64,000 bases of DNA, from IMG/VR virus record IMGVR_UViG_3300042892_003674; one strand, 5' to 3'. Position 1 is the stretch's first letter. Each line of letters begins with the position of its first letter. A program made the translations under genes and the position numbers. The notes beneath the pieces are model-generated. The model was not told the DNA's origin. It saw only the letters and a program-made list of their open reading frames with translations, and ran no database searches. The DNA comes from a virus. Its lineage: Duplodnaviria; Heunggongvirae; Uroviricota; Caudoviricetes. Below are positions 1 to 64,000 of this stretch, in pieces.

Positions 1-537
1 AGTAATGAGACACGAAATAAAGTTAGTAAAAGAACTTTAGGATTATTAGAACATATTTTTTATATCTATGATGAGAATGAGTTCCAATCTAAATATAATT
101 CATTTTATAAGGATTTTGATTTATTTTTATCAAAACAGAATAAGAATTTTACTACAAGTGAAATAACAGAACTATTTTTTGATTATCAACAATGGAGTGA
201 AGATGGTATTTTTAGTTGGTATACCGTTGCTAGTGATTATAAATTTAATTTTGAAAGATTTGTTGATAAAGATGAGTTAAGAGTAGTATTTAATTATATT
301 ATTTTAGAGCAAGAAAGAAGAACATTTAAAAACCCTTATTTAGATTTTCTTAGTTATTTAGTTACAGATATAAAGAAAAATATAAAAATTAAGTTTAAAT
401 TATTCACTGATAAAGAAAAAATGGAAATAGAAAAAACTATTAGATTCTTTGAAAAAGATATAAATAGGAGAATACAGAAGTATAAAAAAAGAATGTCACG
501 TATAGTAACTTTAGCTTGTGAAAAATATGTAAAATAA
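1..537 (+). CDS. hypothetical protein, 5'-truncated by window edge
   Basis: Open frame 1 from base 1 to TAA at 535-537 (ends ...RIVTLACEKYVK), followed directly by a hairpin terminator; absent from ORF track. Confidence 0.75.
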   Translation, partial: SNETRNKVSKRTLGLLEHIFYIYDENEFQSKYNSFYKDFDLFLSKQNKNFTTSEITELFFDYQQWSEDGIFSWYTVASDYKFNFERFVDKDELRVVFNYIILEQERRTFKNPYLDFLSYLVTDIKKNIKIKFKLFTDKEKMEIEKTIRFFEKDINRRIQKYKKRMSRIVTLACEKYVK

Positions 538-563
538 AAAAGAGAACTAATGTTCTCTTTTTT
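536..563. terminator. bidirectional intrinsic terminator
   Basis: AAAAAAGAGAAC-TAAT-GTTCTCTTTTTT between convergent genes. Confidence 0.85.
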
Positions 564-564
564 A

Positions 565-1938
565 TTAATCTTCTAATCCTTCTGTTTTCTTTGTTGCAAT
601 TATATAATTAAAGTTACTTGATAAGTCAAACTTATATTTAGCACTTAACTTACCAGACATCTCACTACTAAATTTAATTACAATTGTCATATCTAATAAT
701 TTAGTTCCATCTAACTCTAATTTCATTTTGATTTTAAAGTCATTACTTTCTTCTTCTTCACTCACAGTAAAGTTTACATGATAGTCAAACTTAATAGTTA
801 AGTCATCATAATTTTTACGGAAGAAATCTCTCTCTGGTAAATAGTTGAATATGTTACCATTACTGCCTAAGTAATAAACTGGTCTTTCCATACAACCCAT
901 TTTCTCTACTAGAGTTTTAAATAATTTCATTTTAACCGCACCTTCTGCTTGTTTAAATCCGTCATCTAGTTTTTTAATATCATCTGCGAAATTGGATTTT
1001 AATGATGTTGTAAATAAGTTTTCAAGTATTTTAGAATTTAGGATAACAATCTTAGTTTCCATCCACTCAGAATAAACTCTTTCAGGGTCCATGAAACAAT
1101 TATCTCTGTTTTTCCATATTTCTGTCATCAGATCAGGAAATTTAAGAATATTTTTATTAAAGTCTTTAATAAATTCTCCTAAGTGTTTATATTTATGATC
1201 AGAATGTCTTAAATCAAAGTATTCAAAGTAACCTAAACTTTCTATTCTTTTAGGGTCAATGAACTTTTCAATATGTAATTGAATGTTTTTATTTGCATTC
1301 TCATATAAAATCTTAACCCATTCTTGAGTTAGTTTATCCCATTTAGGCAAGTATTCTTGCTTAAATAATAAATCTAAATCTTGTCCAATTAATTCATCTG
1401 CAAATGTATTAAATGATGCAGTCTTTTGAGAAGATAAGTTTTTATTTAAAAAGAAAGAATATTGTTTACCACTATTTAATTCAATGATAATATCTTCTTG
1501 ATGTTCATCATCTTTGTTTGGTCCTAACCAAAAAATTGTTTTAATATCATCTTTTGTTAGTTTATCATCTGGAATTAGTTTATCTATGATATTTCTTGCT
1601 GTAATACGTGCATTTACAAGAACGTTCCAATCTTTTTCAATGTCGAACTCAATTTCATCAAATAAACCATTTATTTTAGATGTTTCATCATCTTCTATAC
1701 ATCTATCTCCTTCAAACTTTCCTAATTGTAATCTGTTCTTAGCTAATAAAAGATTTTTTAAATCTGTTAAAAATATACTTGAGTTTTCTGAGTATCTTGC
1801 TTTTAAACCTCTGTCTAATATGTTATCTAAAAATTCATTGTTTATAAGTACCATACTAACACAGATTTCTGTGATGAGGTTCTTATTAGAATATGTCTTA
1901 GATTCTTTAAATATTTCAAAATTTCTTAACCACTTCAT
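565..1938 (-). CDS. hypothetical protein with N-terminal capsid-targeting-like leader; possible degenerate restriction-endonuclease-like fold
   Basis: 457 aa, starts MKWLRNFEIFKES; segment EDIIIELNSGKQYSFFLNK loosely resembles a PD-(D/E)xK core. Confidence 0.5.
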   Translation of the reverse strand: MKWLRNFEIFKESKTYSNKNLITEICVSMVLINNEFLDNILDRGLKARYSENSSIFLTDLKNLLLAKNRLQLGKFEGDRCIEDDETSKINGLFDEIEFDIEKDWNVLVNARITARNIIDKLIPDDKLTKDDIKTIFWLGPNKDDEHQEDIIIELNSGKQYSFFLNKNLSSQKTASFNTFADELIGQDLDLLFKQEYLPKWDKLTQEWVKILYENANKNIQLHIEKFIDPKRIESLGYFEYFDLRHSDHKYKHLGEFIKDFNKNILKFPDLMTEIWKNRDNCFMDPERVYSEWMETKIVILNSKILENLFTTSLKSNFADDIKKLDDGFKQAEGAVKMKLFKTLVEKMGCMERPVYYLGSNGNIFNYLPERDFFRKNYDDLTIKFDYHVNFTVSEEEESNDFKIKMKLELDGTKLLDMTIVIKFSSEMSGKLSAKYKFDLSSNFNYIIATKKTEGLED

Positions 1939-1954
1939 TTAATTGAGTTAATTT

Positions 1955-1974
1955 TTTTAATATATATATTAAAA
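1955..1974. promoter_or_regulatory. palindromic bidirectional phage (putative late) promoter
   Basis: Perfect 20-bp palindrome TTTTAATATATATATTAAAA between two divergent leader-bearing genes. Confidence 0.6.
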
Positions 1975-1996
1975 TTTATTATTCAAAAAGTAGAAA

Positions 1997-2632
1997 ATGA
2001 AATACTTAAAAAAATATAACTCTTACAAAGAATCCATCGTAATAGACTTAATGTTTCAAAATATGATTGAGCTATTAGAATCATTGACTATTTGGCACGA
2101 CGCACTTCTTAGTGCCATTGGTGCAGAAGAAGTTGATATTTTTAATACATTTCAGTTACCGGTACAGGAATATAAAGATAAATTAGATTTAGACTTTTTA
2201 GAAGATCATGTTGAGTTTATAAACTCTTTATCAAGTATAGCACTTAAAAAGTCTGTACTACAACACTCTGATGACTATTCCACTTTTATTAATAAACCCT
2301 GTAAGTTTATGTTTGTCTATGGCATCAATAGAAATGAACTAGAGAATCCAGAATACTTATTATTTCAATCTTGGCAAGAAACTTTAGAAAAATGGGATGA
2401 CGTTAAGCTTTTTAAAGTAAATGATGATGTTAAAAAGTTTTATGATAAGTTATCTTCTAGAACTATTGAATTGATAGATGGTGATGAGAATTACATTTAT
2501 ACAACTGCAAATGGTAATGAGTGGATTCTACAGAATATTGATAAAGAAAACGATATATATAAGAGAGTATTCAGAAAGGAAGAACTACAAGATTTCTTGT
2601 CTGAAAGAAATATAAAAGTAAATATATTATAA
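1997..2632 (+). CDS. hypothetical protein with capsid-targeting-like leader
   Basis: 211 aa, starts MKYLKKYNSYKES. Confidence 0.6.
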   Translation: MKYLKKYNSYKESIVIDLMFQNMIELLESLTIWHDALLSAIGAEEVDIFNTFQLPVQEYKDKLDLDFLEDHVEFINSLSSIALKKSVLQHSDDYSTFINKPCKFMFVYGINRNELENPEYLLFQSWQETLEKWDDVKLFKVNDDVKKFYDKLSSRTIELIDGDENYIYTTANGNEWILQNIDKENDIYKRVFRKEELQDFLSERNIKVNIL

Positions 2633-2633
2633 T

Positions 2634-5600
2634 ATGGCATTAATTAGTTTTGGATATAGAGTTGATATGTATGCAATCGCACCACCTACAGAATTAGGTG
2701 CGTATATTGTTGCATATGATTTAGATGGGATTTTAAAACAAAAAGATCACTTAGGTATTGTATCCTTAGTTGGTAGTGGAACCTCAGGATCATCAGGATC
2801 ATCAGGAACTTCAGGAGTCGATGGTATTGTTGGTGGTCAATTATTCTATTTTAATGAAAGTGTTGCTGGTTATACTGCATCATATAAAGAATTAGGAAAT
2901 AGTCCTGTTATATCTTCTGAAGAAATTGTTACAAAAACTTTAGCACCAACTGAATCAAATGTATTGATGAGTTCATATATATCTGATAGTTTAGGTCTAA
3001 CTGTAGTACCTGGTGGAGTTCAAAGATTTAGTTTACACTACTTAAAAGGCTCTAGTCAAAGTAATATATCTACTTATGCAGTCGTACAATTGGCAAATGA
3101 AAATGGTGATAAATATTATGACTTAGGTGCAACTCAAGCAATTGCTTATAGTAATACTCAAGAAATAGGCTGGCAAAATGGTAATGTAGTAAATATAAGT
3201 TTGGATATTATATCTATAACAACAGAAATATTAGAAACAGATAGAGTTGTAATATCTTTATATACAAATAACTTAGATACAACGACACAAAGTGTATCAT
3301 TTTATACAGAAGGTTCAAATAACTATTCATATGTGCAAACATCAACTGCAGTTGTACCAGGTCCACAAGGAGCAACTGGACATGGGGTAACTTCATCTTT
3401 TTATTTACAAGGAACTAATGACTATTCTTATGATACAACATCAGATATTTATAGAACTGGCTCACTTGCAATTGGTACAAGTGGATCTAGTACTTCAAAA
3501 CTACATGTTTACGCAACACAATCAGGTGCATTTAAACTAGAAGATGGAACTCAGGGAGATAGTTATATTTTAGTATCTGATACAAATGGTGTTGCCAATT
3601 GGACTGCATCAGTTCCTTTTCTTACAGGTAGTTATTCTGTTATAAAAACATTAGTAGATAACTCTCAATTAGTACCAGAAAAGCAATATGTTATCAATGA
3701 TTATGTACATAAATATTATATTGAGAATACTAATACTTCTAACATAAAAAACTATAAAACAGTAACATCTCGTATTTCCAACTTTCTTGTACTTGATGGT
3801 GATTATGAGTATGATTTAACAGTTGGTATGACAATTACTATTGAGTCATTACCAATTGGTTATTCTGGTTCTTTAATAGTTGGACAAACCACAACAGTAA
3901 CTGAAGCACCATCTTCTTATTATTTTAGATTTGCTAATGGTATGCATAGTACATCAACATCTATAGGTGTAGTAATATCATTTGGTTTACCAAGATTTAC
4001 AACATTAACTGGTTTAACTGGTACAACAGTATCAGATGCTAATTTAAAAGTAGTTATGAGACCAGGTGGTGTATTAAATACAGATGTTCATGATGGTACA
4101 ATCTATGGTGATATGTCTGCATTAGAAAATTTTGCACCACCTGCAGAAAAACTATTATTAAGAGCAAAAACAAGTAATACATTTTATGAAGAAGCAGAAA
4201 GTCTTACATTTAAAAATGATAAAGTTATTTATGATATAAATGACTCAAATGTTTTAAATGATAATTTAGAAGTAATTTCAACAAGAAATGGATTTATTAG
4301 TAGAAGATTTAATGATGTACTCAATATAGACATAGATAAAGATTGGAGAGCTCAAAAATACAGAAGATGGTTATTACCTACTGAATATAGAAGTAATTTG
4401 TTAAATTTAACACTAGGTACAAGTTCAACACTTAATTCACATCAAAATAAATATCTATACACAAGTGAATTATTAGGCACAGCATCAAGTAGTTATATGT
4501 ATTTAGGTAAATCATTAGAAACTACAGATGTTACATTAGGTGCATCAGGTAGTGTTATATCATATGGTATTACATTTTCTACAAATCAAATTAATTTTAA
4601 AGATTATCCTATATTCAAACTAAATTCTAGTTTAGAACCTGTAAATGTTTCAAAGGTAAAAATAGATAATTTAACTAATAGTGTATTTATTGGTAATACT
4701 ACAAATTTTAATTATAATTTATTTGTTGAATTTACTACATTGTCTTCATCTACATTTCAGGGCAATATAATTTTTTTTGGTACTAATATTACATTAAGTA
4801 ATGTAGAAGCATTATCTGATATAAATATAAAAGGAACTTTTGTATCACTTAGTAATGTTAATTTTTTATCAACAATAAGTGGTGGTCAAGTCAGTTATAC
4901 TACTATCAATAATAGTATTTTTGGTTCAATGAATTTTAATGTATTTTTAAGTGGTTATGGATCTTTACCTGCCAATACTCAAGTTAGATGGTTTACACTA
5001 TTTTTCTTTGATTCAACAATTCAAAATAGCGTGCTTGGTTGTGGAACTTCTACTTTAGAACTTGCTAATTCTACTCTAAATGGTATTACATTATTTAAGT
5101 ATGGTGGAACATTAGATATTAAAAATACTCAAATTGGAGACAACACAATACCAAATACAGTTCAATATAAGAGTTTACTAGTTCAAAATTATGTTATGAC
5201 AGATTCAAGATTATTTAATAAAGATATTTTAGTTACAAGTAATATAAATAATTTTATAGTAAAAACTGATAGAAATGGTATTTTATATTATGATAATATA
5301 GATATTGTAACAGGTTTACCAACTAAATTTTATTATAATGATACTACTAAACTATATACAACAACAATTAATAATGGAGAAGTAATATCAACATCTGTAG
5401 GTGCAACCGCATCTGTTGTAGTATATGATTATAGTTCAAGTAATTTATGGTATCATGGAACTGTATCGAATAACTTTACTGCAAACTTTACTAATCTACC
5501 CACAACAGATAATAGAGTATTATCGGCATCAATTATAATAAGTCAGGGATTGAATGCTTATATACCTAATGTAGTTCAAATTTCAGGAGTTACTCAGAGT

Positions 5601-5723
5601 ATTAAATGGCCAGGTGGAACTCAATCTGGAACGTCATATAATTTGGATATTGTAACTTTTAATTTTATTAGAACAAGTGGAAACTGGACTAGTATTATTG
5701 GACAAGTTGCATCATTCACATAA
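2634..5723 (+). CDS. tail fibre / virion adhesin-like protein
   Basis: 1029 aa, Ser/Thr/Gly/Asn-rich; GTSGSSGSSGTSG and GPQGATG collagen-like linkers; C-terminal ...IKWPGG...DIVTF domain typical of phage fibres. Confidence 0.7.
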   Translation: MALISFGYRVDMYAIAPPTELGAYIVAYDLDGILKQKDHLGIVSLVGSGTSGSSGSSGTSGVDGIVGGQLFYFNESVAGYTASYKELGNSPVISSEEIVTKTLAPTESNVLMSSYISDSLGLTVVPGGVQRFSLHYLKGSSQSNISTYAVVQLANENGDKYYDLGATQAIAYSNTQEIGWQNGNVVNISLDIISITTEILETDRVVISLYTNNLDTTTQSVSFYTEGSNNYSYVQTSTAVVPGPQGATGHGVTSSFYLQGTNDYSYDTTSDIYRTGSLAIGTSGSSTSKLHVYATQSGAFKLEDGTQGDSYILVSDTNGVANWTASVPFLTGSYSVIKTLVDNSQLVPEKQYVINDYVHKYYIENTNTSNIKNYKTVTSRISNFLVLDGDYEYDLTVGMTITIESLPIGYSGSLIVGQTTTVTEAPSSYYFRFANGMHSTSTSIGVVISFGLPRFTTLTGLTGTTVSDANLKVVMRPGGVLNTDVHDGTIYGDMSALENFAPPAEKLLLRAKTSNTFYEEAESLTFKNDKVIYDINDSNVLNDNLEVISTRNGFISRRFNDVLNIDIDKDWRAQKYRRWLLPTEYRSNLLNLTLGTSSTLNSHQNKYLYTSELLGTASSSYMYLGKSLETTDVTLGASGSVISYGITFSTNQINFKDYPIFKLNSSLEPVNVSKVKIDNLTNSVFIGNTTNFNYNLFVEFTTLSSSTFQGNIIFFGTNITLSNVEALSDINIKGTFVSLSNVNFLSTISGGQVSYTTINNSIFGSMNFNVFLSGYGSLPANTQVRWFTLFFFDSTIQNSVLGCGTSTLELANSTLNGITLFKYGGTLDIKNTQIGDNTIPNTVQYKSLLVQNYVMTDSRLFNKDILVTSNINNFIVKTDRNGILYYDNIDIVTGLPTKFYYNDTTKLYTTTINNGEVISTSVGATASVVVYDYSSSNLWYHGTVSNNFTANFTNLPTTDNRVLSASIIISQGLNAYIPNVVQISGVTQSIKWPGGTQSGTSYNLDIVTFNFIRTSGNWTSIIGQVASFT

Positions 5724-5736
5724 AATAATATTAATT

Positions 5737-6861
5737 ATGATTGGTAGAATATCCACACAGAATTTACACTATAATGCCAAACCAGTAGCACCACCTACAG
5801 ACTTTTTAATATCTGCTTTAGTTAATAGTAGTAGTTTATTCTATCTATCTAATACATTTAGCTATATAGACCTACAACCTTACTTTAATATATCAATTAC
5901 TAATAGTAATGAGATATTTAGAAACAATAATGACCTATACATAACAGGTAACTTTGGAACACAATCTTATATTTTTAAATTAAAAGATTGTAAACTAATT
6001 AAAAACAGATTACTATTTCAAGGGGTAGAAGAAAAATCAATTGGTGGTTATATTACATATATACACGGTATGACTCTTTTGGATGATCATATATACCTAT
6101 CGTCGAGAGCACCTGGATCACCACCAATGACAATTGCAAAAATAAATTCTAATAATTTAGAGGATATCACAACATTAAATTTATCAATGAATGGTGGTAC
6201 AAATGATATAATCGGGTATAAAAATAATTTATATGTATTGGCAGCACCTAGTTCTACTAGTCCTGCCTCTTTTATTAGAATATCACCAGATTTGGCAACA
6301 TATAGTGTTTTATGCGTGACTGGGACATCTTCATCACCATCCAGAAGGGTAAGAATAACTTCTGCATTTTCTATTTATAATGATGAGATTTACATACCCA
6401 TCGCAAATAATACATCCGGTGGTTCGGGTAATAATCAAATAGGTATGCAAGTTTTCAATCTAAGTGGTGTTTTACAAAGATCAATTTATAATGTGCCTAT
6501 AAATAGTACTGCTAGTTTAGTACCACTACCTCACTGGATGGCATTTTATAAGAATAAACTAATAATAAGTAATGCTACTATGACTGGAACATCTTCACAT
6601 AGAAGTTTAGTTAGAATGGATCCTACTACTTTGGCGGTTGAAGAGTCAATACAAGTTCCATTTTTAGTAACAGATGATAATAGTATATTTTCAGATGATT
6701 ATATTTATCTAAATGGTGAATTACCATCATCTTACTCACTTGTACCACCAGTTCCAGGACTTGCAAAGATAAGATATGATAATTTTACTGATTTCACAAT
6801 ACCAATATCACCAATTGGACCAAGTGGATCATATGGAAGTATAAATCCTTTGGTAGTTTAA
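5737..6861 (+). CDS. putative beta-propeller virion protein
   Basis: ATG at 5737 (MIGRIST...) preferred to the overlapping GTG at 5677; repeated short beta strands (LYIT, IYLS, LYVL, IYIP, IYLN); follows the fibre gene. Confidence 0.5.
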   Translation: MIGRISTQNLHYNAKPVAPPTDFLISALVNSSSLFYLSNTFSYIDLQPYFNISITNSNEIFRNNNDLYITGNFGTQSYIFKLKDCKLIKNRLLFQGVEEKSIGGYITYIHGMTLLDDHIYLSSRAPGSPPMTIAKINSNNLEDITTLNLSMNGGTNDIIGYKNNLYVLAAPSSTSPASFIRISPDLATYSVLCVTGTSSSPSRRVRITSAFSIYNDEIYIPIANNTSGGSGNNQIGMQVFNLSGVLQRSIYNVPINSTASLVPLPHWMAFYKNKLIISNATMTGTSSHRSLVRMDPTTLAVEESIQVPFLVTDDNSIFSDDYIYLNGELPSSYSLVPPVPGLAKIRYDNFTDFTIPISPIGPSGSYGSINPLVV

Positions 6862-6879
6862 ATATATTTAGTAAATGAT

Positions 6880-7485
6880 TTATTGTAGTCTCATTCTAAT
6901 GAATTGAATCATCATTTCAAGTTTTTCTTTTTCTCCGGTAGTATTTATCCACTGCCAAGTAAAAGTACTTTCTAAGAACTCAATTCTTCTTTTTAAGTCA
7001 TTTATCTTAGATTCTATTATTTGATTATCCTCGTCATCTAAATCATAATCTATATCTAGTTCAGTACAAACTTTATATAGTCCGATTTTGTCGTTGTTAT
7101 CATAGCATTTAGTTGCCACTAAATAAAGATCATTTAGTCCTTTTTGATCAACTTTATCAGGATGTGTTAGTTTAACAATTTCCCGGTAAAGTTTTTTTAC
7201 TTTTGGTAGTTTAGTTTCTATTATCTCTTGTTCAACTACTTCTTCCTCTTCAAATAATTCAATTACTTCTTCAGTATTTTTAAGAATACTTTGTTGAATA
7301 TGTGTATCTATTTTCTCATCATAGATTTCTTTAAGTTGTGGATGTTCTTCTAAGAAGTTGTTTATTTTTGTAATAAACTCAGAATCAGCTTCACTGATTA
7401 TTTCGTTTCGATACTCAAAATCAGATTCCATATATTCTAATTCTTTAAATAACTTTTTAGTTTGTAAGTATTGTAAACGATTCAT
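6880..7485 (-). CDS. J-domain (DnaJ-type) co-chaperone-like protein
   Basis: VKKLYREIVKLTHPDK = J-domain helix II plus HPD motif. Confidence 0.8.
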   Translation of the reverse strand: MNRLQYLQTKKLFKELEYMESDFEYRNEIISEADSEFITKINNFLEEHPQLKEIYDEKIDTHIQQSILKNTEEVIELFEEEEVVEQEIIETKLPKVKKLYREIVKLTHPDKVDQKGLNDLYLVATKCYDNNDKIGLYKVCTELDIDYDLDDEDNQIIESKINDLKRRIEFLESTFTWQWINTTGEKEKLEMMIQFIRMRLQ

Positions 7486-7541
7486 AAACTATATATTCTA
7501 AAGTTATCTTTTGATTTGAAAATATTTATATATAGTTTATG
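7483..7541. promoter_or_regulatory. divergent promoter pair, 14-bp inverted repeat ATATATAGTTTATG
   Basis: 7483-7496 and 7528-7541 are exact reverse complements, each ending in the start ATG of a divergent gene. Confidence 0.65.
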
Positions 7542-8027
7542 GAAAAATTCAATCTTATAGATTTATATAAAATTAAAAGTCGATTGATTAAAGAATCGAT
7601 GACAACTGAGCCTTTGTGGTTTGAAGTTTTGGAATCAATTAAGTTGATTGAAGATAGAATTTTTGAAGATACTTCTGCAACTGGTGGCCCAGTTGTTGGT
7701 GGAGGTGGTGGAATGACTGGTAATCCTATTTCATTAGGAAAAACTCCACTTGGTCCTAAATGGGCATCAGGTGGTGGAGATGATAAAGGTTATATAAACA
7801 TTCCTTATAATCCAGGTGGTGCTGATAGAATGATGCAAAGAGTTCCTGTAATGGGTACGGGTCATGGTCCAAGAACTGGTAAGAAAACAAGAGAGAAAAG
7901 ATTAGACATAAATGCAATTAGAAAGTCTTTAGCACAAAGAAAAGATTTCCAAAGAAAAGAAGGTGAGAAAAAAGTTATGGATTTTGATAACTTCACTAAA
8001 GATGAAGTAAATACTATTAAGAAATGA
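7539..8027 (+). CDS. hypothetical Gly-rich protein, possibly head-associated
   Basis: 162 aa; IKES / IFED sites and C-terminal KKVMDFDNF resemble the leader motif. Confidence 0.45.
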   Translation: MEKFNLIDLYKIKSRLIKESMTTEPLWFEVLESIKLIEDRIFEDTSATGGPVVGGGGGMTGNPISLGKTPLGPKWASGGGDDKGYINIPYNPGGADRMMQRVPVMGTGHGPRTGKKTREKRLDINAIRKSLAQRKDFQRKEGEKKVMDFDNFTKDEVNTIKK

Positions 8028-8728
8028 GAAAAGTAAAAAGTTATGAAGACTTCTTAAATGAAGAAATCAATTTAAAGAAAGTTTTAGTTGGTGGTGCTTT
8101 AGCGGCAAGTTTAGCTGCATGTGGACCAAATGATAATAAAAGGTCGATTGATATTGAACCTTATGGAACTGAAAGAGTTCAAGAGGTAAAAACTTTTGAC
8201 CAAATTCCAACTACGTTTAATATGGATCAAGAACTACTTACTTTTGGAATGGATATGAATATTACTTCGGGTGGTGACACTTATGGTAAGATAGAAGAAA
8301 GAACTATGAATTGGGGAAGAACATTTGAATTATTTGATAATTCAAATAATAAAATTGCAACAGCTAATGAGGAAGTTCTTAGTTTATATACTGATATAAA
8401 AATTAAGGATGAAAACGGTAAACTTATAGGCTCATTAGAACAAGAAATTATGGATTCAATGTTCTCAATATATTCTATCTATTCGATCAAAGATGCTCAC
8501 GGTAAGGTAATTGGTAAATCAGAGAAGTTAGACTTCTTTACAACTGAGATTGATATAGTTGATAATTCTGGAAATTCGTTAGTTAGTCTAGATAAAGAAT
8601 TTATGTCTATTGGAGATTCTTGGAGTGTTAAGACAAATGGAACACTTGATAATAGGATAGTTGTTTTCATACCTGCATTTGTGAGTGCTGCTCAAGCTGA
8701 TAAAGCATCTGAAAAAAATGATAAATAA
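8024..8728 (+). CDS. LURP-one/scramblase (tubby-C-like) domain lipoprotein with capsid-targeting-like leader
   Basis: MRKVKSYEDFLNEE leader, then KKVLVGGALAASLAAC lipobox; repeated 'F/I-x-I-x-D-xx-G-x-x-I-G' strands and C-terminal helix typical of the LOR/scramblase fold. Confidence 0.65.
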   Translation: MRKVKSYEDFLNEEINLKKVLVGGALAASLAACGPNDNKRSIDIEPYGTERVQEVKTFDQIPTTFNMDQELLTFGMDMNITSGGDTYGKIEERTMNWGRTFELFDNSNNKIATANEEVLSLYTDIKIKDENGKLIGSLEQEIMDSMFSIYSIYSIKDAHGKVIGKSEKLDFFTTEIDIVDNSGNSLVSLDKEFMSIGDSWSVKTNGTLDNRIVVFIPAFVSAAQADKASEKNDK

Positions 8729-9513
8729 TGAAACATTTAAGAACATATAAAACATTTGAAAAAAACACTATTAAAGGTGGTAAGTCTGATAACTTGTCTG
8801 TAGAAGATATTGCTAAAAAGTTTAATGTTCCGGTTTCCAAAATAAAAAATCAATTAGATTTAGGAATCAAAGTTGAATCCGAACATACTGATAGTAAAGA
8901 ACAACAAAGAGAGATTGCTATGGACCACTTAGCTGAAATTCCAGATTATTATGATAGATTAAAAAAGATGGAAGATCAAGGTGAGAAAACATTTGAAGAG
9001 ATACATATACACGATAGATGGGAACAACAATCTATTGAAGAAGAAGATATAAAACAATTCGCAGAAACTTTATTTGTAAATCTATTAGATGATGGATTCA
9101 CAGTAGAAACTAGTGTTATTTATAGTGAGTATTCACAAGTATCATTACCACATAAAACAAATGCCATAATGGATAATCCTAAGAAATATGTAGAATTAAG
9201 AATTAGAAACGTTTCTGGAAGTGCGGCAGGAGATTATGGTAGTGAATTTCTTTCAGGTGTTAAGTATTCATATATTTCAAATGAAGTACAAACATTTGTA
9301 GATTATATGAAACGTAAGTGGAAAATAATAGATGTTACTTATGAATATGAAGAACTATTACCAGATGAAAATATAGGTGCATATACTAAAGTAATAAAAA
9401 AATCAAAAGAACCTTCTAAAAATGCTGAATTTTTTAACGGTAAATTTAACTTAACAATTAAACAATTAGATAAAGAACCTAATATGTTCCAACGTTTCAT
9501 CAAAAGATTTTAA
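8728..9513 (+). CDS. DUF5661-like domain protein with capsid-targeting-like leader
   Basis: MKHLRTYKTFE; LDLGIKVESEH...IAMDHLAEIPDYYDRL motif. Confidence 0.6.
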   Translation: MKHLRTYKTFEKNTIKGGKSDNLSVEDIAKKFNVPVSKIKNQLDLGIKVESEHTDSKEQQREIAMDHLAEIPDYYDRLKKMEDQGEKTFEEIHIHDRWEQQSIEEEDIKQFAETLFVNLLDDGFTVETSVIYSEYSQVSLPHKTNAIMDNPKKYVELRIRNVSGSAAGDYGSEFLSGVKYSYISNEVQTFVDYMKRKWKIIDVTYEYEELLPDENIGAYTKVIKKSKEPSKNAEFFNGKFNLTIKQLDKEPNMFQRFIKRF

Positions 9514-9560
9514 AACTTTTTAACATTTTTCTTTTATAAATAAAAAATAGTATTATATTT

Positions 9561-10106
9561 ATGTCTGAAAAAACAGAAAAAGTCATTATACTTGGCAAAT
9601 CCGGTTCGGGGAAAGATTTCTTAATGAGAAAATTGACAGAGAAAGGTATGAAACCTTGTCTAAAGTGGACCACAAGACCTATAAGAAAATTTGAAAAACA
9701 AGGAGTAAATTATAATTTTGTAAATGAAGAGCTATTTCTTCAAACTATAAACGAAGATAAGTTTTTATCTTGTCAAAAATTTGAAGTAACCCCAGAAGAT
9801 TCAGAGCCACAAACTTGGTACTACGGTATTACCCTTGAAGAGTTTCATAAATCAGATATTTTTATTATGACACCTGGTGAGTTTAGAGATTTACCTGTAG
9901 AATTAAGAAAAGGTTGTTGTGTTGTTTATTTGAACATAGACAGAGAAACAAGAGAGAAACGACTACATAATAGGAAAGATAAAAATGATTCAATACAACG
10001 AAGATTAGACGCAGATGATGAAGATTTTAAAGAAAGTTTTGATTATGATTTAGGAATTACAGACCCCGACTTTGGAGCAGATGATGTTTATTCACTAATA
10101 GATTAA
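9561..10106 (+). CDS. gmk: guanylate kinase-like protein
   Basis: P-loop GKSGSGKD, TTRPIR, GVNYNFV, WYYG motifs. Confidence 0.85.
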   Translation: MSEKTEKVIILGKSGSGKDFLMRKLTEKGMKPCLKWTTRPIRKFEKQGVNYNFVNEELFLQTINEDKFLSCQKFEVTPEDSEPQTWYYGITLEEFHKSDIFIMTPGEFRDLPVELRKGCCVVYLNIDRETREKRLHNRKDKNDSIQRRLDADDEDFKESFDYDLGITDPDFGADDVYSLID

Positions 10107-10133
10107 AAAAGAGAGCAAATTGCTCTCTTTTTT
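10105..10133. terminator. bidirectional intrinsic terminator
   Basis: AAAAAAGAGAGCA-AAT-TGCTCTCTTTTTT between convergent genes. Confidence 0.85.
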
Positions 10134-10854
10134 ATTTTGGTTCTATTTTTCCTTCAAATGATAGTCCTTTTAATTGACCATTGATTGTGTTGCAAATAAC
10201 TTCTGATCCATTGACTGTATTTTCTAAAATTGACATAATAATATTTAGTATAGAATAAACTTTTAATAAATTTTTATCACTATCATAAAATTGTGATGAA
10301 CATATACCTTCAACTAAGTCAATAGTTAGTAAAATATTATCATTATTCTTAACTTTCATTTTTTCGATAATAATCGGTGTTATACCTACTTCAACCATCT
10401 CTCTCTCATAATCATAAACTGTTTGATTTATTAAGTTAAGAAATGATTTAAGTATTTGAGGCTCATCCATTTTTTCATATGATTTATCAGATACAAACTT
10501 TTCAATATTTCTTTTATAGTTTTTTAAAAATATTGTTAGATATTTTCTAAATACAACAGTTCTATATTCCGTTGAGAATTGAAATGTAGGAACTTTTGAA
10601 TAAGTCCAAAAGTCAATATAATTAAATATATCATGATTTTCAATATCAGATACATTTATCTTTCTTACAGAAGCTTCAACATTTTTTATCTTATTTGACA
10701 TAAACTTATCCATAAACCAATCAGATACCTTACCCATTAAAGTACCAAACCAGTCACTTTTAATTAGTGTATAAATACCAAATAAAAATGATGATAATAT
10801 AACACCTTTTATTCCATGTTTCTCAATAAGTGTAACCAAGTCAGTAAAGTTCAT
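10132..10854 (-). CDS. membrane-anchored hypothetical protein
   Basis: 240 aa; single N-terminal hydrophobic segment GVILSSFLFGIYTLI. Confidence 0.5.
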   Translation of the reverse strand: MNFTDLVTLIEKHGIKGVILSSFLFGIYTLIKSDWFGTLMGKVSDWFMDKFMSNKIKNVEASVRKINVSDIENHDIFNYIDFWTYSKVPTFQFSTEYRTVVFRKYLTIFLKNYKRNIEKFVSDKSYEKMDEPQILKSFLNLINQTVYDYEREMVEVGITPIIIEKMKVKNNDNILLTIDLVEGICSSQFYDSDKNLLKVYSILNIIMSILENTVNGSEVICNTINGQLKGLSFEGKIEPK

Positions 10855-10984
10855 TCATTATAATTATTTTCTGTTAGTTATATATAAAGATCCGAAACTA
10901 AAAAAGATAAAACTGTGTGTTTTTATTGAATTTTGAGTTAGTGAATAAAATAATTTAATATATAATAAAAATTAAATAAACATT

Positions 10985-11311
10985 ATGAGTTTAAGACAAA
11001 ATATAAATAAAGTTCACTTTGATCTTACAAATAGATTTGAAGAAGTAACTATTACTGAGAAGACTGATTTAAAGCTAGGTCACTACTTTGAACTATCAAT
11101 ATTAGAAAATAATAAAGAAGTTAAAGTTATTCTTAGAAAGACTGAAGTAGAAAAAAATGTATTTGAATGGTCTTATTTTTCAAATCCATTAAGTGAGAGT
11201 TCTGACTTAGTAGAAAGAAGTTCAAAAATTGAGATGTTTTCATTAGACATTCAAGAAATTATAGAGAAAAATAGATTTGATTCTGATTATCTTAACAAAA
11301 TAAATAACTAA
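10985..11311 (+). CDS. hypothetical protein
   Basis: 108 aa ORF with ATATATA motif upstream. Confidence 0.55.
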   Translation: MSLRQNINKVHFDLTNRFEEVTITEKTDLKLGHYFELSILENNKEVKVILRKTEVEKNVFEWSYFSNPLSESSDLVERSSKIEMFSLDIQEIIEKNRFDSDYLNKINN

Positions 11312-11316
11312 TAAAA

Positions 11317-13041
11317 ATGCTGAATTTTACTGCAATAACATTTACTAATATTAAGTTTGAGATAGAGAACTATTTAAAAAGTGAATATAACAAAGCTAAT
11401 ATACTTTTCTCACCTGCTTCTCCATACGGTCAAATATTGTCTGTTATTGAGAATTTACATCAATTGTCATTTATGTATTTAAAGAATACTATTGATAAAC
11501 TTGATTTGAGTATAGTAAACTCAAGTAATGAAAGAGTTATTAGAAATGCGGCACTTCTAGCAGGGCATATTCCTGGTAGAGGTATTTCTGCAACTGGTAC
11601 TTTAAGATTTACTTTAAAATCATCTGTTGATATTCCAACAGATATACCTGGTAGTAGAATTACATTGATAAACAAGACATTACTTAAAAATAAAACAAAT
11701 TCTTTAGATTATTCATTAAATTTAGGTTCAGATACTATTACACATAGAATAACACCAAATTATCAATTTTTCTTACCAATTATACAAGGTAAGTGGGAAA
11801 CTAAATTTTATACTGGTACTGGTGCATTTCTACAAACATTAGGTGTTAAAGAATTAGGAAGAAAAGATATAGAGAACTTTAATATAGAAGTTTCTGTAAA
11901 TGGAACTCTAATGTCATTAAAAAAACATATATGGGATATGTTACCAGATGAAATGGCTTGTGTTGTTAGGACGGGTTTTGATGGTGGTATTGATATTGTT
12001 TTTGGTAATGAAGGTTTTGGTTATATTCCACCGATTGGTTCATCAATTCAAGTAAAATACTTAATTACAGATGGTTCATTAGGTAATATTTTTAGAAGAA
12101 CATTAAATGACTTTAAGTTTATAGATGATATTTTAGGTGCGGATGGAGAAACAATAAATGTTGATAAAGTATTTAATGTTGAGATTTACACAGATATAAA
12201 TTTTGGTGCAGATAAGGAAAGTTTATTATTTACTAAAAATATTCTACCAATTGCAAGTAATAATTTTGTTCTAGGATTACCACAACAATATGCTTATGCT
12301 ATAAAAAGACTAGGTGTTTTTTCACACGTAAACGCATATGAGAGTACTGGAACTATTTTTATAGTTGCTACTCCAAACATTAGATTATTTAAAAATCAAA
12401 ATGCGGATTACTTTACAATTGATATAAGAGCATTTGATTTAGATAATTATGAGAAATCAAAAATTGATAAGTATTTAAGAACAGGTGGTAATATCCAACT
12501 AACAAGAAAATACAAAGTAGTTTCTCCAAAAATTTCATATTATATAATGAATGTTTTTGTAATTAGTTATTCTGATACAACTGATGACTCGGTAAATGCA
12601 CAAATATTAGATAGAATATCTAATTACTTCTTGGATCTATCAAGAATCGATAGAGTTCCTAAACTAGATATTATTAGAGAGTTATCATCAATTACTGATA
12701 TTCACTCGGTTGATATTCAATTTGTGTCTAAAAAGAATGAGGATTATCACAATGAGAACATTACAATGGCTTCTAATAAAGTAAACAAATATGCTTCTAG
12801 TTTCAATACGGATATATCTACTGCTACATTAGTTCCTGGTTACAATCCTTATAGTGTTGTTGGACTAGATCCTGTTTTAGGAGACATTATATTTGAACCA
12901 AATGAAATACCTGTAATAAGAGGTGGTTGGTTTGATAGAAATGGTGTTTATTATTCAGATAGTATTGATGGTACTGGACTACGTTCAGTAAATATCATTA
13001 AGAAAGGCACAGTCGATTCAAAAAATAGACCTAATGTATAA
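11317..13041 (+). CDS. baseplate wedge subunit (T4 gp6-like)
   Basis: 574 aa; A-x-L-A-G-H-x-P-x-R-xx-SA-x-G, IVFGNEGFGYIPP, I-x-V-x-YL-x-TDG, GADKES motifs typical of gp6/baseplate J-like proteins. Confidence 0.8.
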   Translation: MLNFTAITFTNIKFEIENYLKSEYNKANILFSPASPYGQILSVIENLHQLSFMYLKNTIDKLDLSIVNSSNERVIRNAALLAGHIPGRGISATGTLRFTLKSSVDIPTDIPGSRITLINKTLLKNKTNSLDYSLNLGSDTITHRITPNYQFFLPIIQGKWETKFYTGTGAFLQTLGVKELGRKDIENFNIEVSVNGTLMSLKKHIWDMLPDEMACVVRTGFDGGIDIVFGNEGFGYIPPIGSSIQVKYLITDGSLGNIFRRTLNDFKFIDDILGADGETINVDKVFNVEIYTDINFGADKESLLFTKNILPIASNNFVLGLPQQYAYAIKRLGVFSHVNAYESTGTIFIVATPNIRLFKNQNADYFTIDIRAFDLDNYEKSKIDKYLRTGGNIQLTRKYKVVSPKISYYIMNVFVISYSDTTDDSVNAQILDRISNYFLDLSRIDRVPKLDIIRELSSITDIHSVDIQFVSKKNEDYHNENITMASNKVNKYASSFNTDISTATLVPGYNPYSVVGLDPVLGDIIFEPNEIPVIRGGWFDRNGVYYSDSIDGTGLRSVNIIKKGTVDSKNRPNV

Positions 13042-13286
13042 TGTTATATCAAAGAAAACAATTACCTGAGTTATATTATATTAAACATAGACATGATACT
13101 GATCAAGATTTTGTAGATTATGAGAAAAATATCCTAAATAAATCCTTATCACCTTATATGTATGAGAATAATATGATGAATGGATTTTTAACAAGGTTAC
13201 AACCACTGGTTGCACTTCTATTTGATCAGATGAATATAGTTAAAAACTTCAAAAACTATATGGTTGATAAAGATTGGTATAAATAA
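13041..13286 (+). CDS. small putative baseplate-associated protein
   Basis: 81 aa, translationally coupled to the gp6-like gene. Confidence 0.4.
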   Translation: MLYQRKQLPELYYIKHRHDTDQDFVDYEKNILNKSLSPYMYENNMMNGFLTRLQPLVALLFDQMNIVKNFKNYMVDKDWYK

Positions 13287-13352
13287 TATTGAAAAATAAA
13301 GAAAACCATTTATAATATATAATATATAATAGACAAACAAAAAGTAAATAAC

Positions 13353-13991
13353 ATGGCAGATAGTAAAAAAATAGTAGGCTTTAAGAAGTTTTCAGATATT
13401 AAAGCTAATTCTAGTAAAATAGAAGAAGTTGATCCTTCATTGGATTTGGCTCCTGAGACTGATTCTGACAGACCAATGATTCCTAATGTATCATCTACTA
13501 CTAAAAAAGTAGAGAAACCTATATCTCAAAAGAATATTCAACCAACAGAACATGATGATGATTTTGAGCAAGATGAGGAGAATGATGAATATCCAGAAGG
13601 ACTTCCTAAAAATGAAGATGTAAAAACATACGGTAGAGTTGCAAGATTCCCTAAAAATGTTCAAGCTTCAAAAGCATTTAACTTTCTTGAGAATGTTAAG
13701 GTATCAAAAAAATCTATTTGGTACATTATGGTTGAGAAATTAGATAATGAACTTCAAATGGTTAAATATAATCATAAAGAAGGAGTTGATCTTAATAAAT
13801 TTGTAAATGAATTAAAATCATACTATATTACTAAATATAAAGATCCTAAGATTAAAAGTCTTATTGAATCAATTTATGTTGATGGTAATGATAAATATTC
13901 AATGGTTAAAAATATACCTTTAGTAGAAGTTGAGGGTAAAAAATTGATTACTAAAATCACAGAAGATTTGATAAAATTATTAAGTAAATAA
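13353..13991 (+). CDS. hypothetical protein with acidic linker and offset leader-like motif
   Basis: 212 aa; KKIVGFKKFSD near N-terminus; ATATATA upstream. Confidence 0.5.
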   Translation: MADSKKIVGFKKFSDIKANSSKIEEVDPSLDLAPETDSDRPMIPNVSSTTKKVEKPISQKNIQPTEHDDDFEQDEENDEYPEGLPKNEDVKTYGRVARFPKNVQASKAFNFLENVKVSKKSIWYIMVEKLDNELQMVKYNHKEGVDLNKFVNELKSYYITKYKDPKIKSLIESIYVDGNDKYSMVKNIPLVEVEGKKLITKITEDLIKLLSK

Positions 13992-14327
13992 ATGAAAAAC
14001 CTATTATCATTTGACCTTTTTGAAGGTAAAGCTGAGAAAGCATCTAAAAATCCTTATGGAAATAAAACTAAAGAGGATAAAAAAGATCAATTAAGAAAAG
14101 CAGTTGAAGATCATATCAAGACTAAAGATTGTAAAGCTAAACAAGTTGGTGATGATTTTGAAATTCATTGTGATCAAAAACAAAAACATATTGGACAAGT
14201 TATGTTCCGTAATGATGTAATAACTGTTAAGAAAAAAGGAGAAAAATTCGGTGAAGAATTTAAGTATAATGAATTAGGTAAAATTAAAGCAGAAATAACT
14301 TCAGTTATCAAAGACTGTTGTGAATAA
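13992..14327 (+). CDS. hypothetical protein with capsid-targeting-like leader
   Basis: starts MKNLLSFDLFEG. Confidence 0.55.
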   Translation: MKNLLSFDLFEGKAEKASKNPYGNKTKEDKKDQLRKAVEDHIKTKDCKAKQVGDDFEIHCDQKQKHIGQVMFRNDVITVKKKGEKFGEEFKYNELGKIKAEITSVIKDCCE

Positions 14328-14368
14328 TAAATAGAAAGAACCACACTAGAAAGAGTATTTCTAGTCAG

Positions 14369-14400
14369 ACACCACTTGAAAAAGTGGTGTTTCTTTTTTT
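14369..14400 (+). terminator. intrinsic terminator
   Basis: ACACCACTT-GAAA-AAGTGGTGT then T-tract. Confidence 0.75.
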
Positions 14401-14411
14401 ATATATAATGT

Positions 14412-15152
14412 ATGGATAAATTAAAAAGACTTTATAACTATCTTAAAAAGAATAATAAAAAGAAAATTCTTTTCCTAACTACATCTAATAGATGGGAGGG
14501 AGACAAAGAACTACCTAAATCATCCATAATTGCGGATGAATTGATAAAGAAATTAGGTTCTGACAATATTACTCTTATTAATGTTTCAAAACTTAAAATA
14601 TTTCCGTGTGAGGGAAATGTATCAACTAAAAGGGGAAATACCTGTGGTCTTAAACAAGCAAAGCTAGATGATAGAATAAAAAATCCTACAGGAGATATTA
14701 GATGTTGGGCGGCATTGAATAATAAAACTGATGAGATGTACAAAGTGGCAAATGCTATTTTTGATGCAGATATAATAATATTTTTTGGATCTATACGTTG
14801 GGGTAAAATGAATTCTATTTACGGTGAATTGATTGAAAGATTAACTTGGTTAGAGAACAGACATGCAACTCTTGGGGAGTCTAATTTATTAAAAAATAAA
14901 GAATGTGGTATTATTGCAACTGGTCACAATTGGAATGGTAAAGAAGCAATAAAATTAGAAAAAGAAGTATTGGGATTCTTTGGATTTAAGACACCTGATA
15001 TTCTATCATTTAATTGGCAATGGACTAAAGATAAGTTTGATGAAAGTAAGAAAGGTTATCTTGAAGATTTTGGTGACTTTCTAAAGGAGTTTGATTTCGT
15101 AGAAACACTTAATGAAAGTATAATTAGATTTAAAGAATGGATGAAAAAATAA
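14412..15152 (+). CDS. flavodoxin-like NAD(P)H-dependent FMN reductase (WrbA/iron-sulfur flavoprotein family)
   Basis: ILFLTTSNR, IFPCEG..C..C, ADIIIFFGSIRWG, LIERL, K..GIIATG motifs. Confidence 0.75.
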   Translation: MDKLKRLYNYLKKNNKKKILFLTTSNRWEGDKELPKSSIIADELIKKLGSDNITLINVSKLKIFPCEGNVSTKRGNTCGLKQAKLDDRIKNPTGDIRCWAALNNKTDEMYKVANAIFDADIIIFFGSIRWGKMNSIYGELIERLTWLENRHATLGESNLLKNKECGIIATGHNWNGKEAIKLEKEVLGFFGFKTPDILSFNWQWTKDKFDESKKGYLEDFGDFLKEFDFVETLNESIIRFKEWMKK

Positions 15153-15180
15153 AAATCACTCAAATGAGTGATTTTTTTTT
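15151..15180. terminator. bidirectional intrinsic terminator
   Basis: AAAAATCACTCA-AA-TGAGTGATTTTT between convergent genes. Confidence 0.8.
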
Positions 15181-15598
15181 ATACTTTTAAAGAATTTAGT
15201 TTTTGAACTTCTCTATTATATCTAGCGGTTTCTTTTTGAACTTCACTATCTATATGTTGATTCCATTTTTCACTTATATCAATAACTACAAAGGCATATT
15301 GTGAAGTGTCAAAATTAAAAGATGTTGTCCATCTTCCATTTAGTATATAACCCTCTACTAATCTCATTGACTTACCTGAGTATTTAATATTTATTTTAGC
15401 ACATTCTCTACTTGCACCACCTAAAGTTTTATAAGCCTTTGTATGTAAGCTAATTTCTTTTTTAAGTTTACCATTTTTATTCCAAATAAACTCAAATGGT
15501 ATATCAAAAACTTCATCAGAGTCACTTAATAGTGACCCTAACTTAGCTTCTCTTTGTGCTGCTTTACTTACTATTGCTAGTGTATACATTTTACCCAT
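15179..15598 (-). CDS. hypothetical protein (N-proximal RxxKLxxLL motif)
   Basis: 139 aa; REAKLGSLL near N-terminus. Confidence 0.55.
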   Translation of the reverse strand: MGKMYTLAIVSKAAQREAKLGSLLSDSDEVFDIPFEFIWNKNGKLKKEISLHTKAYKTLGGASRECAKINIKYSGKSMRLVEGYILNGRWTTSFNFDTSQYAFVVIDISEKWNQHIDSEVQKETARYNREVQKLNSLKV

Positions 15599-16773
15599 TA
15601 TTTAAAGAATTGTCCGTTCATTTCAATTTTTTGTAAATCTTCTGGAGTAAATGCGGTAGGATTACTTTTAACAGCATTAGTTATTTGAACGTAAACCTTT
15701 TTAGCTTCATCTGCACGTCCTGTGTAGAAACAAGCTGCAGCATGTGCCTCTGCAAATTTCCAAACGTAAAGAGATTCATCTACGAATAATAACTTTTTTG
15801 GATAAGGATTTTTATTATGAAAGTTTTCATAAGCAAACTTAGTATATAAGTAAGCTAAGTGCCATTCTCCAACTTGTAAGTAATAATCAATAATTGTTTT
15901 AATTGATTCACCTCTTAAAGGATCAACTGCATATGCTTTCAAACATTGTTGTAATGTTAGACTCCAAGGTTGTTCTAAAGTTCTCATAATAGTACCCATA
16001 CGGTAGTGTGAATAATATATTTCTTCAATATATCCATCAGTTCTCTCAGTTCTTTCTTTATAATATTTTAAAGAACGTCTTAGTCTTTCTTCATTTTCTT
16101 CCTTGTTATCTGGAATAGATGCTGAGTCATGGTATGATTGTGCAGTATAGAAAATCCATCTTGGATCTTGACGACTTTCATTTATATAAGCTTCTAATTT
16201 ATGTGAGTGTGATAAATATTTTTCTGATACTTTACCTTGCCAAGAAGCACCATCCATACTTACGTTTACTGCAATACCTGCTGCTAAACCAGAAGTAATG
16301 TTTTGATCATCACATACAATAAACTCGTGGATCGGTCCATACCAGCGAAACGGTTTAGAAACTTTAAAGAAAGTATTTCTTGTGTATTTCATTTGACCAA
16401 TATAAGTATTGATCATATAAAGATCTGCAGTGAATTGATTTTTGTTAAAAGTTGGTTCGATAAGTAAATTCTCATCACAGTCAAACCAATATCCGTGTAC
16501 CTTATCTGCATCCCACTTTAACTCAGCGACAACTTCTCTAAGTTTTTCCATTGCCCAAGTTCTACTTTTTTCAAAGTCATCAAAAGGTCTTTCAAAGACA
16601 TATGTTGGTATATTATTTTCTTCACCAAATTTTCGGATCATATCTTGTGTTCCATCAGTAGAACCTGTGTCATTTACAACAATCAAATCTGTTATTGTTT
16701 TGGCACTATTAAGCATTCTTTCAATTACATGTGATTCATTTTTACATATAAAATTTAAGGCTAATTTCCCCAT
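15598..16773 (-). CDS. family 2 glycosyltransferase with TPR-like C-terminus
   Basis: ICKNES, VNDTGSTDGT, DCDE (DxD), PIHE, followed by helical repeats. Confidence 0.85.
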   Translation of the reverse strand: MGKLALNFICKNESHVIERMLNSAKTITDLIVVNDTGSTDGTQDMIRKFGEENNIPTYVFERPFDDFEKSRTWAMEKLREVVAELKWDADKVHGYWFDCDENLLIEPTFNKNQFTADLYMINTYIGQMKYTRNTFFKVSKPFRWYGPIHEFIVCDDQNITSGLAAGIAVNVSMDGASWQGKVSEKYLSHSHKLEAYINESRQDPRWIFYTAQSYHDSASIPDNKEENEERLRRSLKYYKERTERTDGYIEEIYYSHYRMGTIMRTLEQPWSLTLQQCLKAYAVDPLRGESIKTIIDYYLQVGEWHLAYLYTKFAYENFHNKNPYPKKLLFVDESLYVWKFAEAHAAACFYTGRADEAKKVYVQITNAVKSNPTAFTPEDLQKIEMNGQFFK

Positions 16774-16858
16774 TTAATTAAATTATTTTTTAATTATAGA
16801 AGAAAAGGAAAATAAGTTTTATTATTTAATATATAGTTTAATAAAAAGTTTGTATATT

Positions 16859-17290
16859 ATGAAATATTTAAAAATGTTTAATGAAATGTTAGATCCAATG
16901 GGAAGTTGGAATCCTAGTCAATTAGATAATAAAGAGGATGAGTACGATGGAGTACCTTCAAGTTATGATGAGGATGGTGAAATTATTATTGAAGATGATG
17001 CAGATGATTTTTGTACTAAATGTGATTGTATACCTTGTCAATGTACTGATGAAGAATATGATGAGGATTTAAGAGAGAATAGTAATAGAGGAACTTTTGG
17101 TTACTTTAATACAATGACTAAAGAAGAACTACTTGATTATCAAAAGAATTTTGAACATGATTTTGAAAATCCTGCTGAACACGATCCAGAATATGTAGCT
17201 TGGAAAACAGCGTGTGAACTTAAAGGATGTTTTGAAAGAGAACCATTTGCACGTACTAGAAAAGAAAGTGAGTTTCCTAGTAAATACTAA
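16859..17290 (+). CDS. acidic hypothetical protein with capsid-targeting-like leader and Cys cluster
   Basis: ATG at 16859, MKYLKMFNEM; CTKCDCIPCQC. Confidence 0.55.
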   Translation: MKYLKMFNEMLDPMGSWNPSQLDNKEDEYDGVPSSYDEDGEIIIEDDADDFCTKCDCIPCQCTDEEYDEDLRENSNRGTFGYFNTMTKEELLDYQKNFEHDFENPAEHDPEYVAWKTACELKGCFEREPFARTRKESEFPSKY

Positions 17291-17291
17291 C

Positions 17292-17318
17292 AAAAAAGAG
17301 AGCTAATGCTCTCTTTTT
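17292..17318. terminator. bidirectional intrinsic terminator
   Basis: AAAAAAGAGAGC-TAAT-GCTCTCTTTTT. Confidence 0.85.
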
Positions 17319-17595
17319 ATTTTAAAATTTCGTTTATTTTTATATCACGTAAAGCTTTTCTACTTATCATATAACTTTTATGAACTTTTATAATTTGATT
17401 CCAACCTATACCATCTAATGAATGTGTTGCAACAAACAAATCATCATAAGTTATAGATTTTATAGTATATTCAACATCATCTTTTATTGATCTTGGATGT
17501 CCTCTAGAGTTTCTTCTAAAACAGATTACTTTATCACCTACTTTATAATCAACACTACCATTTTTTATATGTCCTATTAAGTTCCCAGTATCCAT
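17317..17595 (-). CDS. hypothetical protein with C-terminal RxxKIxxIL tag
   Basis: ends RDIKINEILK; SH3-like YKVGDKVIC start. Confidence 0.55.
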   Translation of the reverse strand: MDTGNLIGHIKNGSVDYKVGDKVICFRRNSRGHPRSIKDDVEYTIKSITYDDLFVATHSLDGIGWNQIIKVHKSYMISRKALRDIKINEILK

Positions 17596-18608
17596 TTTGA
17601 ATCGTGATTTACGTTAGTATCATAAAGTGCATATTCTACTTCAACCTTTTCAAACCCAAATTTATCTTCATTAAGTAAAAACTTAATCAATTCAACATCA
17701 CGTTCAAAATCTTCTTTACAAGTCATACTATCTCTATAAGTAAGCATATTCACAAACTTACTACCATCCTTAGATTTCTTAAAGAAGTTTTGTGATAATT
17801 TACAAGTACCACCTAATTCTATTTGTGATGGTCTACTAAATCCTCTACTCGGTGAAAAGAAACCGGCATTTAATTCTTCAACTAAACCTTCTAAATAAGG
17901 CTTTTCCTCTGGTGAGATAACAACACCAATATGACTCTCAAAGTAACACCCATTTGGTATAGGTTCGCCAGTATTAAAGGTAGGTGCTGCAGGGTGCCAA
18001 GGAACTGTTTCTATCTTCTTTCTGACAACTTTATACCCAAGTGATGTTAGTTCATTAGTAATACGATTTGCTTCTTCATAAGCACTCCTATTGTCTCCAA
18101 AGTGTTTTGAACTTGTCATTACATCTTTTAAAGTTCCTTCTTTCATTTCTAAATCTAAAACAATTGGTTTTACACCAATTTCTTTACAATCATCAATAAA
18201 TTCATCATTGGTAAAAGTCCAACTAAAGTCTAGCTTACTTTTGTTGAATAACATATCTGCTTTAACCGTAATATGTATTTCAAAAGGAAGTGGAAATGTT
18301 GCTTCTTCCTCTTTTAATTGAAGTTCTGCCCATTTTTTAGATTTTTTATTTAACATATCATTCATTTCTTCATCAGTAAATCCTAATGAATGTGCGATAG
18401 AAATGTTTGTTAAATAAACATCAACAATCTCTTCTAAGATTTGTTCTCTGTCTGAGAAACGGTGATTAGTTCCTGGTGCAGAATCATATGGTAGAATAGC
18501 ACGAGCTAATTCACCTACTTCTTCTGCAAGTTTTAATCCTTTCTGTGAAAGTGTTTTCTTATCTTTAATTGATAAGTCTTTTATAAAATCATCTAAAAAT
18601 TTATTCAT
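17577..18608 (-). CDS. MazG-like NTP pyrophosphohydrolase fused to an uncharacterised domain
   Basis: KLAEEVGELA...EEIVDV MazG motif; C-terminal domain with EIHITV / KIETVPW / YFESH. Confidence 0.75.
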   Translation of the reverse strand: MNKFLDDFIKDLSIKDKKTLSQKGLKLAEEVGELARAILPYDSAPGTNHRFSDREQILEEIVDVYLTNISIAHSLGFTDEEMNDMLNKKSKKWAELQLKEEEATFPLPFEIHITVKADMLFNKSKLDFSWTFTNDEFIDDCKEIGVKPIVLDLEMKEGTLKDVMTSSKHFGDNRSAYEEANRITNELTSLGYKVVRKKIETVPWHPAAPTFNTGEPIPNGCYFESHIGVVISPEEKPYLEGLVEELNAGFFSPSRGFSRPSQIELGGTCKLSQNFFKKSKDGSKFVNMLTYRDSMTCKEDFERDVELIKFLLNEDKFGFEKVEVEYALYDTNVNHDSKWILGT

Positions 18609-19189
18609 TATATGTGCATAAGTAAGTTAAATCTCATTGTTAAAGCAGATAAATCGTCTGCGTGTTTTTGTTTCTCATTTCTATTTGTAGAACTATCCTC
18701 AATCATTTTCAACTTCTCATTGATAACATAAGTGAAGGGTGTAATTCTAATACCATTTTGCTCAATAAACTCTGGTAATTCATCAACAATAATTAAATGA
18801 ACATCAACTGCACCACGTCTTATAATATCATCTGAATAATCAGGGTAAGAAGTCCAAAGTTGCTTCTTAATACTAATTACACTATCAGTTAAATTATACC
18901 TAAATTTAAAGTGATCACAGATTTGAAAAGCCATTTCCTTTGTAATTAAAAAGTCAAAGTCATTTGGTCTTCTATCCATCATTTCTTTACCATTTATACT
19001 ACAACACTTCAAAGCACGAGAACCGGTAAGTACACCACCAAGATTGGTGACATACTTAATCAGTTTCCAGTTAAGTTTTAAAAATTGATACTTACTTCTA
19101 CTTTTAGACGTATCATATTGAACATTATAACCACCGGTTAACATATTCAGATTGATGTCTCTCACGTAAGCCTTTAACGTCATTGTCAT
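18608..19189 (-). CDS. putative nucleotidyltransferase (Pol-beta superfamily)
   Basis: VLTGSRAL...NDFDF; C-terminal KHADDL. Confidence 0.6.
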   Translation of the reverse strand: MTMTLKAYVRDINLNMLTGGYNVQYDTSKSRSKYQFLKLNWKLIKYVTNLGGVLTGSRALKCCSINGKEMMDRRPNDFDFLITKEMAFQICDHFKFRYNLTDSVISIKKQLWTSYPDYSDDIIRRGAVDVHLIIVDELPEFIEQNGIRITPFTYVINEKLKMIEDSSTNRNEKQKHADDLSALTMRFNLLMHI

Positions 19190-20148
19190 TATATCATGTT
19201 TATTTCGTGAATACTTCTTTTTGTTGTTAAACCCCAGATAGTTCTAGCGATTATGTTATCACAAGAGATAACTTTTAACTTATCTCCTATTTGATCTTTC
19301 TCTTTTTGTAAAGTTGATGGAATACTATCTGAAACCATTAGTTCTGTTAGTTGTGAAGTGTATAAGTTCTCCATTGCAGCACCACTTAATATACCGTGTG
19401 TTGCAATAGCTCTCACAGACTTTGCACCTTTCTCCATAATAAGTTCTGAAGCTTTTTTAAGTGTTCCTAATGTATCTGCCATATCATCTACAATAACAAC
19501 GTTTCTACCTTCAACATCACCAACTAATTCCATTGAATGAATTTCATTTGGTTTAATACGTTTTTTGTTTATCATCGCAAATGTAGATTCTGGAAAAGCT
19601 TTACAGAAATCAGATGCTCTTTTCACAGCACCTTGGTCAGGGGCAATAATAGTTAGATCTTCGATTTGATTTTTTCTAATATGTTCGATAAAGATTTTAT
19701 TACCGTTCAAGTGAATGATTGGTACATTATAAAACCCTTGAATAGAAGACGCGTGTAAGTCCACGGTGATTATTCTAGACATACCAACAGTTTCTAATAT
19801 ATCAGCTAACATTTTAGAACCGATTGAAGAACGTAAGTGATCTGTTTTGTCTTGACGTGAATAACCTTGGAAAGGAGTAATAAGTGTAAATGATTTACAA
19901 TCAGCTCTTTTAGCAGCATCGATAACTAATAGTGTTTCCATTATAGTATCAGATGATGTTGTTGATTGTACGAAGAGAATGTCTTCACCTCTAACAGACT
20001 CTTCAAATAGTGGAAGTATCTCACCATCTAGAAATTTGTCTATTTTTAGACGACCTCTACTAAAAGATTCATCTAATGTTTTTTTGTTTAAAATTGCACA
20101 GATACTATCTGCAAGGTCGGGGTTTGATGTTCCACTGAAAATCTTCAT
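19189..20148 (-). CDS. prs: ribose-phosphate pyrophosphokinase
   Basis: FLDGE, YSRQDK, VDLHA, APDQGA, VIVDDMADT, ATHGILSG motifs. Confidence 0.92.
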   Translation of the reverse strand: MKIFSGTSNPDLADSICAILNKKTLDESFSRGRLKIDKFLDGEILPLFEESVRGEDILFVQSTTSSDTIMETLLVIDAAKRADCKSFTLITPFQGYSRQDKTDHLRSSIGSKMLADILETVGMSRIITVDLHASSIQGFYNVPIIHLNGNKIFIEHIRKNQIEDLTIIAPDQGAVKRASDFCKAFPESTFAMINKKRIKPNEIHSMELVGDVEGRNVVIVDDMADTLGTLKKASELIMEKGAKSVRAIATHGILSGAAMENLYTSQLTELMVSDSIPSTLQKEKDQIGDKLKVISCDNIIARTIWGLTTKRSIHEINMI

Positions 20149-20152
20149 AATA

Positions 20153-20473
20153 CTAATTATTTTTATTTAGAATTAAATCTATTGCATTCTCTCTTAAAGT
20201 TTGTTTATTGACTCTAAAATTATGTTGTTTCTTTAATTTATTTATAAAGTGTTTAAAATTAGGTGGATAAAGTGTTATATCTCCCCATCTAGTTTTAGTT
20301 ATTGTTGGTTCTGTTAGTTTATTAAACCGTTTCTCATGTTTCCAAAGAAATAAAACATCATATTGTTTCTTTGGTGATAGTGATTCAAACCAAACAATAT
20401 TTTTACCCATCTTATTTCTAAGAGATTTCAATTCCTTTTTATGTTTTCTCTTTTTTCTTTCCTTCTCTAACAT
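20153..20473 (-). CDS. hypothetical protein with C-terminal R-tag
   Basis: ATG at 20473 (MLEKERK...) just after a TAnnTTTG promoter; ends RENAIDLILNKNN. Confidence 0.55.
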   Translation of the reverse strand: MLEKERKKRKHKKELKSLRNKMGKNIVWFESLSPKKQYDVLFLWKHEKRFNKLTEPTITKTRWGDITLYPPNFKHFINKLKKQHNFRVNKQTLRENAIDLILNKNN

Positions 20474-20477
20474 AGTA

Positions 20478-20485
20478 CAAATATA
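20478..20485 (-). promoter_or_regulatory. Bacteroidota-type -7 promoter element
   Basis: TATATTTG on minus strand, 4 nt before ATG. Confidence 0.6.
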
Positions 20486-20491
20486 CAAAAA

Positions 20492-20848
20492 TTATTCTGA
20501 TTTTGGTAGAATTTGATTTAATTTAATTTCTCTTAACTCTTGTAAAGAAAAATCAATATATTCAGAAGAAGAAAGACTTATTGTATAATCATTATTAAAT
20601 GAATTTTTACCTACTATTCTATATCTTCCATTTTCTTGTGTCACTTTATAATCATCAGGTAGTTGATTAAGATCTAGAACATTATCATATCTATCCCAAA
20701 CAATTTCATACTTACCTATCTCTTTATATTTAAGAAGACCTTTAATTTGTCCTGTTGTATAAAGTTTTAAACCATTTAACTTTCGTCTGGTGTTTAACTT
20801 ATCTTTTAATTTTTTTATGAAATATGTTTTGAACAACGGACTATTCAT
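20492..20848 (-). CDS. hypothetical protein with C-terminal R-tag
   Basis: ends REIKLNQILPKSE. Confidence 0.55.
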   Translation of the reverse strand: MNSPLFKTYFIKKLKDKLNTRRKLNGLKLYTTGQIKGLLKYKEIGKYEIVWDRYDNVLDLNQLPDDYKVTQENGRYRIVGKNSFNNDYTISLSSSEYIDFSLQELREIKLNQILPKSE

Positions 20849-21311
20849 TGATAATTGTTTTTAGATCTGCTGGTGAATAACCCACAGATTTTAAAACTTT
20901 ATCATCTTCTTCTCTGTAAACTAACCACTTACCATTATTTTCTTTATAGTAACCTCTTGTACCATCTTTTTGTTTATAATGTTCTATTGTTTCTTGTGCT
21001 TCTAACTCTGAATTACAAGCTTTGGACATATTACTTCTTTGTACTTCATTGAATAATTCAACAAATTTATCTCCTAGTCCAAACTCTAATACTGCACCAC
21101 TTAAAACATATTGTAAATCAGCTAAAGCATCCGCAATTTCAATCAAGTCATTATTTTCAATTGCCTCTTTTAATTCATTTAATTCTTCTTGTAGTAAGGC
21201 AACACGAAGCTCACATCTTTGTTTAGATGGTATCTGTGGTATATCTAAGATCGGTGCATTAAATGTTTTGTGAAATTCTGCTACTTGGTTTAATGAGTTT
21301 ATTTGTTCCAT
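20841..21311 (-). CDS. MazG/PRA-PH-like all-alpha NTP pyrophosphohydrolase
   Basis: VAEFHKTF, LLQEELNEL, ADALADLQYV, EVQRSNMSK, KVLKS motifs. Confidence 0.85.
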   Translation of the reverse strand: MEQINSLNQVAEFHKTFNAPILDIPQIPSKQRCELRVALLQEELNELKEAIENNDLIEIADALADLQYVLSGAVLEFGLGDKFVELFNEVQRSNMSKACNSELEAQETIEHYKQKDGTRGYYKENNGKWLVYREEDDKVLKSVGYSPADLKTIINE

Positions 21312-21393
21312 TTGTTATATTTTTTACTAGTTATATCTTTTATTAGATAATGGTTTTTAAAAAATAATATATACTTAAAAATAATACACTAAA

Positions 21394-22413
21394 ATGAGAT
21401 ACTTGAAAAAATATGAATTATTCAGAGAACCAGTAAATGAAGAATTTTTAGGTGCTTTATATAATGCTGCAAAGGGAGCGTTAAAAGCTTTTTTAGGTAA
21501 AATTTCAGAACCATTTAAAACTGCTAAAGACGAATTTAAAAAAGGAATGGCTAGAGAAGAAGTAAAAAAATCTATGATTACTAAGATGGATGCTTTACTT
21601 AAAGGAGCAACTGATGGAATTAATAAAGCAGAGGATGAGACTGCACTGAATGCAATGAGAGAAGATTTCAGAAAAGAAATTGATAACCAGATTGTAGAAT
21701 TTGATAAAGAAATAAAAACGGTTAAAGAATCAGTTAATACTATAAATGAGGGTAAAGTACAAGATGCTTTAATTGGAGCAAGAGTTGCCTTTGGTATGAT
21801 TAAGAAAAAATCAGCAGAGTTAAAATTAGAATTTGATAAGAAATATGCTGCGGCAGTTGATCTAGCTGGTAAGAAAAAAACCGCAATTGAAGAAATTACA
21901 ACAGTTGTGAATGATTTTAAGAAAACTGTTATGAATGATGAGATATTTAAAAAAGAAGAAGCTGAATATAAAACTGTAAATAAGATTGTTACTACTCCAG
22001 AATATAAAGTAGGTGATGAACTTATCTATTTAAGAAAAGGTCAACAAAAAACTGCATGGGATGCTTTAACAGATGAACAAAAGAAAGCACCAACTACTGA
22101 TCCTGCTGCAAAGTTGATAGTTAATGTTAAGAAAGTTGATAAAATAGAAGGTGATAACTATACGTTTACTGGTAAAGATGGTAAAACTATTGTTAAAACT
22201 TCGGTAGATATAATTGGTAAATCCGGTGCAGAGACTGGTGTAGATGTAACTGCAGATTTAACTAAAAAGTTAGGTGAACTTAAAACAAAAAGTCCAGATG
22301 AACTGAAAAAAGTTGCTAGTTTTGTTGATTTTATAAATAAACCGGAGAATGCAGATAAATACACTGAAATTGAAAAAATAATTTCTCCAGAAGCTACAGG
22401 AGCACAAGAATAA
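21394..22413 (+). CDS. helical hypothetical protein with capsid-targeting-like leader
   Basis: starts MRYLKKYELFREPVNEE; second internal INEG site. Confidence 0.6.
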   Translation: MRYLKKYELFREPVNEEFLGALYNAAKGALKAFLGKISEPFKTAKDEFKKGMAREEVKKSMITKMDALLKGATDGINKAEDETALNAMREDFRKEIDNQIVEFDKEIKTVKESVNTINEGKVQDALIGARVAFGMIKKKSAELKLEFDKKYAAAVDLAGKKKTAIEEITTVVNDFKKTVMNDEIFKKEEAEYKTVNKIVTTPEYKVGDELIYLRKGQQKTAWDALTDEQKKAPTTDPAAKLIVNVKKVDKIEGDNYTFTGKDGKTIVKTSVDIIGKSGAETGVDVTADLTKKLGELKTKSPDELKKVASFVDFINKPENADKYTEIEKIISPEATGAQE

Positions 22414-22415
22414 GT

Positions 22416-23369
22416 ATGACAACTAGAAAAGCAATTGATAGTATCCATTCAAAGTTAGATAAAATTGCATTAAAAGGTAAAGATAACTATCTTGAGTATA
22501 GTAACTATTTTAAGGATTTATCTGCTAATGGAAATTATGATAACTTGTTACAATGTTTGTATATCCACTATTTAGTTGATATTGAGAAACCTATTATAAA
22601 TATAAATACTTTTAGAAGGGACTCTTGGAAGAGTATACTCTTTAAAACTGATAGTAATATCAATAAAAGGACAAAAAAACTATATGATAATAAGAAAGTT
22701 TATCAAACTGGGTTTGATATATGGAGTTCTGATCCAAACTTACTTACTATAACATTATCTAATCCACTTTCAACAACTTTTTCATCAACTAATTTATCAA
22801 AAGGTATTTCGTTTAACAATGTAAATACTGCTACACAAAGTTATATAAATATGAACATTTTAAATAATGGTATTTATAAACTAGATATACAAAAAGCTGT
22901 TTGGGCGACTAGTTCTGTAACTAATATTTATTTACCTTCTAAAACAAGTAATTTGCAAAGTTTAATAGGTTCAACTCAATCAGGTGGGTTCTTGCAATAC
23001 AGTTCTTATAAAACAGAAGTGGCAACTGATCATTCGGCACAGTTTCTAGTTACTACACATGAGAGAGCAAGATATGATGAACTTGGAAATAAAACTGGTG
23101 AATATAGAATACTTAATTATAAATTAGAATTATCAAAGGATAATTATTTAGGTCAAATTATTGAACAAGGTATTTACACAGATGAGTATAAATATTTACT
23201 TAAAAATAGAGAGTATGCAAGAATTACTAAAACTAGAAAAACCTTCTTAGAGGTTATAAAAGTAGGTGCCTCTAGCTCTGTAATAATAGATCAAGATGAT
23301 TTAAGATTATCGGAAGATAATAATCTTTACAATAGATATGTAATTGCTATAAACTTATTGTTATCATAA
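22416..23369 (+). CDS. hypothetical protein
   Basis: 317 aa ORF co-oriented in an operon. Confidence 0.55.
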   Translation: MTTRKAIDSIHSKLDKIALKGKDNYLEYSNYFKDLSANGNYDNLLQCLYIHYLVDIEKPIININTFRRDSWKSILFKTDSNINKRTKKLYDNKKVYQTGFDIWSSDPNLLTITLSNPLSTTFSSTNLSKGISFNNVNTATQSYINMNILNNGIYKLDIQKAVWATSSVTNIYLPSKTSNLQSLIGSTQSGGFLQYSSYKTEVATDHSAQFLVTTHERARYDELGNKTGEYRILNYKLELSKDNYLGQIIEQGIYTDEYKYLLKNREYARITKTRKTFLEVIKVGASSSVIIDQDDLRLSEDNNLYNRYVIAINLLLS

Positions 23370-23395
23370 TTGTATAACAATAAAAATATTATTAT

Positions 23396-23830
23396 ATGAC
23401 AATTAAAGTAGTTAATTTTGAAATTTTATCAAGACATTATAAGAATTACCAAGATGGTATTACTAAAATATCTGATACTAAAAAAGAATTTATTGAAAGA
23501 TTAGATCCATTCAAGAAAGAAATGGAAATCATTATCAACAAGGCAAACAACGGTGAAAAGCTAACAGAAGAACAAGAAGCAAAGTTTCAAGACTTTCAAA
23601 ACAAAGCAGTTGAGATCGATGAAGAGTTCAAATTTACAATGAGAAAAATGAATGATGAATTATCTAAAGTTATTTATTCAGATCTATCAAACTTCATAGA
23701 TGAGTGGACAAAGATAAATACTGAAGTAGATTTAGTTATCGGAAGTACAGAAGTAGTTTTCTTAAAAGAAGAACACGATGTAACTGAACAAGTTTTAGAA
23801 ATCATTAAAGAAAAGGGATTACACGTATAA
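23396..23830 (+). CDS. Skp/OmpH-like chaperone lacking a signal peptide
   Basis: IKVVNFEIL start, long coiled coil, DLVI...VVF...DVTEQVL end match the OmpH layout. Confidence 0.7.
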   Translation: MTIKVVNFEILSRHYKNYQDGITKISDTKKEFIERLDPFKKEMEIIINKANNGEKLTEEQEAKFQDFQNKAVEIDEEFKFTMRKMNDELSKVIYSDLSNFIDEWTKINTEVDLVIGSTEVVFLKEEHDVTEQVLEIIKEKGLHV

Positions 23831-23857
23831 AAAAAGAGAGCTCATGCTCTCTTTTTT
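23829..23857. terminator. bidirectional intrinsic terminator
   Basis: AAAAAAAGAGAGC-TCAT-GCTCTCTTTTTT. Confidence 0.85.
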
Positions 23858-24554
23858 AGTTTTCCCAATCAGTATCTTTGTGAGACAAGTCGTCATCAAC
23901 AAGTGATTCTAACATTTTAGAAATACTATTGTATCTAACTTTTCTTCCATATAAATTAGTAATATATAATTCTGTTTCACTTACATAAAGTACGTAATCT
24001 AATTCTCCAGTACTAAAGTAATAATTTACATTAAATCGTACTGCATCACCTACACCAAAAAACTCACCTCTACCTCCAGTATTAGTGTCTGTCTTTTTAA
24101 GATTTTCTCCTAAAAACTTTATAGTACTAATTTGTTGTTCATTTTCATGATAACCTTCTGCTGAATCTTCATCATCATTATCAAATGAGTGTGATGTTGT
24201 TATCGCAAATGTAGTTTGATTTGTAACTCTATTATATCCATAATCATGTACACCTAATAATTCTATATAAAATTCTCTAGCTAAGTCATATTGTGTTTTA
24301 TTTACTCCTTCGTGATGTTCAAAGATAAAATCTAATTGTTCTTGATTAAAGTCAAATATACTTTCTGGTAAAGTTTTTGCAAACTCTGTTACATTATTAG
24401 TTTTTCTAAATTCAAGAATACTTCTTATTGAAGCCATTTCTTCTTGAAGTTCTGTCATTTGTAATTGAAGATCTTCTAACTTACTTTCTAATGTTTCTGT
24501 ACTGATTGCATTGAGATAAGTTGATTCCTTTATAAATTCTAAATACTTTTTCAT
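23856..24554 (-). CDS. hypothetical protein with capsid-targeting-like leader
   Basis: starts MKKYLEFIKES, the closest match here to T4 IP leader MKTYQEFIAE. Confidence 0.6.
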   Translation of the reverse strand: MKKYLEFIKESTYLNAISTETLESKLEDLQLQMTELQEEMASIRSILEFRKTNNVTEFAKTLPESIFDFNQEQLDFIFEHHEGVNKTQYDLAREFYIELLGVHDYGYNRVTNQTTFAITTSHSFDNDDEDSAEGYHENEQQISTIKFLGENLKKTDTNTGGRGEFFGVGDAVRFNVNYYFSTGELDYVLYVSETELYITNLYGRKVRYNSISKMLESLVDDDLSHKDTDWEN

Positions 24555-24600
24555 ATTAAGTATATATAAAACTTTTCATTTCAAAATCAATATAAACAAA

Positions 24601-25455
24601 ATGATAGACTTACACCAAATAGCTAATGAAATAAGAATTTTGTTAGAAGAAAGAAGAAAAGAACTAAATCTATACTTTATAGAAGATAATCATAAATACT
24701 TTATGAACAATGAACAAGGTCAATCCAAAAGTAATTGGCCATCTGTATCAAAAGTTCTTAAAAGTTTTTACCCACCATTTCCTACTCAGGAAGCATCACT
24801 TAAAAAAGCAAAAGGTGATGTAGTTCTACAAAAGAAACTTATTAAAGAATGGTCTCAAATGGCAGACTATGCTAACAATACTGGTAGTAGAGTTCACTAT
24901 TTCCTAGAGACAAAAATCATTGATAGATTTAAGTTACCTAAAGAAGTAAGAGAGCCGGAGTTTGATTGTGATTTTGAACAAATAATTACATCCGATCATA
25001 TGATTAGTTATGGTGTAGATTTTTTTGAAAAGATGATTAAGAATGGAGCTGTTCTAATTGATACAGAAGTTGTAATGGGAGATCCTGAACTTGGATATAC
25101 TGGACAAGCTGATAAGATTTGGTTAGTATGTAATAAAGAAAGAACTCAATTAGGTATTGTAGTAACAGATTGGAAAACCAATAAACCGAAAAATTTTGTT
25201 GAAACAAAATGGACAGTTCCAATGAATGAACCCTATGAAGACCTACCCAATACTGCATTAGGACATTACTACGTTCAGTTATCTTTGTATGGTAAGTTAT
25301 TTAAGAAAATGTTACAAGGAACTAAATATGAAAATCTACCAATTGTTAGAGCAACACTTATCTTATTGAAAGATAGTTGTTATGAAGAGTATAAAACACC
25401 AATAGATATTATAAATAGGACATTAGAGTTAGATGTTGTTAGTTATTTAAAATAA
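24601..25455 (+). CDS. PD-(D/E)xK exonuclease (lambda-exo/Cas4-like phage family)
   Basis: PSVS, GSRVH, E..GQAD, DWKT, Y..QLSLY motifs. Confidence 0.8.
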   Translation: MIDLHQIANEIRILLEERRKELNLYFIEDNHKYFMNNEQGQSKSNWPSVSKVLKSFYPPFPTQEASLKKAKGDVVLQKKLIKEWSQMADYANNTGSRVHYFLETKIIDRFKLPKEVREPEFDCDFEQIITSDHMISYGVDFFEKMIKNGAVLIDTEVVMGDPELGYTGQADKIWLVCNKERTQLGIVVTDWKTNKPKNFVETKWTVPMNEPYEDLPNTALGHYYVQLSLYGKLFKKMLQGTKYENLPIVRATLILLKDSCYEEYKTPIDIINRTLELDVVSYLK

Positions 25456-25481
25456 AAAAACCCATTCTTAGAATGGGTTTT
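25454..25481. terminator. bidirectional intrinsic terminator
   Basis: AAAACCCATTCT-T-AGAATGGGTTTT overlapping the stop of the convergent gene. Confidence 0.7.
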
Positions 25482-27102
25482 CGTCTTCTGTACAAAGTTC
25501 TTCGTCTCTCTCTTCTTCAAACTCAACTGGTGACCAGTTTGATCCCCACATATCACTATTATAAGTATATGTATTGGTTGATTGTTCGAGATCTATATTA
25601 ACAAAATTTACTTCATCACTTACAGGAGTTGGAGGAGTTACTTCTTCTCTTGTATATCTATTAGCTGCTTGTGTCCATCTACCACCATAAGTTGTTTCAT
25701 TTATAATTGGCTCTGGTGAAGAAGCTTCAAGTGGCATATCCGGTTCGTCTCTTACTACATCTCCTTCCCTAGCTCTTGTTCTTCTTGTTGGACGCGCGGC
25801 ATTAGCTCTTTCAAATAATTGAGTAATTGTATCTGGGTGTCTTAACTCACCCCAACCTCTTGTGTCAATTGAACCTAATACTGATTCAAGTTCACTAGTT
25901 ATATCTGATAATTTAGATTTAGTACTTGATTTCTCATATACAGATCTTCTTTCTTCTTGTTCTTTTCTACGTTGTTCGATAAGTTTAAGAACTCGGTCAC
26001 TATTCTTATCATTATGTTCTTCGTTGAAGATGTAATCATCAATCAATTCTTCATAACGAGAATCTTGTTTAAGCATCCACTTATCATTGTAATTAGAATA
26101 AACAACATTCTGTCTTCCCGTCCAGATTTCGGCATATTGTACATAAGCGGCATCATTTCTGTATCTCATTACACGGTCAATCATATCGAATACCAAGTAA
26201 TCAGATGGGTGTTTACTACCATCCGAAGACGTTAAAGTTCTTAAAGAAGATGTATCTTCTGGTAAGTAGTTATATAAGATACCTTTTTCAAGATCAATGA
26301 ACTTGAATGTATCCATATAAGGATAGTAATGTTGTTTGATGTTAGGTAACTTTATTTCAAGTTTAAACTCTTTCTTACCAGTACCAATTTGTTCAAAGAA
26401 TAAAGTATTGAACCAGTTTTGTTCTGATTTATAGTAGTAACCGTGCTCAGTTGCCCATTGTTTAAAGTAGAATGATAACTCTTCGTCATTATACGTATAG
26501 ATTCTATCCATAATTTTATGACTTTCAAAGTCCCATAAAAGAGCACGACCAATCAATCTGTTTCTGTCATTGAACATAGTCAACATAGAAACATTCTCTT
26601 CGTTTTCTGTATATAAGTCAAAATACTTTTGACAGTGTTCATGTTTCATGCATGATACACCTAGCGAACCTCTTTCAGAAGAGTGATAGTTTTCATAGTA
26701 GTAGAAATCTTTAATAGAATCTCCTTTAACAACTTCAAAGCGGAAAGGAGCTTTCGCAGCTTGAGATCTGAAAAGATTAGAGAATTTCTCTACCTCTTTT
26801 GCAGGAATATCTTTAAATACCTTTGAGATAAATGCACCAGGTTTAGTCATATATCTACGAGAAGATGTCCAATACTCTTGTGGATCAAGAGAATCGATTC
26901 TGTCTTGTGTTAGGTAAGATAGTTTAGTTCTGTCTTGTTTAGAGATAGATATATAGTTCACATAAGAATCCGCCAAATCTTCTCGGTTGTTTCTTCTTTT
27001 TAATAGAAGTGCGGCAACTAAAGATTCAGACTCTATCACGCTTAATACATTTTTCAAATCATCTGAAATGTAAATATCAACGGTTTTTCTTTCGTAAGGC
27101 AT
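25468..27102 (-). CDS. conserved-looking phage hypothetical protein
   Basis: 544 aa; GSLGVSCM, GRALLW, MDRIY, YPYMDTF motifs; own host-type promoter. Confidence 0.6.
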   Translation of the reverse strand: MPYERKTVDIYISDDLKNVLSVIESESLVAALLLKRRNNREDLADSYVNYISISKQDRTKLSYLTQDRIDSLDPQEYWTSSRRYMTKPGAFISKVFKDIPAKEVEKFSNLFRSQAAKAPFRFEVVKGDSIKDFYYYENYHSSERGSLGVSCMKHEHCQKYFDLYTENEENVSMLTMFNDRNRLIGRALLWDFESHKIMDRIYTYNDEELSFYFKQWATEHGYYYKSEQNWFNTLFFEQIGTGKKEFKLEIKLPNIKQHYYPYMDTFKFIDLEKGILYNYLPEDTSSLRTLTSSDGSKHPSDYLVFDMIDRVMRYRNDAAYVQYAEIWTGRQNVVYSNYNDKWMLKQDSRYEELIDDYIFNEEHNDKNSDRVLKLIEQRRKEQEERRSVYEKSSTKSKLSDITSELESVLGSIDTRGWGELRHPDTITQLFERANAARPTRRTRAREGDVVRDEPDMPLEASSPEPIINETTYGGRWTQAANRYTREEVTPPTPVSDEVNFVNIDLEQSTNTYTYNSDMWGSNWSPVEFEEERDEELCTEDENPF

Positions 27103-27125
27103 ATGTTATTGTTTTTTTATTTCTA

Positions 27126-27156
27126 CAAAGATAAGTAATTATATTTAATATACAAA
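27126..27156 (-). promoter_or_regulatory. Bacteroidota-type promoter (-33 TTTG, 19 nt, -7 TATCTTTG)
   Basis: CAAAGATA at 27126-27133 and CAAA at 27153-27156 on + strand. Confidence 0.75.
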
Positions 27157-27250
27157 TAATTCTTTTAGTTTCTTGTTTATTTTTTTAGTTATCAACAATT
27201 ATTATTTGTGTTTCAAAGATATGTATTTTATTTTTAATATATACTATTGT

Positions 27251-27916
27251 ATGAAACATTTAAGAGTATTTGAAAATTTTGATAAAAAAGAAGATCAGTT
27301 TGATATTGAAAATGTTATGCTTTATATGGTCAATGTACTTGACAATTATAAAGTAAACTTCTTTGATGTTGATAATAATATGATCAATTCTAATGATGAA
27401 AATATAAATGACTTTCAACTAACAAAAGATTATCATAGTGTTAGAAGAAGTAGATTTATGGTAGAGATTATGCAAGATGGTCATAATCCAATAAGTATTC
27501 ACGAGGTTGCAGAGATTTCAATTGAAATGAGTACTACTATAAAACACTTAGAAAGAGAAGGTTGGATTTTATCTAGTTATCACCTTAATCAATCTAAAGA
27601 TAGAGATACTGGTAAAGTTGTATTCTATTATATTCATTATACTTTTTCAAAAGAAGATCAAGAAATTGAACCTACTAAAAGTTTACAAGATACTATATCT
27701 ACTAATACAATATTAAGAGCATTTAAAAAAGAAGGTATTGAAATTGAAAAACAAGATATTAAACATTTAGATGATTCTATTGAAATTGAAGATTGGTACA
27801 CTGAGTATCTATCAAATAATCAAGTAGAAGATTCTCTTGATAAAATAACAGATCTTTTAGGTGCTACTGAATGGGAATGGTATCATGGAACAAATGGTAT
27901 AAGATTTCAATTTTAA
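27251..27916 (+). CDS. hypothetical protein with capsid-targeting-like leader
   Basis: ATG at 27251, MKHLRVFENF; ATATATA just upstream. Confidence 0.6.
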   Translation: MKHLRVFENFDKKEDQFDIENVMLYMVNVLDNYKVNFFDVDNNMINSNDENINDFQLTKDYHSVRRSRFMVEIMQDGHNPISIHEVAEISIEMSTTIKHLEREGWILSSYHLNQSKDRDTGKVVFYYIHYTFSKEDQEIEPTKSLQDTISTNTILRAFKKEGIEIEKQDIKHLDDSIEIEDWYTEYLSNNQVEDSLDKITDLLGATEWEWYHGTNGIRFQF

Positions 27917-28260
27917 GAATATAAAAAGTCTTGATATTTTTCTTCATCAGTTAAATCTATCTCAATAACACAATCTTTCTTTAAAGGTGTAGTAAATACA
28001 ACACACACAGATTTCAAGTATTCTGTTTGAATTCCATTCAAAAGTTCATCTAAAATTAAATCTCTTTCATCTTCTTTAGTAAGTTTCTCACCTGTGTCGA
28101 TATAGATGTTTATCTTCCACGGGAGACGTTTATTTACAAAAGTCATAACTGACTGCTTATAAACATTTGGTTGTCTTAATTGTCTTTTAAATGTAAAAAC
28201 TGCAAAGATTACAACTCTTACAATATAATGGTGATAAACTTCATTTATATCTAATTTCAT
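27913..28260 (-). CDS. hypothetical protein (internal RDLILDELL motif)
   Basis: 115 aa ORF. Confidence 0.5.
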   Translation of the reverse strand: MKLDINEVYHHYIVRVVIFAVFTFKRQLRQPNVYKQSVMTFVNKRLPWKINIYIDTGEKLTKEDERDLILDELLNGIQTEYLKSVCVVFTTPLKKDCVIEIDLTDEEKYQDFLYS

Positions 28261-28290
28261 TTAATATATATAAATAAAAATACTATATCA

Positions 28291-28689
28291 ATGAATATAA
28301 AAAAATATGTTGATGAATTTATTAGTGAGTATTCTAAAAAGTATGATTTAAGATTAGGTAAATCATTCAATAAAGAAAAGGCAAATTGTTCTTGGTTTAC
28401 CGATGTTTTTTATAAGTGGGCAAGAGAAAAGGATTTACCAGTCAAGGTAATTTATTTTGATTCTGATAAAGAAGCACATATTGTACCTATTATTGATAAT
28501 AAGGTTATTGATTTCACAATCAAACAATTTACTAAAAATCCTAACGATGATTATAAGATTACAAAGCCAGGATATTATAAAAAGTATGGTTATGATAAAT
28601 TTGAAATATTAGATAAAGTACCAAACTGGATAACAATTAGAAAGGCAGATAAAATACTTGAAAGAATAAAAAGATATGATCAGTTTTAA
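28291..28689 (+). CDS. putative papain/transglutaminase-like Cys-His-Asp protein with leader-like ends
   Basis: ANCSWF...AHIVP...VIDFT; starts MNIKKYVDEFISE, ends ILERIKRYDQF. Confidence 0.5.
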   Translation: MNIKKYVDEFISEYSKKYDLRLGKSFNKEKANCSWFTDVFYKWAREKDLPVKVIYFDSDKEAHIVPIIDNKVIDFTIKQFTKNPNDDYKITKPGYYKKYGYDKFEILDKVPNWITIRKADKILERIKRYDQF

Positions 28690-28690
28690 C

Positions 28691-28721
28691 AAAAAACCCA
28701 CTAAATTAGTGGGTTTTTTTT
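28691..28721. terminator. bidirectional intrinsic terminator
   Basis: AAAAAACCCACTAA-A-TTAGTGGGTTTTTT. Confidence 0.85.
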
Positions 28722-29313
28722 ATTCATTAGCTTTTGCTTTCATTTGTTCAATTCTATCACGTACCTGTGCAGCGATTTCATATTCCTCACTTAAAACAGC
28801 TTGTTCTAACATTTTTTCTAAGTTTTCAATAGAAGTAGCTCTTTCCGTTTCCGTTTCTTCATCATCATCATCTGTCATATCACCAGATAAATTACTTCCA
28901 TCATCATTGATTAGGACTCCGGCAGAGTTCATAACATCAGATGAAACAAAAATCGGACAATCATGTAAAGAAGCTAGTATAACACCATCACCAATAGATG
29001 ATTCAATTTCTATATCTTCTAAACCATTAGTACAAATAATTTTAGTGTAAAAAATACCTTCTGCAAGAGAGTAGATAAAGACTTCTCTTATATCAATACC
29101 AAACGCGGTTGTCATTGATAAAAACAAATCGTGTGTTAGTGGTTTGGCAGATTTAATACCTTCCAAATCTAACGCAATACGTTGAGCATCTTGTGGTTTA
29201 ATTATTACTGGTAGCTTAACTTTCCCTTTCATTTCTGAAAGAACTAGTACGTAGGAACCAATTTGGCTTTGACTATAAGATAGTCCTAAAATTTTTACTT
29301 GTCTTTTTTTCAT
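28720..29313 (-). CDS. bifunctional nuclease (DUF151) family protein with C-terminal UVR domain
   Basis: LPVII..DA..IA, PLTHDL, GIFY, PIFV; AVLSEEYEIAAQVRDRI UVR motif. Confidence 0.85.
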   Translation of the reverse strand: MKKRQVKILGLSYSQSQIGSYVLVLSEMKGKVKLPVIIKPQDAQRIALDLEGIKSAKPLTHDLFLSMTTAFGIDIREVFIYSLAEGIFYTKIICTNGLEDIEIESSIGDGVILASLHDCPIFVSSDVMNSAGVLINDDGSNLSGDMTDDDDEETETERATSIENLEKMLEQAVLSEEYEIAAQVRDRIEQMKAKANE

Positions 29314-29330
29314 TTTTTAATGTTATACTA

Positions 29331-29684
29331 TTATTTGTTTAATATACTTGAAAGTTTAAAATGTCTTTGGTACTCTTTTATACATGCATCATTTTTCTTA
29401 ATACAATTTAACATTTCTGCATTTGATTTAATTTCTATTTTTTCTTCTATGTTTTCTTCCTTCTTTAGATGTGATGATACGTTATAGAAACTACTACTTC
29501 TATTCGGATAACCTTTTTTATCTAAATCAAAAGTTCCCTTAGATTTAATAAAATAAATTTTATCATTTTCATATAGAATTGAATAAATTCGGTCTGTTCC
29601 ATGAAATACCCACGGATATTCTTTGGCCCAATGGTTTATAACCCAACCGAATTTATATAAAAATATTGTATTTATCTCAAACAT
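29331..29684 (-). CDS. hypothetical protein with C-terminal R-tag
   Basis: ends RHFKLSSILNK. Confidence 0.55.
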   Translation of the reverse strand: MFEINTIFLYKFGWVINHWAKEYPWVFHGTDRIYSILYENDKIYFIKSKGTFDLDKKGYPNRSSSFYNVSSHLKKEENIEEKIEIKSNAEMLNCIKKNDACIKEYQRHFKLSSILNK

Positions 29685-29685
29685 A

Positions 29686-30333
29686 TTATCCTTTTAATAA
29701 CAAGTCTGCTGCTGATGTAGCAGCAAATGCCATTGGCTTTGCCCATACTCTAAACCCTAGTGCTCTTAACCAAGGTACATAACTTTTGTAAGCAATGAAT
29801 GATTTATTTCTATGACCTTTCTCATATTGAGAACTTTCAAATGGGTTGAAATCAACGTGTAAGTCAATAACTTTTGTATCCATTAAATCAACATCTGTCA
29901 TAACTAAGTTTCTAACAACTGCTTCTTCATTATGTAATTCAATGTTTGCATATTCACCTGCACTTTTTTGTAAGTGATACTTATATTTTCTTTTTTCTAA
30001 TTCAGGTAAGTCTCTCGTAACACCAACTTTCTCTAACTCGTCATTGATCCATGTACCAACATCGTGTAAAAATTGTGCTTCTTTATATAATCTCTCTTGA
30101 GTTTCTCTGATTTTTGGACATGATTCTCTAAAGAATACAACGTGTGCACCTTTTTTAACCTCGGTATCATAAATCATAACAGTTACAGCATAGATGGTTC
30201 TTCTACGAACTTGAATAGAGTCACAACCCACAGATACAACTGATCCTGGTTCTCTCTCCATAATTTCTCTTATGTATTCTACTACGTCGGGGATTTGTTC
30301 TCCACCGAACTTTTTGAATTTACTCTTGTACAT
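29686..30333 (-). CDS. RNase H-like YkuK (DUF458) family protein
   Basis: VGCDS, GAHV, RLYKEA, LHVDFN, KP.AFAATSAAD motifs. Confidence 0.8.
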   Translation of the reverse strand: MYKSKFKKFGGEQIPDVVEYIREIMEREPGSVVSVGCDSIQVRRRTIYAVTVMIYDTEVKKGAHVVFFRESCPKIRETQERLYKEAQFLHDVGTWINDELEKVGVTRDLPELEKRKYKYHLQKSAGEYANIELHNEEAVVRNLVMTDVDLMDTKVIDLHVDFNPFESSQYEKGHRNKSFIAYKSYVPWLRALGFRVWAKPMAFAATSAADLLLKG

Positions 30334-30559
30334 CTTCTACTATTGTTTTTTTAATTTTTAATATTGATTTTTGAACTATCTCTGGTGCAAAAACCATGAA
30401 ACTACCATCTTCACAAGTCAGATCAAAACTTCCGTTTGAATAAAACTGTCTCGCGATTTTAATTATATTATCATAATCTTCTTTAGATACAATAAATTTC
30501 TTACCAATAAACTCACCGAACTCATTGATAATAATCATTTGCATTTCAACTCTTCCCAT
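30320..30559 (-). CDS. hypothetical protein
   Basis: 79 aa ORF with ATATATA upstream. Confidence 0.5.
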   Translation of the reverse strand: MGRVEMQMIIINEFGEFIGKKFIVSKEDYDNIIKIARQFYSNGSFDLTCEDGSFMVFAPEIVQKSILKIKKTIVEDVQE

Positions 30560-30599
30560 ATGAATTATATATAGAAATAATTGTTTGTTGTTTTTAAAT

Positions 30600-30626
30600 A
30601 AAAAAGGGTATCAAATGATACCCTTT
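30600..30626 (-). terminator. intrinsic terminator
   Basis: AAAGGGTATCA-AA-TGATACCCTTT downstream of the AAA ATPase gene. Confidence 0.75.
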
Positions 30627-30632
30627 GTCTTA

Positions 30633-31769
30633 TTACTTAGTACTACCAGGCTTGTTGATTTTCTTGATAGTTACTAACAAATCTTGGAATTGTAACAAGA
30701 AACGTTTCAATTTTGGATTTGTCACATCTGCGATATTATCTAAGATGTGTAGTAAGTAAGCAGTTTTTTCATCATCACCTACTTGGTTCAAGAACTTCAC
30801 ACAGTTGTCAAGTTGTTTGTCAGATAACTTAGTGATATCCATTTCTCTTAAACTTTGGATAAGCTCAGAGTTTTTATCACGGTTGTATTTCTTCAAATCT
30901 TCCTTAACTTTTTCAAAGTTATTAAGTACGTCCATAATGTTGATATTCATCATATCTTCACAATATGTTACGAACTTCATTGCTGAGTTTCCGATGTAAC
31001 CAGCAGCTACTTCTTTCAACAAAGGCAAGAACTCTCTTGGAGAAGAACCCATACCGTAGTTTGCTACGATGAACTCGGACATCATAGTCCAAGAACGCGG
31101 GGTTGCGTACCCTTTAGCATTGTCACTTGTTTTGTACATATGCTCTGGGTGTGTGTTGATGTAAGACACAATCATTGGGTGTACATTTTCTGTTGCGAAA
31201 TCGTCAACCCACTCTTTTACATCTAAGGTGTGGTTGATGTGTACTAAACGGTTGTTTAGAGCACTATCGAATTCTTCAACGTCTGTTCCATCTTCATCAC
31301 CTAAGTTACCAGAAGACATCATAAGAACGTTTTCATTGAAACGGAAATCTGTACCGATTTGACGCTCTAACAAAATTTGAAGAGCCGCGTTACGAACTTG
31401 TTGAGAAGCTCTATTCAACTCTTCAAAGTGAATGATTGTTGGCTGTTTGTTAGCTTCGATAGCCCAACGAGGAACTACGAAATCTAAACATTTCACCATT
31501 TTACCATCAACCTCAATTTCTGTTACGTTCGGATACAAACCAACGTCAGTTTCGTCAACCATAGACAAACGAATGTCCATATATCTAAATCCCATTTTGT
31601 CTGCGATTGAACGACCAATCGCAGATTTTGCGATACCTGGTTTAGAGGTAATATTAAGAACACCGTACTTTGCCCACATAATGGCCATATACTTTCTCTC
31701 TTTTAAAGTTAGTAATGCTAACTTGTCAACCATTGTCTCAGGCATCAACTTTGAATTCTTGTCTGTCAT
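30633..31769 (-). CDS. MoxR-like AAA+ ATPase
   Basis: Walker A variant SKPGIAKS, Walker B IIHFEELNRA, SGN sensor, ALNNR, TPRSW. Confidence 0.85.
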   Translation of the reverse strand: MTDKNSKLMPETMVDKLALLTLKERKYMAIMWAKYGVLNITSKPGIAKSAIGRSIADKMGFRYMDIRLSMVDETDVGLYPNVTEIEVDGKMVKCLDFVVPRWAIEANKQPTIIHFEELNRASQQVRNAALQILLERQIGTDFRFNENVLMMSSGNLGDEDGTDVEEFDSALNNRLVHINHTLDVKEWVDDFATENVHPMIVSYINTHPEHMYKTSDNAKGYATPRSWTMMSEFIVANYGMGSSPREFLPLLKEVAAGYIGNSAMKFVTYCEDMMNINIMDVLNNFEKVKEDLKKYNRDKNSELIQSLREMDITKLSDKQLDNCVKFLNQVGDDEKTAYLLHILDNIADVTNPKLKRFLLQFQDLLVTIKKINKPGSTK

Positions 31770-31802
31770 ATTGAATTATTTATTTTTTATATTTTATTTC
31801 TA

Positions 31803-31810
31803 CAAATGTA
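31803..31810 (-). promoter_or_regulatory. Bacteroidota-type -7 promoter element
   Basis: TACATTTG on minus strand upstream of the ATPase. Confidence 0.6.
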
Positions 31811-31841
31811 TAACTTTTTTTTGAATAAAAAAGTCTTTTTA

Positions 31842-32015
31842 TTAAATTTTTTCGTTTCTTAATTTTGTACCTAGTTCAAAATCATTTGGTGTTTCTGCAA
31901 TTATTTTGGCTATTCTACCATCAACCGTCAGTTTACGTGCTTCACGTCCAAACTCCATATCGTTTGGATATTTATCTTTAAGCTCATTTAGCTTATAACA
32001 TTCACATAGTTTCAT
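31842..32015 (-). CDS. small protein with duplicated PND-x-E-x-G motif
   Basis: ATG at 32015; YPNDMEFGREAR and TPNDFELGTKLR. Confidence 0.55.
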   Translation of the reverse strand: MKLCECYKLNELKDKYPNDMEFGREARKLTVDGRIAKIIAETPNDFELGTKLRNEKI

Positions 32016-32016
32016 A

Positions 32017-32532
32017 TTATTTTTCGTATTTAGTGAAGTGCTCATCAAATTTACCATAGATCTCTTCTACAAATAGATTTTTTGATTTTAGTGTACCGAT
32101 ACCATTATCAGTAACAATCCAAATAATCGGTTTGATTTTACTAACATATTCTGCGATAGCTTCTGGAACATCACCATCTTGGTATTGTTTAGCCAAATCA
32201 TCAATTTTAACATAGTAGTTGTTACCAGTAGTACAAATATTTACATCTTTAATACAAGTGTAAAGTTGCCATTTACCAGGAAACATTTCTAATTCTAGAT
32301 TGATTAGATAATCTTCTTGAATTTTTAACTCTTCTCTATAATCATTTAATTGAGCATGATACTCAACCATTCTTTCTTTATTTTCTGGGATAGTGAAATC
32401 AATATCAGAGTCAAGTAGTTTATTAAAAACCTCTTGTTTCTCTTTTTCTGATTGAGCATCACTAAACTCTTGCTCGAAGGTATCGAGAGTATAACTTTCG
32501 TTATACTCTACACCTATTATTGTATCACTCAT
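32017..32532 (-). CDS. hypothetical protein
   Basis: 171 aa ORF in an operon. Confidence 0.55.
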   Translation of the reverse strand: MSDTIIGVEYNESYTLDTFEQEFSDAQSEKEKQEVFNKLLDSDIDFTIPENKERMVEYHAQLNDYREELKIQEDYLINLELEMFPGKWQLYTCIKDVNICTTGNNYYVKIDDLAKQYQDGDVPEAIAEYVSKIKPIIWIVTDNGIGTLKSKNLFVEEIYGKFDEHFTKYEK

Positions 32533-32535
32533 ATA

Positions 32536-33162
32536 TTATCCTTTGATTACTTCTACATTTTTAAGAGCAACTACTGGTTTAGTAGCGTCGATCATTTCAG
32601 AAACACTGTCTCCTAATTTAGCGAAGTTGTCGATAGTACCTTTAGCTACAGAGTAAGTAGTAACGGCTTTGATGATTTTTTCTTTGTCTCTTTCAGAGAT
32701 TTCAGCACTTTCTTCGATCAAACGAGAAAGAACTTCACCATATTTTTCAATCATATCGTTATCAAATGCGAAGGTAGTTTTCTCTTCAACTATGTCCTCA
32801 CCGTAAGCTTCTTGTAACTCGGTAGCACGATCTTCGTTGATAGTGATATATTTGTCTGTTGGTACAAACATAAATTGTGCAGTGTCGTCTAAGTCATTTA
32901 CAGACTCTAACATAACAGAACCTGGATTTTTACCAGTTCTATCGTATAATTTAGCCCACTCGTCTTTTGCTAAGTCTTTCAACTCGTCTGCAATCATATC
33001 AGCTTTAGCTTTGTCTCTCTTCATGTTATCTTGAAGTTGAGATAATCTAGCAACATTACCGAAGAAGTCTTCGTTATCAATTGTAATTCTTACTTTCTCG
33101 TCTTTACCTTTTGCTGCTTTTGCTGGTGCTACTGACTTTGCTTTTGCGAATAAATTTGCCAT
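32536..33162 (-). CDS. hypothetical protein, probably highly expressed early gene
   Basis: 208 aa; two tandem host-type promoters upstream; C-ending codon bias. Confidence 0.6.
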   Translation of the reverse strand: MANLFAKAKSVAPAKAAKGKDEKVRITIDNEDFFGNVARLSQLQDNMKRDKAKADMIADELKDLAKDEWAKLYDRTGKNPGSVMLESVNDLDDTAQFMFVPTDKYITINEDRATELQEAYGEDIVEEKTTFAFDNDMIEKYGEVLSRLIEESAEISERDKEKIIKAVTTYSVAKGTIDNFAKLGDSVSEMIDATKPVVALKNVEVIKG

Positions 33163-33202
33163 AGTGATATATTTTTTAGTGAGTGAGTTTTTATTTCTTC
33201 TA

Positions 33203-33233
33203 CAAAGATAAGGAATGTTTTTAATTCTACAAA
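33203..33233 (-). promoter_or_regulatory. Bacteroidota-type promoter (TTTG-N19-TATCTTTG)
   Basis: CAAAGATA 33203-33210 and CAAA 33230-33233 on + strand. Confidence 0.75.
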
Positions 33234-33293
33234 CTTTATTTGAAATTTATTTTTCTTTTTGTTTGTGAGATAGTGTTCCTCTCATTTGTTTTA

Positions 33294-33324
33294 CAAAGAT
33301 ACGGATATTTTTTTAACTACCAAA
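33294..33324 (-). promoter_or_regulatory. Bacteroidota-type promoter (TTTG-N19-TATCTTTG), tandem copy
   Basis: CAAAGATA 33294-33301 and CAAA 33321-33324 on + strand. Confidence 0.75.
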
Positions 33325-33342
33325 ATATAATATATACTTTTA

Positions 33343-34962
33343 ATGAAATATATTAAAACATACGAAGGTTTATTCAACTTCTTTAAAAAGAAGGAAACTG
33401 ATCCCAAAAAGATTGAGATTATAAAACTATGTAAAGAATATAACATTACTAAATATACTATCAATGATGATTATTCTATTGATGTAGATGGTCACGTGGA
33501 TTTAGCTAATAAAAACCTGACAAAAATTCCTATTAGGTTTAACAAAGTTACTGGTTATTTTAGTTGTGTCGGCAATCAGTTAGTTGATTTAGAAAATGCA
33601 CCAAGACGGGTTGAAAGAAACTTTATGTGTCAACACCAGTATCAAGGTTCATTTATATCTTTAAAAGGTGCACCTGATTATGTTGGGTTTAGATTTGACT
33701 TTAATGATAATGAGAACTTGAAAGATTTTACGGATTTTCCAACTTATGTAGGAGCAACAATAGACGCTAAATCAACTGGATTATACTCATTTGATTGTAT
33801 TCCGGTATCTGTTACTAAGGTTATTATTGACGAAGATACTCCATTATTCGTGATATTACGTTGTGTTTCGAGTCCTATTTTTCCTATTTTACAGAGAAAT
33901 GGCTGGAGAGAAATATTTATAGATACTAATGGTAAATCTTCTGAGGCAATAGAAACATTTAAAGCTTATGATCCAATACACCCACCTAAAAATGAAGGTG
34001 ATAAACCTATTTTATATATGGATAGATTTAGAATGCTTTTAGTAGAAGTAGAAAAGAAGTCAATGTCTAATTTACTTTATTCAAAAGATAGTGATACTTA
34101 TAGAATGCTTGAAAAACATTATGATATAAGAAATAATGAATATAAAATAGAAGAAGGATTATTTGATTATTTCAGTAAAGAAAGTAAAGATAAACGTAGT
34201 AAGACTAAACAGATTAAAGAAGGTCTTATTAAGCTAATAAATGAAAATAAGTTAAGAATTGATAATAACTGGTCTCGTACTTTAATCCCTATCAGTGGTA
34301 AGGGAAATACACAACTTAATACAAATGATGGTAAAATTTGGATAAACATAAATGATGATTTTACAGTAGATGTTGCAGGTAATGTTGGTATGCGTTTTGG
34401 TTATGACAAAGATTTACCTTGTAAGTTTAATAGAATAAATGGTAATTTCTTTATTGAGTTAAGCTTTTCTATCGATGATTTTATTGATAAATTTCCTGAA
34501 ACGGTTGAGGGTAAATTAAGTATAACTAACTGTGGTTTAGATTCATTAAAAAAAATACCAACTAAATATGTTGGTAAAGATTTTGTTTGTAATTCTAATA
34601 ATTTACAAACATTTGAAGGTTTACCAGAACATATTGTAGGTGATATTGATGCTGATTCAAATGACATTTACACTTGTGAATTTTTAGAAAATTTTGAAGG
34701 TGGTGTAAGCTTATATCTTAATCCTATCCAATATGTACAATTTAGTACTGGTAATTTTGTGCAGACATTACAAGAGGTGCTTACTAGTAATTCTGAAAGT
34801 GACATACCTGATCTTTTTAAATCTTGTGATCCAATTCATCCACCTTTAAAGAAAGGTGGGAAACCTATTCTTTATATTAATAGAATGGAAGCGTTTGCTA
34901 GTGAGTTAGATATAGAATTTCAGCTAAGAGATAGTATTAAACAATATTATGATGTGAGATAA
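33343..34962 (+). CDS. tandem-duplicated LRR-like repeat protein with capsid-targeting-like leader
   Basis: MKYIKTYEGLF; two homologous halves each with INDD-x-S/T-x-DV-x-G-x-V, F-x-C-xx-N-x-L and DPIHPP...KPILY...YD(I/V)R. Confidence 0.65.
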   Translation: MKYIKTYEGLFNFFKKKETDPKKIEIIKLCKEYNITKYTINDDYSIDVDGHVDLANKNLTKIPIRFNKVTGYFSCVGNQLVDLENAPRRVERNFMCQHQYQGSFISLKGAPDYVGFRFDFNDNENLKDFTDFPTYVGATIDAKSTGLYSFDCIPVSVTKVIIDEDTPLFVILRCVSSPIFPILQRNGWREIFIDTNGKSSEAIETFKAYDPIHPPKNEGDKPILYMDRFRMLLVEVEKKSMSNLLYSKDSDTYRMLEKHYDIRNNEYKIEEGLFDYFSKESKDKRSKTKQIKEGLIKLINENKLRIDNNWSRTLIPISGKGNTQLNTNDGKIWININDDFTVDVAGNVGMRFGYDKDLPCKFNRINGNFFIELSFSIDDFIDKFPETVEGKLSITNCGLDSLKKIPTKYVGKDFVCNSNNLQTFEGLPEHIVGDIDADSNDIYTCEFLENFEGGVSLYLNPIQYVQFSTGNFVQTLQEVLTSNSESDIPDLFKSCDPIHPPLKKGGKPILYINRMEAFASELDIEFQLRDSIKQYYDVR

Positions 34963-35454
34963 TTATAGTAATACATCTAACGCTTTTTCAACCTCAACAA
35001 ATCCTACTTGTGGGTTTACTTTAATAATCTTCCAATTTGGAAATATGTTTATTATATCAGAAACTTGATCATCAATAATAATAAATTTTCTAATTGGATT
35101 TTTGTCTAACCAATCTTGAATTTCTAAACCTCTATTACCAATTGGAATTGGACTACCTGCTTTAAGATGTCCTAATCCAGTTTTACCAATAACTTCACCA
35201 ATCACACCTCTATCTCTAAAGATTTTTTGAAGTTCTTCTAAAGATAAATGTATTCTCCAGTTTGAGGTAATAACAATCTTTGCACCAGTTAAGTAAATAA
35301 CTTCATTTAAGTTATCAACTAACTCTTTGCTAAATAAACGAGTTGTACCGTGGTATACAGGTTCATTGATTTTTTTGGACCATTCCAAATCACTTTTGTG
35401 AGTTCTTAGAACTCCGTCTATATCTAAAAAGATTATTTTTTTATTGAAGATCAT
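34963..35454 (-). CDS. HAD phosphatase, Swiss-army-knife RNA-repair type (HAD_SAK_2-like)
   Basis: IIFLDIDGVL, IVITSNWR, RGLEIQDWL, FIIIDD. Confidence 0.85.
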   Translation of the reverse strand: MIFNKKIIFLDIDGVLRTHKSDLEWSKKINEPVYHGTTRLFSKELVDNLNEVIYLTGAKIVITSNWRIHLSLEELQKIFRDRGVIGEVIGKTGLGHLKAGSPIPIGNRGLEIQDWLDKNPIRKFIIIDDQVSDIINIFPNWKIIKVNPQVGFVEVEKALDVLL

Positions 35455-35465
35455 ATTATTTTTTA

Positions 35466-35473
35466 CAAAGATA
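35466..35473 (-). promoter_or_regulatory. Bacteroidota-type -7 promoter element
   Basis: TATCTTTG on minus strand upstream of the HAD gene. Confidence 0.6.
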
Positions 35474-35525
35474 TGAAAAAGTATGATAATATTTAATATA
35501 TAGTATAATAAAAATAAAATATTAC

Positions 35526-36686
35526 ATGAGAAATCTGTATAAATTCATAGATTTTATAAAAGAAGAACTTAGAATTGATAAAATGAATTCTGAGGATTTA
35601 GAAAGAATAAAGATTGATTTATTAAAAAGAGTTGATGAATACAAAGTTTTCATATTAAATAATATCGAATACGATCTTAAAAATAATAAAATTGTTTATA
35701 AAGGATTTGAAGAAATAAATGTTGATTTAATAATAACTGAATTAAATAATGAATTTACCGCGGAAGTTATACAAGATTTAAACATTGAAACACTACTACA
35801 AAAAGTAAATCAACTTTTACAACTAAGAAGAAGAAATACTAAAAAGAATATCAGAAAACAATTCGATGAATTTGCTAAAACAATAGATCATAGAATATCT
35901 GTTATTAAAACTGGTGAAGAAGCTCAACACTTTGACGAATTTGAAGGAGAAAGTTCTATTATTAAAAGAAAAGAATTTGAGTCAGAAAAATATCATATAC
36001 AAGTAGAACTTTTGAAACTTCAAGAATGGGTAATAGCTAATAAAAAAAGAGTTGCTATAGTTTTTGAAGGTAGAGATTCTGCTGGAAAAGGATCAACAAT
36101 CAAAAGATTTATTGAGTATCTCAATCCAAAAGGTTTTAGAGTAGTTGCTTTAGGTGTTCCAACACCAGAAGAAAAAGAAAATTGGTTCGCAAGATATGAA
36201 GCTCAAATGCCAAAAGAAGGAGAAATAGTTTTCTTTGATAGATCTTGGTATAACAGAGCAGTTGTAGAACCTGCAATGGGTTATTGCACAGAAGAGCAAT
36301 ATCAAGATTTTATGAATAATGTTGTTAAGTGGGAAGAAAAGATGATAAGAAGACAAGAACTTTATTTAGTAAAATTGTGGTTCTCGATAACAAAAGAAAA
36401 ACAATTGAAACGTTTTGATCTAAGACAACAAAGTCCTTTAAAATACTGGAAGTTCTCTCCTAATGATGCAAAGGTTGTAGATAAATGGGATATAATAGGG
36501 AAATACAAAAATCAGATGTTTAATGTTACTTCAAGTAGAAAATCTCCTTGGGTAATAATAAACTCTAATGATAAGAAGATAGGAATGCTTAACGCAATGA
36601 GATACGTACTTTCTGAAATACCTTATGATGGTAAAAATAGAAAAATAAGTGAATACTATCCAGAAGTGGTAAGTGTATTAAAATAA
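35526..36686 (+). CDS. ppk2: polyphosphate kinase 2 with N-terminal extension and capsid-targeting-like leader
   Basis: FEGRDSAGKG, FDRSWYNRA, PLKYWKFSP, SPW motifs; starts MRNLYKFIDFIKEE. Confidence 0.92.
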   Translation: MRNLYKFIDFIKEELRIDKMNSEDLERIKIDLLKRVDEYKVFILNNIEYDLKNNKIVYKGFEEINVDLIITELNNEFTAEVIQDLNIETLLQKVNQLLQLRRRNTKKNIRKQFDEFAKTIDHRISVIKTGEEAQHFDEFEGESSIIKRKEFESEKYHIQVELLKLQEWVIANKKRVAIVFEGRDSAGKGSTIKRFIEYLNPKGFRVVALGVPTPEEKENWFARYEAQMPKEGEIVFFDRSWYNRAVVEPAMGYCTEEQYQDFMNNVVKWEEKMIRRQELYLVKLWFSITKEKQLKRFDLRQQSPLKYWKFSPNDAKVVDKWDIIGKYKNQMFNVTSSRKSPWVIINSNDKKIGMLNAMRYVLSEIPYDGKNRKISEYYPEVVSVLK

Positions 36687-36711
36687 AAAACTCTTTAAAA
36701 AAGAGTTTTTT
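36685..36711. terminator. bidirectional intrinsic terminator
   Basis: AAAAAACTCTTT-AAA-AAAGAGTTTTTT. Confidence 0.7.
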
Positions 36712-36716
36712 ATTTT

Positions 36717-36995
36717 TTAGTAATCATCATTATCATCAAAAGAGTCGTCTCCCCAACCTTCATCATCCCAATTGTCGTCTGAACCACGATCTAAATCTTC
36801 AAATACATCATTTTCTTCAAGAAGTTCTGCTAATTCATCAATTTCATTTTCATCTAAATCAATATCTTCTATTTTTAAAATGTCCCCGTTAAGATCATAT
36901 TCAATCTTTCCTTCATCTTTAAGTTCATTAAGTTTAGATAGAACTAATTTTCTATCAATACATTCGTCTAAGTTATAATACTCAAATAATTCCAT
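36717..36995 (-). CDS. small highly acidic protein
   Basis: 92 aa, Asp/Glu-rich. Confidence 0.55.
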   Translation of the reverse strand: MELFEYYNLDECIDRKLVLSKLNELKDEGKIEYDLNGDILKIEDIDLDENEIDELAELLEENDVFEDLDRGSDDNWDDEGWGDDSFDDNDDY

Positions 36996-37000
36996 AGTTT

Positions 37001-37744
37001 TTATTTATTTTTTAAAATTTTTGTAATCTCAGTTTCCGGTAACCTCGGTAAATCTTTATCTGCGGAGTACTTTGTAGCTATCCAAAACTTCTCTCCATCT
37101 TCCATATAAGTTACATCCATAAAATCACCATCAACCTTAACTTTTAGTGTAGTTTCAGTAATTTGTAATGGAATAATATCTGCTTTTGGATCAGAATTGT
37201 AATTTTCAATCTTTCTAACAAAGTTCCAATTATCTTTCTTATAAAATTCTTGGGCTAAAAGTTGTAAAAATTTAGATTTTTTTTTCATCACTTCATTCTT
37301 TCTTACACCGAATACATCTTTATAATTGAATCCTAAGGTAACGTGAAAGTCTATTTCATTAAGATCATATCTTTTTCTAACTGCTTCAAGTTTATCTGAA
37401 TTACAAACAATAAAGAAAGCTCTATTCTCATTACGAGTAGCTGTACCAATACCCATAAACTTTAAATCGTCTATTGGGTATTTAAAAATAATATCTAAAG
37501 AAGAAACAAATTTATCAATTCCTACTTCTTTACATATTTTATTATAATCTGTAACATTTATTACCGTGATATGGTATTCACCACTATCTCTTGTTTGTTG
37601 ATTCTCAGTAAATACATTGTAATCTTCTTCACCTAATACCTCTTTTAACTCATTTAGGTACAATTGTAGAGACTCATTTGGTATTTTGATACCAAGATAG
37701 TTGTTACCGATTACGTCTTTTAAATGTGTTATATAGTATGTCAT
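37001..37744 (-). CDS. 2H phosphoesterase (cyclic phosphodiesterase-like)
   Basis: Two HxT motifs: YHITV and FHVTLG. Confidence 0.8.
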   Translation of the reverse strand: MTYYITHLKDVIGNNYLGIKIPNESLQLYLNELKEVLGEEDYNVFTENQQTRDSGEYHITVINVTDYNKICKEVGIDKFVSSLDIIFKYPIDDLKFMGIGTATRNENRAFFIVCNSDKLEAVRKRYDLNEIDFHVTLGFNYKDVFGVRKNEVMKKKSKFLQLLAQEFYKKDNWNFVRKIENYNSDPKADIIPLQITETTLKVKVDGDFMDVTYMEDGEKFWIATKYSADKDLPRLPETEITKILKNK

Positions 37745-38151
37745 GGTTTAATTGTATTTATAATCTCTTTTACATATTCTTTCTTATAAGCAACTGGTAG
37801 TCGACCTGGTTTAAAAGATGGATGTGCTCCTTCTGGAACTTCCCAGTCTAAATTATCTTCTAAAATAGGTACATAAAATTCAAACTTAGATAAGTTTTGA
37901 CCTCTTTCACCACCAAATCTTTTAGTTTCTAATGCTACTGATTTGTTAGTACCAACCTCAGTTCTAAGTTTACTATAAAAATCATGAACTGGGCCTAACT
38001 TCATATTCTCACATGCTTTTATTAGATCAATAGTAGCAACTTTGGTCATTTTATAATTACCATAAGTAGGAGAAGTAACTTCAATTGTTTTTTCAAAGTC
38101 ACCTACTTCTATGTAATCATTATACATATCTCTAAATCTTCTTATTGCCAT
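37741..38151 (-). CDS. hypothetical protein with weak leader-like N-terminus
   Basis: starts MAIRRFRDMYND. Confidence 0.5.
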   Translation of the reverse strand: MAIRRFRDMYNDYIEVGDFEKTIEVTSPTYGNYKMTKVATIDLIKACENMKLGPVHDFYSKLRTEVGTNKSVALETKRFGGERGQNLSKFEFYVPILEDNLDWEVPEGAHPSFKPGRLPVAYKKEYVKEIINTIKP

Positions 38152-39329
38152 TATAATAGTTTCTTAAAGTTTTCTATTTCTAACCTTTTTATTTCTAGTC
38201 CTAATTGTACACCAGTAATACCTTTTGCCATCAATTCTTCCGCAGAAGTACTTGGTTTGTATTCTAAGAACTTAATCTTAACAGGATCATTTATCGAACT
38301 AACTTTTATCCATTCTAATATAGTTGTATCAGTGATAAAACATTGTTCTTTCTTTTTGAACATTTCAAATGCAGTCTCTGGTGTCAAAGTGTTGAAAGAT
38401 AATAAGAAAATTACTTTCTTAGCTATATCACCTTCTATTTTGTATCCTTGTACTAATTTATCTTCTAATCTGTTTAAAGGTTCGTTTTTAAATAAGTTAG
38501 CAATTACTACAACAAAGTCAGAAGATTTTACGAAGTCAGTGTTTATGTTAGCACCAGGAAAAACTTGGTCCCACATATCAAACTTAGTAAAGAAGTTCAA
38601 GTAGTAGTTGAAATCTTTAGCTTGTTTCCAAGCTTTCTTAATTTCTTCCCAAACTCTTTCTTGAGAAATTCTTTTCATTTCACCAGTTTCTAGGTCAATG
38701 TTTTCTAATTGTTTTCTTTTCGCAATCGCTGCTTCAGTATCTTTATGTAATGGGTGTTCGTATCTTGAAGCAAATCTAAATGCTCTCAAAATTCTTAAAC
38801 TATCTTCGTCAAATCTTTCAATAGGATCACCTACCATTCTTGTTATACCAGCTTCTAAGTCGCCTTTACCGCCAACTAAATCAACTATTTCTCTTTTATC
38901 AAGATCGTAGAATAAAGAGTTGTATGTTAAGTCTCTTCGTTTAACATCATCTTCAATTGTTACTCCTAATTTAACTTCTGGGTTTCTACCTTTAGAAACA
39001 TCTTCTCTAAAAGTTGCGATTTCCATTCCTTCTGGAACTTCTTTAGTGAAAACAACTACAACACCGAATGCTTTACCTTGTAAGTTAGTTCTGTATGTTT
39101 TGCCAACAATGTCAATAACTTCATCAGGAAGTGCGTCGGTTGCTAAGTCAAAGTCTTTTGGTTTATCTCCAGTTAAAAAATCACGTACTGATCCACCAAC
39201 AAGGTAAAGTTTTTTACCGTGTTCTTTAAATAGTTCGTTAAGGTCTTTTACTGATTGTGGAATTATATCCCACATATCTTTTGGTTGTATTGATTCCAAG
39301 AATTTATTATATTTAGTAATTAGTTTCAC
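38151..39329 (-). CDS. cca: CCA tRNA nucleotidyltransferase / poly(A) polymerase family enzyme with capsid-targeting-like leader
   Basis: LVGGSVRD, DFDLAT, EIATFR, RRDLTYNSL, EDSLRILRAFRF, ISQERV; starts MKLITKYNKFLES (GTG). Confidence 0.88.
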   Translation of the reverse strand: MKLITKYNKFLESIQPKDMWDIIPQSVKDLNELFKEHGKKLYLVGGSVRDFLTGDKPKDFDLATDALPDEVIDIVGKTYRTNLQGKAFGVVVVFTKEVPEGMEIATFREDVSKGRNPEVKLGVTIEDDVKRRDLTYNSLFYDLDKREIVDLVGGKGDLEAGITRMVGDPIERFDEDSLRILRAFRFASRYEHPLHKDTEAAIAKRKQLENIDLETGEMKRISQERVWEEIKKAWKQAKDFNYYLNFFTKFDMWDQVFPGANINTDFVKSSDFVVVIANLFKNEPLNRLEDKLVQGYKIEGDIAKKVIFLLSFNTLTPETAFEMFKKKEQCFITDTTILEWIKVSSINDPVKIKFLEYKPSTSAEELMAKGITGVQLGLEIKRLEIENFKKLL

Positions 39330-39344
39330 AAAGATACATTATTT

Positions 39345-40127
39345 TTATTCACTCCAGAATTTATTTGGTGATATTCTGCCAATATAATCTGCGAAGTCGT
39401 GCATAGAAAGTCCACATTCTGATGAAACTCCTGGCTCAGCAAGTATTACACTTGATAAAATTCTATACATTGTTTTATATTTTTCCACAAACCAATCTGG
39501 AACAGGATACTCAATAGAACTGTCTGAAAAGAATTTCTTTAGAAGTATTTTTATTCTACCTGCACTAGGTCTATCTGCTACTTTAATATTTATATAACTT
39601 GGAAATTGTCCATCATTATAATAAAAGTTATGATTATGTATTTCAAAATCATTAGGTTCTAACTTGAAATCTATTCTTAAAGTATTTGTTTGAAATCCGT
39701 GTGCAGTAAAGTAATCCGGTTCTAATTCCTCTTTCATTCTATATAATTGTTCCTCTGTTTTAGGAATCAACCACATTTCTAAATAAATTTCTGCTTCTAT
39801 TTCCCAATCATCACCTTGATCACCTCTTACTAATTTGGCAGTATCGTCTCTATAAGAATCTAACCAAGGGTAAAAACAAAAGTAGAACTCTTCTTCTTTA
39901 TTAGTCTCTAATGATTTATTTTCTATAGTAACTTTAATAGTTCCATATTTAGAATAAGTTTCAACTTGTTTTTTCCAAGCTTCAATCTCTTCTCTTAATA
40001 AAGATTTTTCATGATGTTGCATTAGTTTACCTGCTCTCTTAGTATGTCCTAATTTAGTAAACTTATCTGCGGCAGACTTATACGTTGAAGATTTAAGCTC
40101 TTCATTATATCTATTTAAGTATTTCAT
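39345..40127 (-). CDS. hypothetical protein with capsid-targeting-like leader
   Basis: ATG at 40127, MKYLNRYNEELKS; ATATATA upstream. Confidence 0.6.
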   Translation of the reverse strand: MKYLNRYNEELKSSTYKSAADKFTKLGHTKRAGKLMQHHEKSLLREEIEAWKKQVETYSKYGTIKVTIENKSLETNKEEEFYFCFYPWLDSYRDDTAKLVRGDQGDDWEIEAEIYLEMWLIPKTEEQLYRMKEELEPDYFTAHGFQTNTLRIDFKLEPNDFEIHNHNFYYNDGQFPSYINIKVADRPSAGRIKILLKKFFSDSSIEYPVPDWFVEKYKTMYRILSSVILAEPGVSSECGLSMHDFADYIGRISPNKFWSE

Positions 40128-40132
40128 ATTTC

Positions 40133-40156
40133 GTATATATAAAAAATAATATATAG
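40133..40156. promoter_or_regulatory. back-to-back phage ATATATA promoters
   Basis: GTATATATAAAAAATAATATATAG between two divergent leader-bearing genes. Confidence 0.6.
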
Positions 40157-40160
40157 ATTT

Positions 40161-40415
40161 ATGAGATACATAAAAGTTTTTGAGGATTTTAAGAAGAACA
40201 ATCAAGAAGGTTCTTTAATTACAATTGAAGATGTAGTTAAATGTATTAAGTCTGGTGGTGTAATTTATGCCACTATTATAAAGGATTTTGCCGAGAATGA
40301 TCCTAAAGCTGCTTTAAGACCAGTAAATGTAGATAATGATGGTGAAGTAACCGTTGAGTTTGAAGGTAAAGAGTATGAGGTAAATCTAAGAAATATAGAG
40401 TCTATTGATTTTTAA
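40161..40415 (+). CDS. small beta-rich protein with capsid-targeting-like leader
   Basis: starts MRYIKVFEDF. Confidence 0.6.
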   Translation: MRYIKVFEDFKKNNQEGSLITIEDVVKCIKSGGVIYATIIKDFAENDPKAALRPVNVDNDGEVTVEFEGKEYEVNLRNIESIDF

Positions 40416-40873
40416 AACAATAGACTCTTTAGTTTAACATCCCTACTAAATGATTTTATATCATCTATATAAGTACATTCATACTTATCTAAAATTTCAC
40501 TATAACAAGTCCATCTATCTTTTCTTTTTGACCAAAAGGAAACCAATGGATCATCTGATCTACCAACTGGTACATACAAGTCTTTATTATTCGCTAAACA
40601 ATAATCGACTAGATCTTCTATTTTAGAAGGATCATTTATAAAGATGTCTAAGTGATAAACCATTACACAGTCTTGATCAATTTTAGAATAATCAAAATTC
40701 TCTGGTTTATTTATACCCCATTTTCTCATACCAAGATTTTCTGGTAATTTATACTTATACAAAAGTAAAGTACTTAAATTATTCTTATTAAGAAGTCCAT
40801 ATATTGTAAGAAGATCTTTTCTTTCTTGGTATTTACCTTCCCACGCGAACTTATCATCTATTCTATAAATCAT
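40412..40873 (-). CDS. hypothetical protein with C-terminal R-tag
   Basis: ends RDVKLKSLLF. Confidence 0.55.
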   Translation of the reverse strand: MIYRIDDKFAWEGKYQERKDLLTIYGLLNKNNLSTLLLYKYKLPENLGMRKWGINKPENFDYSKIDQDCVMVYHLDIFINDPSKIEDLVDYCLANNKDLYVPVGRSDDPLVSFWSKRKDRWTCYSEILDKYECTYIDDIKSFSRDVKLKSLLF

Positions 40874-40874
40874 A

Positions 40875-41432
40875 TTACTTTAAATAAGACATTATCTTTT
40901 GTTTTATACCCATTTGCTTGATTCCCTCATTTTGTCGCTTTGTATGAACAAAATTGGTTAAACCATCAGACATATTCAAATCATCAACTGCTACCCAATG
41001 AGTAACCTCTGGGTGCAAAGCCAACCATTTTTTGATTTCTATTGAACGTTCATCTTCATAACCTTTCTTACCATTCGCTTCAAGAAATTTAAAGTCTTCT
41101 ACTTCAAGAGTTGGTGTATAGTCGATTGGTCCTTTGATAACACCATATTTATCAAAAAGATCTTTCATTTCTGTTAAAGTACAATCAAAACGCCAATCAG
41201 AGGATACAACGATTTCAGCACCAGTCTCTAATAAGATTTCATTTAAAACACGAACTGCTTTATCATTGAAATCATCGAAACGGTATTCAACATCCATTGT
41301 GTTTAAATCACAATCATACATAACAGCTTTCTCTGGATACGTTCTGTTCCAAAGTAGTTGTTTCTTACGTCGACCGCCCCATTCAGTTGCGAGACACATA
41401 ACACCATCATGATCTAAAAATATTACCTTCAT
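40875..41432 (-). CDS. HAD phosphatase, HAD_SAK_2-like (second paralog)
   Basis: VIFLDHDGV, IVVSSDWR, RSIEIKKWL, WVAVDDL. Confidence 0.85.
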   Translation of the reverse strand: MKVIFLDHDGVMCLATEWGGRRKKQLLWNRTYPEKAVMYDCDLNTMDVEYRFDDFNDKAVRVLNEILLETGAEIVVSSDWRFDCTLTEMKDLFDKYGVIKGPIDYTPTLEVEDFKFLEANGKKGYEDERSIEIKKWLALHPEVTHWVAVDDLNMSDGLTNFVHTKRQNEGIKQMGIKQKIMSYLK

Positions 41433-41437
41433 AGCTA

Positions 41438-41445
41438 CAAATATA
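41438..41445 (-). promoter_or_regulatory. Bacteroidota-type -7 promoter element
   Basis: TATATTTG on minus strand, 5 nt before ATG. Confidence 0.6.
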
Positions 41446-41494
41446 CGACTTTTAATTATATATATTTAATATATAACAAAAAAGTATTTTCTTA

Positions 41495-42019
41495 ATGAAA
41501 CATTTAAAACAATTTGAAAACTGGACTACGACTACTACTGAACCAAGTAAAGAAGTTGATGTTCAATATACTAGTAAAGATAAGATTACTTATGGTATCC
41601 ACGATATAAACATATCAAGAAAAGGTATTAGAACAAAAGTAAAGGCAAAGTTTGATTCAGGTGCTCGTTCATCTAGTATTGACTTTAAAGTTGCTAAAAG
41701 ATTAGGTATATCAGACGAGTTCTTAAAAACTTCTAAAGAGTTAGATTCAGTTGATTTAGCTAAATATACAAAAGATCCTAGAAACATATCTTTATCAGAA
41801 CAAGGTAGAATTGAAAGAGGTTTTTACAAAGATTTAAAAACACAATTTCCAGAACTATCAGATGTTAAGTTAGTTAAATCATCTTCTGGATTCTCAGTTA
41901 GAATGGTTATTAGAATTGATATAGAGTATAGTGGTAAAGTTATATCAACTGATGCAAATCTTCGTGATAGAACAGGATTGGCATGTGAAATGCTAGTTGG
42001 ATTAAAAGATATGTTATAA
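41495..42019 (+). CDS. retropepsin-like aspartic protease (RimK-associated type) with capsid-targeting-like leader
   Basis: KAKFDSGARSSSID ... LRDR...MLVG; starts MKHLKQFENW. Confidence 0.75.
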   Translation: MKHLKQFENWTTTTTEPSKEVDVQYTSKDKITYGIHDINISRKGIRTKVKAKFDSGARSSSIDFKVAKRLGISDEFLKTSKELDSVDLAKYTKDPRNISLSEQGRIERGFYKDLKTQFPELSDVKLVKSSSGFSVRMVIRIDIEYSGKVISTDANLRDRTGLACEMLVGLKDML

Positions 42020-42471
42020 TGAAGTATATAAAAATATTTGAAGATTTTGAATCTAATGAAGATAAAATTGAAGACTTAATACAATTATGTCTTGTTGAAC
42101 TAACAGATAATAATTTTAAAGTTGAAGTTTCAACACCAGAATTTCCAAGAGTATTCAAGTCCAGTGTAAAAGATATTCGTATTTCTAAAGAGAGTTGGGA
42201 TATTGATAAGGATAGATTATTTGATTACAATGATGTAAAAGACCATCTTATTACATTTATAAAACTATTGAGTAAAGATTATGAGATAGATCATGTTTTC
42301 TTTATGGGAGATTGGAAGAAAAAATCTTGGTTAGATAAAAAGATTGATAAACTTAAAGGTTCTGGACCTAGTGGTTCAAGAGAAAGAGAAGAAGTTAGTG
42401 TAGAAGATTTAATTTCAGATAAAACTAAGATAAATTTTCAACTAATTTCTATTACAATTAAAATTAAATAG
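42019..42471 (+). CDS. hypothetical protein with capsid-targeting-like leader (paralog family)
   Basis: MKYIKIFEDFES; VKDHLITFIKLLSKDY shared with 42800..43243. Confidence 0.6.
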   Translation: MKYIKIFEDFESNEDKIEDLIQLCLVELTDNNFKVEVSTPEFPRVFKSSVKDIRISKESWDIDKDRLFDYNDVKDHLITFIKLLSKDYEIDHVFFMGDWKKKSWLDKKIDKLKGSGPSGSREREEVSVEDLISDKTKINFQLISITIKIK

Positions 42472-42473
42472 AT

Positions 42474-42800
42474 ATGAAACACATAAAAGTATTTGAAGAG
42501 TTTGGTGGTAGAGAAAAAGAAGTAGTATTTACTGGTAAAAGAAACCCAAGATTAGTAATCAAAGTTCTTAAATCACCTGATGGTAGAATAATAGAAATTG
42601 AGAATGAAACTGGAATTAGATTTCCATTTTCGGTTGGACAAATCTTAAATAGAAACGCAGAAGTTTGGGCTTGTAATAATAATTTCTTAATGGATGGTAA
42701 AGATATGTGTCCAGAAGAGAAAGTATTTGGTATTAGAAAAAAAGATATACCACAAGGACACGAATTAAGAATGATGTTTCCTGGAAAATTTAGAAAGTAA
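42474..42800 (+). CDS. hypothetical protein with capsid-targeting-like leader
   Basis: starts MKHIKVFEEF. Confidence 0.6.
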   Translation: MKHIKVFEEFGGREKEVVFTGKRNPRLVIKVLKSPDGRIIEIENETGIRFPFSVGQILNRNAEVWACNNNFLMDGKDMCPEEKVFGIRKKDIPQGHELRMMFPGKFRK

Positions 42801-43243
42801 TGAAGTTTTTAAGAAAATTTAATGAAGGTAAAGAACCAGATAAATCTGAAATTTCTGATTTAAGTAAAGATTACTTGGCTTATTTATTGGATGATGATTA
42901 TACTTGTCATGTTGAGACTGGTTATGAATGGTCTCATACAACAGAAAAGATTACAAGTAAATTAGTCACTAAAATAATTTTTCTTAAATATAAGAATAAT
43001 TCTAGCAAAACTGAAAAATTTTTATGGGATAATGTTAAAGATCATTTTATATCATTTATACATTTATTGAGTAAAGATTACAATATAGATAATTTTGATT
43101 TTATGTGGGTAGGACTTCAAGAAGGAAGTATTGTTCCAGTTTTAAGATCTAGTAAAAGATCATTACAACAAGTTTTAGATGATGATAATTGTGATTTTGC
43201 ACCGTTAGAAAGAGTGACCGTAGTAATAAGTAAGAAAGAATAG
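42800..43243 (+). CDS. hypothetical protein with capsid-targeting-like leader (paralog family)
   Basis: MKFLRKFNEG; VKDHFISFIHLLSKDY. Confidence 0.6.
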   Translation: MKFLRKFNEGKEPDKSEISDLSKDYLAYLLDDDYTCHVETGYEWSHTTEKITSKLVTKIIFLKYKNNSSKTEKFLWDNVKDHFISFIHLLSKDYNIDNFDFMWVGLQEGSIVPVLRSSKRSLQQVLDDDNCDFAPLERVTVVISKKE

Positions 43244-43254
43244 TATTTTAAAAT

Positions 43255-43286
43255 AAAAAACCCAGTCATTGACTGGGTTTCTTTTT
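43255..43286. terminator. bidirectional intrinsic terminator
   Basis: AAACCCAGTCA-T-TGACTGGGTTT flanked by A and T tracts. Confidence 0.8.
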
Positions 43287-44851
43287 TATTTCTCATTCGC
43301 TTCAAGAACGATTTGTTTTACTTTACCGTTTGTACAAGCAATCGGACATTTAGTACCAACAGAGATAATAAGTGTTCTACCTTTGATACCTTTGAAGTTC
43401 AATTGGTCTGTGTAACCGTCTGTTAAAATTACCGTGTTAAAGTCATTAAAATGTTCTCTAACGTAATCAATCGCAGGGTTCAAACAAGTACCACCTAAAC
43501 CTTTAATAGGAATACTTTCAAGTTTTCTCTTACTCTTAATGTTCTCAACCCAATTTACTTGTGTATCAGACTCCATCAAGTTGATTTCTATATCATTACG
43601 ATATACATAAGATAAAACTCTTTCAAAGGTTCCTTGACCACCCATCGAACCTGATGTATCTAAGATAACATTGATTTTGGTTTTCACCTTTCTAGTACCT
43701 TTAAGACCAGCGATTTGTCGTCTGTTTGGTTTAACGATAGTTTTTTGTTTCACAGTACCGAAAATCAAGTTAGACACAGCTCTCTTAATTTCTTTAAGGT
43801 AATCTTTTCTTTTCTTTCTTAACTTGTTAAGAGTAGTCTCAACATTACCCGCAGATAAACCACGAGCAGCTAATCTTTCCATAACGTCTCTTACCATCGC
43901 TTCACGCATCTCTTCTGGAACGTCGTCTCCCATGTGTTTATCTAAATACTCACCTGTACCGTTTTCGTAATCTTCAAAGATTTGCTCAGTTGACCAAGTA
44001 TCGATCGCATCACCATCTTTACCAGGGTTTTTACCGTAAGGACCGTATGATGGTTTACCAGTAGAGTCTTTACCAGACTCACCACCATCTTTACCAGTTC
44101 CACCACAATCTGGACATGGTTCACCTTGGCCTTGACCATCACCTTGTCCTTCACCTTGACCGTCACCTTTTTGGTCTGATTGTCCATCACCTTGACCTTC
44201 GCCTTGCTCTTGACCATCTTTACCTTTTCCTTGACCTTCTGATTTATCTTGTGGTTGACCATCACCTTCACCAGGCTCTTGACCTTTACCTTTATCAGAT
44301 TTATCTTGTGGTTTTTTACCACTACCACTACAAGTAGAACATTCGCATTTAGATTTTTGTTCTTTATTCCACTCGTCTTTTTTCTCTTTCATCCACTCGT
44401 ATAACTCTTCAAAGATAAGTTTACCTTCATATTCTTTTGGAACAAAAAGAGCCATATTCTTACCATCTGGAGATTTAGGAATTTCAACGAAGTTATGTGA
44501 AATATCTTCCCATATAATATGATTGATAATCATATCTTGTACAATGTTAGACAATTTGTGATCGTATTGACCAGTGATTGTTCTTTTTGGGTGGTTGAAA
44601 AGTAAGTGGAAATCCTCGTGAAGAGTAATAAAGTTTACTTCTTTTTGAGACATATCTGCTAGGAACTTTGGAGAATAGTAAAAGTTCATACCCTTTGTAC
44701 CTACGTTTACACCACAAGTACCTATACTATCATTCTCGTGAAAATTGATGTGTAGATTAAACTCTCCGTAGTATGGGAGGTTCACTTTTGTGTCGATAAG
44801 CATTGTTTGGATACTAGCTAATAGTTTCTCGTGAATGTTTTTTATTACCAT
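43286..44851 (-). CDS. metallopeptidase-VWA protein (DUF2201-like, usual MoxR partner)
   Basis: HEDFH zincin motif; LDTSGSM MIDAS, GGT, LTDG; Gly/Gln-rich linker. Confidence 0.85.
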   Translation of the reverse strand: MVIKNIHEKLLASIQTMLIDTKVNLPYYGEFNLHINFHENDSIGTCGVNVGTKGMNFYYSPKFLADMSQKEVNFITLHEDFHLLFNHPKRTITGQYDHKLSNIVQDMIINHIIWEDISHNFVEIPKSPDGKNMALFVPKEYEGKLIFEELYEWMKEKKDEWNKEQKSKCECSTCSGSGKKPQDKSDKGKGQEPGEGDGQPQDKSEGQGKGKDGQEQGEGQGDGQSDQKGDGQGEGQGDGQGQGEPCPDCGGTGKDGGESGKDSTGKPSYGPYGKNPGKDGDAIDTWSTEQIFEDYENGTGEYLDKHMGDDVPEEMREAMVRDVMERLAARGLSAGNVETTLNKLRKKRKDYLKEIKRAVSNLIFGTVKQKTIVKPNRRQIAGLKGTRKVKTKINVILDTSGSMGGQGTFERVLSYVYRNDIEINLMESDTQVNWVENIKSKRKLESIPIKGLGGTCLNPAIDYVREHFNDFNTVILTDGYTDQLNFKGIKGRTLIISVGTKCPIACTNGKVKQIVLEANEK

Positions 44852-44882
44852 ATTTATTTTAATTAGTTTATTATTTATTCTA

Positions 44883-44890
44883 CAAAGATA
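44883..44890 (-). promoter_or_regulatory. Bacteroidota-type -7 promoter element
   Basis: TATCTTTG on minus strand upstream of the VWA gene. Confidence 0.6.
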
Positions 44891-44930
44891 TGTATAAAAA
44901 GTTTAATAAGAAAGAAAATAACAAATTATT

Positions 44931-45410
44931 TTATGGTTGATAGTTATCAGATTGATCTAAAAACTTAAATTGACTTACATCTAATTTAAAACCATCAAAT
45001 CTATTTAGAAAATCAATAAACTCTTTAAGTGAATTGTTATCTAGTGCGAATATACTGTTAGACGGATCAGTTTTAGATCTAAATGAAGTATATTCAGTAA
45101 CACCAACTTTACTTGGACTATCGACATAAAATTCACAAGCCATAGCTTCACCCCAGGTTATATCTATATCTATTCTCATTTTTGGATCTTCCGAGAAATA
45201 AAAGTCAAATTCTAGTGTACTAGGAGCACCCCATTCATTCTTTGAATTTTCATATGTGACTTGTACCATATCAGAATTCTTCATTATGTTTCCAAGTTTG
45301 AATGTATGTTCTCCATCTTTTAATATAACCATTTGTTGTGGAAGAATTGTTTTCCAATCTACATCATAGATGTTTGATTCAAATAGAATATATGATTTTA
45401 AGTATTTCAT
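44931..45410 (-). CDS. hypothetical protein with capsid-targeting-like leader
   Basis: starts MKYLKSYILFES; ATATATA upstream. Confidence 0.6.
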   Translation of the reverse strand: MKYLKSYILFESNIYDVDWKTILPQQMVILKDGEHTFKLGNIMKNSDMVQVTYENSKNEWGAPSTLEFDFYFSEDPKMRIDIDITWGEAMACEFYVDSPSKVGVTEYTSFRSKTDPSNSIFALDNNSLKEFIDFLNRFDGFKLDVSQFKFLDQSDNYQP

Positions 45411-45421
45411 ATACTATATAT

Positions 45422-45451
45422 AAAAATCACACATCGAATGTGTGATTTTTT
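45422..45451 (-). terminator. intrinsic terminator
   Basis: AAAAATCACACAT-CGA-ATGTGTGATTTTT. Confidence 0.8.
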
Positions 45452-45944
45452 ATAAAATACTATCTAACTTTCTACCTATTGTTTTATAGATTGTAAGATT
45501 TTGATGTGGTTCATTCTTTCCGATTGGTGGTTCTATTATGATACCACCCTCTTGTTCATAAAGTTTATAGTACTTGTTTACTTTTTTTTCGGTTACTCTT
45601 TTATTACCTCCCCAACCCCAAGATCCTTTTATTACATAAATGGTTGCACATGGGAACGTTCTTTTTACTACTTTAAATAATTCTTTGATATTTCCGGTCT
45701 CTGCTCTAAAATTATTATTTGTTCCTATACATAGTATAATATTTTTTATATCAGGTGATGTTTTGTAATTCAAAACCATTGAAGTTAGTTTATCAACTCC
45801 TATTCCACCTTTCCATAATGATCTCACTCTTTCTACCTTAGTTGAATTTTTATCAATGTAAGGTGTTTGTGAATCCCCTATTATGAGATTCTGAGAATGA
45901 CATAATAGGGGAATAAAATATAATATGTATAATAGTTTCTTCAC
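45450..45944 (-). CDS. secreted SGNH/GDSL-hydrolase-like protein
   Basis: Signal peptide MKKLLYILYFIPLLCHS; IIGDSQ, CIGTN, EPH blocks. Confidence 0.65.
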   Translation of the reverse strand: MKKLLYILYFIPLLCHSQNLIIGDSQTPYIDKNSTKVERVRSLWKGGIGVDKLTSMVLNYKTSPDIKNIILCIGTNNNFRAETGNIKELFKVVKRTFPCATIYVIKGSWGWGGNKRVTEKKVNKYYKLYEQEGGIIIEPPIGKNEPHQNLTIYKTIGRKLDSIL

Positions 45945-47677
45945 TATGATAGAACTGAAGTGATTTTATCGTCTCTTAAAACAGCAGTAACCGTACTTAA
46001 ATCGTGATTTTTAATCTGATATAATTCAGTTCCTTCTGGGAAGTTTACAATAACTTCTGCATAATTATCGTCAAATTGATGTTGAATGTAATCATCTAAA
46101 TCAAATTCATTTGAATATGTACCATCATCTAATCTAGCTGAAATTCCAACTGTACCAACAAATCCAGGAATGATATAAGCATCAACAATGTCTGTGTAAC
46201 CTTCATGATCTTCATCAGCTAACCAGGTCTTATACTCATTGAGGGTTATTACCGAACCAAATCCGCTACAAGAGATATACTTTTTAGTGTCTTTTCCACC
46301 AACATAAAGATCAAATCCACTTTCATCATCAGTTACTTGAAAATCATTACCATCACCAAGGATAACAATCGTTTCTGGTTTGTCAAATGTTCTCAAAGTT
46401 TTTTGTTTAAACTCTGGGTTCTCTACTTTTTTAGTAAGTTCTCTAGTCGGATGAACTGTGTTAGGTTCAGTTTTTGATTCAATAAGAACAAACTCACCAT
46501 CAGAACCTTCCGCACCACCAGTTTTCACTTCATATGAATTAGAACCGGCAATCTTGTCAAATTCTGGTTCTTGTTCAAAACCTTTCTTCAACATTTTTGC
46601 AGTAAGTTGGTGCCAGTTTAATTTACCTCTGTATTCAAATTCACCTTCTGCAGTAACCGTAAGCTTACCAAATAAGTCAACCGATTGAACTAATTTATAA
46701 ATTTCTTTAGTAGCTTCTTTATCTTCAAAGTTATCCTTCTTAGCGATAGAGATTTTGTAGAAACTTTCAGTTAAGTGTTTAATCAAAACATCTTTTTTAA
46801 GTTTCATTAGGTCAGAAATTCTACCTACTAATTCAGTATCAGAGTCAGATAAACCAATTTCACTTTTTTGTTCATCAGAAACTAAGAAAACATATCCATT
46901 AGGAGTTGCGTTAGGAACTAATGTTTCTAAACGAGTTTCTAAAATAGAAAGTGCTTCAGAAGATTTCTCTGCATTAGCTTCAGCATGTTTAGCTTCTGAA
47001 TTATACCTTTTAATCTCTGTCTCAGTTTTTTCAATACGTTCTTTCAACTCATTGATTTTATCTTCATTCATTTTGTTGAATTGCTCTTCCATATAAGTAA
47101 GAGCGATTGGTTTTTCAACAACAACTTCCTCGATAACTTGTTCAACTACCGGTGTTTCGTCCTCAATGGTTTCTATAGTTTCACCTGATAATAACATATC
47201 AAGAAAACTCAAACCTTTTTCAGATAATTCAGTAGTTTCTTCTTTTTGTTTTTCTTCTTCAAAAAGGTTCATAAGTTTATCATAAGGTTTAACGTGTTCT
47301 ACTTCAAGAAAACATTTATAACCATCTTGATCTTCAAATTCTAAACCAGCAACAATAAATTTTTGAGCATACCCACTAACATCAGTTGAGTCAATTTCAT
47401 TGATCAAACGTTGTTTCATTGCATTATCTGCTAAGTTAGTACCTTCAACTTCTTCAAAGTTGATAGTTCCTTCATCACAAATTGTTATTTTGAATTTAGC
47501 ACGTTCTAACATACCAGATAGTTTTCTACCTTCGATAAAGGCAGTTTCTCTGATTAAACGTATTTTCTTACCAGAAATGGCAGAAACGAAACTTAAAAAC
47601 TTTCGTTTAGGTTTGAAATCACCGATAACTGGTTCTTTAACGATTATCTCTTTTTCTTCAATATTATTCTCAATCAT
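45944..47677 (-). CDS. acidic coiled-coil hypothetical protein with C-terminal R-tag
   Basis: 577 aa; ends RDDKITSVLS. Confidence 0.6.
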   Translation of the reverse strand: MIENNIEEKEIIVKEPVIGDFKPKRKFLSFVSAISGKKIRLIRETAFIEGRKLSGMLERAKFKITICDEGTINFEEVEGTNLADNAMKQRLINEIDSTDVSGYAQKFIVAGLEFEDQDGYKCFLEVEHVKPYDKLMNLFEEEKQKEETTELSEKGLSFLDMLLSGETIETIEDETPVVEQVIEEVVVEKPIALTYMEEQFNKMNEDKINELKERIEKTETEIKRYNSEAKHAEANAEKSSEALSILETRLETLVPNATPNGYVFLVSDEQKSEIGLSDSDTELVGRISDLMKLKKDVLIKHLTESFYKISIAKKDNFEDKEATKEIYKLVQSVDLFGKLTVTAEGEFEYRGKLNWHQLTAKMLKKGFEQEPEFDKIAGSNSYEVKTGGAEGSDGEFVLIESKTEPNTVHPTRELTKKVENPEFKQKTLRTFDKPETIVILGDGNDFQVTDDESGFDLYVGGKDTKKYISCSGFGSVITLNEYKTWLADEDHEGYTDIVDAYIIPGFVGTVGISARLDDGTYSNEFDLDDYIQHQFDDNYAEVIVNFPEGTELYQIKNHDLSTVTAVLRDDKITSVLS

Positions 47678-47702
47678 AAGTTTTATAGTTTAATTTAGTT
47701 TA

Positions 47703-47710
47703 CAAATATA
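47703..47710 (-). promoter_or_regulatory. Bacteroidota-type -7 promoter element
   Basis: TATATTTG on minus strand. Confidence 0.6.
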
Positions 47711-47732
47711 CAAATAATTTTTTAATAAAAAA

Positions 47733-48140
47733 CTATTCTACTTCTTTTTCGTCAATTAGATCAATTCTAATATCACGAACTTCATCTTTTGTAAACACTT
47801 CACTAACTTTATTATCTTGAGAATCGACAATGTTTTCTGTTTCGATGTAAGTATCACCGGTTTCAGTAATTAAGCTTAATAAGGTCTCATTTTTAACTTC
47901 TTTATCATCTTGAACGTCAAATATTTCCATAATTTGTTTTTCAAAAGGAATGAAGTTGTGTTTAACGACTAAGTTTTCGTCGTCATGTTTGTCTAAGCAA
48001 AGTGTAAGTAATAAATATAACTCTCTATCCGAAAGTTCATTCATTCTTTCTATTTGACTGTAAACATTGAAATGTTTGTAGATGTCCATAAATAAATCTG
48101 AAACAACCACCGTTTTTGTTTTTTCTCCCATAATTCTCAT
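47733..48140 (-). CDS. hypothetical protein with C-terminal R-tag
   Basis: ends RDIRIDLIDEKEVE. Confidence 0.55.
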   Translation of the reverse strand: MRIMGEKTKTVVVSDLFMDIYKHFNVYSQIERMNELSDRELYLLLTLCLDKHDDENLVVKHNFIPFEKQIMEIFDVQDDKEVKNETLLSLITETGDTYIETENIVDSQDNKVSEVFTKDEVRDIRIDLIDEKEVE

Positions 48141-48142
48141 TT

Positions 48143-48619
48143 TTAAATTCCTAATTTTTCTAATTGATAATCTCTATAATCTTGTTTAGAGACAGTTCCT
48201 AATTCATAGGCTCTTTGAAAAAATACCTCAAATACACTTTCGTATATAGGTTCATTCTCAACTCTTTCTAACTGTCTAGCAACCATAGCTCTATTGATGG
48301 CTTTATGTTCATCAGTAATTCTAATAGCTTGTGTTCTGGCTAATCTAATAGCTTTTTCCTCGTCACCAGCACATTTAGTGAAGATGTCTCTTACTCTAGT
48401 ATAATTCTTTGTATATTCTGCTTTTGTTTGACCATTGTAGTCTCCGTTTTGGTTTTTAGGCATAAATTCTAGTGTTATTAGTTTACATTCGAGCATCACT
48501 TCAAATTGTTGTTTTGCTCTCATACCTTTATATTCTTTTAATAAGGAATATTTATTTGATTGTTGATACTTAATCCAAAAGTAATACAAATCCGTTAGAT
48601 CTACAAATTTTTTATTCAT
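48143..48619 (-). CDS. hypothetical protein with C-terminal R-tag
   Basis: ends RDYQLEKLGI. Confidence 0.55.
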   Translation of the reverse strand: MNKKFVDLTDLYYFWIKYQQSNKYSLLKEYKGMRAKQQFEVMLECKLITLEFMPKNQNGDYNGQTKAEYTKNYTRVRDIFTKCAGDEEKAIRLARTQAIRITDEHKAINRAMVARQLERVENEPIYESVFEVFFQRAYELGTVSKQDYRDYQLEKLGI

Positions 48620-49370
48620 TATTTATAACTTCATCAATTCTTGCTGTTCTACTCCAAGTTAGTTGGTCTTCTTTCATAAGGGTTGAATTACCATATCTAA
48701 TAATAGTATCTGGTTTATCATTTAGTATCTCACTAAGAATATATTCGATCGTGTATTTATTTCCTGTTTGTTGATACTCATATTTTAAAACAAGATAATC
48801 GATTGAACGATTTGTGACATCTGAAACAACTTCTGATATTTTAAATTTAGGTTCAATAATTAGAAAGATTAAGGCATCTTCAATAAACTTTACATAACCC
48901 ATTATGTCACCTAAATTACCTTCAATCATATAATCATACTTTGTATAGTCTTTTTTATATAAAGTATGGTACTCATTTTTAAAATCAATTGTAAGACTAT
49001 CAAGGTTTATATCACGGTATGTACCAACAGTTTTGCCAAAACCATCATTTAGATAAACTTTAGTTTGTAAATTACTATGTTTGATTATATTGTAGATTTC
49101 ATGAAACTTATCAACCATAGAGTTCTCTATTGAGAAAACTAAGTTATATCTTATATGTGGTTCTTTTACAACATTACCTGAATTATTTGTGTAAAGATTT
49201 CTACCCCAACTTTGTTGTGATACTTCCGGTCTTGTTATATCTGGAGAGTATTCAATTGCAGGAAATATTGTATTTGAATTATATTGTGCTTTGATAAAAA
49301 TACCTAGTTGATGATCTATAAGTCGATCATTCCAAGACATTATTTCTCTATCACTTAGTGATGTTATCAT
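48612..49370 (-). CDS. hypothetical protein with C-terminal R-tag
   Basis: ends RTARIDEVINNE; internal RDINLDSL. Confidence 0.55.
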   Translation of the reverse strand: MITSLSDREIMSWNDRLIDHQLGIFIKAQYNSNTIFPAIEYSPDITRPEVSQQSWGRNLYTNNSGNVVKEPHIRYNLVFSIENSMVDKFHEIYNIIKHSNLQTKVYLNDGFGKTVGTYRDINLDSLTIDFKNEYHTLYKKDYTKYDYMIEGNLGDIMGYVKFIEDALIFLIIEPKFKISEVVSDVTNRSIDYLVLKYEYQQTGNKYTIEYILSEILNDKPDTIIRYGNSTLMKEDQLTWSRTARIDEVINNE

Positions 49371-49421
49371 TTTAAATTAGTTTATTCTATTGTACAATAA
49401 TAATTGTTAAAAGTTTAAATT

Positions 49422-49445
49422 AAAAAATCCTCAATAGAGGATTTT
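49422..49445 (-). terminator. intrinsic terminator
   Basis: AAAATCCTC-AATA-GAGGATTTT. Confidence 0.6.
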
Positions 49446-49523
49446 AATGTAAATTAAATAGTCTTTTTATTTTCATCTTTCTATTATATTTTCTATTAAT
49501 AGATGGGAAATGAGGTAGTGACA

Positions 49524-50099
49524 TTATAGATGCTTACTACTCTTATCTAAGAAATCTTTTTCCTCCGGACTTAATGATTGAATACCATCCTTTAATATTT
49601 TATCTAAGATTAAATCCATATCAAACATTGGTTCCATATCTACATCTTCATCACCTTTAATGATTTTATATTGAACAATACTTCTATCTACCTCAGGAAT
49701 TGAGTCAATTACTTTTTTGTCTTTATGATACTCACCCTCAACCATCATTCTTACTTTTGTGAGTTCAGTAACAATGTTTTTAATGTCTTCTGGAATTAAA
49801 CCTTTTTCTAAACGATTAGTCATTACGAAGTTACCAACTTTAATAGTAACATCTACTCTAACTTTTGACAACTCAATCTTCAAACGTTTTTTGTATTTTA
49901 ATTTGAATAATTCTTCATTACTGATAATCTCAGAATCAGACTTTGATTTGGTTACAAAAAACCCATACGAATAGTAAACATCAATTTTAGAATCATCTAA
50001 TTTTGTATTCAATATTTTTTTATGAATTATTTTAATCCATTTTTTTACTTGTGTGAATTCCTCACAAACTTTTTCAATTTTAGTGTCAATTATATACAT
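49524..50099 (-). CDS. hypothetical protein with C-terminal DUF6576-like helical motif
   Basis: DLILDKILKDGIQSLSPEEKDFL. Confidence 0.6.
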   Translation of the reverse strand: MYIIDTKIEKVCEEFTQVKKWIKIIHKKILNTKLDDSKIDVYYSYGFFVTKSKSDSEIISNEELFKLKYKKRLKIELSKVRVDVTIKVGNFVMTNRLEKGLIPEDIKNIVTELTKVRMMVEGEYHKDKKVIDSIPEVDRSIVQYKIIKGDEDVDMEPMFDMDLILDKILKDGIQSLSPEEKDFLDKSSKHL

Positions 50100-50113
50100 A
50101 GTTTTTCTTTTTT

Positions 50114-50755
50114 TTATCTTCTACCACCAGTTGAACGTCCACCACCAGTTGAAGTTCTTGGTGAACTAGATGGTGTATTAGTTCTCGGAGACTCAGTTCT
50201 TGGTGTAGAGTAAGTTCTCGGAGTATTTGGAGTATTATTAGTTCTCGGAGACTCAGTTCTTGGTGTAGAGTAAGTTCTCGGAGTATTTGGAGTATTATTA
50301 GTTCTCGGAGACTCAGTTCTTGGTGTAGAGTAAGTTCTCGGAGTATTATAGTTATTATTTTGTCTTGGTTGTGTGATTACACCGCCTCTACGTCCAGGTG
50401 AGTAGTAATATTGGTTATTACCAAAATGGTATGGTCTTGGAAAGCCATAATATGATTGATAATAGTTTGTATAGTAAAAATTATATGGATAATAATTGTA
50501 GTGATTATATCCAAAGTAATTATTATAGTAGTAGTTTGTATAGGGCCAGTGGTTAGTATAAATGTTATTTGGGTGTAGATAACTATTATACCAATAAGGG
50601 TTATTATTATAACTATAAACAATAGTTAGTGTTGGACTTACCGTAGGAGAGTTAGAAAAGTAGTTTGGTCTTTCTTCTTCTCTTACATAAGTAGAAGTAG
50701 TTGTACAAGAGATTGATAACATAGTTATCAAAAGTAAAATTAGAAATTTTTTCAT
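50114..50755 (-). CDS. Tyr/Asn-rich lipoprotein with Pro/Arg/Thr repeat tail
   Basis: MKKFLILLLITMLSISC lipobox; low-complexity body; ends GGGRSTGGRR, a style common in Bacteroidota lipoproteins. Confidence 0.7.
   Translation of the reverse strand: MKKFLILLLITMLSISCTTTSTYVREEERPNYFSNSPTVSPTLTIVYSYNNNPYWYNSYLHPNNIYTNHWPYTNYYYNNYFGYNHYNYYPYNFYYTNYYQSYYGFPRPYHFGNNQYYYSPGRRGGVITQPRQNNNYNTPRTYSTPRTESPRTNNTPNTPRTYSTPRTESPRTNNTPNTPRTYSTPRTESPRTNTPSSSPRTSTGGGRSTGGRR
50176..50347. repeat. 60-bp perfect tandem repeat, about 2.9 copies, in frame
   Basis: Lines 50221 and 50281 are identical; unit encodes NTPRTYSTPRTESPRTNNTP. Confidence 0.95.
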
Positions 50756-50805
50756 ATGATTTTATATTTTTCTATTATATATTTTATTATTATTTATTCA
50801 AAAGT

Positions 50806-51273
50806 TTAAACTAATAAACATAATTGATAATCTCTACCAATAGAGATTTCATTTTTCCAAGTATCTAGTCTCCTAACGAGATTAGTGTGTAAGTGATTGT
50901 ATAATTCTCTGTTTATTCTTTCTGGTGAACCAACTAACTCCTCAAATAGTGTGATTAAGTCAGATGTCATCCACACTCCATCCATACTTCTAATAAAGAA
51001 ATGTTTCTCATTGGCTCTAATAATAAAGTTGATAATATCTTTCATTTCAATATAAATGTGATCATTGACATGCCATTTATCTCTCCATTGATTAACTTGT
51101 GGATCTAATATTGATTCTAAAGTTTTATCATAAGAGATAGGTTTGGGTCTAAATCCAATATATTTATCCCACTTCTCTTTAATATAAGAAGGATCACAAT
51201 CAATGAAGTCATTATGTGATTTGTGGAATGCGAAGCTGAACCTAATAAGGTTGTCGATTTGATTTTTGTTCAT
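50806..51273 (-). CDS. hypothetical protein with C-terminal R-tag
   Basis: ATG at 51273 (MNKNQ...); ends RDYQLCLLV. Confidence 0.55.
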   Translation of the reverse strand: MNKNQIDNLIRFSFAFHKSHNDFIDCDPSYIKEKWDKYIGFRPKPISYDKTLESILDPQVNQWRDKWHVNDHIYIEMKDIINFIIRANEKHFFIRSMDGVWMTSDLITLFEELVGSPERINRELYNHLHTNLVRRLDTWKNEISIGRDYQLCLLV

Positions 51274-51320
51274 AATAAACAAATATAGGAATAAAATATA
51301 TAATAACAAAAAGTTTTATA

Positions 51321-52214
51321 ATGAAAATAAAGCATAAAGTAATAAAAGAGTTTCAATACCTTAGTCCTGATAAGAAAATATTTATTCTTAAACTAGGAAC
51401 TATTCTTGAAGACTATATTTATAAAGTAAAAACTGAACTTATACCAATTGATAAAGATATTATTGATAATAATCCGGACTTCTTTATTGTAATCGACTGG
51501 AAAGCAGAGTTACTTACTTATCTTAAAACTAATAAGATACCTCAACCCGCAGTTTTAAGTAAGAAATTATTCCCATTTATTGAAGAATTTATACTTTCAT
51601 CGGTTACTCAACAATCTGGTCCAGTATTAGATGAATCTAAATTGAGAGAATTAGATGATAAAGAGTTTGACTTGAATAGAAGAGAAAAAAGAATTAAAGA
51701 AAAGGAAGATGATTTAGAATCTCGAATTGATAAAATTGAAAAGAGAGAGAATGAGTATAAGACAGATGTTAGACTTTTGGATAAAAGAGAAGATGATATA
51801 AGACAAAGATCTACTGAACTAACTAATAAGGAATTAGATTTTCAAGAAAAACAACAAGAACTTAGTGAGAGAGAGCGTAATATTGAAAGTGAAATATTAG
51901 CAGCATCAAAAGATATGGATGGTAAATATTTAGAGCTTCAACAAAAAGTTGATGAAGATATTAAATCGGTAAATGAAAAGGAAAATAAGTTAGAGGTTGA
52001 ACTGAGAGAGTTAAATCAATCAAAAGAAGAATTTGAGGAATACAAATTAGAAGTTGAAAGATATAGTACTTACCTCAGTGATAAAGTATCTGAGCTTACT
52101 AATTGGAAAAATATGGTTGAGCCTAATATAAATTATGCACATCTATCTAGTTTTGGAATCAATGTTCCTCCTTTCCCATTATTAGATTTTAAAGAAATAA
52201 AAAAGACATCATAA
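51321..52214 (+). CDS. long coiled-coil protein
   Basis: 297 aa; E/K/R-rich heptad region. Confidence 0.6.
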   Translation: MKIKHKVIKEFQYLSPDKKIFILKLGTILEDYIYKVKTELIPIDKDIIDNNPDFFIVIDWKAELLTYLKTNKIPQPAVLSKKLFPFIEEFILSSVTQQSGPVLDESKLRELDDKEFDLNRREKRIKEKEDDLESRIDKIEKRENEYKTDVRLLDKREDDIRQRSTELTNKELDFQEKQQELSERERNIESEILAASKDMDGKYLELQQKVDEDIKSVNEKENKLEVELRELNQSKEEFEEYKLEVERYSTYLSDKVSELTNWKNMVEPNINYAHLSSFGINVPPFPLLDFKEIKKTS

Positions 52215-52229
52215 GATGTCTTTTTTTTT
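52199..52229. terminator. bidirectional intrinsic terminator
   Basis: AAAAAAGACATC-ATAA-GATGTCTTTTTT. Confidence 0.85.
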
Positions 52230-52230
52230 A

Positions 52231-52611
52231 TTAGAATGGTACAGAGTTCTCTACCGAGAGTTTTTCTTTAAGCTTAACCAGATTAAAAATCTGTGTGTTA
52301 TTATAATTATAAAATCTAAATCGAGTTCTGACCATCCACTCTAAATTCTTAATTCGTTTATTACAGTGATGAATATACATAACATTATATCGTAACCTGC
52401 TTGCTTCAATAAGTGCATAATCTTTCCTAGCTAAAACAGTGGCTACATCAACACCCGGATAATCTCTTTTGATTATCACTTTGAATTTTTCGACTCTTTC
52501 CTTTAACTCATGTATAAGATCAACTATACAAAGTTCTTTCAGTTTGTCACCTATGTTTCTATCTACAAGATTTGCTACGTTATTATATTTTAAAGTATTC
52601 CCGGTCGTCAT
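52231..52611 (-). CDS. hypothetical protein
   Basis: 126 aa; TACTTTTG element at 52628-52635 upstream. Confidence 0.5.
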   Translation of the reverse strand: MTTGNTLKYNNVANLVDRNIGDKLKELCIVDLIHELKERVEKFKVIIKRDYPGVDVATVLARKDYALIEASRLRYNVMYIHHCNKRIKNLEWMVRTRFRFYNYNNTQIFNLVKLKEKLSVENSVPF

Positions 52612-52647
52612 TTGATTTAATTTTCTACAAAAGTAAATATACTTTTT

Positions 52648-52893
52648 TTAATTTCCTAATATTTGATTTAATTTTTCTTCTCTTATTTCGTCTATTGTTT
52701 CAAAATAGTTAGTAAAGTTTTCCTCAGTGCCAATCCAATCACAAAAATCAAATTGGTAAATCTTTACTCCTTCTTCGTGTTGTCTTAATAAGACAACATA
52801 GTATTCACCTTCTTCAAATTGAAAGTATGGTTGTGTTAAGTTCCAATAGAAACTTTCCTTACATCTACATCTTTCTTTACTTATCTCCTTCAT
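52648..52893 (-). CDS. hypothetical protein with C-terminal R-tag
   Basis: ends REEKLNQILGN. Confidence 0.6.
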   Translation of the reverse strand: MKEISKERCRCKESFYWNLTQPYFQFEEGEYYVVLLRQHEEGVKIYQFDFCDWIGTEENFTNYFETIDEIREEKLNQILGN

Positions 52894-53260
52894 TTAATAC
52901 ATTTTCTATTTTTAAATTTCTTTTATATTGTAAAGTTACATCATCAAAAATAAATGAGTTTAAATCAATCATTTCTTTACTTAGAATAGTTTCCTGTTCT
53001 ATATCAATTTTTTCATCATCACTTATGTAAAAATCTAAATAAGTATAAGTAGTTGTTGTTTGATGTGATTTAAAGAAACGAGTACAAATGATGTCACCTT
53101 TTTTTAAATCTAATGTATAGGTTAAATCATCCCAATCATTTATATTACGTAAGTCTCTTTCTCTAGCATTGTCCAATACAGATATAGTAAAGTCATTCAA
53201 CATTTCATAATAATGAAATTGTTGATACTTCTCATGAATATATCTTGGTAAGTATTCCAT
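52877..53260 (-). CDS. hypothetical protein with C-terminal R-tag
   Basis: ends RNLKIENVLNEGDK. Confidence 0.6.
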   Translation of the reverse strand: MEYLPRYIHEKYQQFHYYEMLNDFTISVLDNARERDLRNINDWDDLTYTLDLKKGDIICTRFFKSHQTTTTYTYLDFYISDDEKIDIEQETILSKEMIDLNSFIFDDVTLQYKRNLKIENVLNEGDK

Positions 53261-53418
53261 TAAAGTTCTTTCTCTTTGTTTCTATTATCAATAACAACTC
53301 TTTTACAACCATCACAAACAACGACTGGTCCTTCTTTTGTCATTACAACTTTTCTTAAACACTCTCCTTCACAGAAAGTAGTTCCAACTGGAGCGTATTT
53401 TCTTAATTCTTTATCCAT
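53260..53418 (-). CDS. 52-aa putative zinc-ribbon protein (not in ORF track)
   Basis: MDKELRKYAPVGTTFCEGECLRKVVMTKEGPVVVCDGCKRVVIDNRNKEKEL*; stop overlaps next ATG; TATATTTG promoter at 53433-53440. Confidence 0.7.
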   Translation of the reverse strand: MDKELRKYAPVGTTFCEGECLRKVVMTKEGPVVVCDGCKRVVIDNRNKEKEL

Positions 53419-53465
53419 ATTATAAATTTTTACAAATATAAGAATAATTTATCAATATATAAAAT

Positions 53466-53705
53466 ATGGAGGATTTTTTATTGAAGAATGGATTTTTATA
53501 TGTAAAAGATTTTGATGAATGGGAAAAGAAAACATTCGAGGGTAAGATGATTGTTTTTAAGAGAAATTTAATTAGTAGATGGATATTATCATATGAAGAT
53601 GGTGATAATTATTTACATGAATTAAAGTCTGGAAGTGAGGATGATGTGTTACTTTCAATTAAAGAATATGAGAGAGATAGAAAGATTAGAGAGATTTTAG
53701 GATAA
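53466..53705 (+). CDS. hypothetical protein with C-terminal R-tag
   Basis: ends RDRKIREILG. Confidence 0.6.
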   Translation: MEDFLLKNGFLYVKDFDEWEKKTFEGKMIVFKRNLISRWILSYEDGDNYLHELKSGSEDDVLLSIKEYERDRKIREILG

Positions 53706-53755
53706 ACAAAGAAAAATTTTTTACTATATATAAGACAAAAAATCAAGTTTTATAA

Positions 53756-55594
53756 ATGTCAATAGATAAAAAATACCAAAAACTCGATGATATATCTCAC
53801 GTTATTGCTAGACCCGGAATGTATATCGGTTCTATTAAACCACACACTGCAACTAAATGGGTGTTAGATAACGACAAGATGGTTCAACAAGAACTAACTT
53901 ACAATCCAGGATTTCTTAAAATTTTTGATGAGATTATTACAAACTCTGTCGATGAGAGTAAGAGAGCTGGTTCTAAACTAACTACCGTTAAGGTTACAAT
54001 AAAAGATAATACTATCTCAATCTGGGATAACGGTGGAATACCCGTAGTTAAACACACAGAACATAACGAATGGATTCCTGAAATGATTTTCTCAAATCTT
54101 AAATCTGGTTCTAACTTTGATGATACAGAAGAAAGATCTTGGGCAGGAACAAATGGTGTGGGTTCTACACTAACAAATATTTACTCTAATGAATTTATCA
54201 TTTCTACTTGTGATGGTAAAAATCATTTCTATCAAACTTATAAAAATAATATGAGAGATAGAGTTGAAGCAAAAATTAAAAAATCAAAAGTAGCTCATAC
54301 TGAAATTACTTTTAAACCTGACTTTGAAAAGTTTGCACTAGATGGAATTGATCAAGATCACTTTAAAATGATTCAGAAAAGAATATATGATTTAGCGGCT
54401 TGTAATACACACTTAAAAATATATTTCAATAATGATTTGGTAAACCTTAATTCATTTGAAGATTATATCAAGCTATATGTTACTGAATACTTTTATGAAA
54501 CTAATAAAGATAAGACTTGGTCAATTGCAATAGCTCTTTCAGAGAATGGATTTCAACAGATTAGTTTTGCTAACTCAACAGAAACTTATGATGGTGGAAC
54601 TCACGTTGATTATATAATGAACCAAATTGTAGTAGAGTTAAGAGAGTTCTTTGTGAAGAAACATAAAGTCGATATAAAACCATCAGAGTTAAAGAGTCAT
54701 ATGTTTCTATTCTTGGATTCAACGGTTATCAACCCTTCATTCTCTTCACAAACAAAAGAGAAACTTATTACAGAGGTAAAAGACTTTGGTTGTTCATTTG
54801 AAGTTAGTAAGAAGCTTACTCAATTGATTTTAAAATCGGAAATAGTAAATTCTATTTTAGATTGGATTCAACAAAAGAAAAGTGCTGATGATAATAAATT
54901 ACAAAGAGAGTTAAATAAAAAACTATCTAAGATTAAGGTTGAGAAACTAATTGATGCTAAAGGTAAAGATCGTTGGAAGTGTTCACTAGGATTGTTCGAG
55001 GGAGATTCTGCATCAGGTGCTTTTAGAAAGTATAGGTCACCAGAAACAATGGGTGCGTTCTCTTTGAAAGGAAAGTTTATAAATGTATCTGAGATTACTA
55101 ATCAAAAATTAGTTCAAAATACAGAAGCGGTAAACTTAATGGCGGCAATTGGTTTAAAATTAGGACAACAAATTGAGTTAAAACATCTAAGATATGGTAA
55201 GATACTTTTCTATACTGATGCTGATGTCGATGGAAATAGTATTTCTGCGTTACTTATCAATTTCTTTTACAAGTATTGGCCAGAGATTTTTGATAGAGGA
55301 ATGATTTACAAAGTTGAAACACCTATTGTTGTTGCGGTTCCAAAATCTAAGAAGGTTAAGAAGATACTTTTCTATACACAGACCGAGTATAATGAATGGG
55401 CCGATAAGAATGATCTTAAAAACTTTGAAATTAAGTATAAGAAAGGTTTAGCTGCGTTAGTTGATGATGAGTATCAAGACATTATCAATAGCCCAAGAAT
55501 GACTAAAATATCAAAAGATGAAATTTCAACTGAGTATTTAGATATATGGTTTGGTAAAAACGCAGATTTAAGAAAAACAGAATTATTAAAATAA
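53756..55594 (+). CDS. type IIA DNA topoisomerase, ATPase+TOPRIM subunit (T4 gp39+60 / GyrB-like)
   Basis: RPGMYIGS, EIITNSVD, GTNGVG, GGTHV, EGDSA, LKGK, TDADVDG, YKKGL. Confidence 0.93.
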   Translation: MSIDKKYQKLDDISHVIARPGMYIGSIKPHTATKWVLDNDKMVQQELTYNPGFLKIFDEIITNSVDESKRAGSKLTTVKVTIKDNTISIWDNGGIPVVKHTEHNEWIPEMIFSNLKSGSNFDDTEERSWAGTNGVGSTLTNIYSNEFIISTCDGKNHFYQTYKNNMRDRVEAKIKKSKVAHTEITFKPDFEKFALDGIDQDHFKMIQKRIYDLAACNTHLKIYFNNDLVNLNSFEDYIKLYVTEYFYETNKDKTWSIAIALSENGFQQISFANSTETYDGGTHVDYIMNQIVVELREFFVKKHKVDIKPSELKSHMFLFLDSTVINPSFSSQTKEKLITEVKDFGCSFEVSKKLTQLILKSEIVNSILDWIQQKKSADDNKLQRELNKKLSKIKVEKLIDAKGKDRWKCSLGLFEGDSASGAFRKYRSPETMGAFSLKGKFINVSEITNQKLVQNTEAVNLMAAIGLKLGQQIELKHLRYGKILFYTDADVDGNSISALLINFFYKYWPEIFDRGMIYKVETPIVVAVPKSKKVKKILFYTQTEYNEWADKNDLKNFEIKYKKGLAALVDDEYQDIINSPRMTKISKDEISTEYLDIWFGKNADLRKTELLK

Positions 55595-55843
55595 ATGGAT
55601 ATAATAATTAAATATCATGAAAAAACATCTGGTGAAAATCAGATGTTTCTTTTAGATTTAACTAAACATTATCAAATTGTGCCAATAAATACCCCACAAT
55701 CAAAAGTAGATTTATCTAAATATGATGGTAAAATTGTTTATGGTATTTTTGAAGGATATGGACGTATTGATGGTAACTCTATTTTTATAATAGATACTTT
55801 ACAAATAGATAGAGATTTAAAAATAAATGAGATTTTAGAATAA
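55595..55843 (+). CDS. hypothetical protein with C-terminal R-tag
   Basis: ends RDLKINEILE. Confidence 0.6.
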   Translation: MDIIIKYHEKTSGENQMFLLDLTKHYQIVPINTPQSKVDLSKYDGKIVYGIFEGYGRIDGNSIFIIDTLQIDRDLKINEILE

Positions 55844-56163
55844 TGAGAGATCGTGCCTGGAGAAGATATAAACAAGATGTGAAGTTGTTACAACGCCTTC
55901 ATAATATTATATTTACCTATGGTTGGGGTCATAAAGATGAGAATGGAGTATATCTCGTAAATCCCTCAATAAAAAGTTTTATAGGTTCTGATTTATATTG
56001 TAAGTTTAAAACACACACAACTGATAGACACGACTCTCGTTATAAAACAAAATACTCACCAAATAAACAAAACTCTTACTACCGTGATAATAACAAAGAT
56101 GGTAGAAGAGAATTAGATAAAGTTATTTTTTTTAAAATGTTAAAAGAATATGGAATTAAGTAA
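55843..56163 (+). CDS. basic hypothetical protein
   Basis: 106 aa, coupled ORF. Confidence 0.5.
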   Translation: MRDRAWRRYKQDVKLLQRLHNIIFTYGWGHKDENGVYLVNPSIKSFIGSDLYCKFKTHTTDRHDSRYKTKYSPNKQNSYYRDNNKDGRRELDKVIFFKMLKEYGIK

Positions 56164-56671
56164 TCTAATACCAAATAAATCAGATGATTGGAATATAAAA
56201 AAAGGAACTCTTTTTTATAAGAAACTCCAAAATATACCAATGGCTAAAATTGATGATGAGATAGTTTATGTTTTTTTAGAATGTTCTATACCAAGAGTAG
56301 TAATTGATTTAGTTAAACATCTTATGAAGATTGGGGTAGAGTTTTACTTTCTACCACCATCTTGGTCACATCCAGCTACCATTATTGATAACTCTATTGT
56401 AATAAAACATTACTTCACATCTTATTCAAAAGACAAGTTTTTTATAGGTTTTAATAAGATAGGTTTTGATATGATGGGTAACCTAGTGAATTGGTGTAAG
56501 AAAGAAGATTGTATTCCTTTGATAAAAGAGAATTATAATGAGATAAATAAAAAAGTTCAAAAGACTTATTACGATTGGTATGTGAATAAGGAAGTAAGTA
56601 GTTATTCTGATGATATAAGAGAAGAGTTTAGAACTTTATATCGTGATATACAAATCTCTATGATTTTATAA
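56150..56671 (+). CDS. hypothetical protein with C-terminal R-tag
   Basis: ends RDIQISMIL. Confidence 0.55.
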   Translation: MELSNLIPNKSDDWNIKKGTLFYKKLQNIPMAKIDDEIVYVFLECSIPRVVIDLVKHLMKIGVEFYFLPPSWSHPATIIDNSIVIKHYFTSYSKDKFFIGFNKIGFDMMGNLVNWCKKEDCIPLIKENYNEINKKVQKTYYDWYVNKEVSSYSDDIREEFRTLYRDIQISMIL

Positions 56672-56715
56672 CTTATCGATTATTTTGAATATAAAGAAAA
56701 AATAACTAACTTAAA

Positions 56716-57096
56716 ATGGCTAAAAAATGGACAACAAATACAACTGCTAATGCTAATACTTCAATCGGTACTTCAATCGGTTATGCAGCGGGTACTAATA
56801 ATAATATAATAATGGCAAATGGAACTGTAGCCATAGGATCTGGAGTGTATTCTGGAACTTCTGCAACTATAACACCACAAAAAGTAACTTATCATGTATT
56901 AGGTGAAGATATAGAAGTAAGTGGCTACTATGATACAAATCTTATTATGATTATAGCAACTTTAAATATATTAAAGAAACCTTATTATGATGAATTAAAA
57001 AAGAATAGGTTTAAATTTCCAGAAGAAATAGACAATTGTTTAAGAATTGGATTCAGAGATAATTTAATTGATGATTTAATGAAACCTAATTTTTAA
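56716..57096 (+). CDS. hypothetical protein with C-terminal R-tag
   Basis: Thr/Gly/Ala-rich N-terminus; ends RDNLIDDLMKPNF. Confidence 0.55.
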   Translation: MAKKWTTNTTANANTSIGTSIGYAAGTNNNIIMANGTVAIGSGVYSGTSATITPQKVTYHVLGEDIEVSGYYDTNLIMIIATLNILKKPYYDELKKNRFKFPEEIDNCLRIGFRDNLIDDLMKPNF

Positions 57097-57478
57097 CCCT
57101 TTCTGGCCAGGTTTTATGAGTAAATCTTATAAGAAAAACATTTGGTACAAATCCTTGAGTAAATTGTTTATACTCTATTAAATAATCTGGATATTCTATT
57201 TTTACTTTTTTAACACACTCTTCAACATCTAAATATAGTTTTTGAGTTTCATATCCACAAGTAGTAAATGGTGTAATGTCTTGAAAGTATGAGTTTGCAA
57301 AATTCTTAACTTCTGGCATAGGTACATTAAAAGATAAATCTATTAGTTTGTCTGTTCCAAATCTTTCTAACTTACGAAAACGTTCACTCTCGATTAAATC
57401 GATGAAACACATTTCGATATACTCTACATCGATTTTTTCAGTATTTGATTCTGTTATGAGCTTTTTTAAGTATTTCAT
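57086..57478 (-). CDS. hypothetical protein with capsid-targeting-like leader
   Basis: starts MKYLKKLITES; TAATATATA immediately upstream. Confidence 0.6.
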   Translation of the reverse strand: MKYLKKLITESNTEKIDVEYIEMCFIDLIESERFRKLERFGTDKLIDLSFNVPMPEVKNFANSYFQDITPFTTCGYETQKLYLDVEECVKKVKIEYPDYLIEYKQFTQGFVPNVFLIRFTHKTWPERVKN

Positions 57479-57549
57479 AACTTATATATTAAAAAGTCTT
57501 ACAACATAAGTGTTATTTTCTATATAAATAAAAAATAAGATAAAACTAC

Positions 57550-58521
57550 ATGAGAGTAGATTTAGTAATTGATGGTAACTACATTTTAAGTAAGTTAGTT
57601 TTTACCCTACACAAACACAACTTACTTTTCGGTGGATTACACAAAGCATTAGAAGCAGCAGTTGGTAATTACAGAAAGTGGTACCCTTTCACAAATATTT
57701 ATTTAGTATCAGATTCAAAAGAAAAATCTTGGAGAAAAGATTATACTGATAACTACAAAGGTACAAGAAAAAAAGATACTGACATTGACTGGAACTTTGT
57801 TTACACTGCTTATGACGAGTTTAAACAATCTTTAAAAGGTCAAATGATCGTATTAGAAGCACCAAAGGTGGAAGGAGATGACTGGATCAGCTACTTAGTT
57901 GAGAAAGCAAATGAAGAAGAAAGATGTGTTATTATAGTTTCAAATGACTATGATATTAAACAACTAGTAAATTATCGTTTAAATCCACTAACAATAAACA
58001 TAATGACGAATGAGATGTATAACAAAGAGAAGTTATTTCTACCTAGAAATTATCAAATCTTTGTCAATAAGGTTACTAAGCTTCCAAATGATGACATCTT
58101 TAATCTCAATGATAATACAGAGTTTTTATTACTATTGAATAAGTTTATTGATAAGTATGAGATACACGAAATAAATCCTATTGAATCTTTAATTGTAAAG
58201 ATTATTTCAGGTGACCAAAGTGATAACATTGGTTCAGTTTGGAGTGTTACCAAAAATGGTAAGAAAAGAGGAATTGGGGCAGCAGGCGCTCAAACAATTT
58301 ATAATGAGTATATTTCTGAATTTGGTGAGGTTAGTTTAACTGATCCTGACTTATATGAAAACATTGCAGATTTAATTTGTGAGAAAAAGAAGTTAAGTAA
58401 AAATCAAATAGAACCAATTGTAACAAACATTGAAAAAAATGTAAAACTAATTGATTTAAGATTGATAAACTTACCAGATGAGATTATAGAGAAAATGAAT
58501 CAAGTTTATAATAATAGATAA
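57550..58521 (+). CDS. rnh: T4 RNase H-like 5'-3' exonuclease (FEN/PIN-like)
   Basis: IDGN, SWRK, YKGTR, EGDD, SNDYD.KQL, GDQSDNI. Confidence 0.85.
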   Translation: MRVDLVIDGNYILSKLVFTLHKHNLLFGGLHKALEAAVGNYRKWYPFTNIYLVSDSKEKSWRKDYTDNYKGTRKKDTDIDWNFVYTAYDEFKQSLKGQMIVLEAPKVEGDDWISYLVEKANEEERCVIIVSNDYDIKQLVNYRLNPLTINIMTNEMYNKEKLFLPRNYQIFVNKVTKLPNDDIFNLNDNTEFLLLLNKFIDKYEIHEINPIESLIVKIISGDQSDNIGSVWSVTKNGKKRGIGAAGAQTIYNEYISEFGEVSLTDPDLYENIADLICEKKKLSKNQIEPIVTNIEKNVKLIDLRLINLPDEIIEKMNQVYNNR

Positions 58522-58907
58522 TGGCAGAATTGATAGACGTTTTTAACGCAATGATTAAAAGAGGTAATTGGGAAGCGATCACCGTTGAAGAAAAAGAAAA
58601 AAACTTTTTCATATTTAACAGGTACTTTTCGAAGAAGTACCCAGTACAAGCACAACTTTTAAACTTAAAAAACATAGATAAAGTAGTCGCTATGGAACTT
58701 TGGTATCAGTTTATGAAGAATGAACCTTATCCCAGTTATTTCTGGTCTAAAAGTGAGAAAAATGATAAACCGATACTTGCACCAAAGGATTACAAAATAC
58801 TATTGGTGAGTTTAAAGATTAAACCAGATGATTTAGATTACTTAATTGAGAAACATTTCGATTTCGTTAAAGAAGAATTATCATATCTAAAAAAAGTAAA
58901 TACATAA
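58521..58907 (+). CDS. putative clamp-loader small subunit (gp62-like)
   Basis: FFIFNRYFS...LN...K.....WY.F.......FWSK pattern and position among replication genes. Confidence 0.45.
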   Translation: MAELIDVFNAMIKRGNWEAITVEEKEKNFFIFNRYFSKKYPVQAQLLNLKNIDKVVAMELWYQFMKNEPYPSYFWSKSEKNDKPILAPKDYKILLVSLKIKPDDLDYLIEKHFDFVKEELSYLKKVNT

Positions 58908-58921
58908 AAATAAAATATAAT

Positions 58922-59476
58922 ATGAGTACAGAAGTTATAAATAAAACAGACATGAAGTGGTATGTAGTACGTACCCAGGGTAACCGTGAAAAATCAGTTG
59001 GAGAGCGTCTTACAAAAGAAGCTGAGAAAGGAGATCTTATAGGTAAAGTAGGACAAGTAATTGTACCACTTGAAAAGATTGTTTATCTTAAAGATGGTAA
59101 GAAAGTTCAAAAAGATAAAATTATGTTACCTGGTTATATCTTTATGGAAACGAATTCATTAGGAGAACTTAAATACTTTTTAAAAAGTGTTAAAGGTGTT
59201 GCTGGTTTCTTAACTGAAAGAAATGGTGATATTAAATCTCTTACTGAAAATGAAGTAAATAGAATGATTGGTAGACATACAGAATCAATGAATAAAGAAA
59301 CAACAATTACATTTATTGTTGGTGAAGAAGTTATGATCAACGAAGGACCATTTACTTCAATGAAAGCTACTATTGAGAAAATAGAAGACCAGAAAGTAAC
59401 TCTAGCAGTTTCAATTTTCGGAAGAAAAACTCCATTGACTTTGGATTTACACCAGATTGATAAAATCCATGGATAA
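58922..59476 (+). CDS. nusG: transcription elongation factor NusG
   Basis: KWYVVRT..NRE, LPGYIF, V.GV.GFL, KOW GEEV.I.EGPF, VSIFGRKTP. Confidence 0.92.
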   Translation: MSTEVINKTDMKWYVVRTQGNREKSVGERLTKEAEKGDLIGKVGQVIVPLEKIVYLKDGKKVQKDKIMLPGYIFMETNSLGELKYFLKSVKGVAGFLTERNGDIKSLTENEVNRMIGRHTESMNKETTITFIVGEEVMINEGPFTSMKATIEKIEDQKVTLAVSIFGRKTPLTLDLHQIDKIHG

Positions 59477-59681
59477 TCGATCTTTAATTAGTAAGATAAA
59501 CAAAGCAGCAAACGCAATTAGCAGATCTTCTATAAGAGGTTCTGCTAATTATGTTGTTACATCAAAAGAAACTTATGAAGAGTTTCATAAGATATTAAGG
59601 AGACATAGAAGAGTTGAGAAAATTAAAAGAATAATGAAATGGAAAAGAAAAAACAAGAAAGATACGATCAAGTATATCTAA
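59469..59681 (+). CDS. small protein resembling a gp23-type major capsid protein fragment, with C-terminal R-tag
   Basis: LISKINKAANAISRSSIRGSANYVVTS resembles the conserved gp23 segment (..E/K-ANxIA/HRxTxRGxGNF/WxxxS); then RVEKIKRIM. Confidence 0.5.
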   Translation: MDNRSLISKINKAANAISRSSIRGSANYVVTSKETYEEFHKILRRHRRVEKIKRIMKWKRKNKKDTIKYI

Positions 59682-60052
59682 ATATGGCTCATGAGTGGGC
59701 AACACTTTCACATTGTACAAGAAAACAAGTAGGTGCAATAATAGTTAAAAATGGTATGATAGTATCAGATGGTTACAATGGGACACCTACAGGGTTCGAT
59801 AACTGTTGTGAGACGAATGATGAAACTAATTGGTTCGTTATTCACGCAGAAGCAAATGCTATCTTAAAATGTGCTAAACACGGTCAATCGTGTGATGGTG
59901 CTACATTATATCAAACACATTCTCCGTGTAGAGATTGTTCTAAATTAGTTCTTCAATCAGGAATTAAAAGATTAGTTTATCACGAAGATTATAAAGATAT
60001 AACTGGTGTAGAGTTTTTAAGAGAAGCTGGAGTAGAAATAGTTAAAATATAA
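59639..60052 (+). CDS. dCMP deaminase
   Basis: S.C.RKQVGA, GYNG, HAEANAI, SPCRDC. Confidence 0.92.
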   Translation: MEKKKQERYDQVYLNMAHEWATLSHCTRKQVGAIIVKNGMIVSDGYNGTPTGFDNCCETNDETNWFVIHAEANAILKCAKHGQSCDGATLYQTHSPCRDCSKLVLQSGIKRLVYHEDYKDITGVEFLREAGVEIVKI

Positions 60053-60516
60053 TGTATAGTAGAATTATAAACGGAATAAACCAAACTTATAAAGGTTCGT
60101 TAGTACCCATCGATAATTATTGTTTGGAAGGATTAGTAGCCTTTGTAGAAAACTCACGATTACTTGGAGGAACTGGTATTACTGCTAAATTTGACTTATC
60201 ATTATGGATGAATGATTTTCTTATTAAACATGTTGATAAGATTTCTTATACTACTATAACACCAAGTTTTTCTATACAGAGTTTAGAAGATGGTAGACTA
60301 ACTGAAAAAGTTATCGCAGTTAAAAGTATAACATTCAATAGTGATGCTGAACTTGATGATTTCTTCGAAAATCAAATAGGTAAAAAACTAGTGGTATACA
60401 CCATCGGTAAGTTTATTGATTTAAGTAATATGGCAATTTCTTATGAGTTAAGATATGCTGATATAACTTTAAAAAGTGAACAAAGAGAAATTAAATTAAA
60501 TAAAATACTACAATAA
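60052..60516 (+). CDS. hypothetical protein with C-terminal R-tag
   Basis: ends REIKLNKILQ. Confidence 0.6.
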   Translation: MYSRIINGINQTYKGSLVPIDNYCLEGLVAFVENSRLLGGTGITAKFDLSLWMNDFLIKHVDKISYTTITPSFSIQSLEDGRLTEKVIAVKSITFNSDAELDDFFENQIGKKLVVYTIGKFIDLSNMAISYELRYADITLKSEQREIKLNKILQ

Positions 60517-60983
60517 TGGAACTAATTACAACAAGAGTATGTATGGCCTCACAGATAGGAGTACATGGAAATTTATTTGGTGGTGAAATGATGTCAATTT
60601 TAGACGAGTCCGCAGCAGTTTACTGCTGTCAGATTTGTGATACACCAAGAATGGTTACAAAGAAAATTGAAGAAGTAATTTTTCAAAGACCAGTTAAAAC
60701 TGGTAACTTAATCAAAATTTATGGGAGTGTTGAAAGAATAGGTACTACATCTATTACAATAAATCTTGAAGCAAGAAAACATAATGTTTATACAGGAGTT
60801 CAAGATTTAGTTTGTTCAACTAAAATGGTATTCGTTAGAATTGATGATGAAGGAGCACCAGTACCGATTTCAGAGAGAGTTAAGAAAAGATATGATGATA
60901 GAGTTAAATTGTTTGGTAGAGGATTACTAACACCAGAGGAAATGGTTATAGAGAGAAGTAAAAAGAAAAAAGAGGACAAATAG
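60516..60983 (+). CDS. hotdog-fold acyl-CoA thioesterase (YciA-like)
   Basis: HGNLFGGEMMSILDE, F.RPV..G, IGTTSI, FVRID..G.P. Confidence 0.85.
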   Translation: MELITTRVCMASQIGVHGNLFGGEMMSILDESAAVYCCQICDTPRMVTKKIEEVIFQRPVKTGNLIKIYGSVERIGTTSITINLEARKHNVYTGVQDLVCSTKMVFVRIDDEGAPVPISERVKKRYDDRVKLFGRGLLTPEEMVIERSKKKKEDK

Positions 60984-60992
60984 TCCTCTTTT
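60966..60992. terminator. bidirectional intrinsic terminator
   Basis: AAAAGAGGAC-AAATA-GTCCTCTTTT. Confidence 0.8.
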
Positions 60993-60993
60993 A

Positions 60994-61368
60994 TTATTTT
61001 GTTAAGTTTAGTAAACCTCTTTTTACTTGTGGTACACTAAGTTTGTATGATTTACCTTCAAACTCAGCTATGATTGGATAAGTTCTATTTCTCGTTTTGA
61101 TGTCAGTGATAGTGAATGTTTTACCATTTACTACAGTAAATCTACCGATAACATTACCATCAAATCCTAACATTTTAGAAGTATTATCATTTACAGTGAT
61201 AACTCTTTCAGTGATAACTTTAGTTTTAACCGTCATTGTAGTGTTATACTTAGCACTATCATATCTACAAGAACCAAAAGAAATATCTACATTCTCTTCT
61301 CTTGCGATTTGAGCGATTGCTGCTTTGATTTTTGCTTGAACTGAATTGATTTTTGTTGAAGTTATCAT
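60994..61368 (-). CDS. hypothetical phage protein
   Basis: 124 aa; TATATTTG promoter element at 61397-61404. Confidence 0.6.
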   Translation of the reverse strand: MITSTKINSVQAKIKAAIAQIAREENVDISFGSCRYDSAKYNTTMTVKTKVITERVITVNDNTSKMLGFDGNVIGRFTVVNGKTFTITDIKTRNRTYPIIAEFEGKSYKLSVPQVKRGLLNLTK

Positions 61369-61469
61369 ATGTCGTATTTGTTATTTGATTAGAGTACAAA
61401 TATACGGTGATTATTTGATAATAAAAAAAAACAAAGATATTTTTTTCAATATAATAAATAAATTTTATT

Positions 61470-62426
61470 ATGAACCTAAGGAATAAATTAGAAGATCAAA
61501 TTAAACTAAATGGTGGTTGGGTAAATACACATGCACATTTTGACAGAGCATTTTCATTAGATGAAGATTCTGTAAAGCATATTTACTCTGAATTACAAAA
61601 GAAGTGGTCAATTGTTGATACACTAAAACGAAGTTCCTCAGTTGAGGATATTTTTTTGCGTATGCAAAAGGCAACTGAACTAATGGTGTCTCAAGGATGT
61701 CAGGCATTTGGTAGTTTTATTGATGTTGATGAAGCTATTGAAGATAAGGCAATACTTGCGGCAGAAATGCTCAGAAGTAAATGGGATGATAAAATAAAGA
61801 TGAAGTTTGTTAATCAAACACTTAAAGGTGTTATTGATAAGGATGCAAAATATTGGTTTGATAGATCACTTGATTTTGTAGATATTATTGGTGGTTTACC
61901 AGCAAAAGATTCTGGTAATGAAGAAAAACATTTAGATATTATTTTACAAGCAGGTAAAAGATTAAATAAAAGAGTTCATGTTCATGTTGACCAATTCAAT
62001 ACTAGTCAAGAAAGTGAGACTGAATTACTTGCCAAGAAAACAATTCAATGGGGTATGGAAGGAATGGTAACTGCCATTCACTCAATATCAGTTGGTGCAC
62101 ATATTAAAGAAAAACGTCAAGACATTTATAGATTAATGAAAGAAGCTAATTTAAGTGTTATCTCTTGTCCTATTGCTTGGATAGATCACCCAAGAACTGA
62201 GAGATTGGCACCAAGTCATAATTCTATAACACCGGTAGATGAAATGATTGAATGGGGTATTAAAGTGGCAATCGGTACGGATAATATAAATGATGTTTAT
62301 AAACCATTTGGTGATGGTGATATGTGGACAGAAATAAAGGTATTATTAGAAGCATGTAAGATTTACAATGTTGATGTTTTATCAGAGATTGCAACAAAAA
62401 ATGGATTACAAGTTTTAGGACTATAA
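61470..62426 (+). CDS. metal-dependent amidohydrolase, cytosine deaminase (CodA)-like, lacking the beta-sandwich domain
   Basis: NTHAHFDRA, IGGLP, HVHVDQ, AIHS, GTDNI.D...PFG.GD. Confidence 0.8.
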   Translation: MNLRNKLEDQIKLNGGWVNTHAHFDRAFSLDEDSVKHIYSELQKKWSIVDTLKRSSSVEDIFLRMQKATELMVSQGCQAFGSFIDVDEAIEDKAILAAEMLRSKWDDKIKMKFVNQTLKGVIDKDAKYWFDRSLDFVDIIGGLPAKDSGNEEKHLDIILQAGKRLNKRVHVHVDQFNTSQESETELLAKKTIQWGMEGMVTAIHSISVGAHIKEKRQDIYRLMKEANLSVISCPIAWIDHPRTERLAPSHNSITPVDEMIEWGIKVAIGTDNINDVYKPFGDGDMWTEIKVLLEACKIYNVDVLSEIATKNGLQVLGL

Positions 62427-62440
62427 AAAAAAATTAAAAT

Positions 62441-63775
62441 ATGAAGCTTTGGACTAAAGGATTTGATACAAATAAAGAGATTGAGAGATTTACGGTAGGT
62501 AAAGATCGTGAAATGGATTTGATGATGGCTAAGTTTGATGTATTTGGATCATTGGCACATATAAAGATGTTGCAGAGTATTAATCTTCTAACTTTAGAAG
62601 AACATGATATTCTTAAAAAAGAACTTTTAATCATCTTAGATGAGATTAAAAATAATAATTTTCAAATAGAAGAAAATATAGAAGATGTTCATTCACAAGT
62701 GGAGCTTCTTCTTACTAGAAGAGTAGGTGAGATTGGTAAAAAGATTCATAGTGGTAGATCTAGAAATGACCAAGTTCTTTTAGATTTAAAATTATTTATT
62801 CGTGATAAAATAACAGATGTGGTAAAGATAAGTAATGAACTTTTCAATACACTTATTGAACTTAGTGAAGAGTATAAAGATGTTATGATGCCAGGTTATA
62901 CTCATTATCAAGTTGCAATGCCATCTTCATTTGGACTTTGGTTTGCTTGTTGGGCAGAAAGTTTAGTAGATGATATAACACAACTTGAAGCGGCTTATAA
63001 AATTACTAATAAGAATCCATTAGGTTCTGCAGCTGGTTATGGTTCTTCTTTTCCATTAAATAGAACTTTAACAACTGAGTTATTAGGATTTGATACATTA
63101 AATTATAATGTTGTTTATGCTCAAATGGGTAGAGGTAAGGTAGAAAGAATTGTATCACAAGCTCTATCATCAATTGCACAAACTTTAAGTAAGATGTCAC
63201 AGGATGTATGTTTGTTCACTAATCAAAATTATGAATTTATGAAATTACCTAATGAGATTACAACTGGTTCAAGTATTATGCCACATAAGAAAAATCCAGA
63301 TGTTTTTGAATTAGTAAGAGCGAAGTGTAATAAATTAAGTTCACTATCTAATGAAATAACACTAATAACAACTAATTTGTCATCTGGATATCACAGAGAT
63401 TTACAAATGATTAAAGAAAGTTTTATGCCAGCATTTGATGATTTAATTGATTGTTTACAAATAAGTAATTACTCACTTAAACAAATCTCAGTAAATAAGG
63501 AAATACTTAATGATGATAGATATAAATATTTATTCTCAGTTGAAGAGGTGAACAATTTAGTTCTACAAGGTAAAAGTTTTAGAGATGCTTATCGTGAAGT
63601 TGGTGATAACATAGAGTCTGGTAAATATGATTTTGATAATAAGACAACTAATCATACCCATGAAGGAAGTATTGGGAACTTATGTAATGAACAAATAAGA
63701 AATCAAATGCAACTAATAATTGAGAAGTTTAATTTTGATAAGGTTGATAAAGCTATAGAAAGTTTATGTAAATAA
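62441..63775 (+). CDS. argH: argininosuccinate lyase
   Basis: KLW, EDVH, HSGRSRNDQ, MPGYTH, GSSIMPHKKNPD, YHRDLQ. Confidence 0.95.
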   Translation: MKLWTKGFDTNKEIERFTVGKDREMDLMMAKFDVFGSLAHIKMLQSINLLTLEEHDILKKELLIILDEIKNNNFQIEENIEDVHSQVELLLTRRVGEIGKKIHSGRSRNDQVLLDLKLFIRDKITDVVKISNELFNTLIELSEEYKDVMMPGYTHYQVAMPSSFGLWFACWAESLVDDITQLEAAYKITNKNPLGSAAGYGSSFPLNRTLTTELLGFDTLNYNVVYAQMGRGKVERIVSQALSSIAQTLSKMSQDVCLFTNQNYEFMKLPNEITTGSSIMPHKKNPDVFELVRAKCNKLSSLSNEITLITTNLSSGYHRDLQMIKESFMPAFDDLIDCLQISNYSLKQISVNKEILNDDRYKYLFSVEEVNNLVLQGKSFRDAYREVGDNIESGKYDFDNKTTNHTHEGSIGNLCNEQIRNQMQLIIEKFNFDKVDKAIESLCK

Positions 63776-63801
63776 AAAAATCCACCTTAGGGTGGATTTT
63801 T
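63774..63801. terminator. bidirectional intrinsic terminator
   Basis: AAAAATCCACC-TTAG-GGTGGATTTTT. Confidence 0.85.
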
Positions 63802-63805
63802 AATT

Positions 63806-64000
63806 CTATTCATTTAATATCTGATTTAATTTTTCTTCACGTTCATCTTGTAAGGTATATAACATAACATCTTTATGTTCAACCCAGTTATTTATATAAC
63901 TATTTTTAGTTCGTACTCTATATTCAAGTTTATAACTACTTTTAATACTTGGTATTATGTATCTTTCATTTATATCTATGATAAATCCAATATGATAAAA
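63806..64000 (-). CDS. hypothetical protein, 5'-truncated by window edge, with C-terminal R-tag
   Basis: Open frame to TAG at 63806-63808; ends LQDEREEKLNQILNE. Confidence 0.7.
   Translation of the reverse strand, partial: FYHIGFIIDINERYIIPSIKSSYKLEYRVRTKNSYINNWVEHKDVMLYTLQDEREEKLNQILNE

Follow-up and report, generated by a model that had tools for sequence, protein, structure and literature searches.

The window, a 64,000-nucleotide stretch of a Caudoviricetes virus (IMGVR_UViG_3300042892_003674), contains a series of genes whose otherwise dissimilar products carry a common short peptide, the tag, mostly at the C-terminus (Table 1). A first-pass annotation had listed 19 such peptides, and all of them were located at the genes it named. 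Its listing of C-terminal copies needs some amendment: the peptide in 59469-59681 is present but lies 23 residues before the end, and the copies in 48612 (both), 50806, 56716 and 59469 exist but score weakly. The internal or N-proximal copies that it gave for 15179, 18608 and 27913 have good scores (13-19 bits).

The same annotation had called for C-terminal enrichment to be compared with shuffled and composition controls. Of 90 window proteins, 15 had a strict pattern within their final 16 residues; the null expectations were 0.04 (internal rate), 0.05 (whole-protein shuffles) and 0.17 (last-16 shuffles), and the maximum among 2000 last-16 shuffles was 3. One of the 15 matches, in ORF 1997-2632, fails the profile and is probably due to chance. 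The held-out profile, trained solely on LR745206.1 and LR756502.1, placed the tag on 15 of 92 window C-termini, as against 0.49 for random internal cuts and 0.24 for shuffles; the ORF counts are those of a simple in-house ORF caller, not Prodigal. The tag is real.

Table 1. Tag copies and the capsid-protein fragment in the window; scores are given in bits.
Feature	Position	Strand	Carrier ORF	Remarks
N-proximal copy (Arg16)	15527-15553	-	15179-15598, 139 aa	16.6 bits
C-terminal tag	17323-17349	-	17317-17595, 92 aa	22.1 bits
N-proximal copy (Arg10)	19136-19162	-	18608-19189, 193 aa	13.2 bits
C-terminal tag	20168-20194	-	20153-20473, 106 aa	18.7 bits
C-terminal tag	20507-20533	-	20492-20848, 118 aa	28.3 bits
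Internal copy (Arg66)	28039-28065	-	27913-28260, 115 aa	19.1 bits; similar copies in both close relatives
C-terminal tag	29340-29366	-	29331-29684, 117 aa	19.5 bits
C-terminal tag	40418-40444	-	40412-40873, 153 aa	19.5 bits
C-terminal tag	45950-45976	-	45944-47677, 577 aa	16.6 bits; shorter homologues in the tag-poor lineage lack the tag
C-terminal tag	47751-47777	-	47733-48140, 135 aa	15.2 bits; tag in 9/10 homologues
C-terminal tag	48149-48175	-	48143-48619, 158 aa	23.2 bits; tag in 9/10 homologues
Weak C-terminal tag (Arg241)	48624-48650	-	48612-49370, 252 aa	tag in 7/7 homologues
Second weak copy	48990-49016		48612-49370	
Weak C-terminal tag	50809-50835	-	50806-51273, 155 aa	9.4 bits; tag in 6/6 homologues
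C-terminal tag	52657-52683	-	52648-52893, 81 aa	25.6 bits; predicted SH3-like barrel, tag helix at residues 67-79
C-terminal tag	52895-52921	-	52877-53260, 127 aa	20.4 bits
C-terminal tag	53673-53699	+	53466-53705, 79 aa	24.0 bits
C-terminal tag	55811-55837	+	55595-55843, 82 aa	25.2 bits
C-terminal tag	56642-56668	+	56150-56671, 173 aa	Arg165 invariant in 36 orthologues
Weak C-terminal tag	57055-57081	+	56716-57096, 126 aa	8.3 bits; tag in 25/25 homologues
Major-capsid-protein fragment (profile positions 404-433)	59478-59567	+	59469-59681, 70 aa	
Tag downstream of capsid fragment	59610-59636	+	59469-59681	8.4 bits; homologues tagged
C-terminal tag	60484-60510	+	60052-60516, 154 aa	27.9 bits; tag in 13/13 homologues
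C-terminal tag	63815-63841	-	63806-64000, continues past window end	24.6 bits

The tag, a nine-residue helix, has the consensus K-x-x-x-R-[DEN]-x-K-[IL]-x-x-[IL]-[LG], in which Arg0 is invariant; one helix face holds Arg0, Lys+3 and the hydrophobic residues at +4, +7 and +8. The Arg lies 9-11 residues from the C-terminus in 267 of 374 copies, and what follows the motif is variable, the tail ranging from 0 to more than 10 residues with no conservation of the last ones. The motif was counted 375 times in frame versus 6-14 times in each other frame, and codon use at its positions was close to the genome background. The results agree with the initial view that conservation acts on the protein, and both counts led to the rejection of a regulatory element or repeated DNA placed where genes end. 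In two genomes, 156/183 and 162/185 carriers had D, E or N at position +1; in two others, 99/152 and 116/155 had K or R there. Judged from these residues, each lineage spells the tag in its own way, changing it across all carriers together. The tag is maintained by selection.

The window groups with the 630-680 kb genomes of Mahaphages, giant uncultured freshwater phages. In these genomes 14-19% of ORFs (about 1 in 6) are tagged, or 150-185 per genome, a larger scale than the first-pass annotation had supposed. LR756501.1 is tag-poor and has kept approximately nine tags, and samples of 50 kb from cultured Bacteroidota-type jumbo phages (PTm1, pT24, PAU, LR756500.1 and Lak-B5) contained 0-1 tags each. 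The host is uncultured and has only been predicted, as Bacteroidetes (PMC7162821). Two freshwater RNA runs contained 50% and 38% of the sequence words from window positions 52000-61000. No description of the tag was found in a literature search whose coverage lay largely outside subscription journals, the tag profile had no significant match among PDB sequences, and a search of the ESM Atlas returned unnamed viral clusters or weak matches and nothing else.

The carriers are mostly small accessory proteins, some of them membrane-anchored, and their bodies are unrelated. As first claimed, those in the window showed no mutual similarity beyond the tag by BLAST (best E 0.02). The 177 bodies of LR745206.1 fell into 175 BLAST components and a second set of 181 into 172; each Pfam family was confined to a single carrier, and each PHROG to two at most. 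The predicted folds also differ: 52648-52893 is modelled as an SH3-like barrel, for which the SH3 matches were weak (E 0.4 or worse), and 56150-56671 has an alpha/beta plus helical fold without a clear match (Z 5.5 or less), whose helix 154-172 finishes with the tag. Thus, the possibility that the first-pass annotation had named as fatal to its own idea, a single homologous domain family ending in the tag helix, is ruled out. An SH3-like subset exists among the carriers (3-13% by a crude pattern), and other bodies include ABC, receiver, ankyrin, flavokinase and HK97 pieces. The statement that no housekeeping enzyme is tagged holds for C-termini in the window; it fails in relatives, where riboflavin kinase, BtpA, an ABC ATPase, and receiver and ankyrin proteins have the tag. 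A few carriers combine a piece of the ClpC M-domain with the tag; identity of the tag with the UVR motif was ruled out, as the spacing differs.

The tag is also portable. Tagged and untagged orthologues coexist, i.e. the tag has been gained and lost; there are N-terminal copies, loop copies and two copies in a single protein, and two helicases of close relatives have single copies inside loops. A portable docking helix is therefore supported by the predicted helix in two unrelated folds, the lack of a shared family, gain and loss among orthologues, and the lineage-wide changes of spelling. The predicted terminal amphipathic helix would suit a membrane-binding element that keeps early proteins on the inner membrane, but the invariant Arg, the scarcity of aromatics and a polar face with acidic residues would not, and a transmembrane helix is already present in some carriers; we regard this as very improbable. 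If the helices instead bound one another, so that early proteins formed mixed oligomers or a condensate and no separate reader was needed, then the lineage spelling and the absence of a reader gene from the presence-absence profile described below would be accounted for; the helix is amphipathic, and two of the spellings have complementary charges. Against such self-association, a stable oligomer would usually call for more than nine residues, a lone invariant Arg points rather to a pocket, and single copies sit within helicase loops, so that it appears distinctly unlikely. A self-associating helix would likewise switch its spelling genome-wide, which weakens spelling as evidence for a hub.

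Promoter classes were inferred from motifs. In four genomes, the late-type ATATATA was present upstream of 10-15% or fewer of the tagged operons versus 85-90% of the operons for proteins with a capsid-targeting-like N-terminal leader, and in three of the four the Bacteroidota TAnnTTTG promoter was enriched at tagged relative to leader operons. An exception is the topoisomerase operon, which bears the late-type motif yet contains two tagged window genes. These motifs suggest that the carriers are mostly not made late in infection. Tag and leader never co-occurred in the four genomes, which upholds the mutual exclusion noticed earlier in the window. The internal proteins of T4 are synthesized early and have a short targeting peptide in common, a precedent for the tag as a capsid-loading signal on proteins injected alongside the DNA. 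Here, however, it is the separate T4-like leader with late-type promoters that marks such a set; moreover, some carriers are membrane-anchored and up to 185 species would be involved, which makes capsid loading extremely unlikely.

Short fragments of capsid protein and prohead protease form a small group of carriers, only 1-5 of about 180 per genome. They were tagged in 13/22 cases, as against 726/3172 small proteins (p 3e-4). Of the fragments in LR756501.1, which has few such tags, 5/11 carry a different peptide (p 2e-3); both p values overstate independence, since some fragments are orthologues. With the tag excluded, the family profile of 59469-59681 matched six major capsid proteins (E 5e-11 to 3e-6). 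Recognition of major capsid proteins by STAND sensors has been documented (PMC13581612).

The first-pass annotation had suggested docking, localisation, oligomerisation or degradation through one hub. Of this, an amphipathic docking helix that is portable between unrelated proteins is supported; the hub was sought and none was identified. These phages encode ClpP, ClpS and a ClpC without its N-domain. The phage ClpC/ClpP was, however, missing from a tag-rich 676-kb genome (98% complete by CheckV) and present in two apparently tagless contigs; it is neither necessary nor sufficient and was rejected as the required reader. A degron of the ssrA or Prc type, read through a free carboxylate, was rejected as well, on the variable tail without a fixed conserved end and the internal and N-terminal copies. 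The tag might more generally label its own carrier for turnover, as a degron or a stabiliser, so that the early cohort is cleared or protected together. The mostly C-terminal position, the non-late cohort, the tagging of enzymes and membrane proteins alike, and the phage Clp genes are in line with this, but the unconserved last residues, the strong N-terminal and loop copies, and the failure of ClpC/ClpP to track the tag are not, and we consider it unlikely.

A MoxR AAA+/vWA-metallopeptidase pair is encoded in the window at 30633-31769 and 43286-44851, adjoining tagged genes. Its genes have host-type promoters in most genomes, and it occurs in every tagged complete genome and also in a 246-kb contig with 0/314 tags. 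A joint complex prediction of the tag (residues 138-173 of 56150) with the MoxR and J-domain proteins of the phage and the vWA domain scored 0.02, which speaks neither for nor against binding. In the presence-absence profile, only two non-enzyme candidates were present in the four tag-rich genomes and absent from LR756501.1: a membrane protein of 378 aa and a J-domain protein of atypical type (window 6880-7485). This criterion is weak, as the four lineages are related and LR756501.1 still has about nine tags.

Could the sliding clamp be the reader? The PIP box has the spacing +1, +4, +7, +8, equal to that of the tag; the helicase copies would fit a clamp-binding peptide, and in two genomes the polymerase tails have Arg0 and the hydrophobic +4, +7 and +8 in common with it. 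Those tails, however, have a different hydrophobic pattern, no Lys+3 and an Arg that is not constant across lineages, and some carriers are anchored in the membrane. A clamp-binding motif of PIP or T4 type was mostly rejected, as the expected phage clients (polymerase, late sigma, RNase H and clamp loader) have no tag, and we rate it as highly improbable.

With roughly even confidence, we propose that a single hub reads the tag as a portable docking helix and that the variable bodies serve as cargo or bait. One partner would grip it via a hydrophobic groove and an Arg pocket, and this shared binding would let the hub handle all carriers as a single cohort while the host is being taken over. 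The cargo or bait would consist of SH3-like barrels, membrane-anchored domains, small enzymes, and capsid and protease pieces, and the last of these might be what host sensors recognise. For the tagged riboflavin kinase and ABC ATPase, a tag that labels its own carrier is a better fit than bait. As to the kind of hub, our preferred guess, held with low confidence, is an ATP-driven chaperone or protease machine of host or phage, to which carriers would bring what they bind; any one specific hub is improbable. By analogy with viral adaptors for ubiquitin ligases, the phages may have a library in which as many as about 180 binders and baits, including decoy fragments of their own capsid and head protease, share an interchangeable handle that delivers the host defence proteins they bind to one unfolding, cutting or sequestering machine, different lineages having invented different handles to the same end; this extended form is doubtful.

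One peptide unites about a sixth of the accessory genes of the largest phages, nearly all of no known function, and a common partner, if found, would apply to approximately 180 proteins per genome. If handle-bearing capsid and protease fragments do counter host sensors, this would be an undescribed counter-defence strategy, and might offer a way to remove chosen proteins in Bacteroidota. Were it nothing more than a label, the tag still marks this phage clade in metagenomes.

Among known systems, the MoxR-vWA pair of group 2.2 jumbo phages, for which a role in virion assembly has been proposed, is also encoded in the window beside tagged genes; that account describes no peptide tag (PMC7824862), and here the pair also occurs in a tagless contig. 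SPO1 Gp53, an adaptor-like protein of B. subtilis ClpCP, is likewise a small early phage protein that docks on an AAA+ protease (PMC6873191). It differs in being a single protein with no shared tag. The C-terminal tails of T4-type gp43, gp55 and gp33, like PIP boxes, bind the clamp, and they resemble the tag as short terminal motifs on unrelated proteins with one reader and the same hydrophobic spacing; they serve a handful of DNA-handling clients, whose homologues here are untagged. The T4 capsid targeting sequence, too, is a short peptide by which unrelated accessory proteins of a phage are labelled, but it is N-terminal, ends in Glu and is cleaved by the prohead protease. Its look-alike here is the separate leader; the tag, being mostly C-terminal and exclusive with that leader, is not such a sequence. 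The F-box-type module of poxviruses comprises about 30-40 residues. Poxvirus ankyrin-repeat/F-box proteins are substrate adaptors (PMC9414399), and by analogy they would match the proposed arrangement, with variable target-binding bodies and a short C-terminal helical module for a common machine. Their bodies belong to one family and their machine (SCF) is known, whereas the tag consists of nine residues on up to 185 unrelated bodies in phages of a bacterial host.

The first-pass annotation had proposed that many otherwise unrelated proteins of the window end in a common peptide, here called the tag (a nine-residue helix, consensus K-x-x-x-R-[DEN]-x-K-[IL]-x-x-[IL]-[LG], numbered from the Arg as position 0). 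All the listed peptides were found at the genes named, with the reservation that five score weakly and that the copy in the window's capsid fragment is not terminal, lying 23 residues before the end. The strict pattern matched 15 of 90 window C-termini, where 0.04–0.17 were expected. A held-out profile, trained solely on sequences from two relatives (LR745206.1 and LR756502.1), matched 15 of 92; random internal cuts gave 0.49 and shuffled sequences 0.24, which bears out the C-terminal enrichment; three N-proximal or internal copies also scored strongly in the window.

The window topoisomerase shares 79% identity with its counterparts in LR745206.1 (635 kb) and LR756502.1 (642 kb), and DNA near-identical to the window was found in lake and other freshwater metagenomes from many studies. 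PMC7162821 places both genomes among the largest curated phage genomes, in the Mahaphage clade, with Bacteroidetes as predicted hosts. With ORF totals taken from our own ORF caller, the tag ends 183 of 953 ORFs in LR745206.1 and 185 of 974 in LR756502.1 (approximately 4 expected); Arg is conserved in 99%, the residue after it is D/E/N, position +3 is Lys, and Ile/Leu occupy +4, +7, and +8. Two distant tag-rich genomes, LR756504.1 (152/905 tagged) and a 676-kb IMG/VR contig (155/1127), have Lys at +1, the latter often with Phe at +8, and LR756501.1 (735 kb) keeps approximately nine copies in yet another spelling. When contigs were compared near the topoisomerase gene, most at 64% identity or above were tagged, and those at 57% or below had almost no tags. 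A tag-poor lineage had 8/192, a tagless contig 0/314, and 50-kb samples of cultured relatives 0–1 tags each; when 2.9 million viral contigs were scanned twice by unbiased DNA pattern, the matches came mostly from this clade. The tagless contig is the 246-kb G009 (stretches L362–L374); its approximately 18 dispersed paralogues, with a leader (an N-terminal peptide resembling the T4 capsid targeting sequence) and a common C-terminal segment, are a true family, not a tag.

Conservation had been attributed to the protein level, and indeed the tag's codon use lies close to background and its occurrence is restricted to the reading frame. The carriers (median 109 residues) do not form one homologous family: without the tag, window carriers gave no mutual matches, and no Pfam or PHROG family is common to the carriers. 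In AlphaFold models of two window carriers, the tag is predicted as a terminal helix on an SH3-like barrel and on an unrelated alpha/beta-helical fold. Nearly all members of orthologue families at 30–55% identity retain it (Arg165 of window 56150 is invariant across 36 sequences), and some orthologues end earlier, without it. It also occurs at N-termini, in helicase loops, and as two copies within one protein. Self-association of tags, a rival reading, is quite unlikely. A transmembrane segment was present in 3–9% of carriers, and it is very improbable that the tag is a membrane helix.

The tag and the leader were mutually exclusive, as first noticed in the window: among proteins of up to 250 aa in four genomes, co-occurrence was 0 against 15, 20, 7, and 7 expected. 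The motif ATATATA, which we read as a putative late promoter, lies upstream of the genes for capsid and protease in most genomes; it heads 85–90% of leader operons versus 7–15% of tagged operons. TAnnTTTG, the Bacteroidota housekeeping promoter element, was commoner at tagged than at leader operons in three of the four. In the window, with approximately 14 leader genes (e.g. 41495, 42019, 42474), ATATATA preceded 10/10 leader operons; the split was weaker, each motif occurring at 4/11 tagged operons. These promoter motifs suggest that most tagged genes are non-late, and this would explain why tag and leader exclude each other. That the tag itself loads proteins into the capsid is hardly credible. 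What the analysis shows is a helix that is portable and under selection at the protein level, sits on a large, mostly non-late cohort, and is spelled alike throughout each lineage.

In searches with the tag stripped beforehand, all four tag-rich genomes had tagged short ORFs that match one part or another of the major capsid protein or prohead protease of the phage itself. Such fragments, which are partly orthologous, were tagged in 13/22 cases versus 726/3172 small proteins (p = 3e-4). The family of the window's capsid fragment matches six capsid proteins (E 5e-11 to 3e-6), and pieces of the ClpC M-domain and of DNA polymerase are likewise tagged. Major capsid proteins are recognized by bacterial STAND sensors (PMC13581612), and the carriers might be read as bait; against this, tagged enzymes exist and capsid/protease fragments make up just 1–5 of approximately 180 carriers. 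In LR756501.1, a different acidic peptide unrelated to the tag, D-P-Y-G-E-E-x-W, ends 45 proteins whose genes have late-type or host-type promoters, and was found on 5/11 capsid, protease, and sheath fragments (p = 2e-3). LR756501.1 thus has a second, convergent tag, borne by fragments of the same kinds.

Coordinates of features in the window and in relatives
Location	Feature	Remarks
Window 6880-7485	J-domain protein	Atypical class C, invariant HPD; 590 homologues, none named
Window 28720-29313	Bifunctional nuclease domain + UVR motif	
Window 30633-31769	MoxR AAA+	Adjoins tagged genes
Window 35526-36686	Polyphosphate kinase 2	
Window 38151-39275	PolyA/CCA-type nucleotidyltransferase	
Window 43286-44851	vWA-metallopeptidase	Adjoins tagged genes
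Window 59469-59681	Capsid fragment	
Window 62441-63775	Argininosuccinate-lyase-like protein	Judged by eye
LR745206.1 423224-425329 (L297)	Phage ClpC	
LR745206.1 564817-565953 (L033:4817-5953)	Membrane protein, 378 aa	Conserved; coiled coil, C-terminal cytoplasmic domain; no family match
LR756501.1 L265:11314-11850	D-P-Y-G-E-E-x-W protein	
LR756501.1 L292:12409-12918	D-P-Y-G-E-E-x-W protein	

The chance that one partner binds the tag on all carriers seems to us about even. The portable helix of the first-pass annotation stands, and its single hub is a candidate reading; the search for a reader, which covered ClpC/ClpP, MoxR–vWA, the J-domain protein, the membrane protein, and the clamp, identified none. 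ClpP, ClpS, and a ClpC are encoded by three tag-rich genomes; this ClpC (L297 and L303–L313, stretches of relatives' genomes) lacks the N-terminal domain, keeps the M-domain and ClpP-binding loop, and is accompanied by 1–3 ClpP genes plus ClpS. Several further UVR-ended proteins per genome are possible ClpC partners. As required readers, phage ClpC and ClpP were rejected: both are absent from the tag-rich 676-kb genome and present in two apparently tagless contigs. That the tag marks the carrier itself for turnover is unlikely. MoxR and the vWA-peptidase, a pair highly conserved in the clade, occur in every tagged complete genome and also in the tagless contig. PMC7824862 proposes a virion-assembly role for them; their mostly host-type promoter motifs fit poorly with a purely late one. 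The J-domain protein and the membrane protein, whose gene adjoins an AAA ATPase gene, follow the four tag-rich genomes in distribution, and neither is in LR756501.1. None of the expected clamp clients is tagged, and clamp binding is very unlikely. As a guess, to which we give a low chance, the partner would be an ATP-driven unfolding or cutting machine to which many carriers deliver targets.

No description of the tag was found in the literature, subscription journals being largely outside our coverage. The T4 clamp tails and the T4 capsid targeting sequence are short docking motifs each read by one partner, and the tag resembles them in general working. The membership features tested for these two, for poxvirus F-box adaptors, and for SPO1 Gp53 were absent from the tag. 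With the F-box adaptors, as described in PMC9414399, and with Gp53, which docks on ClpC (PMC6873191), it would share a short docking motif and a single reading partner.
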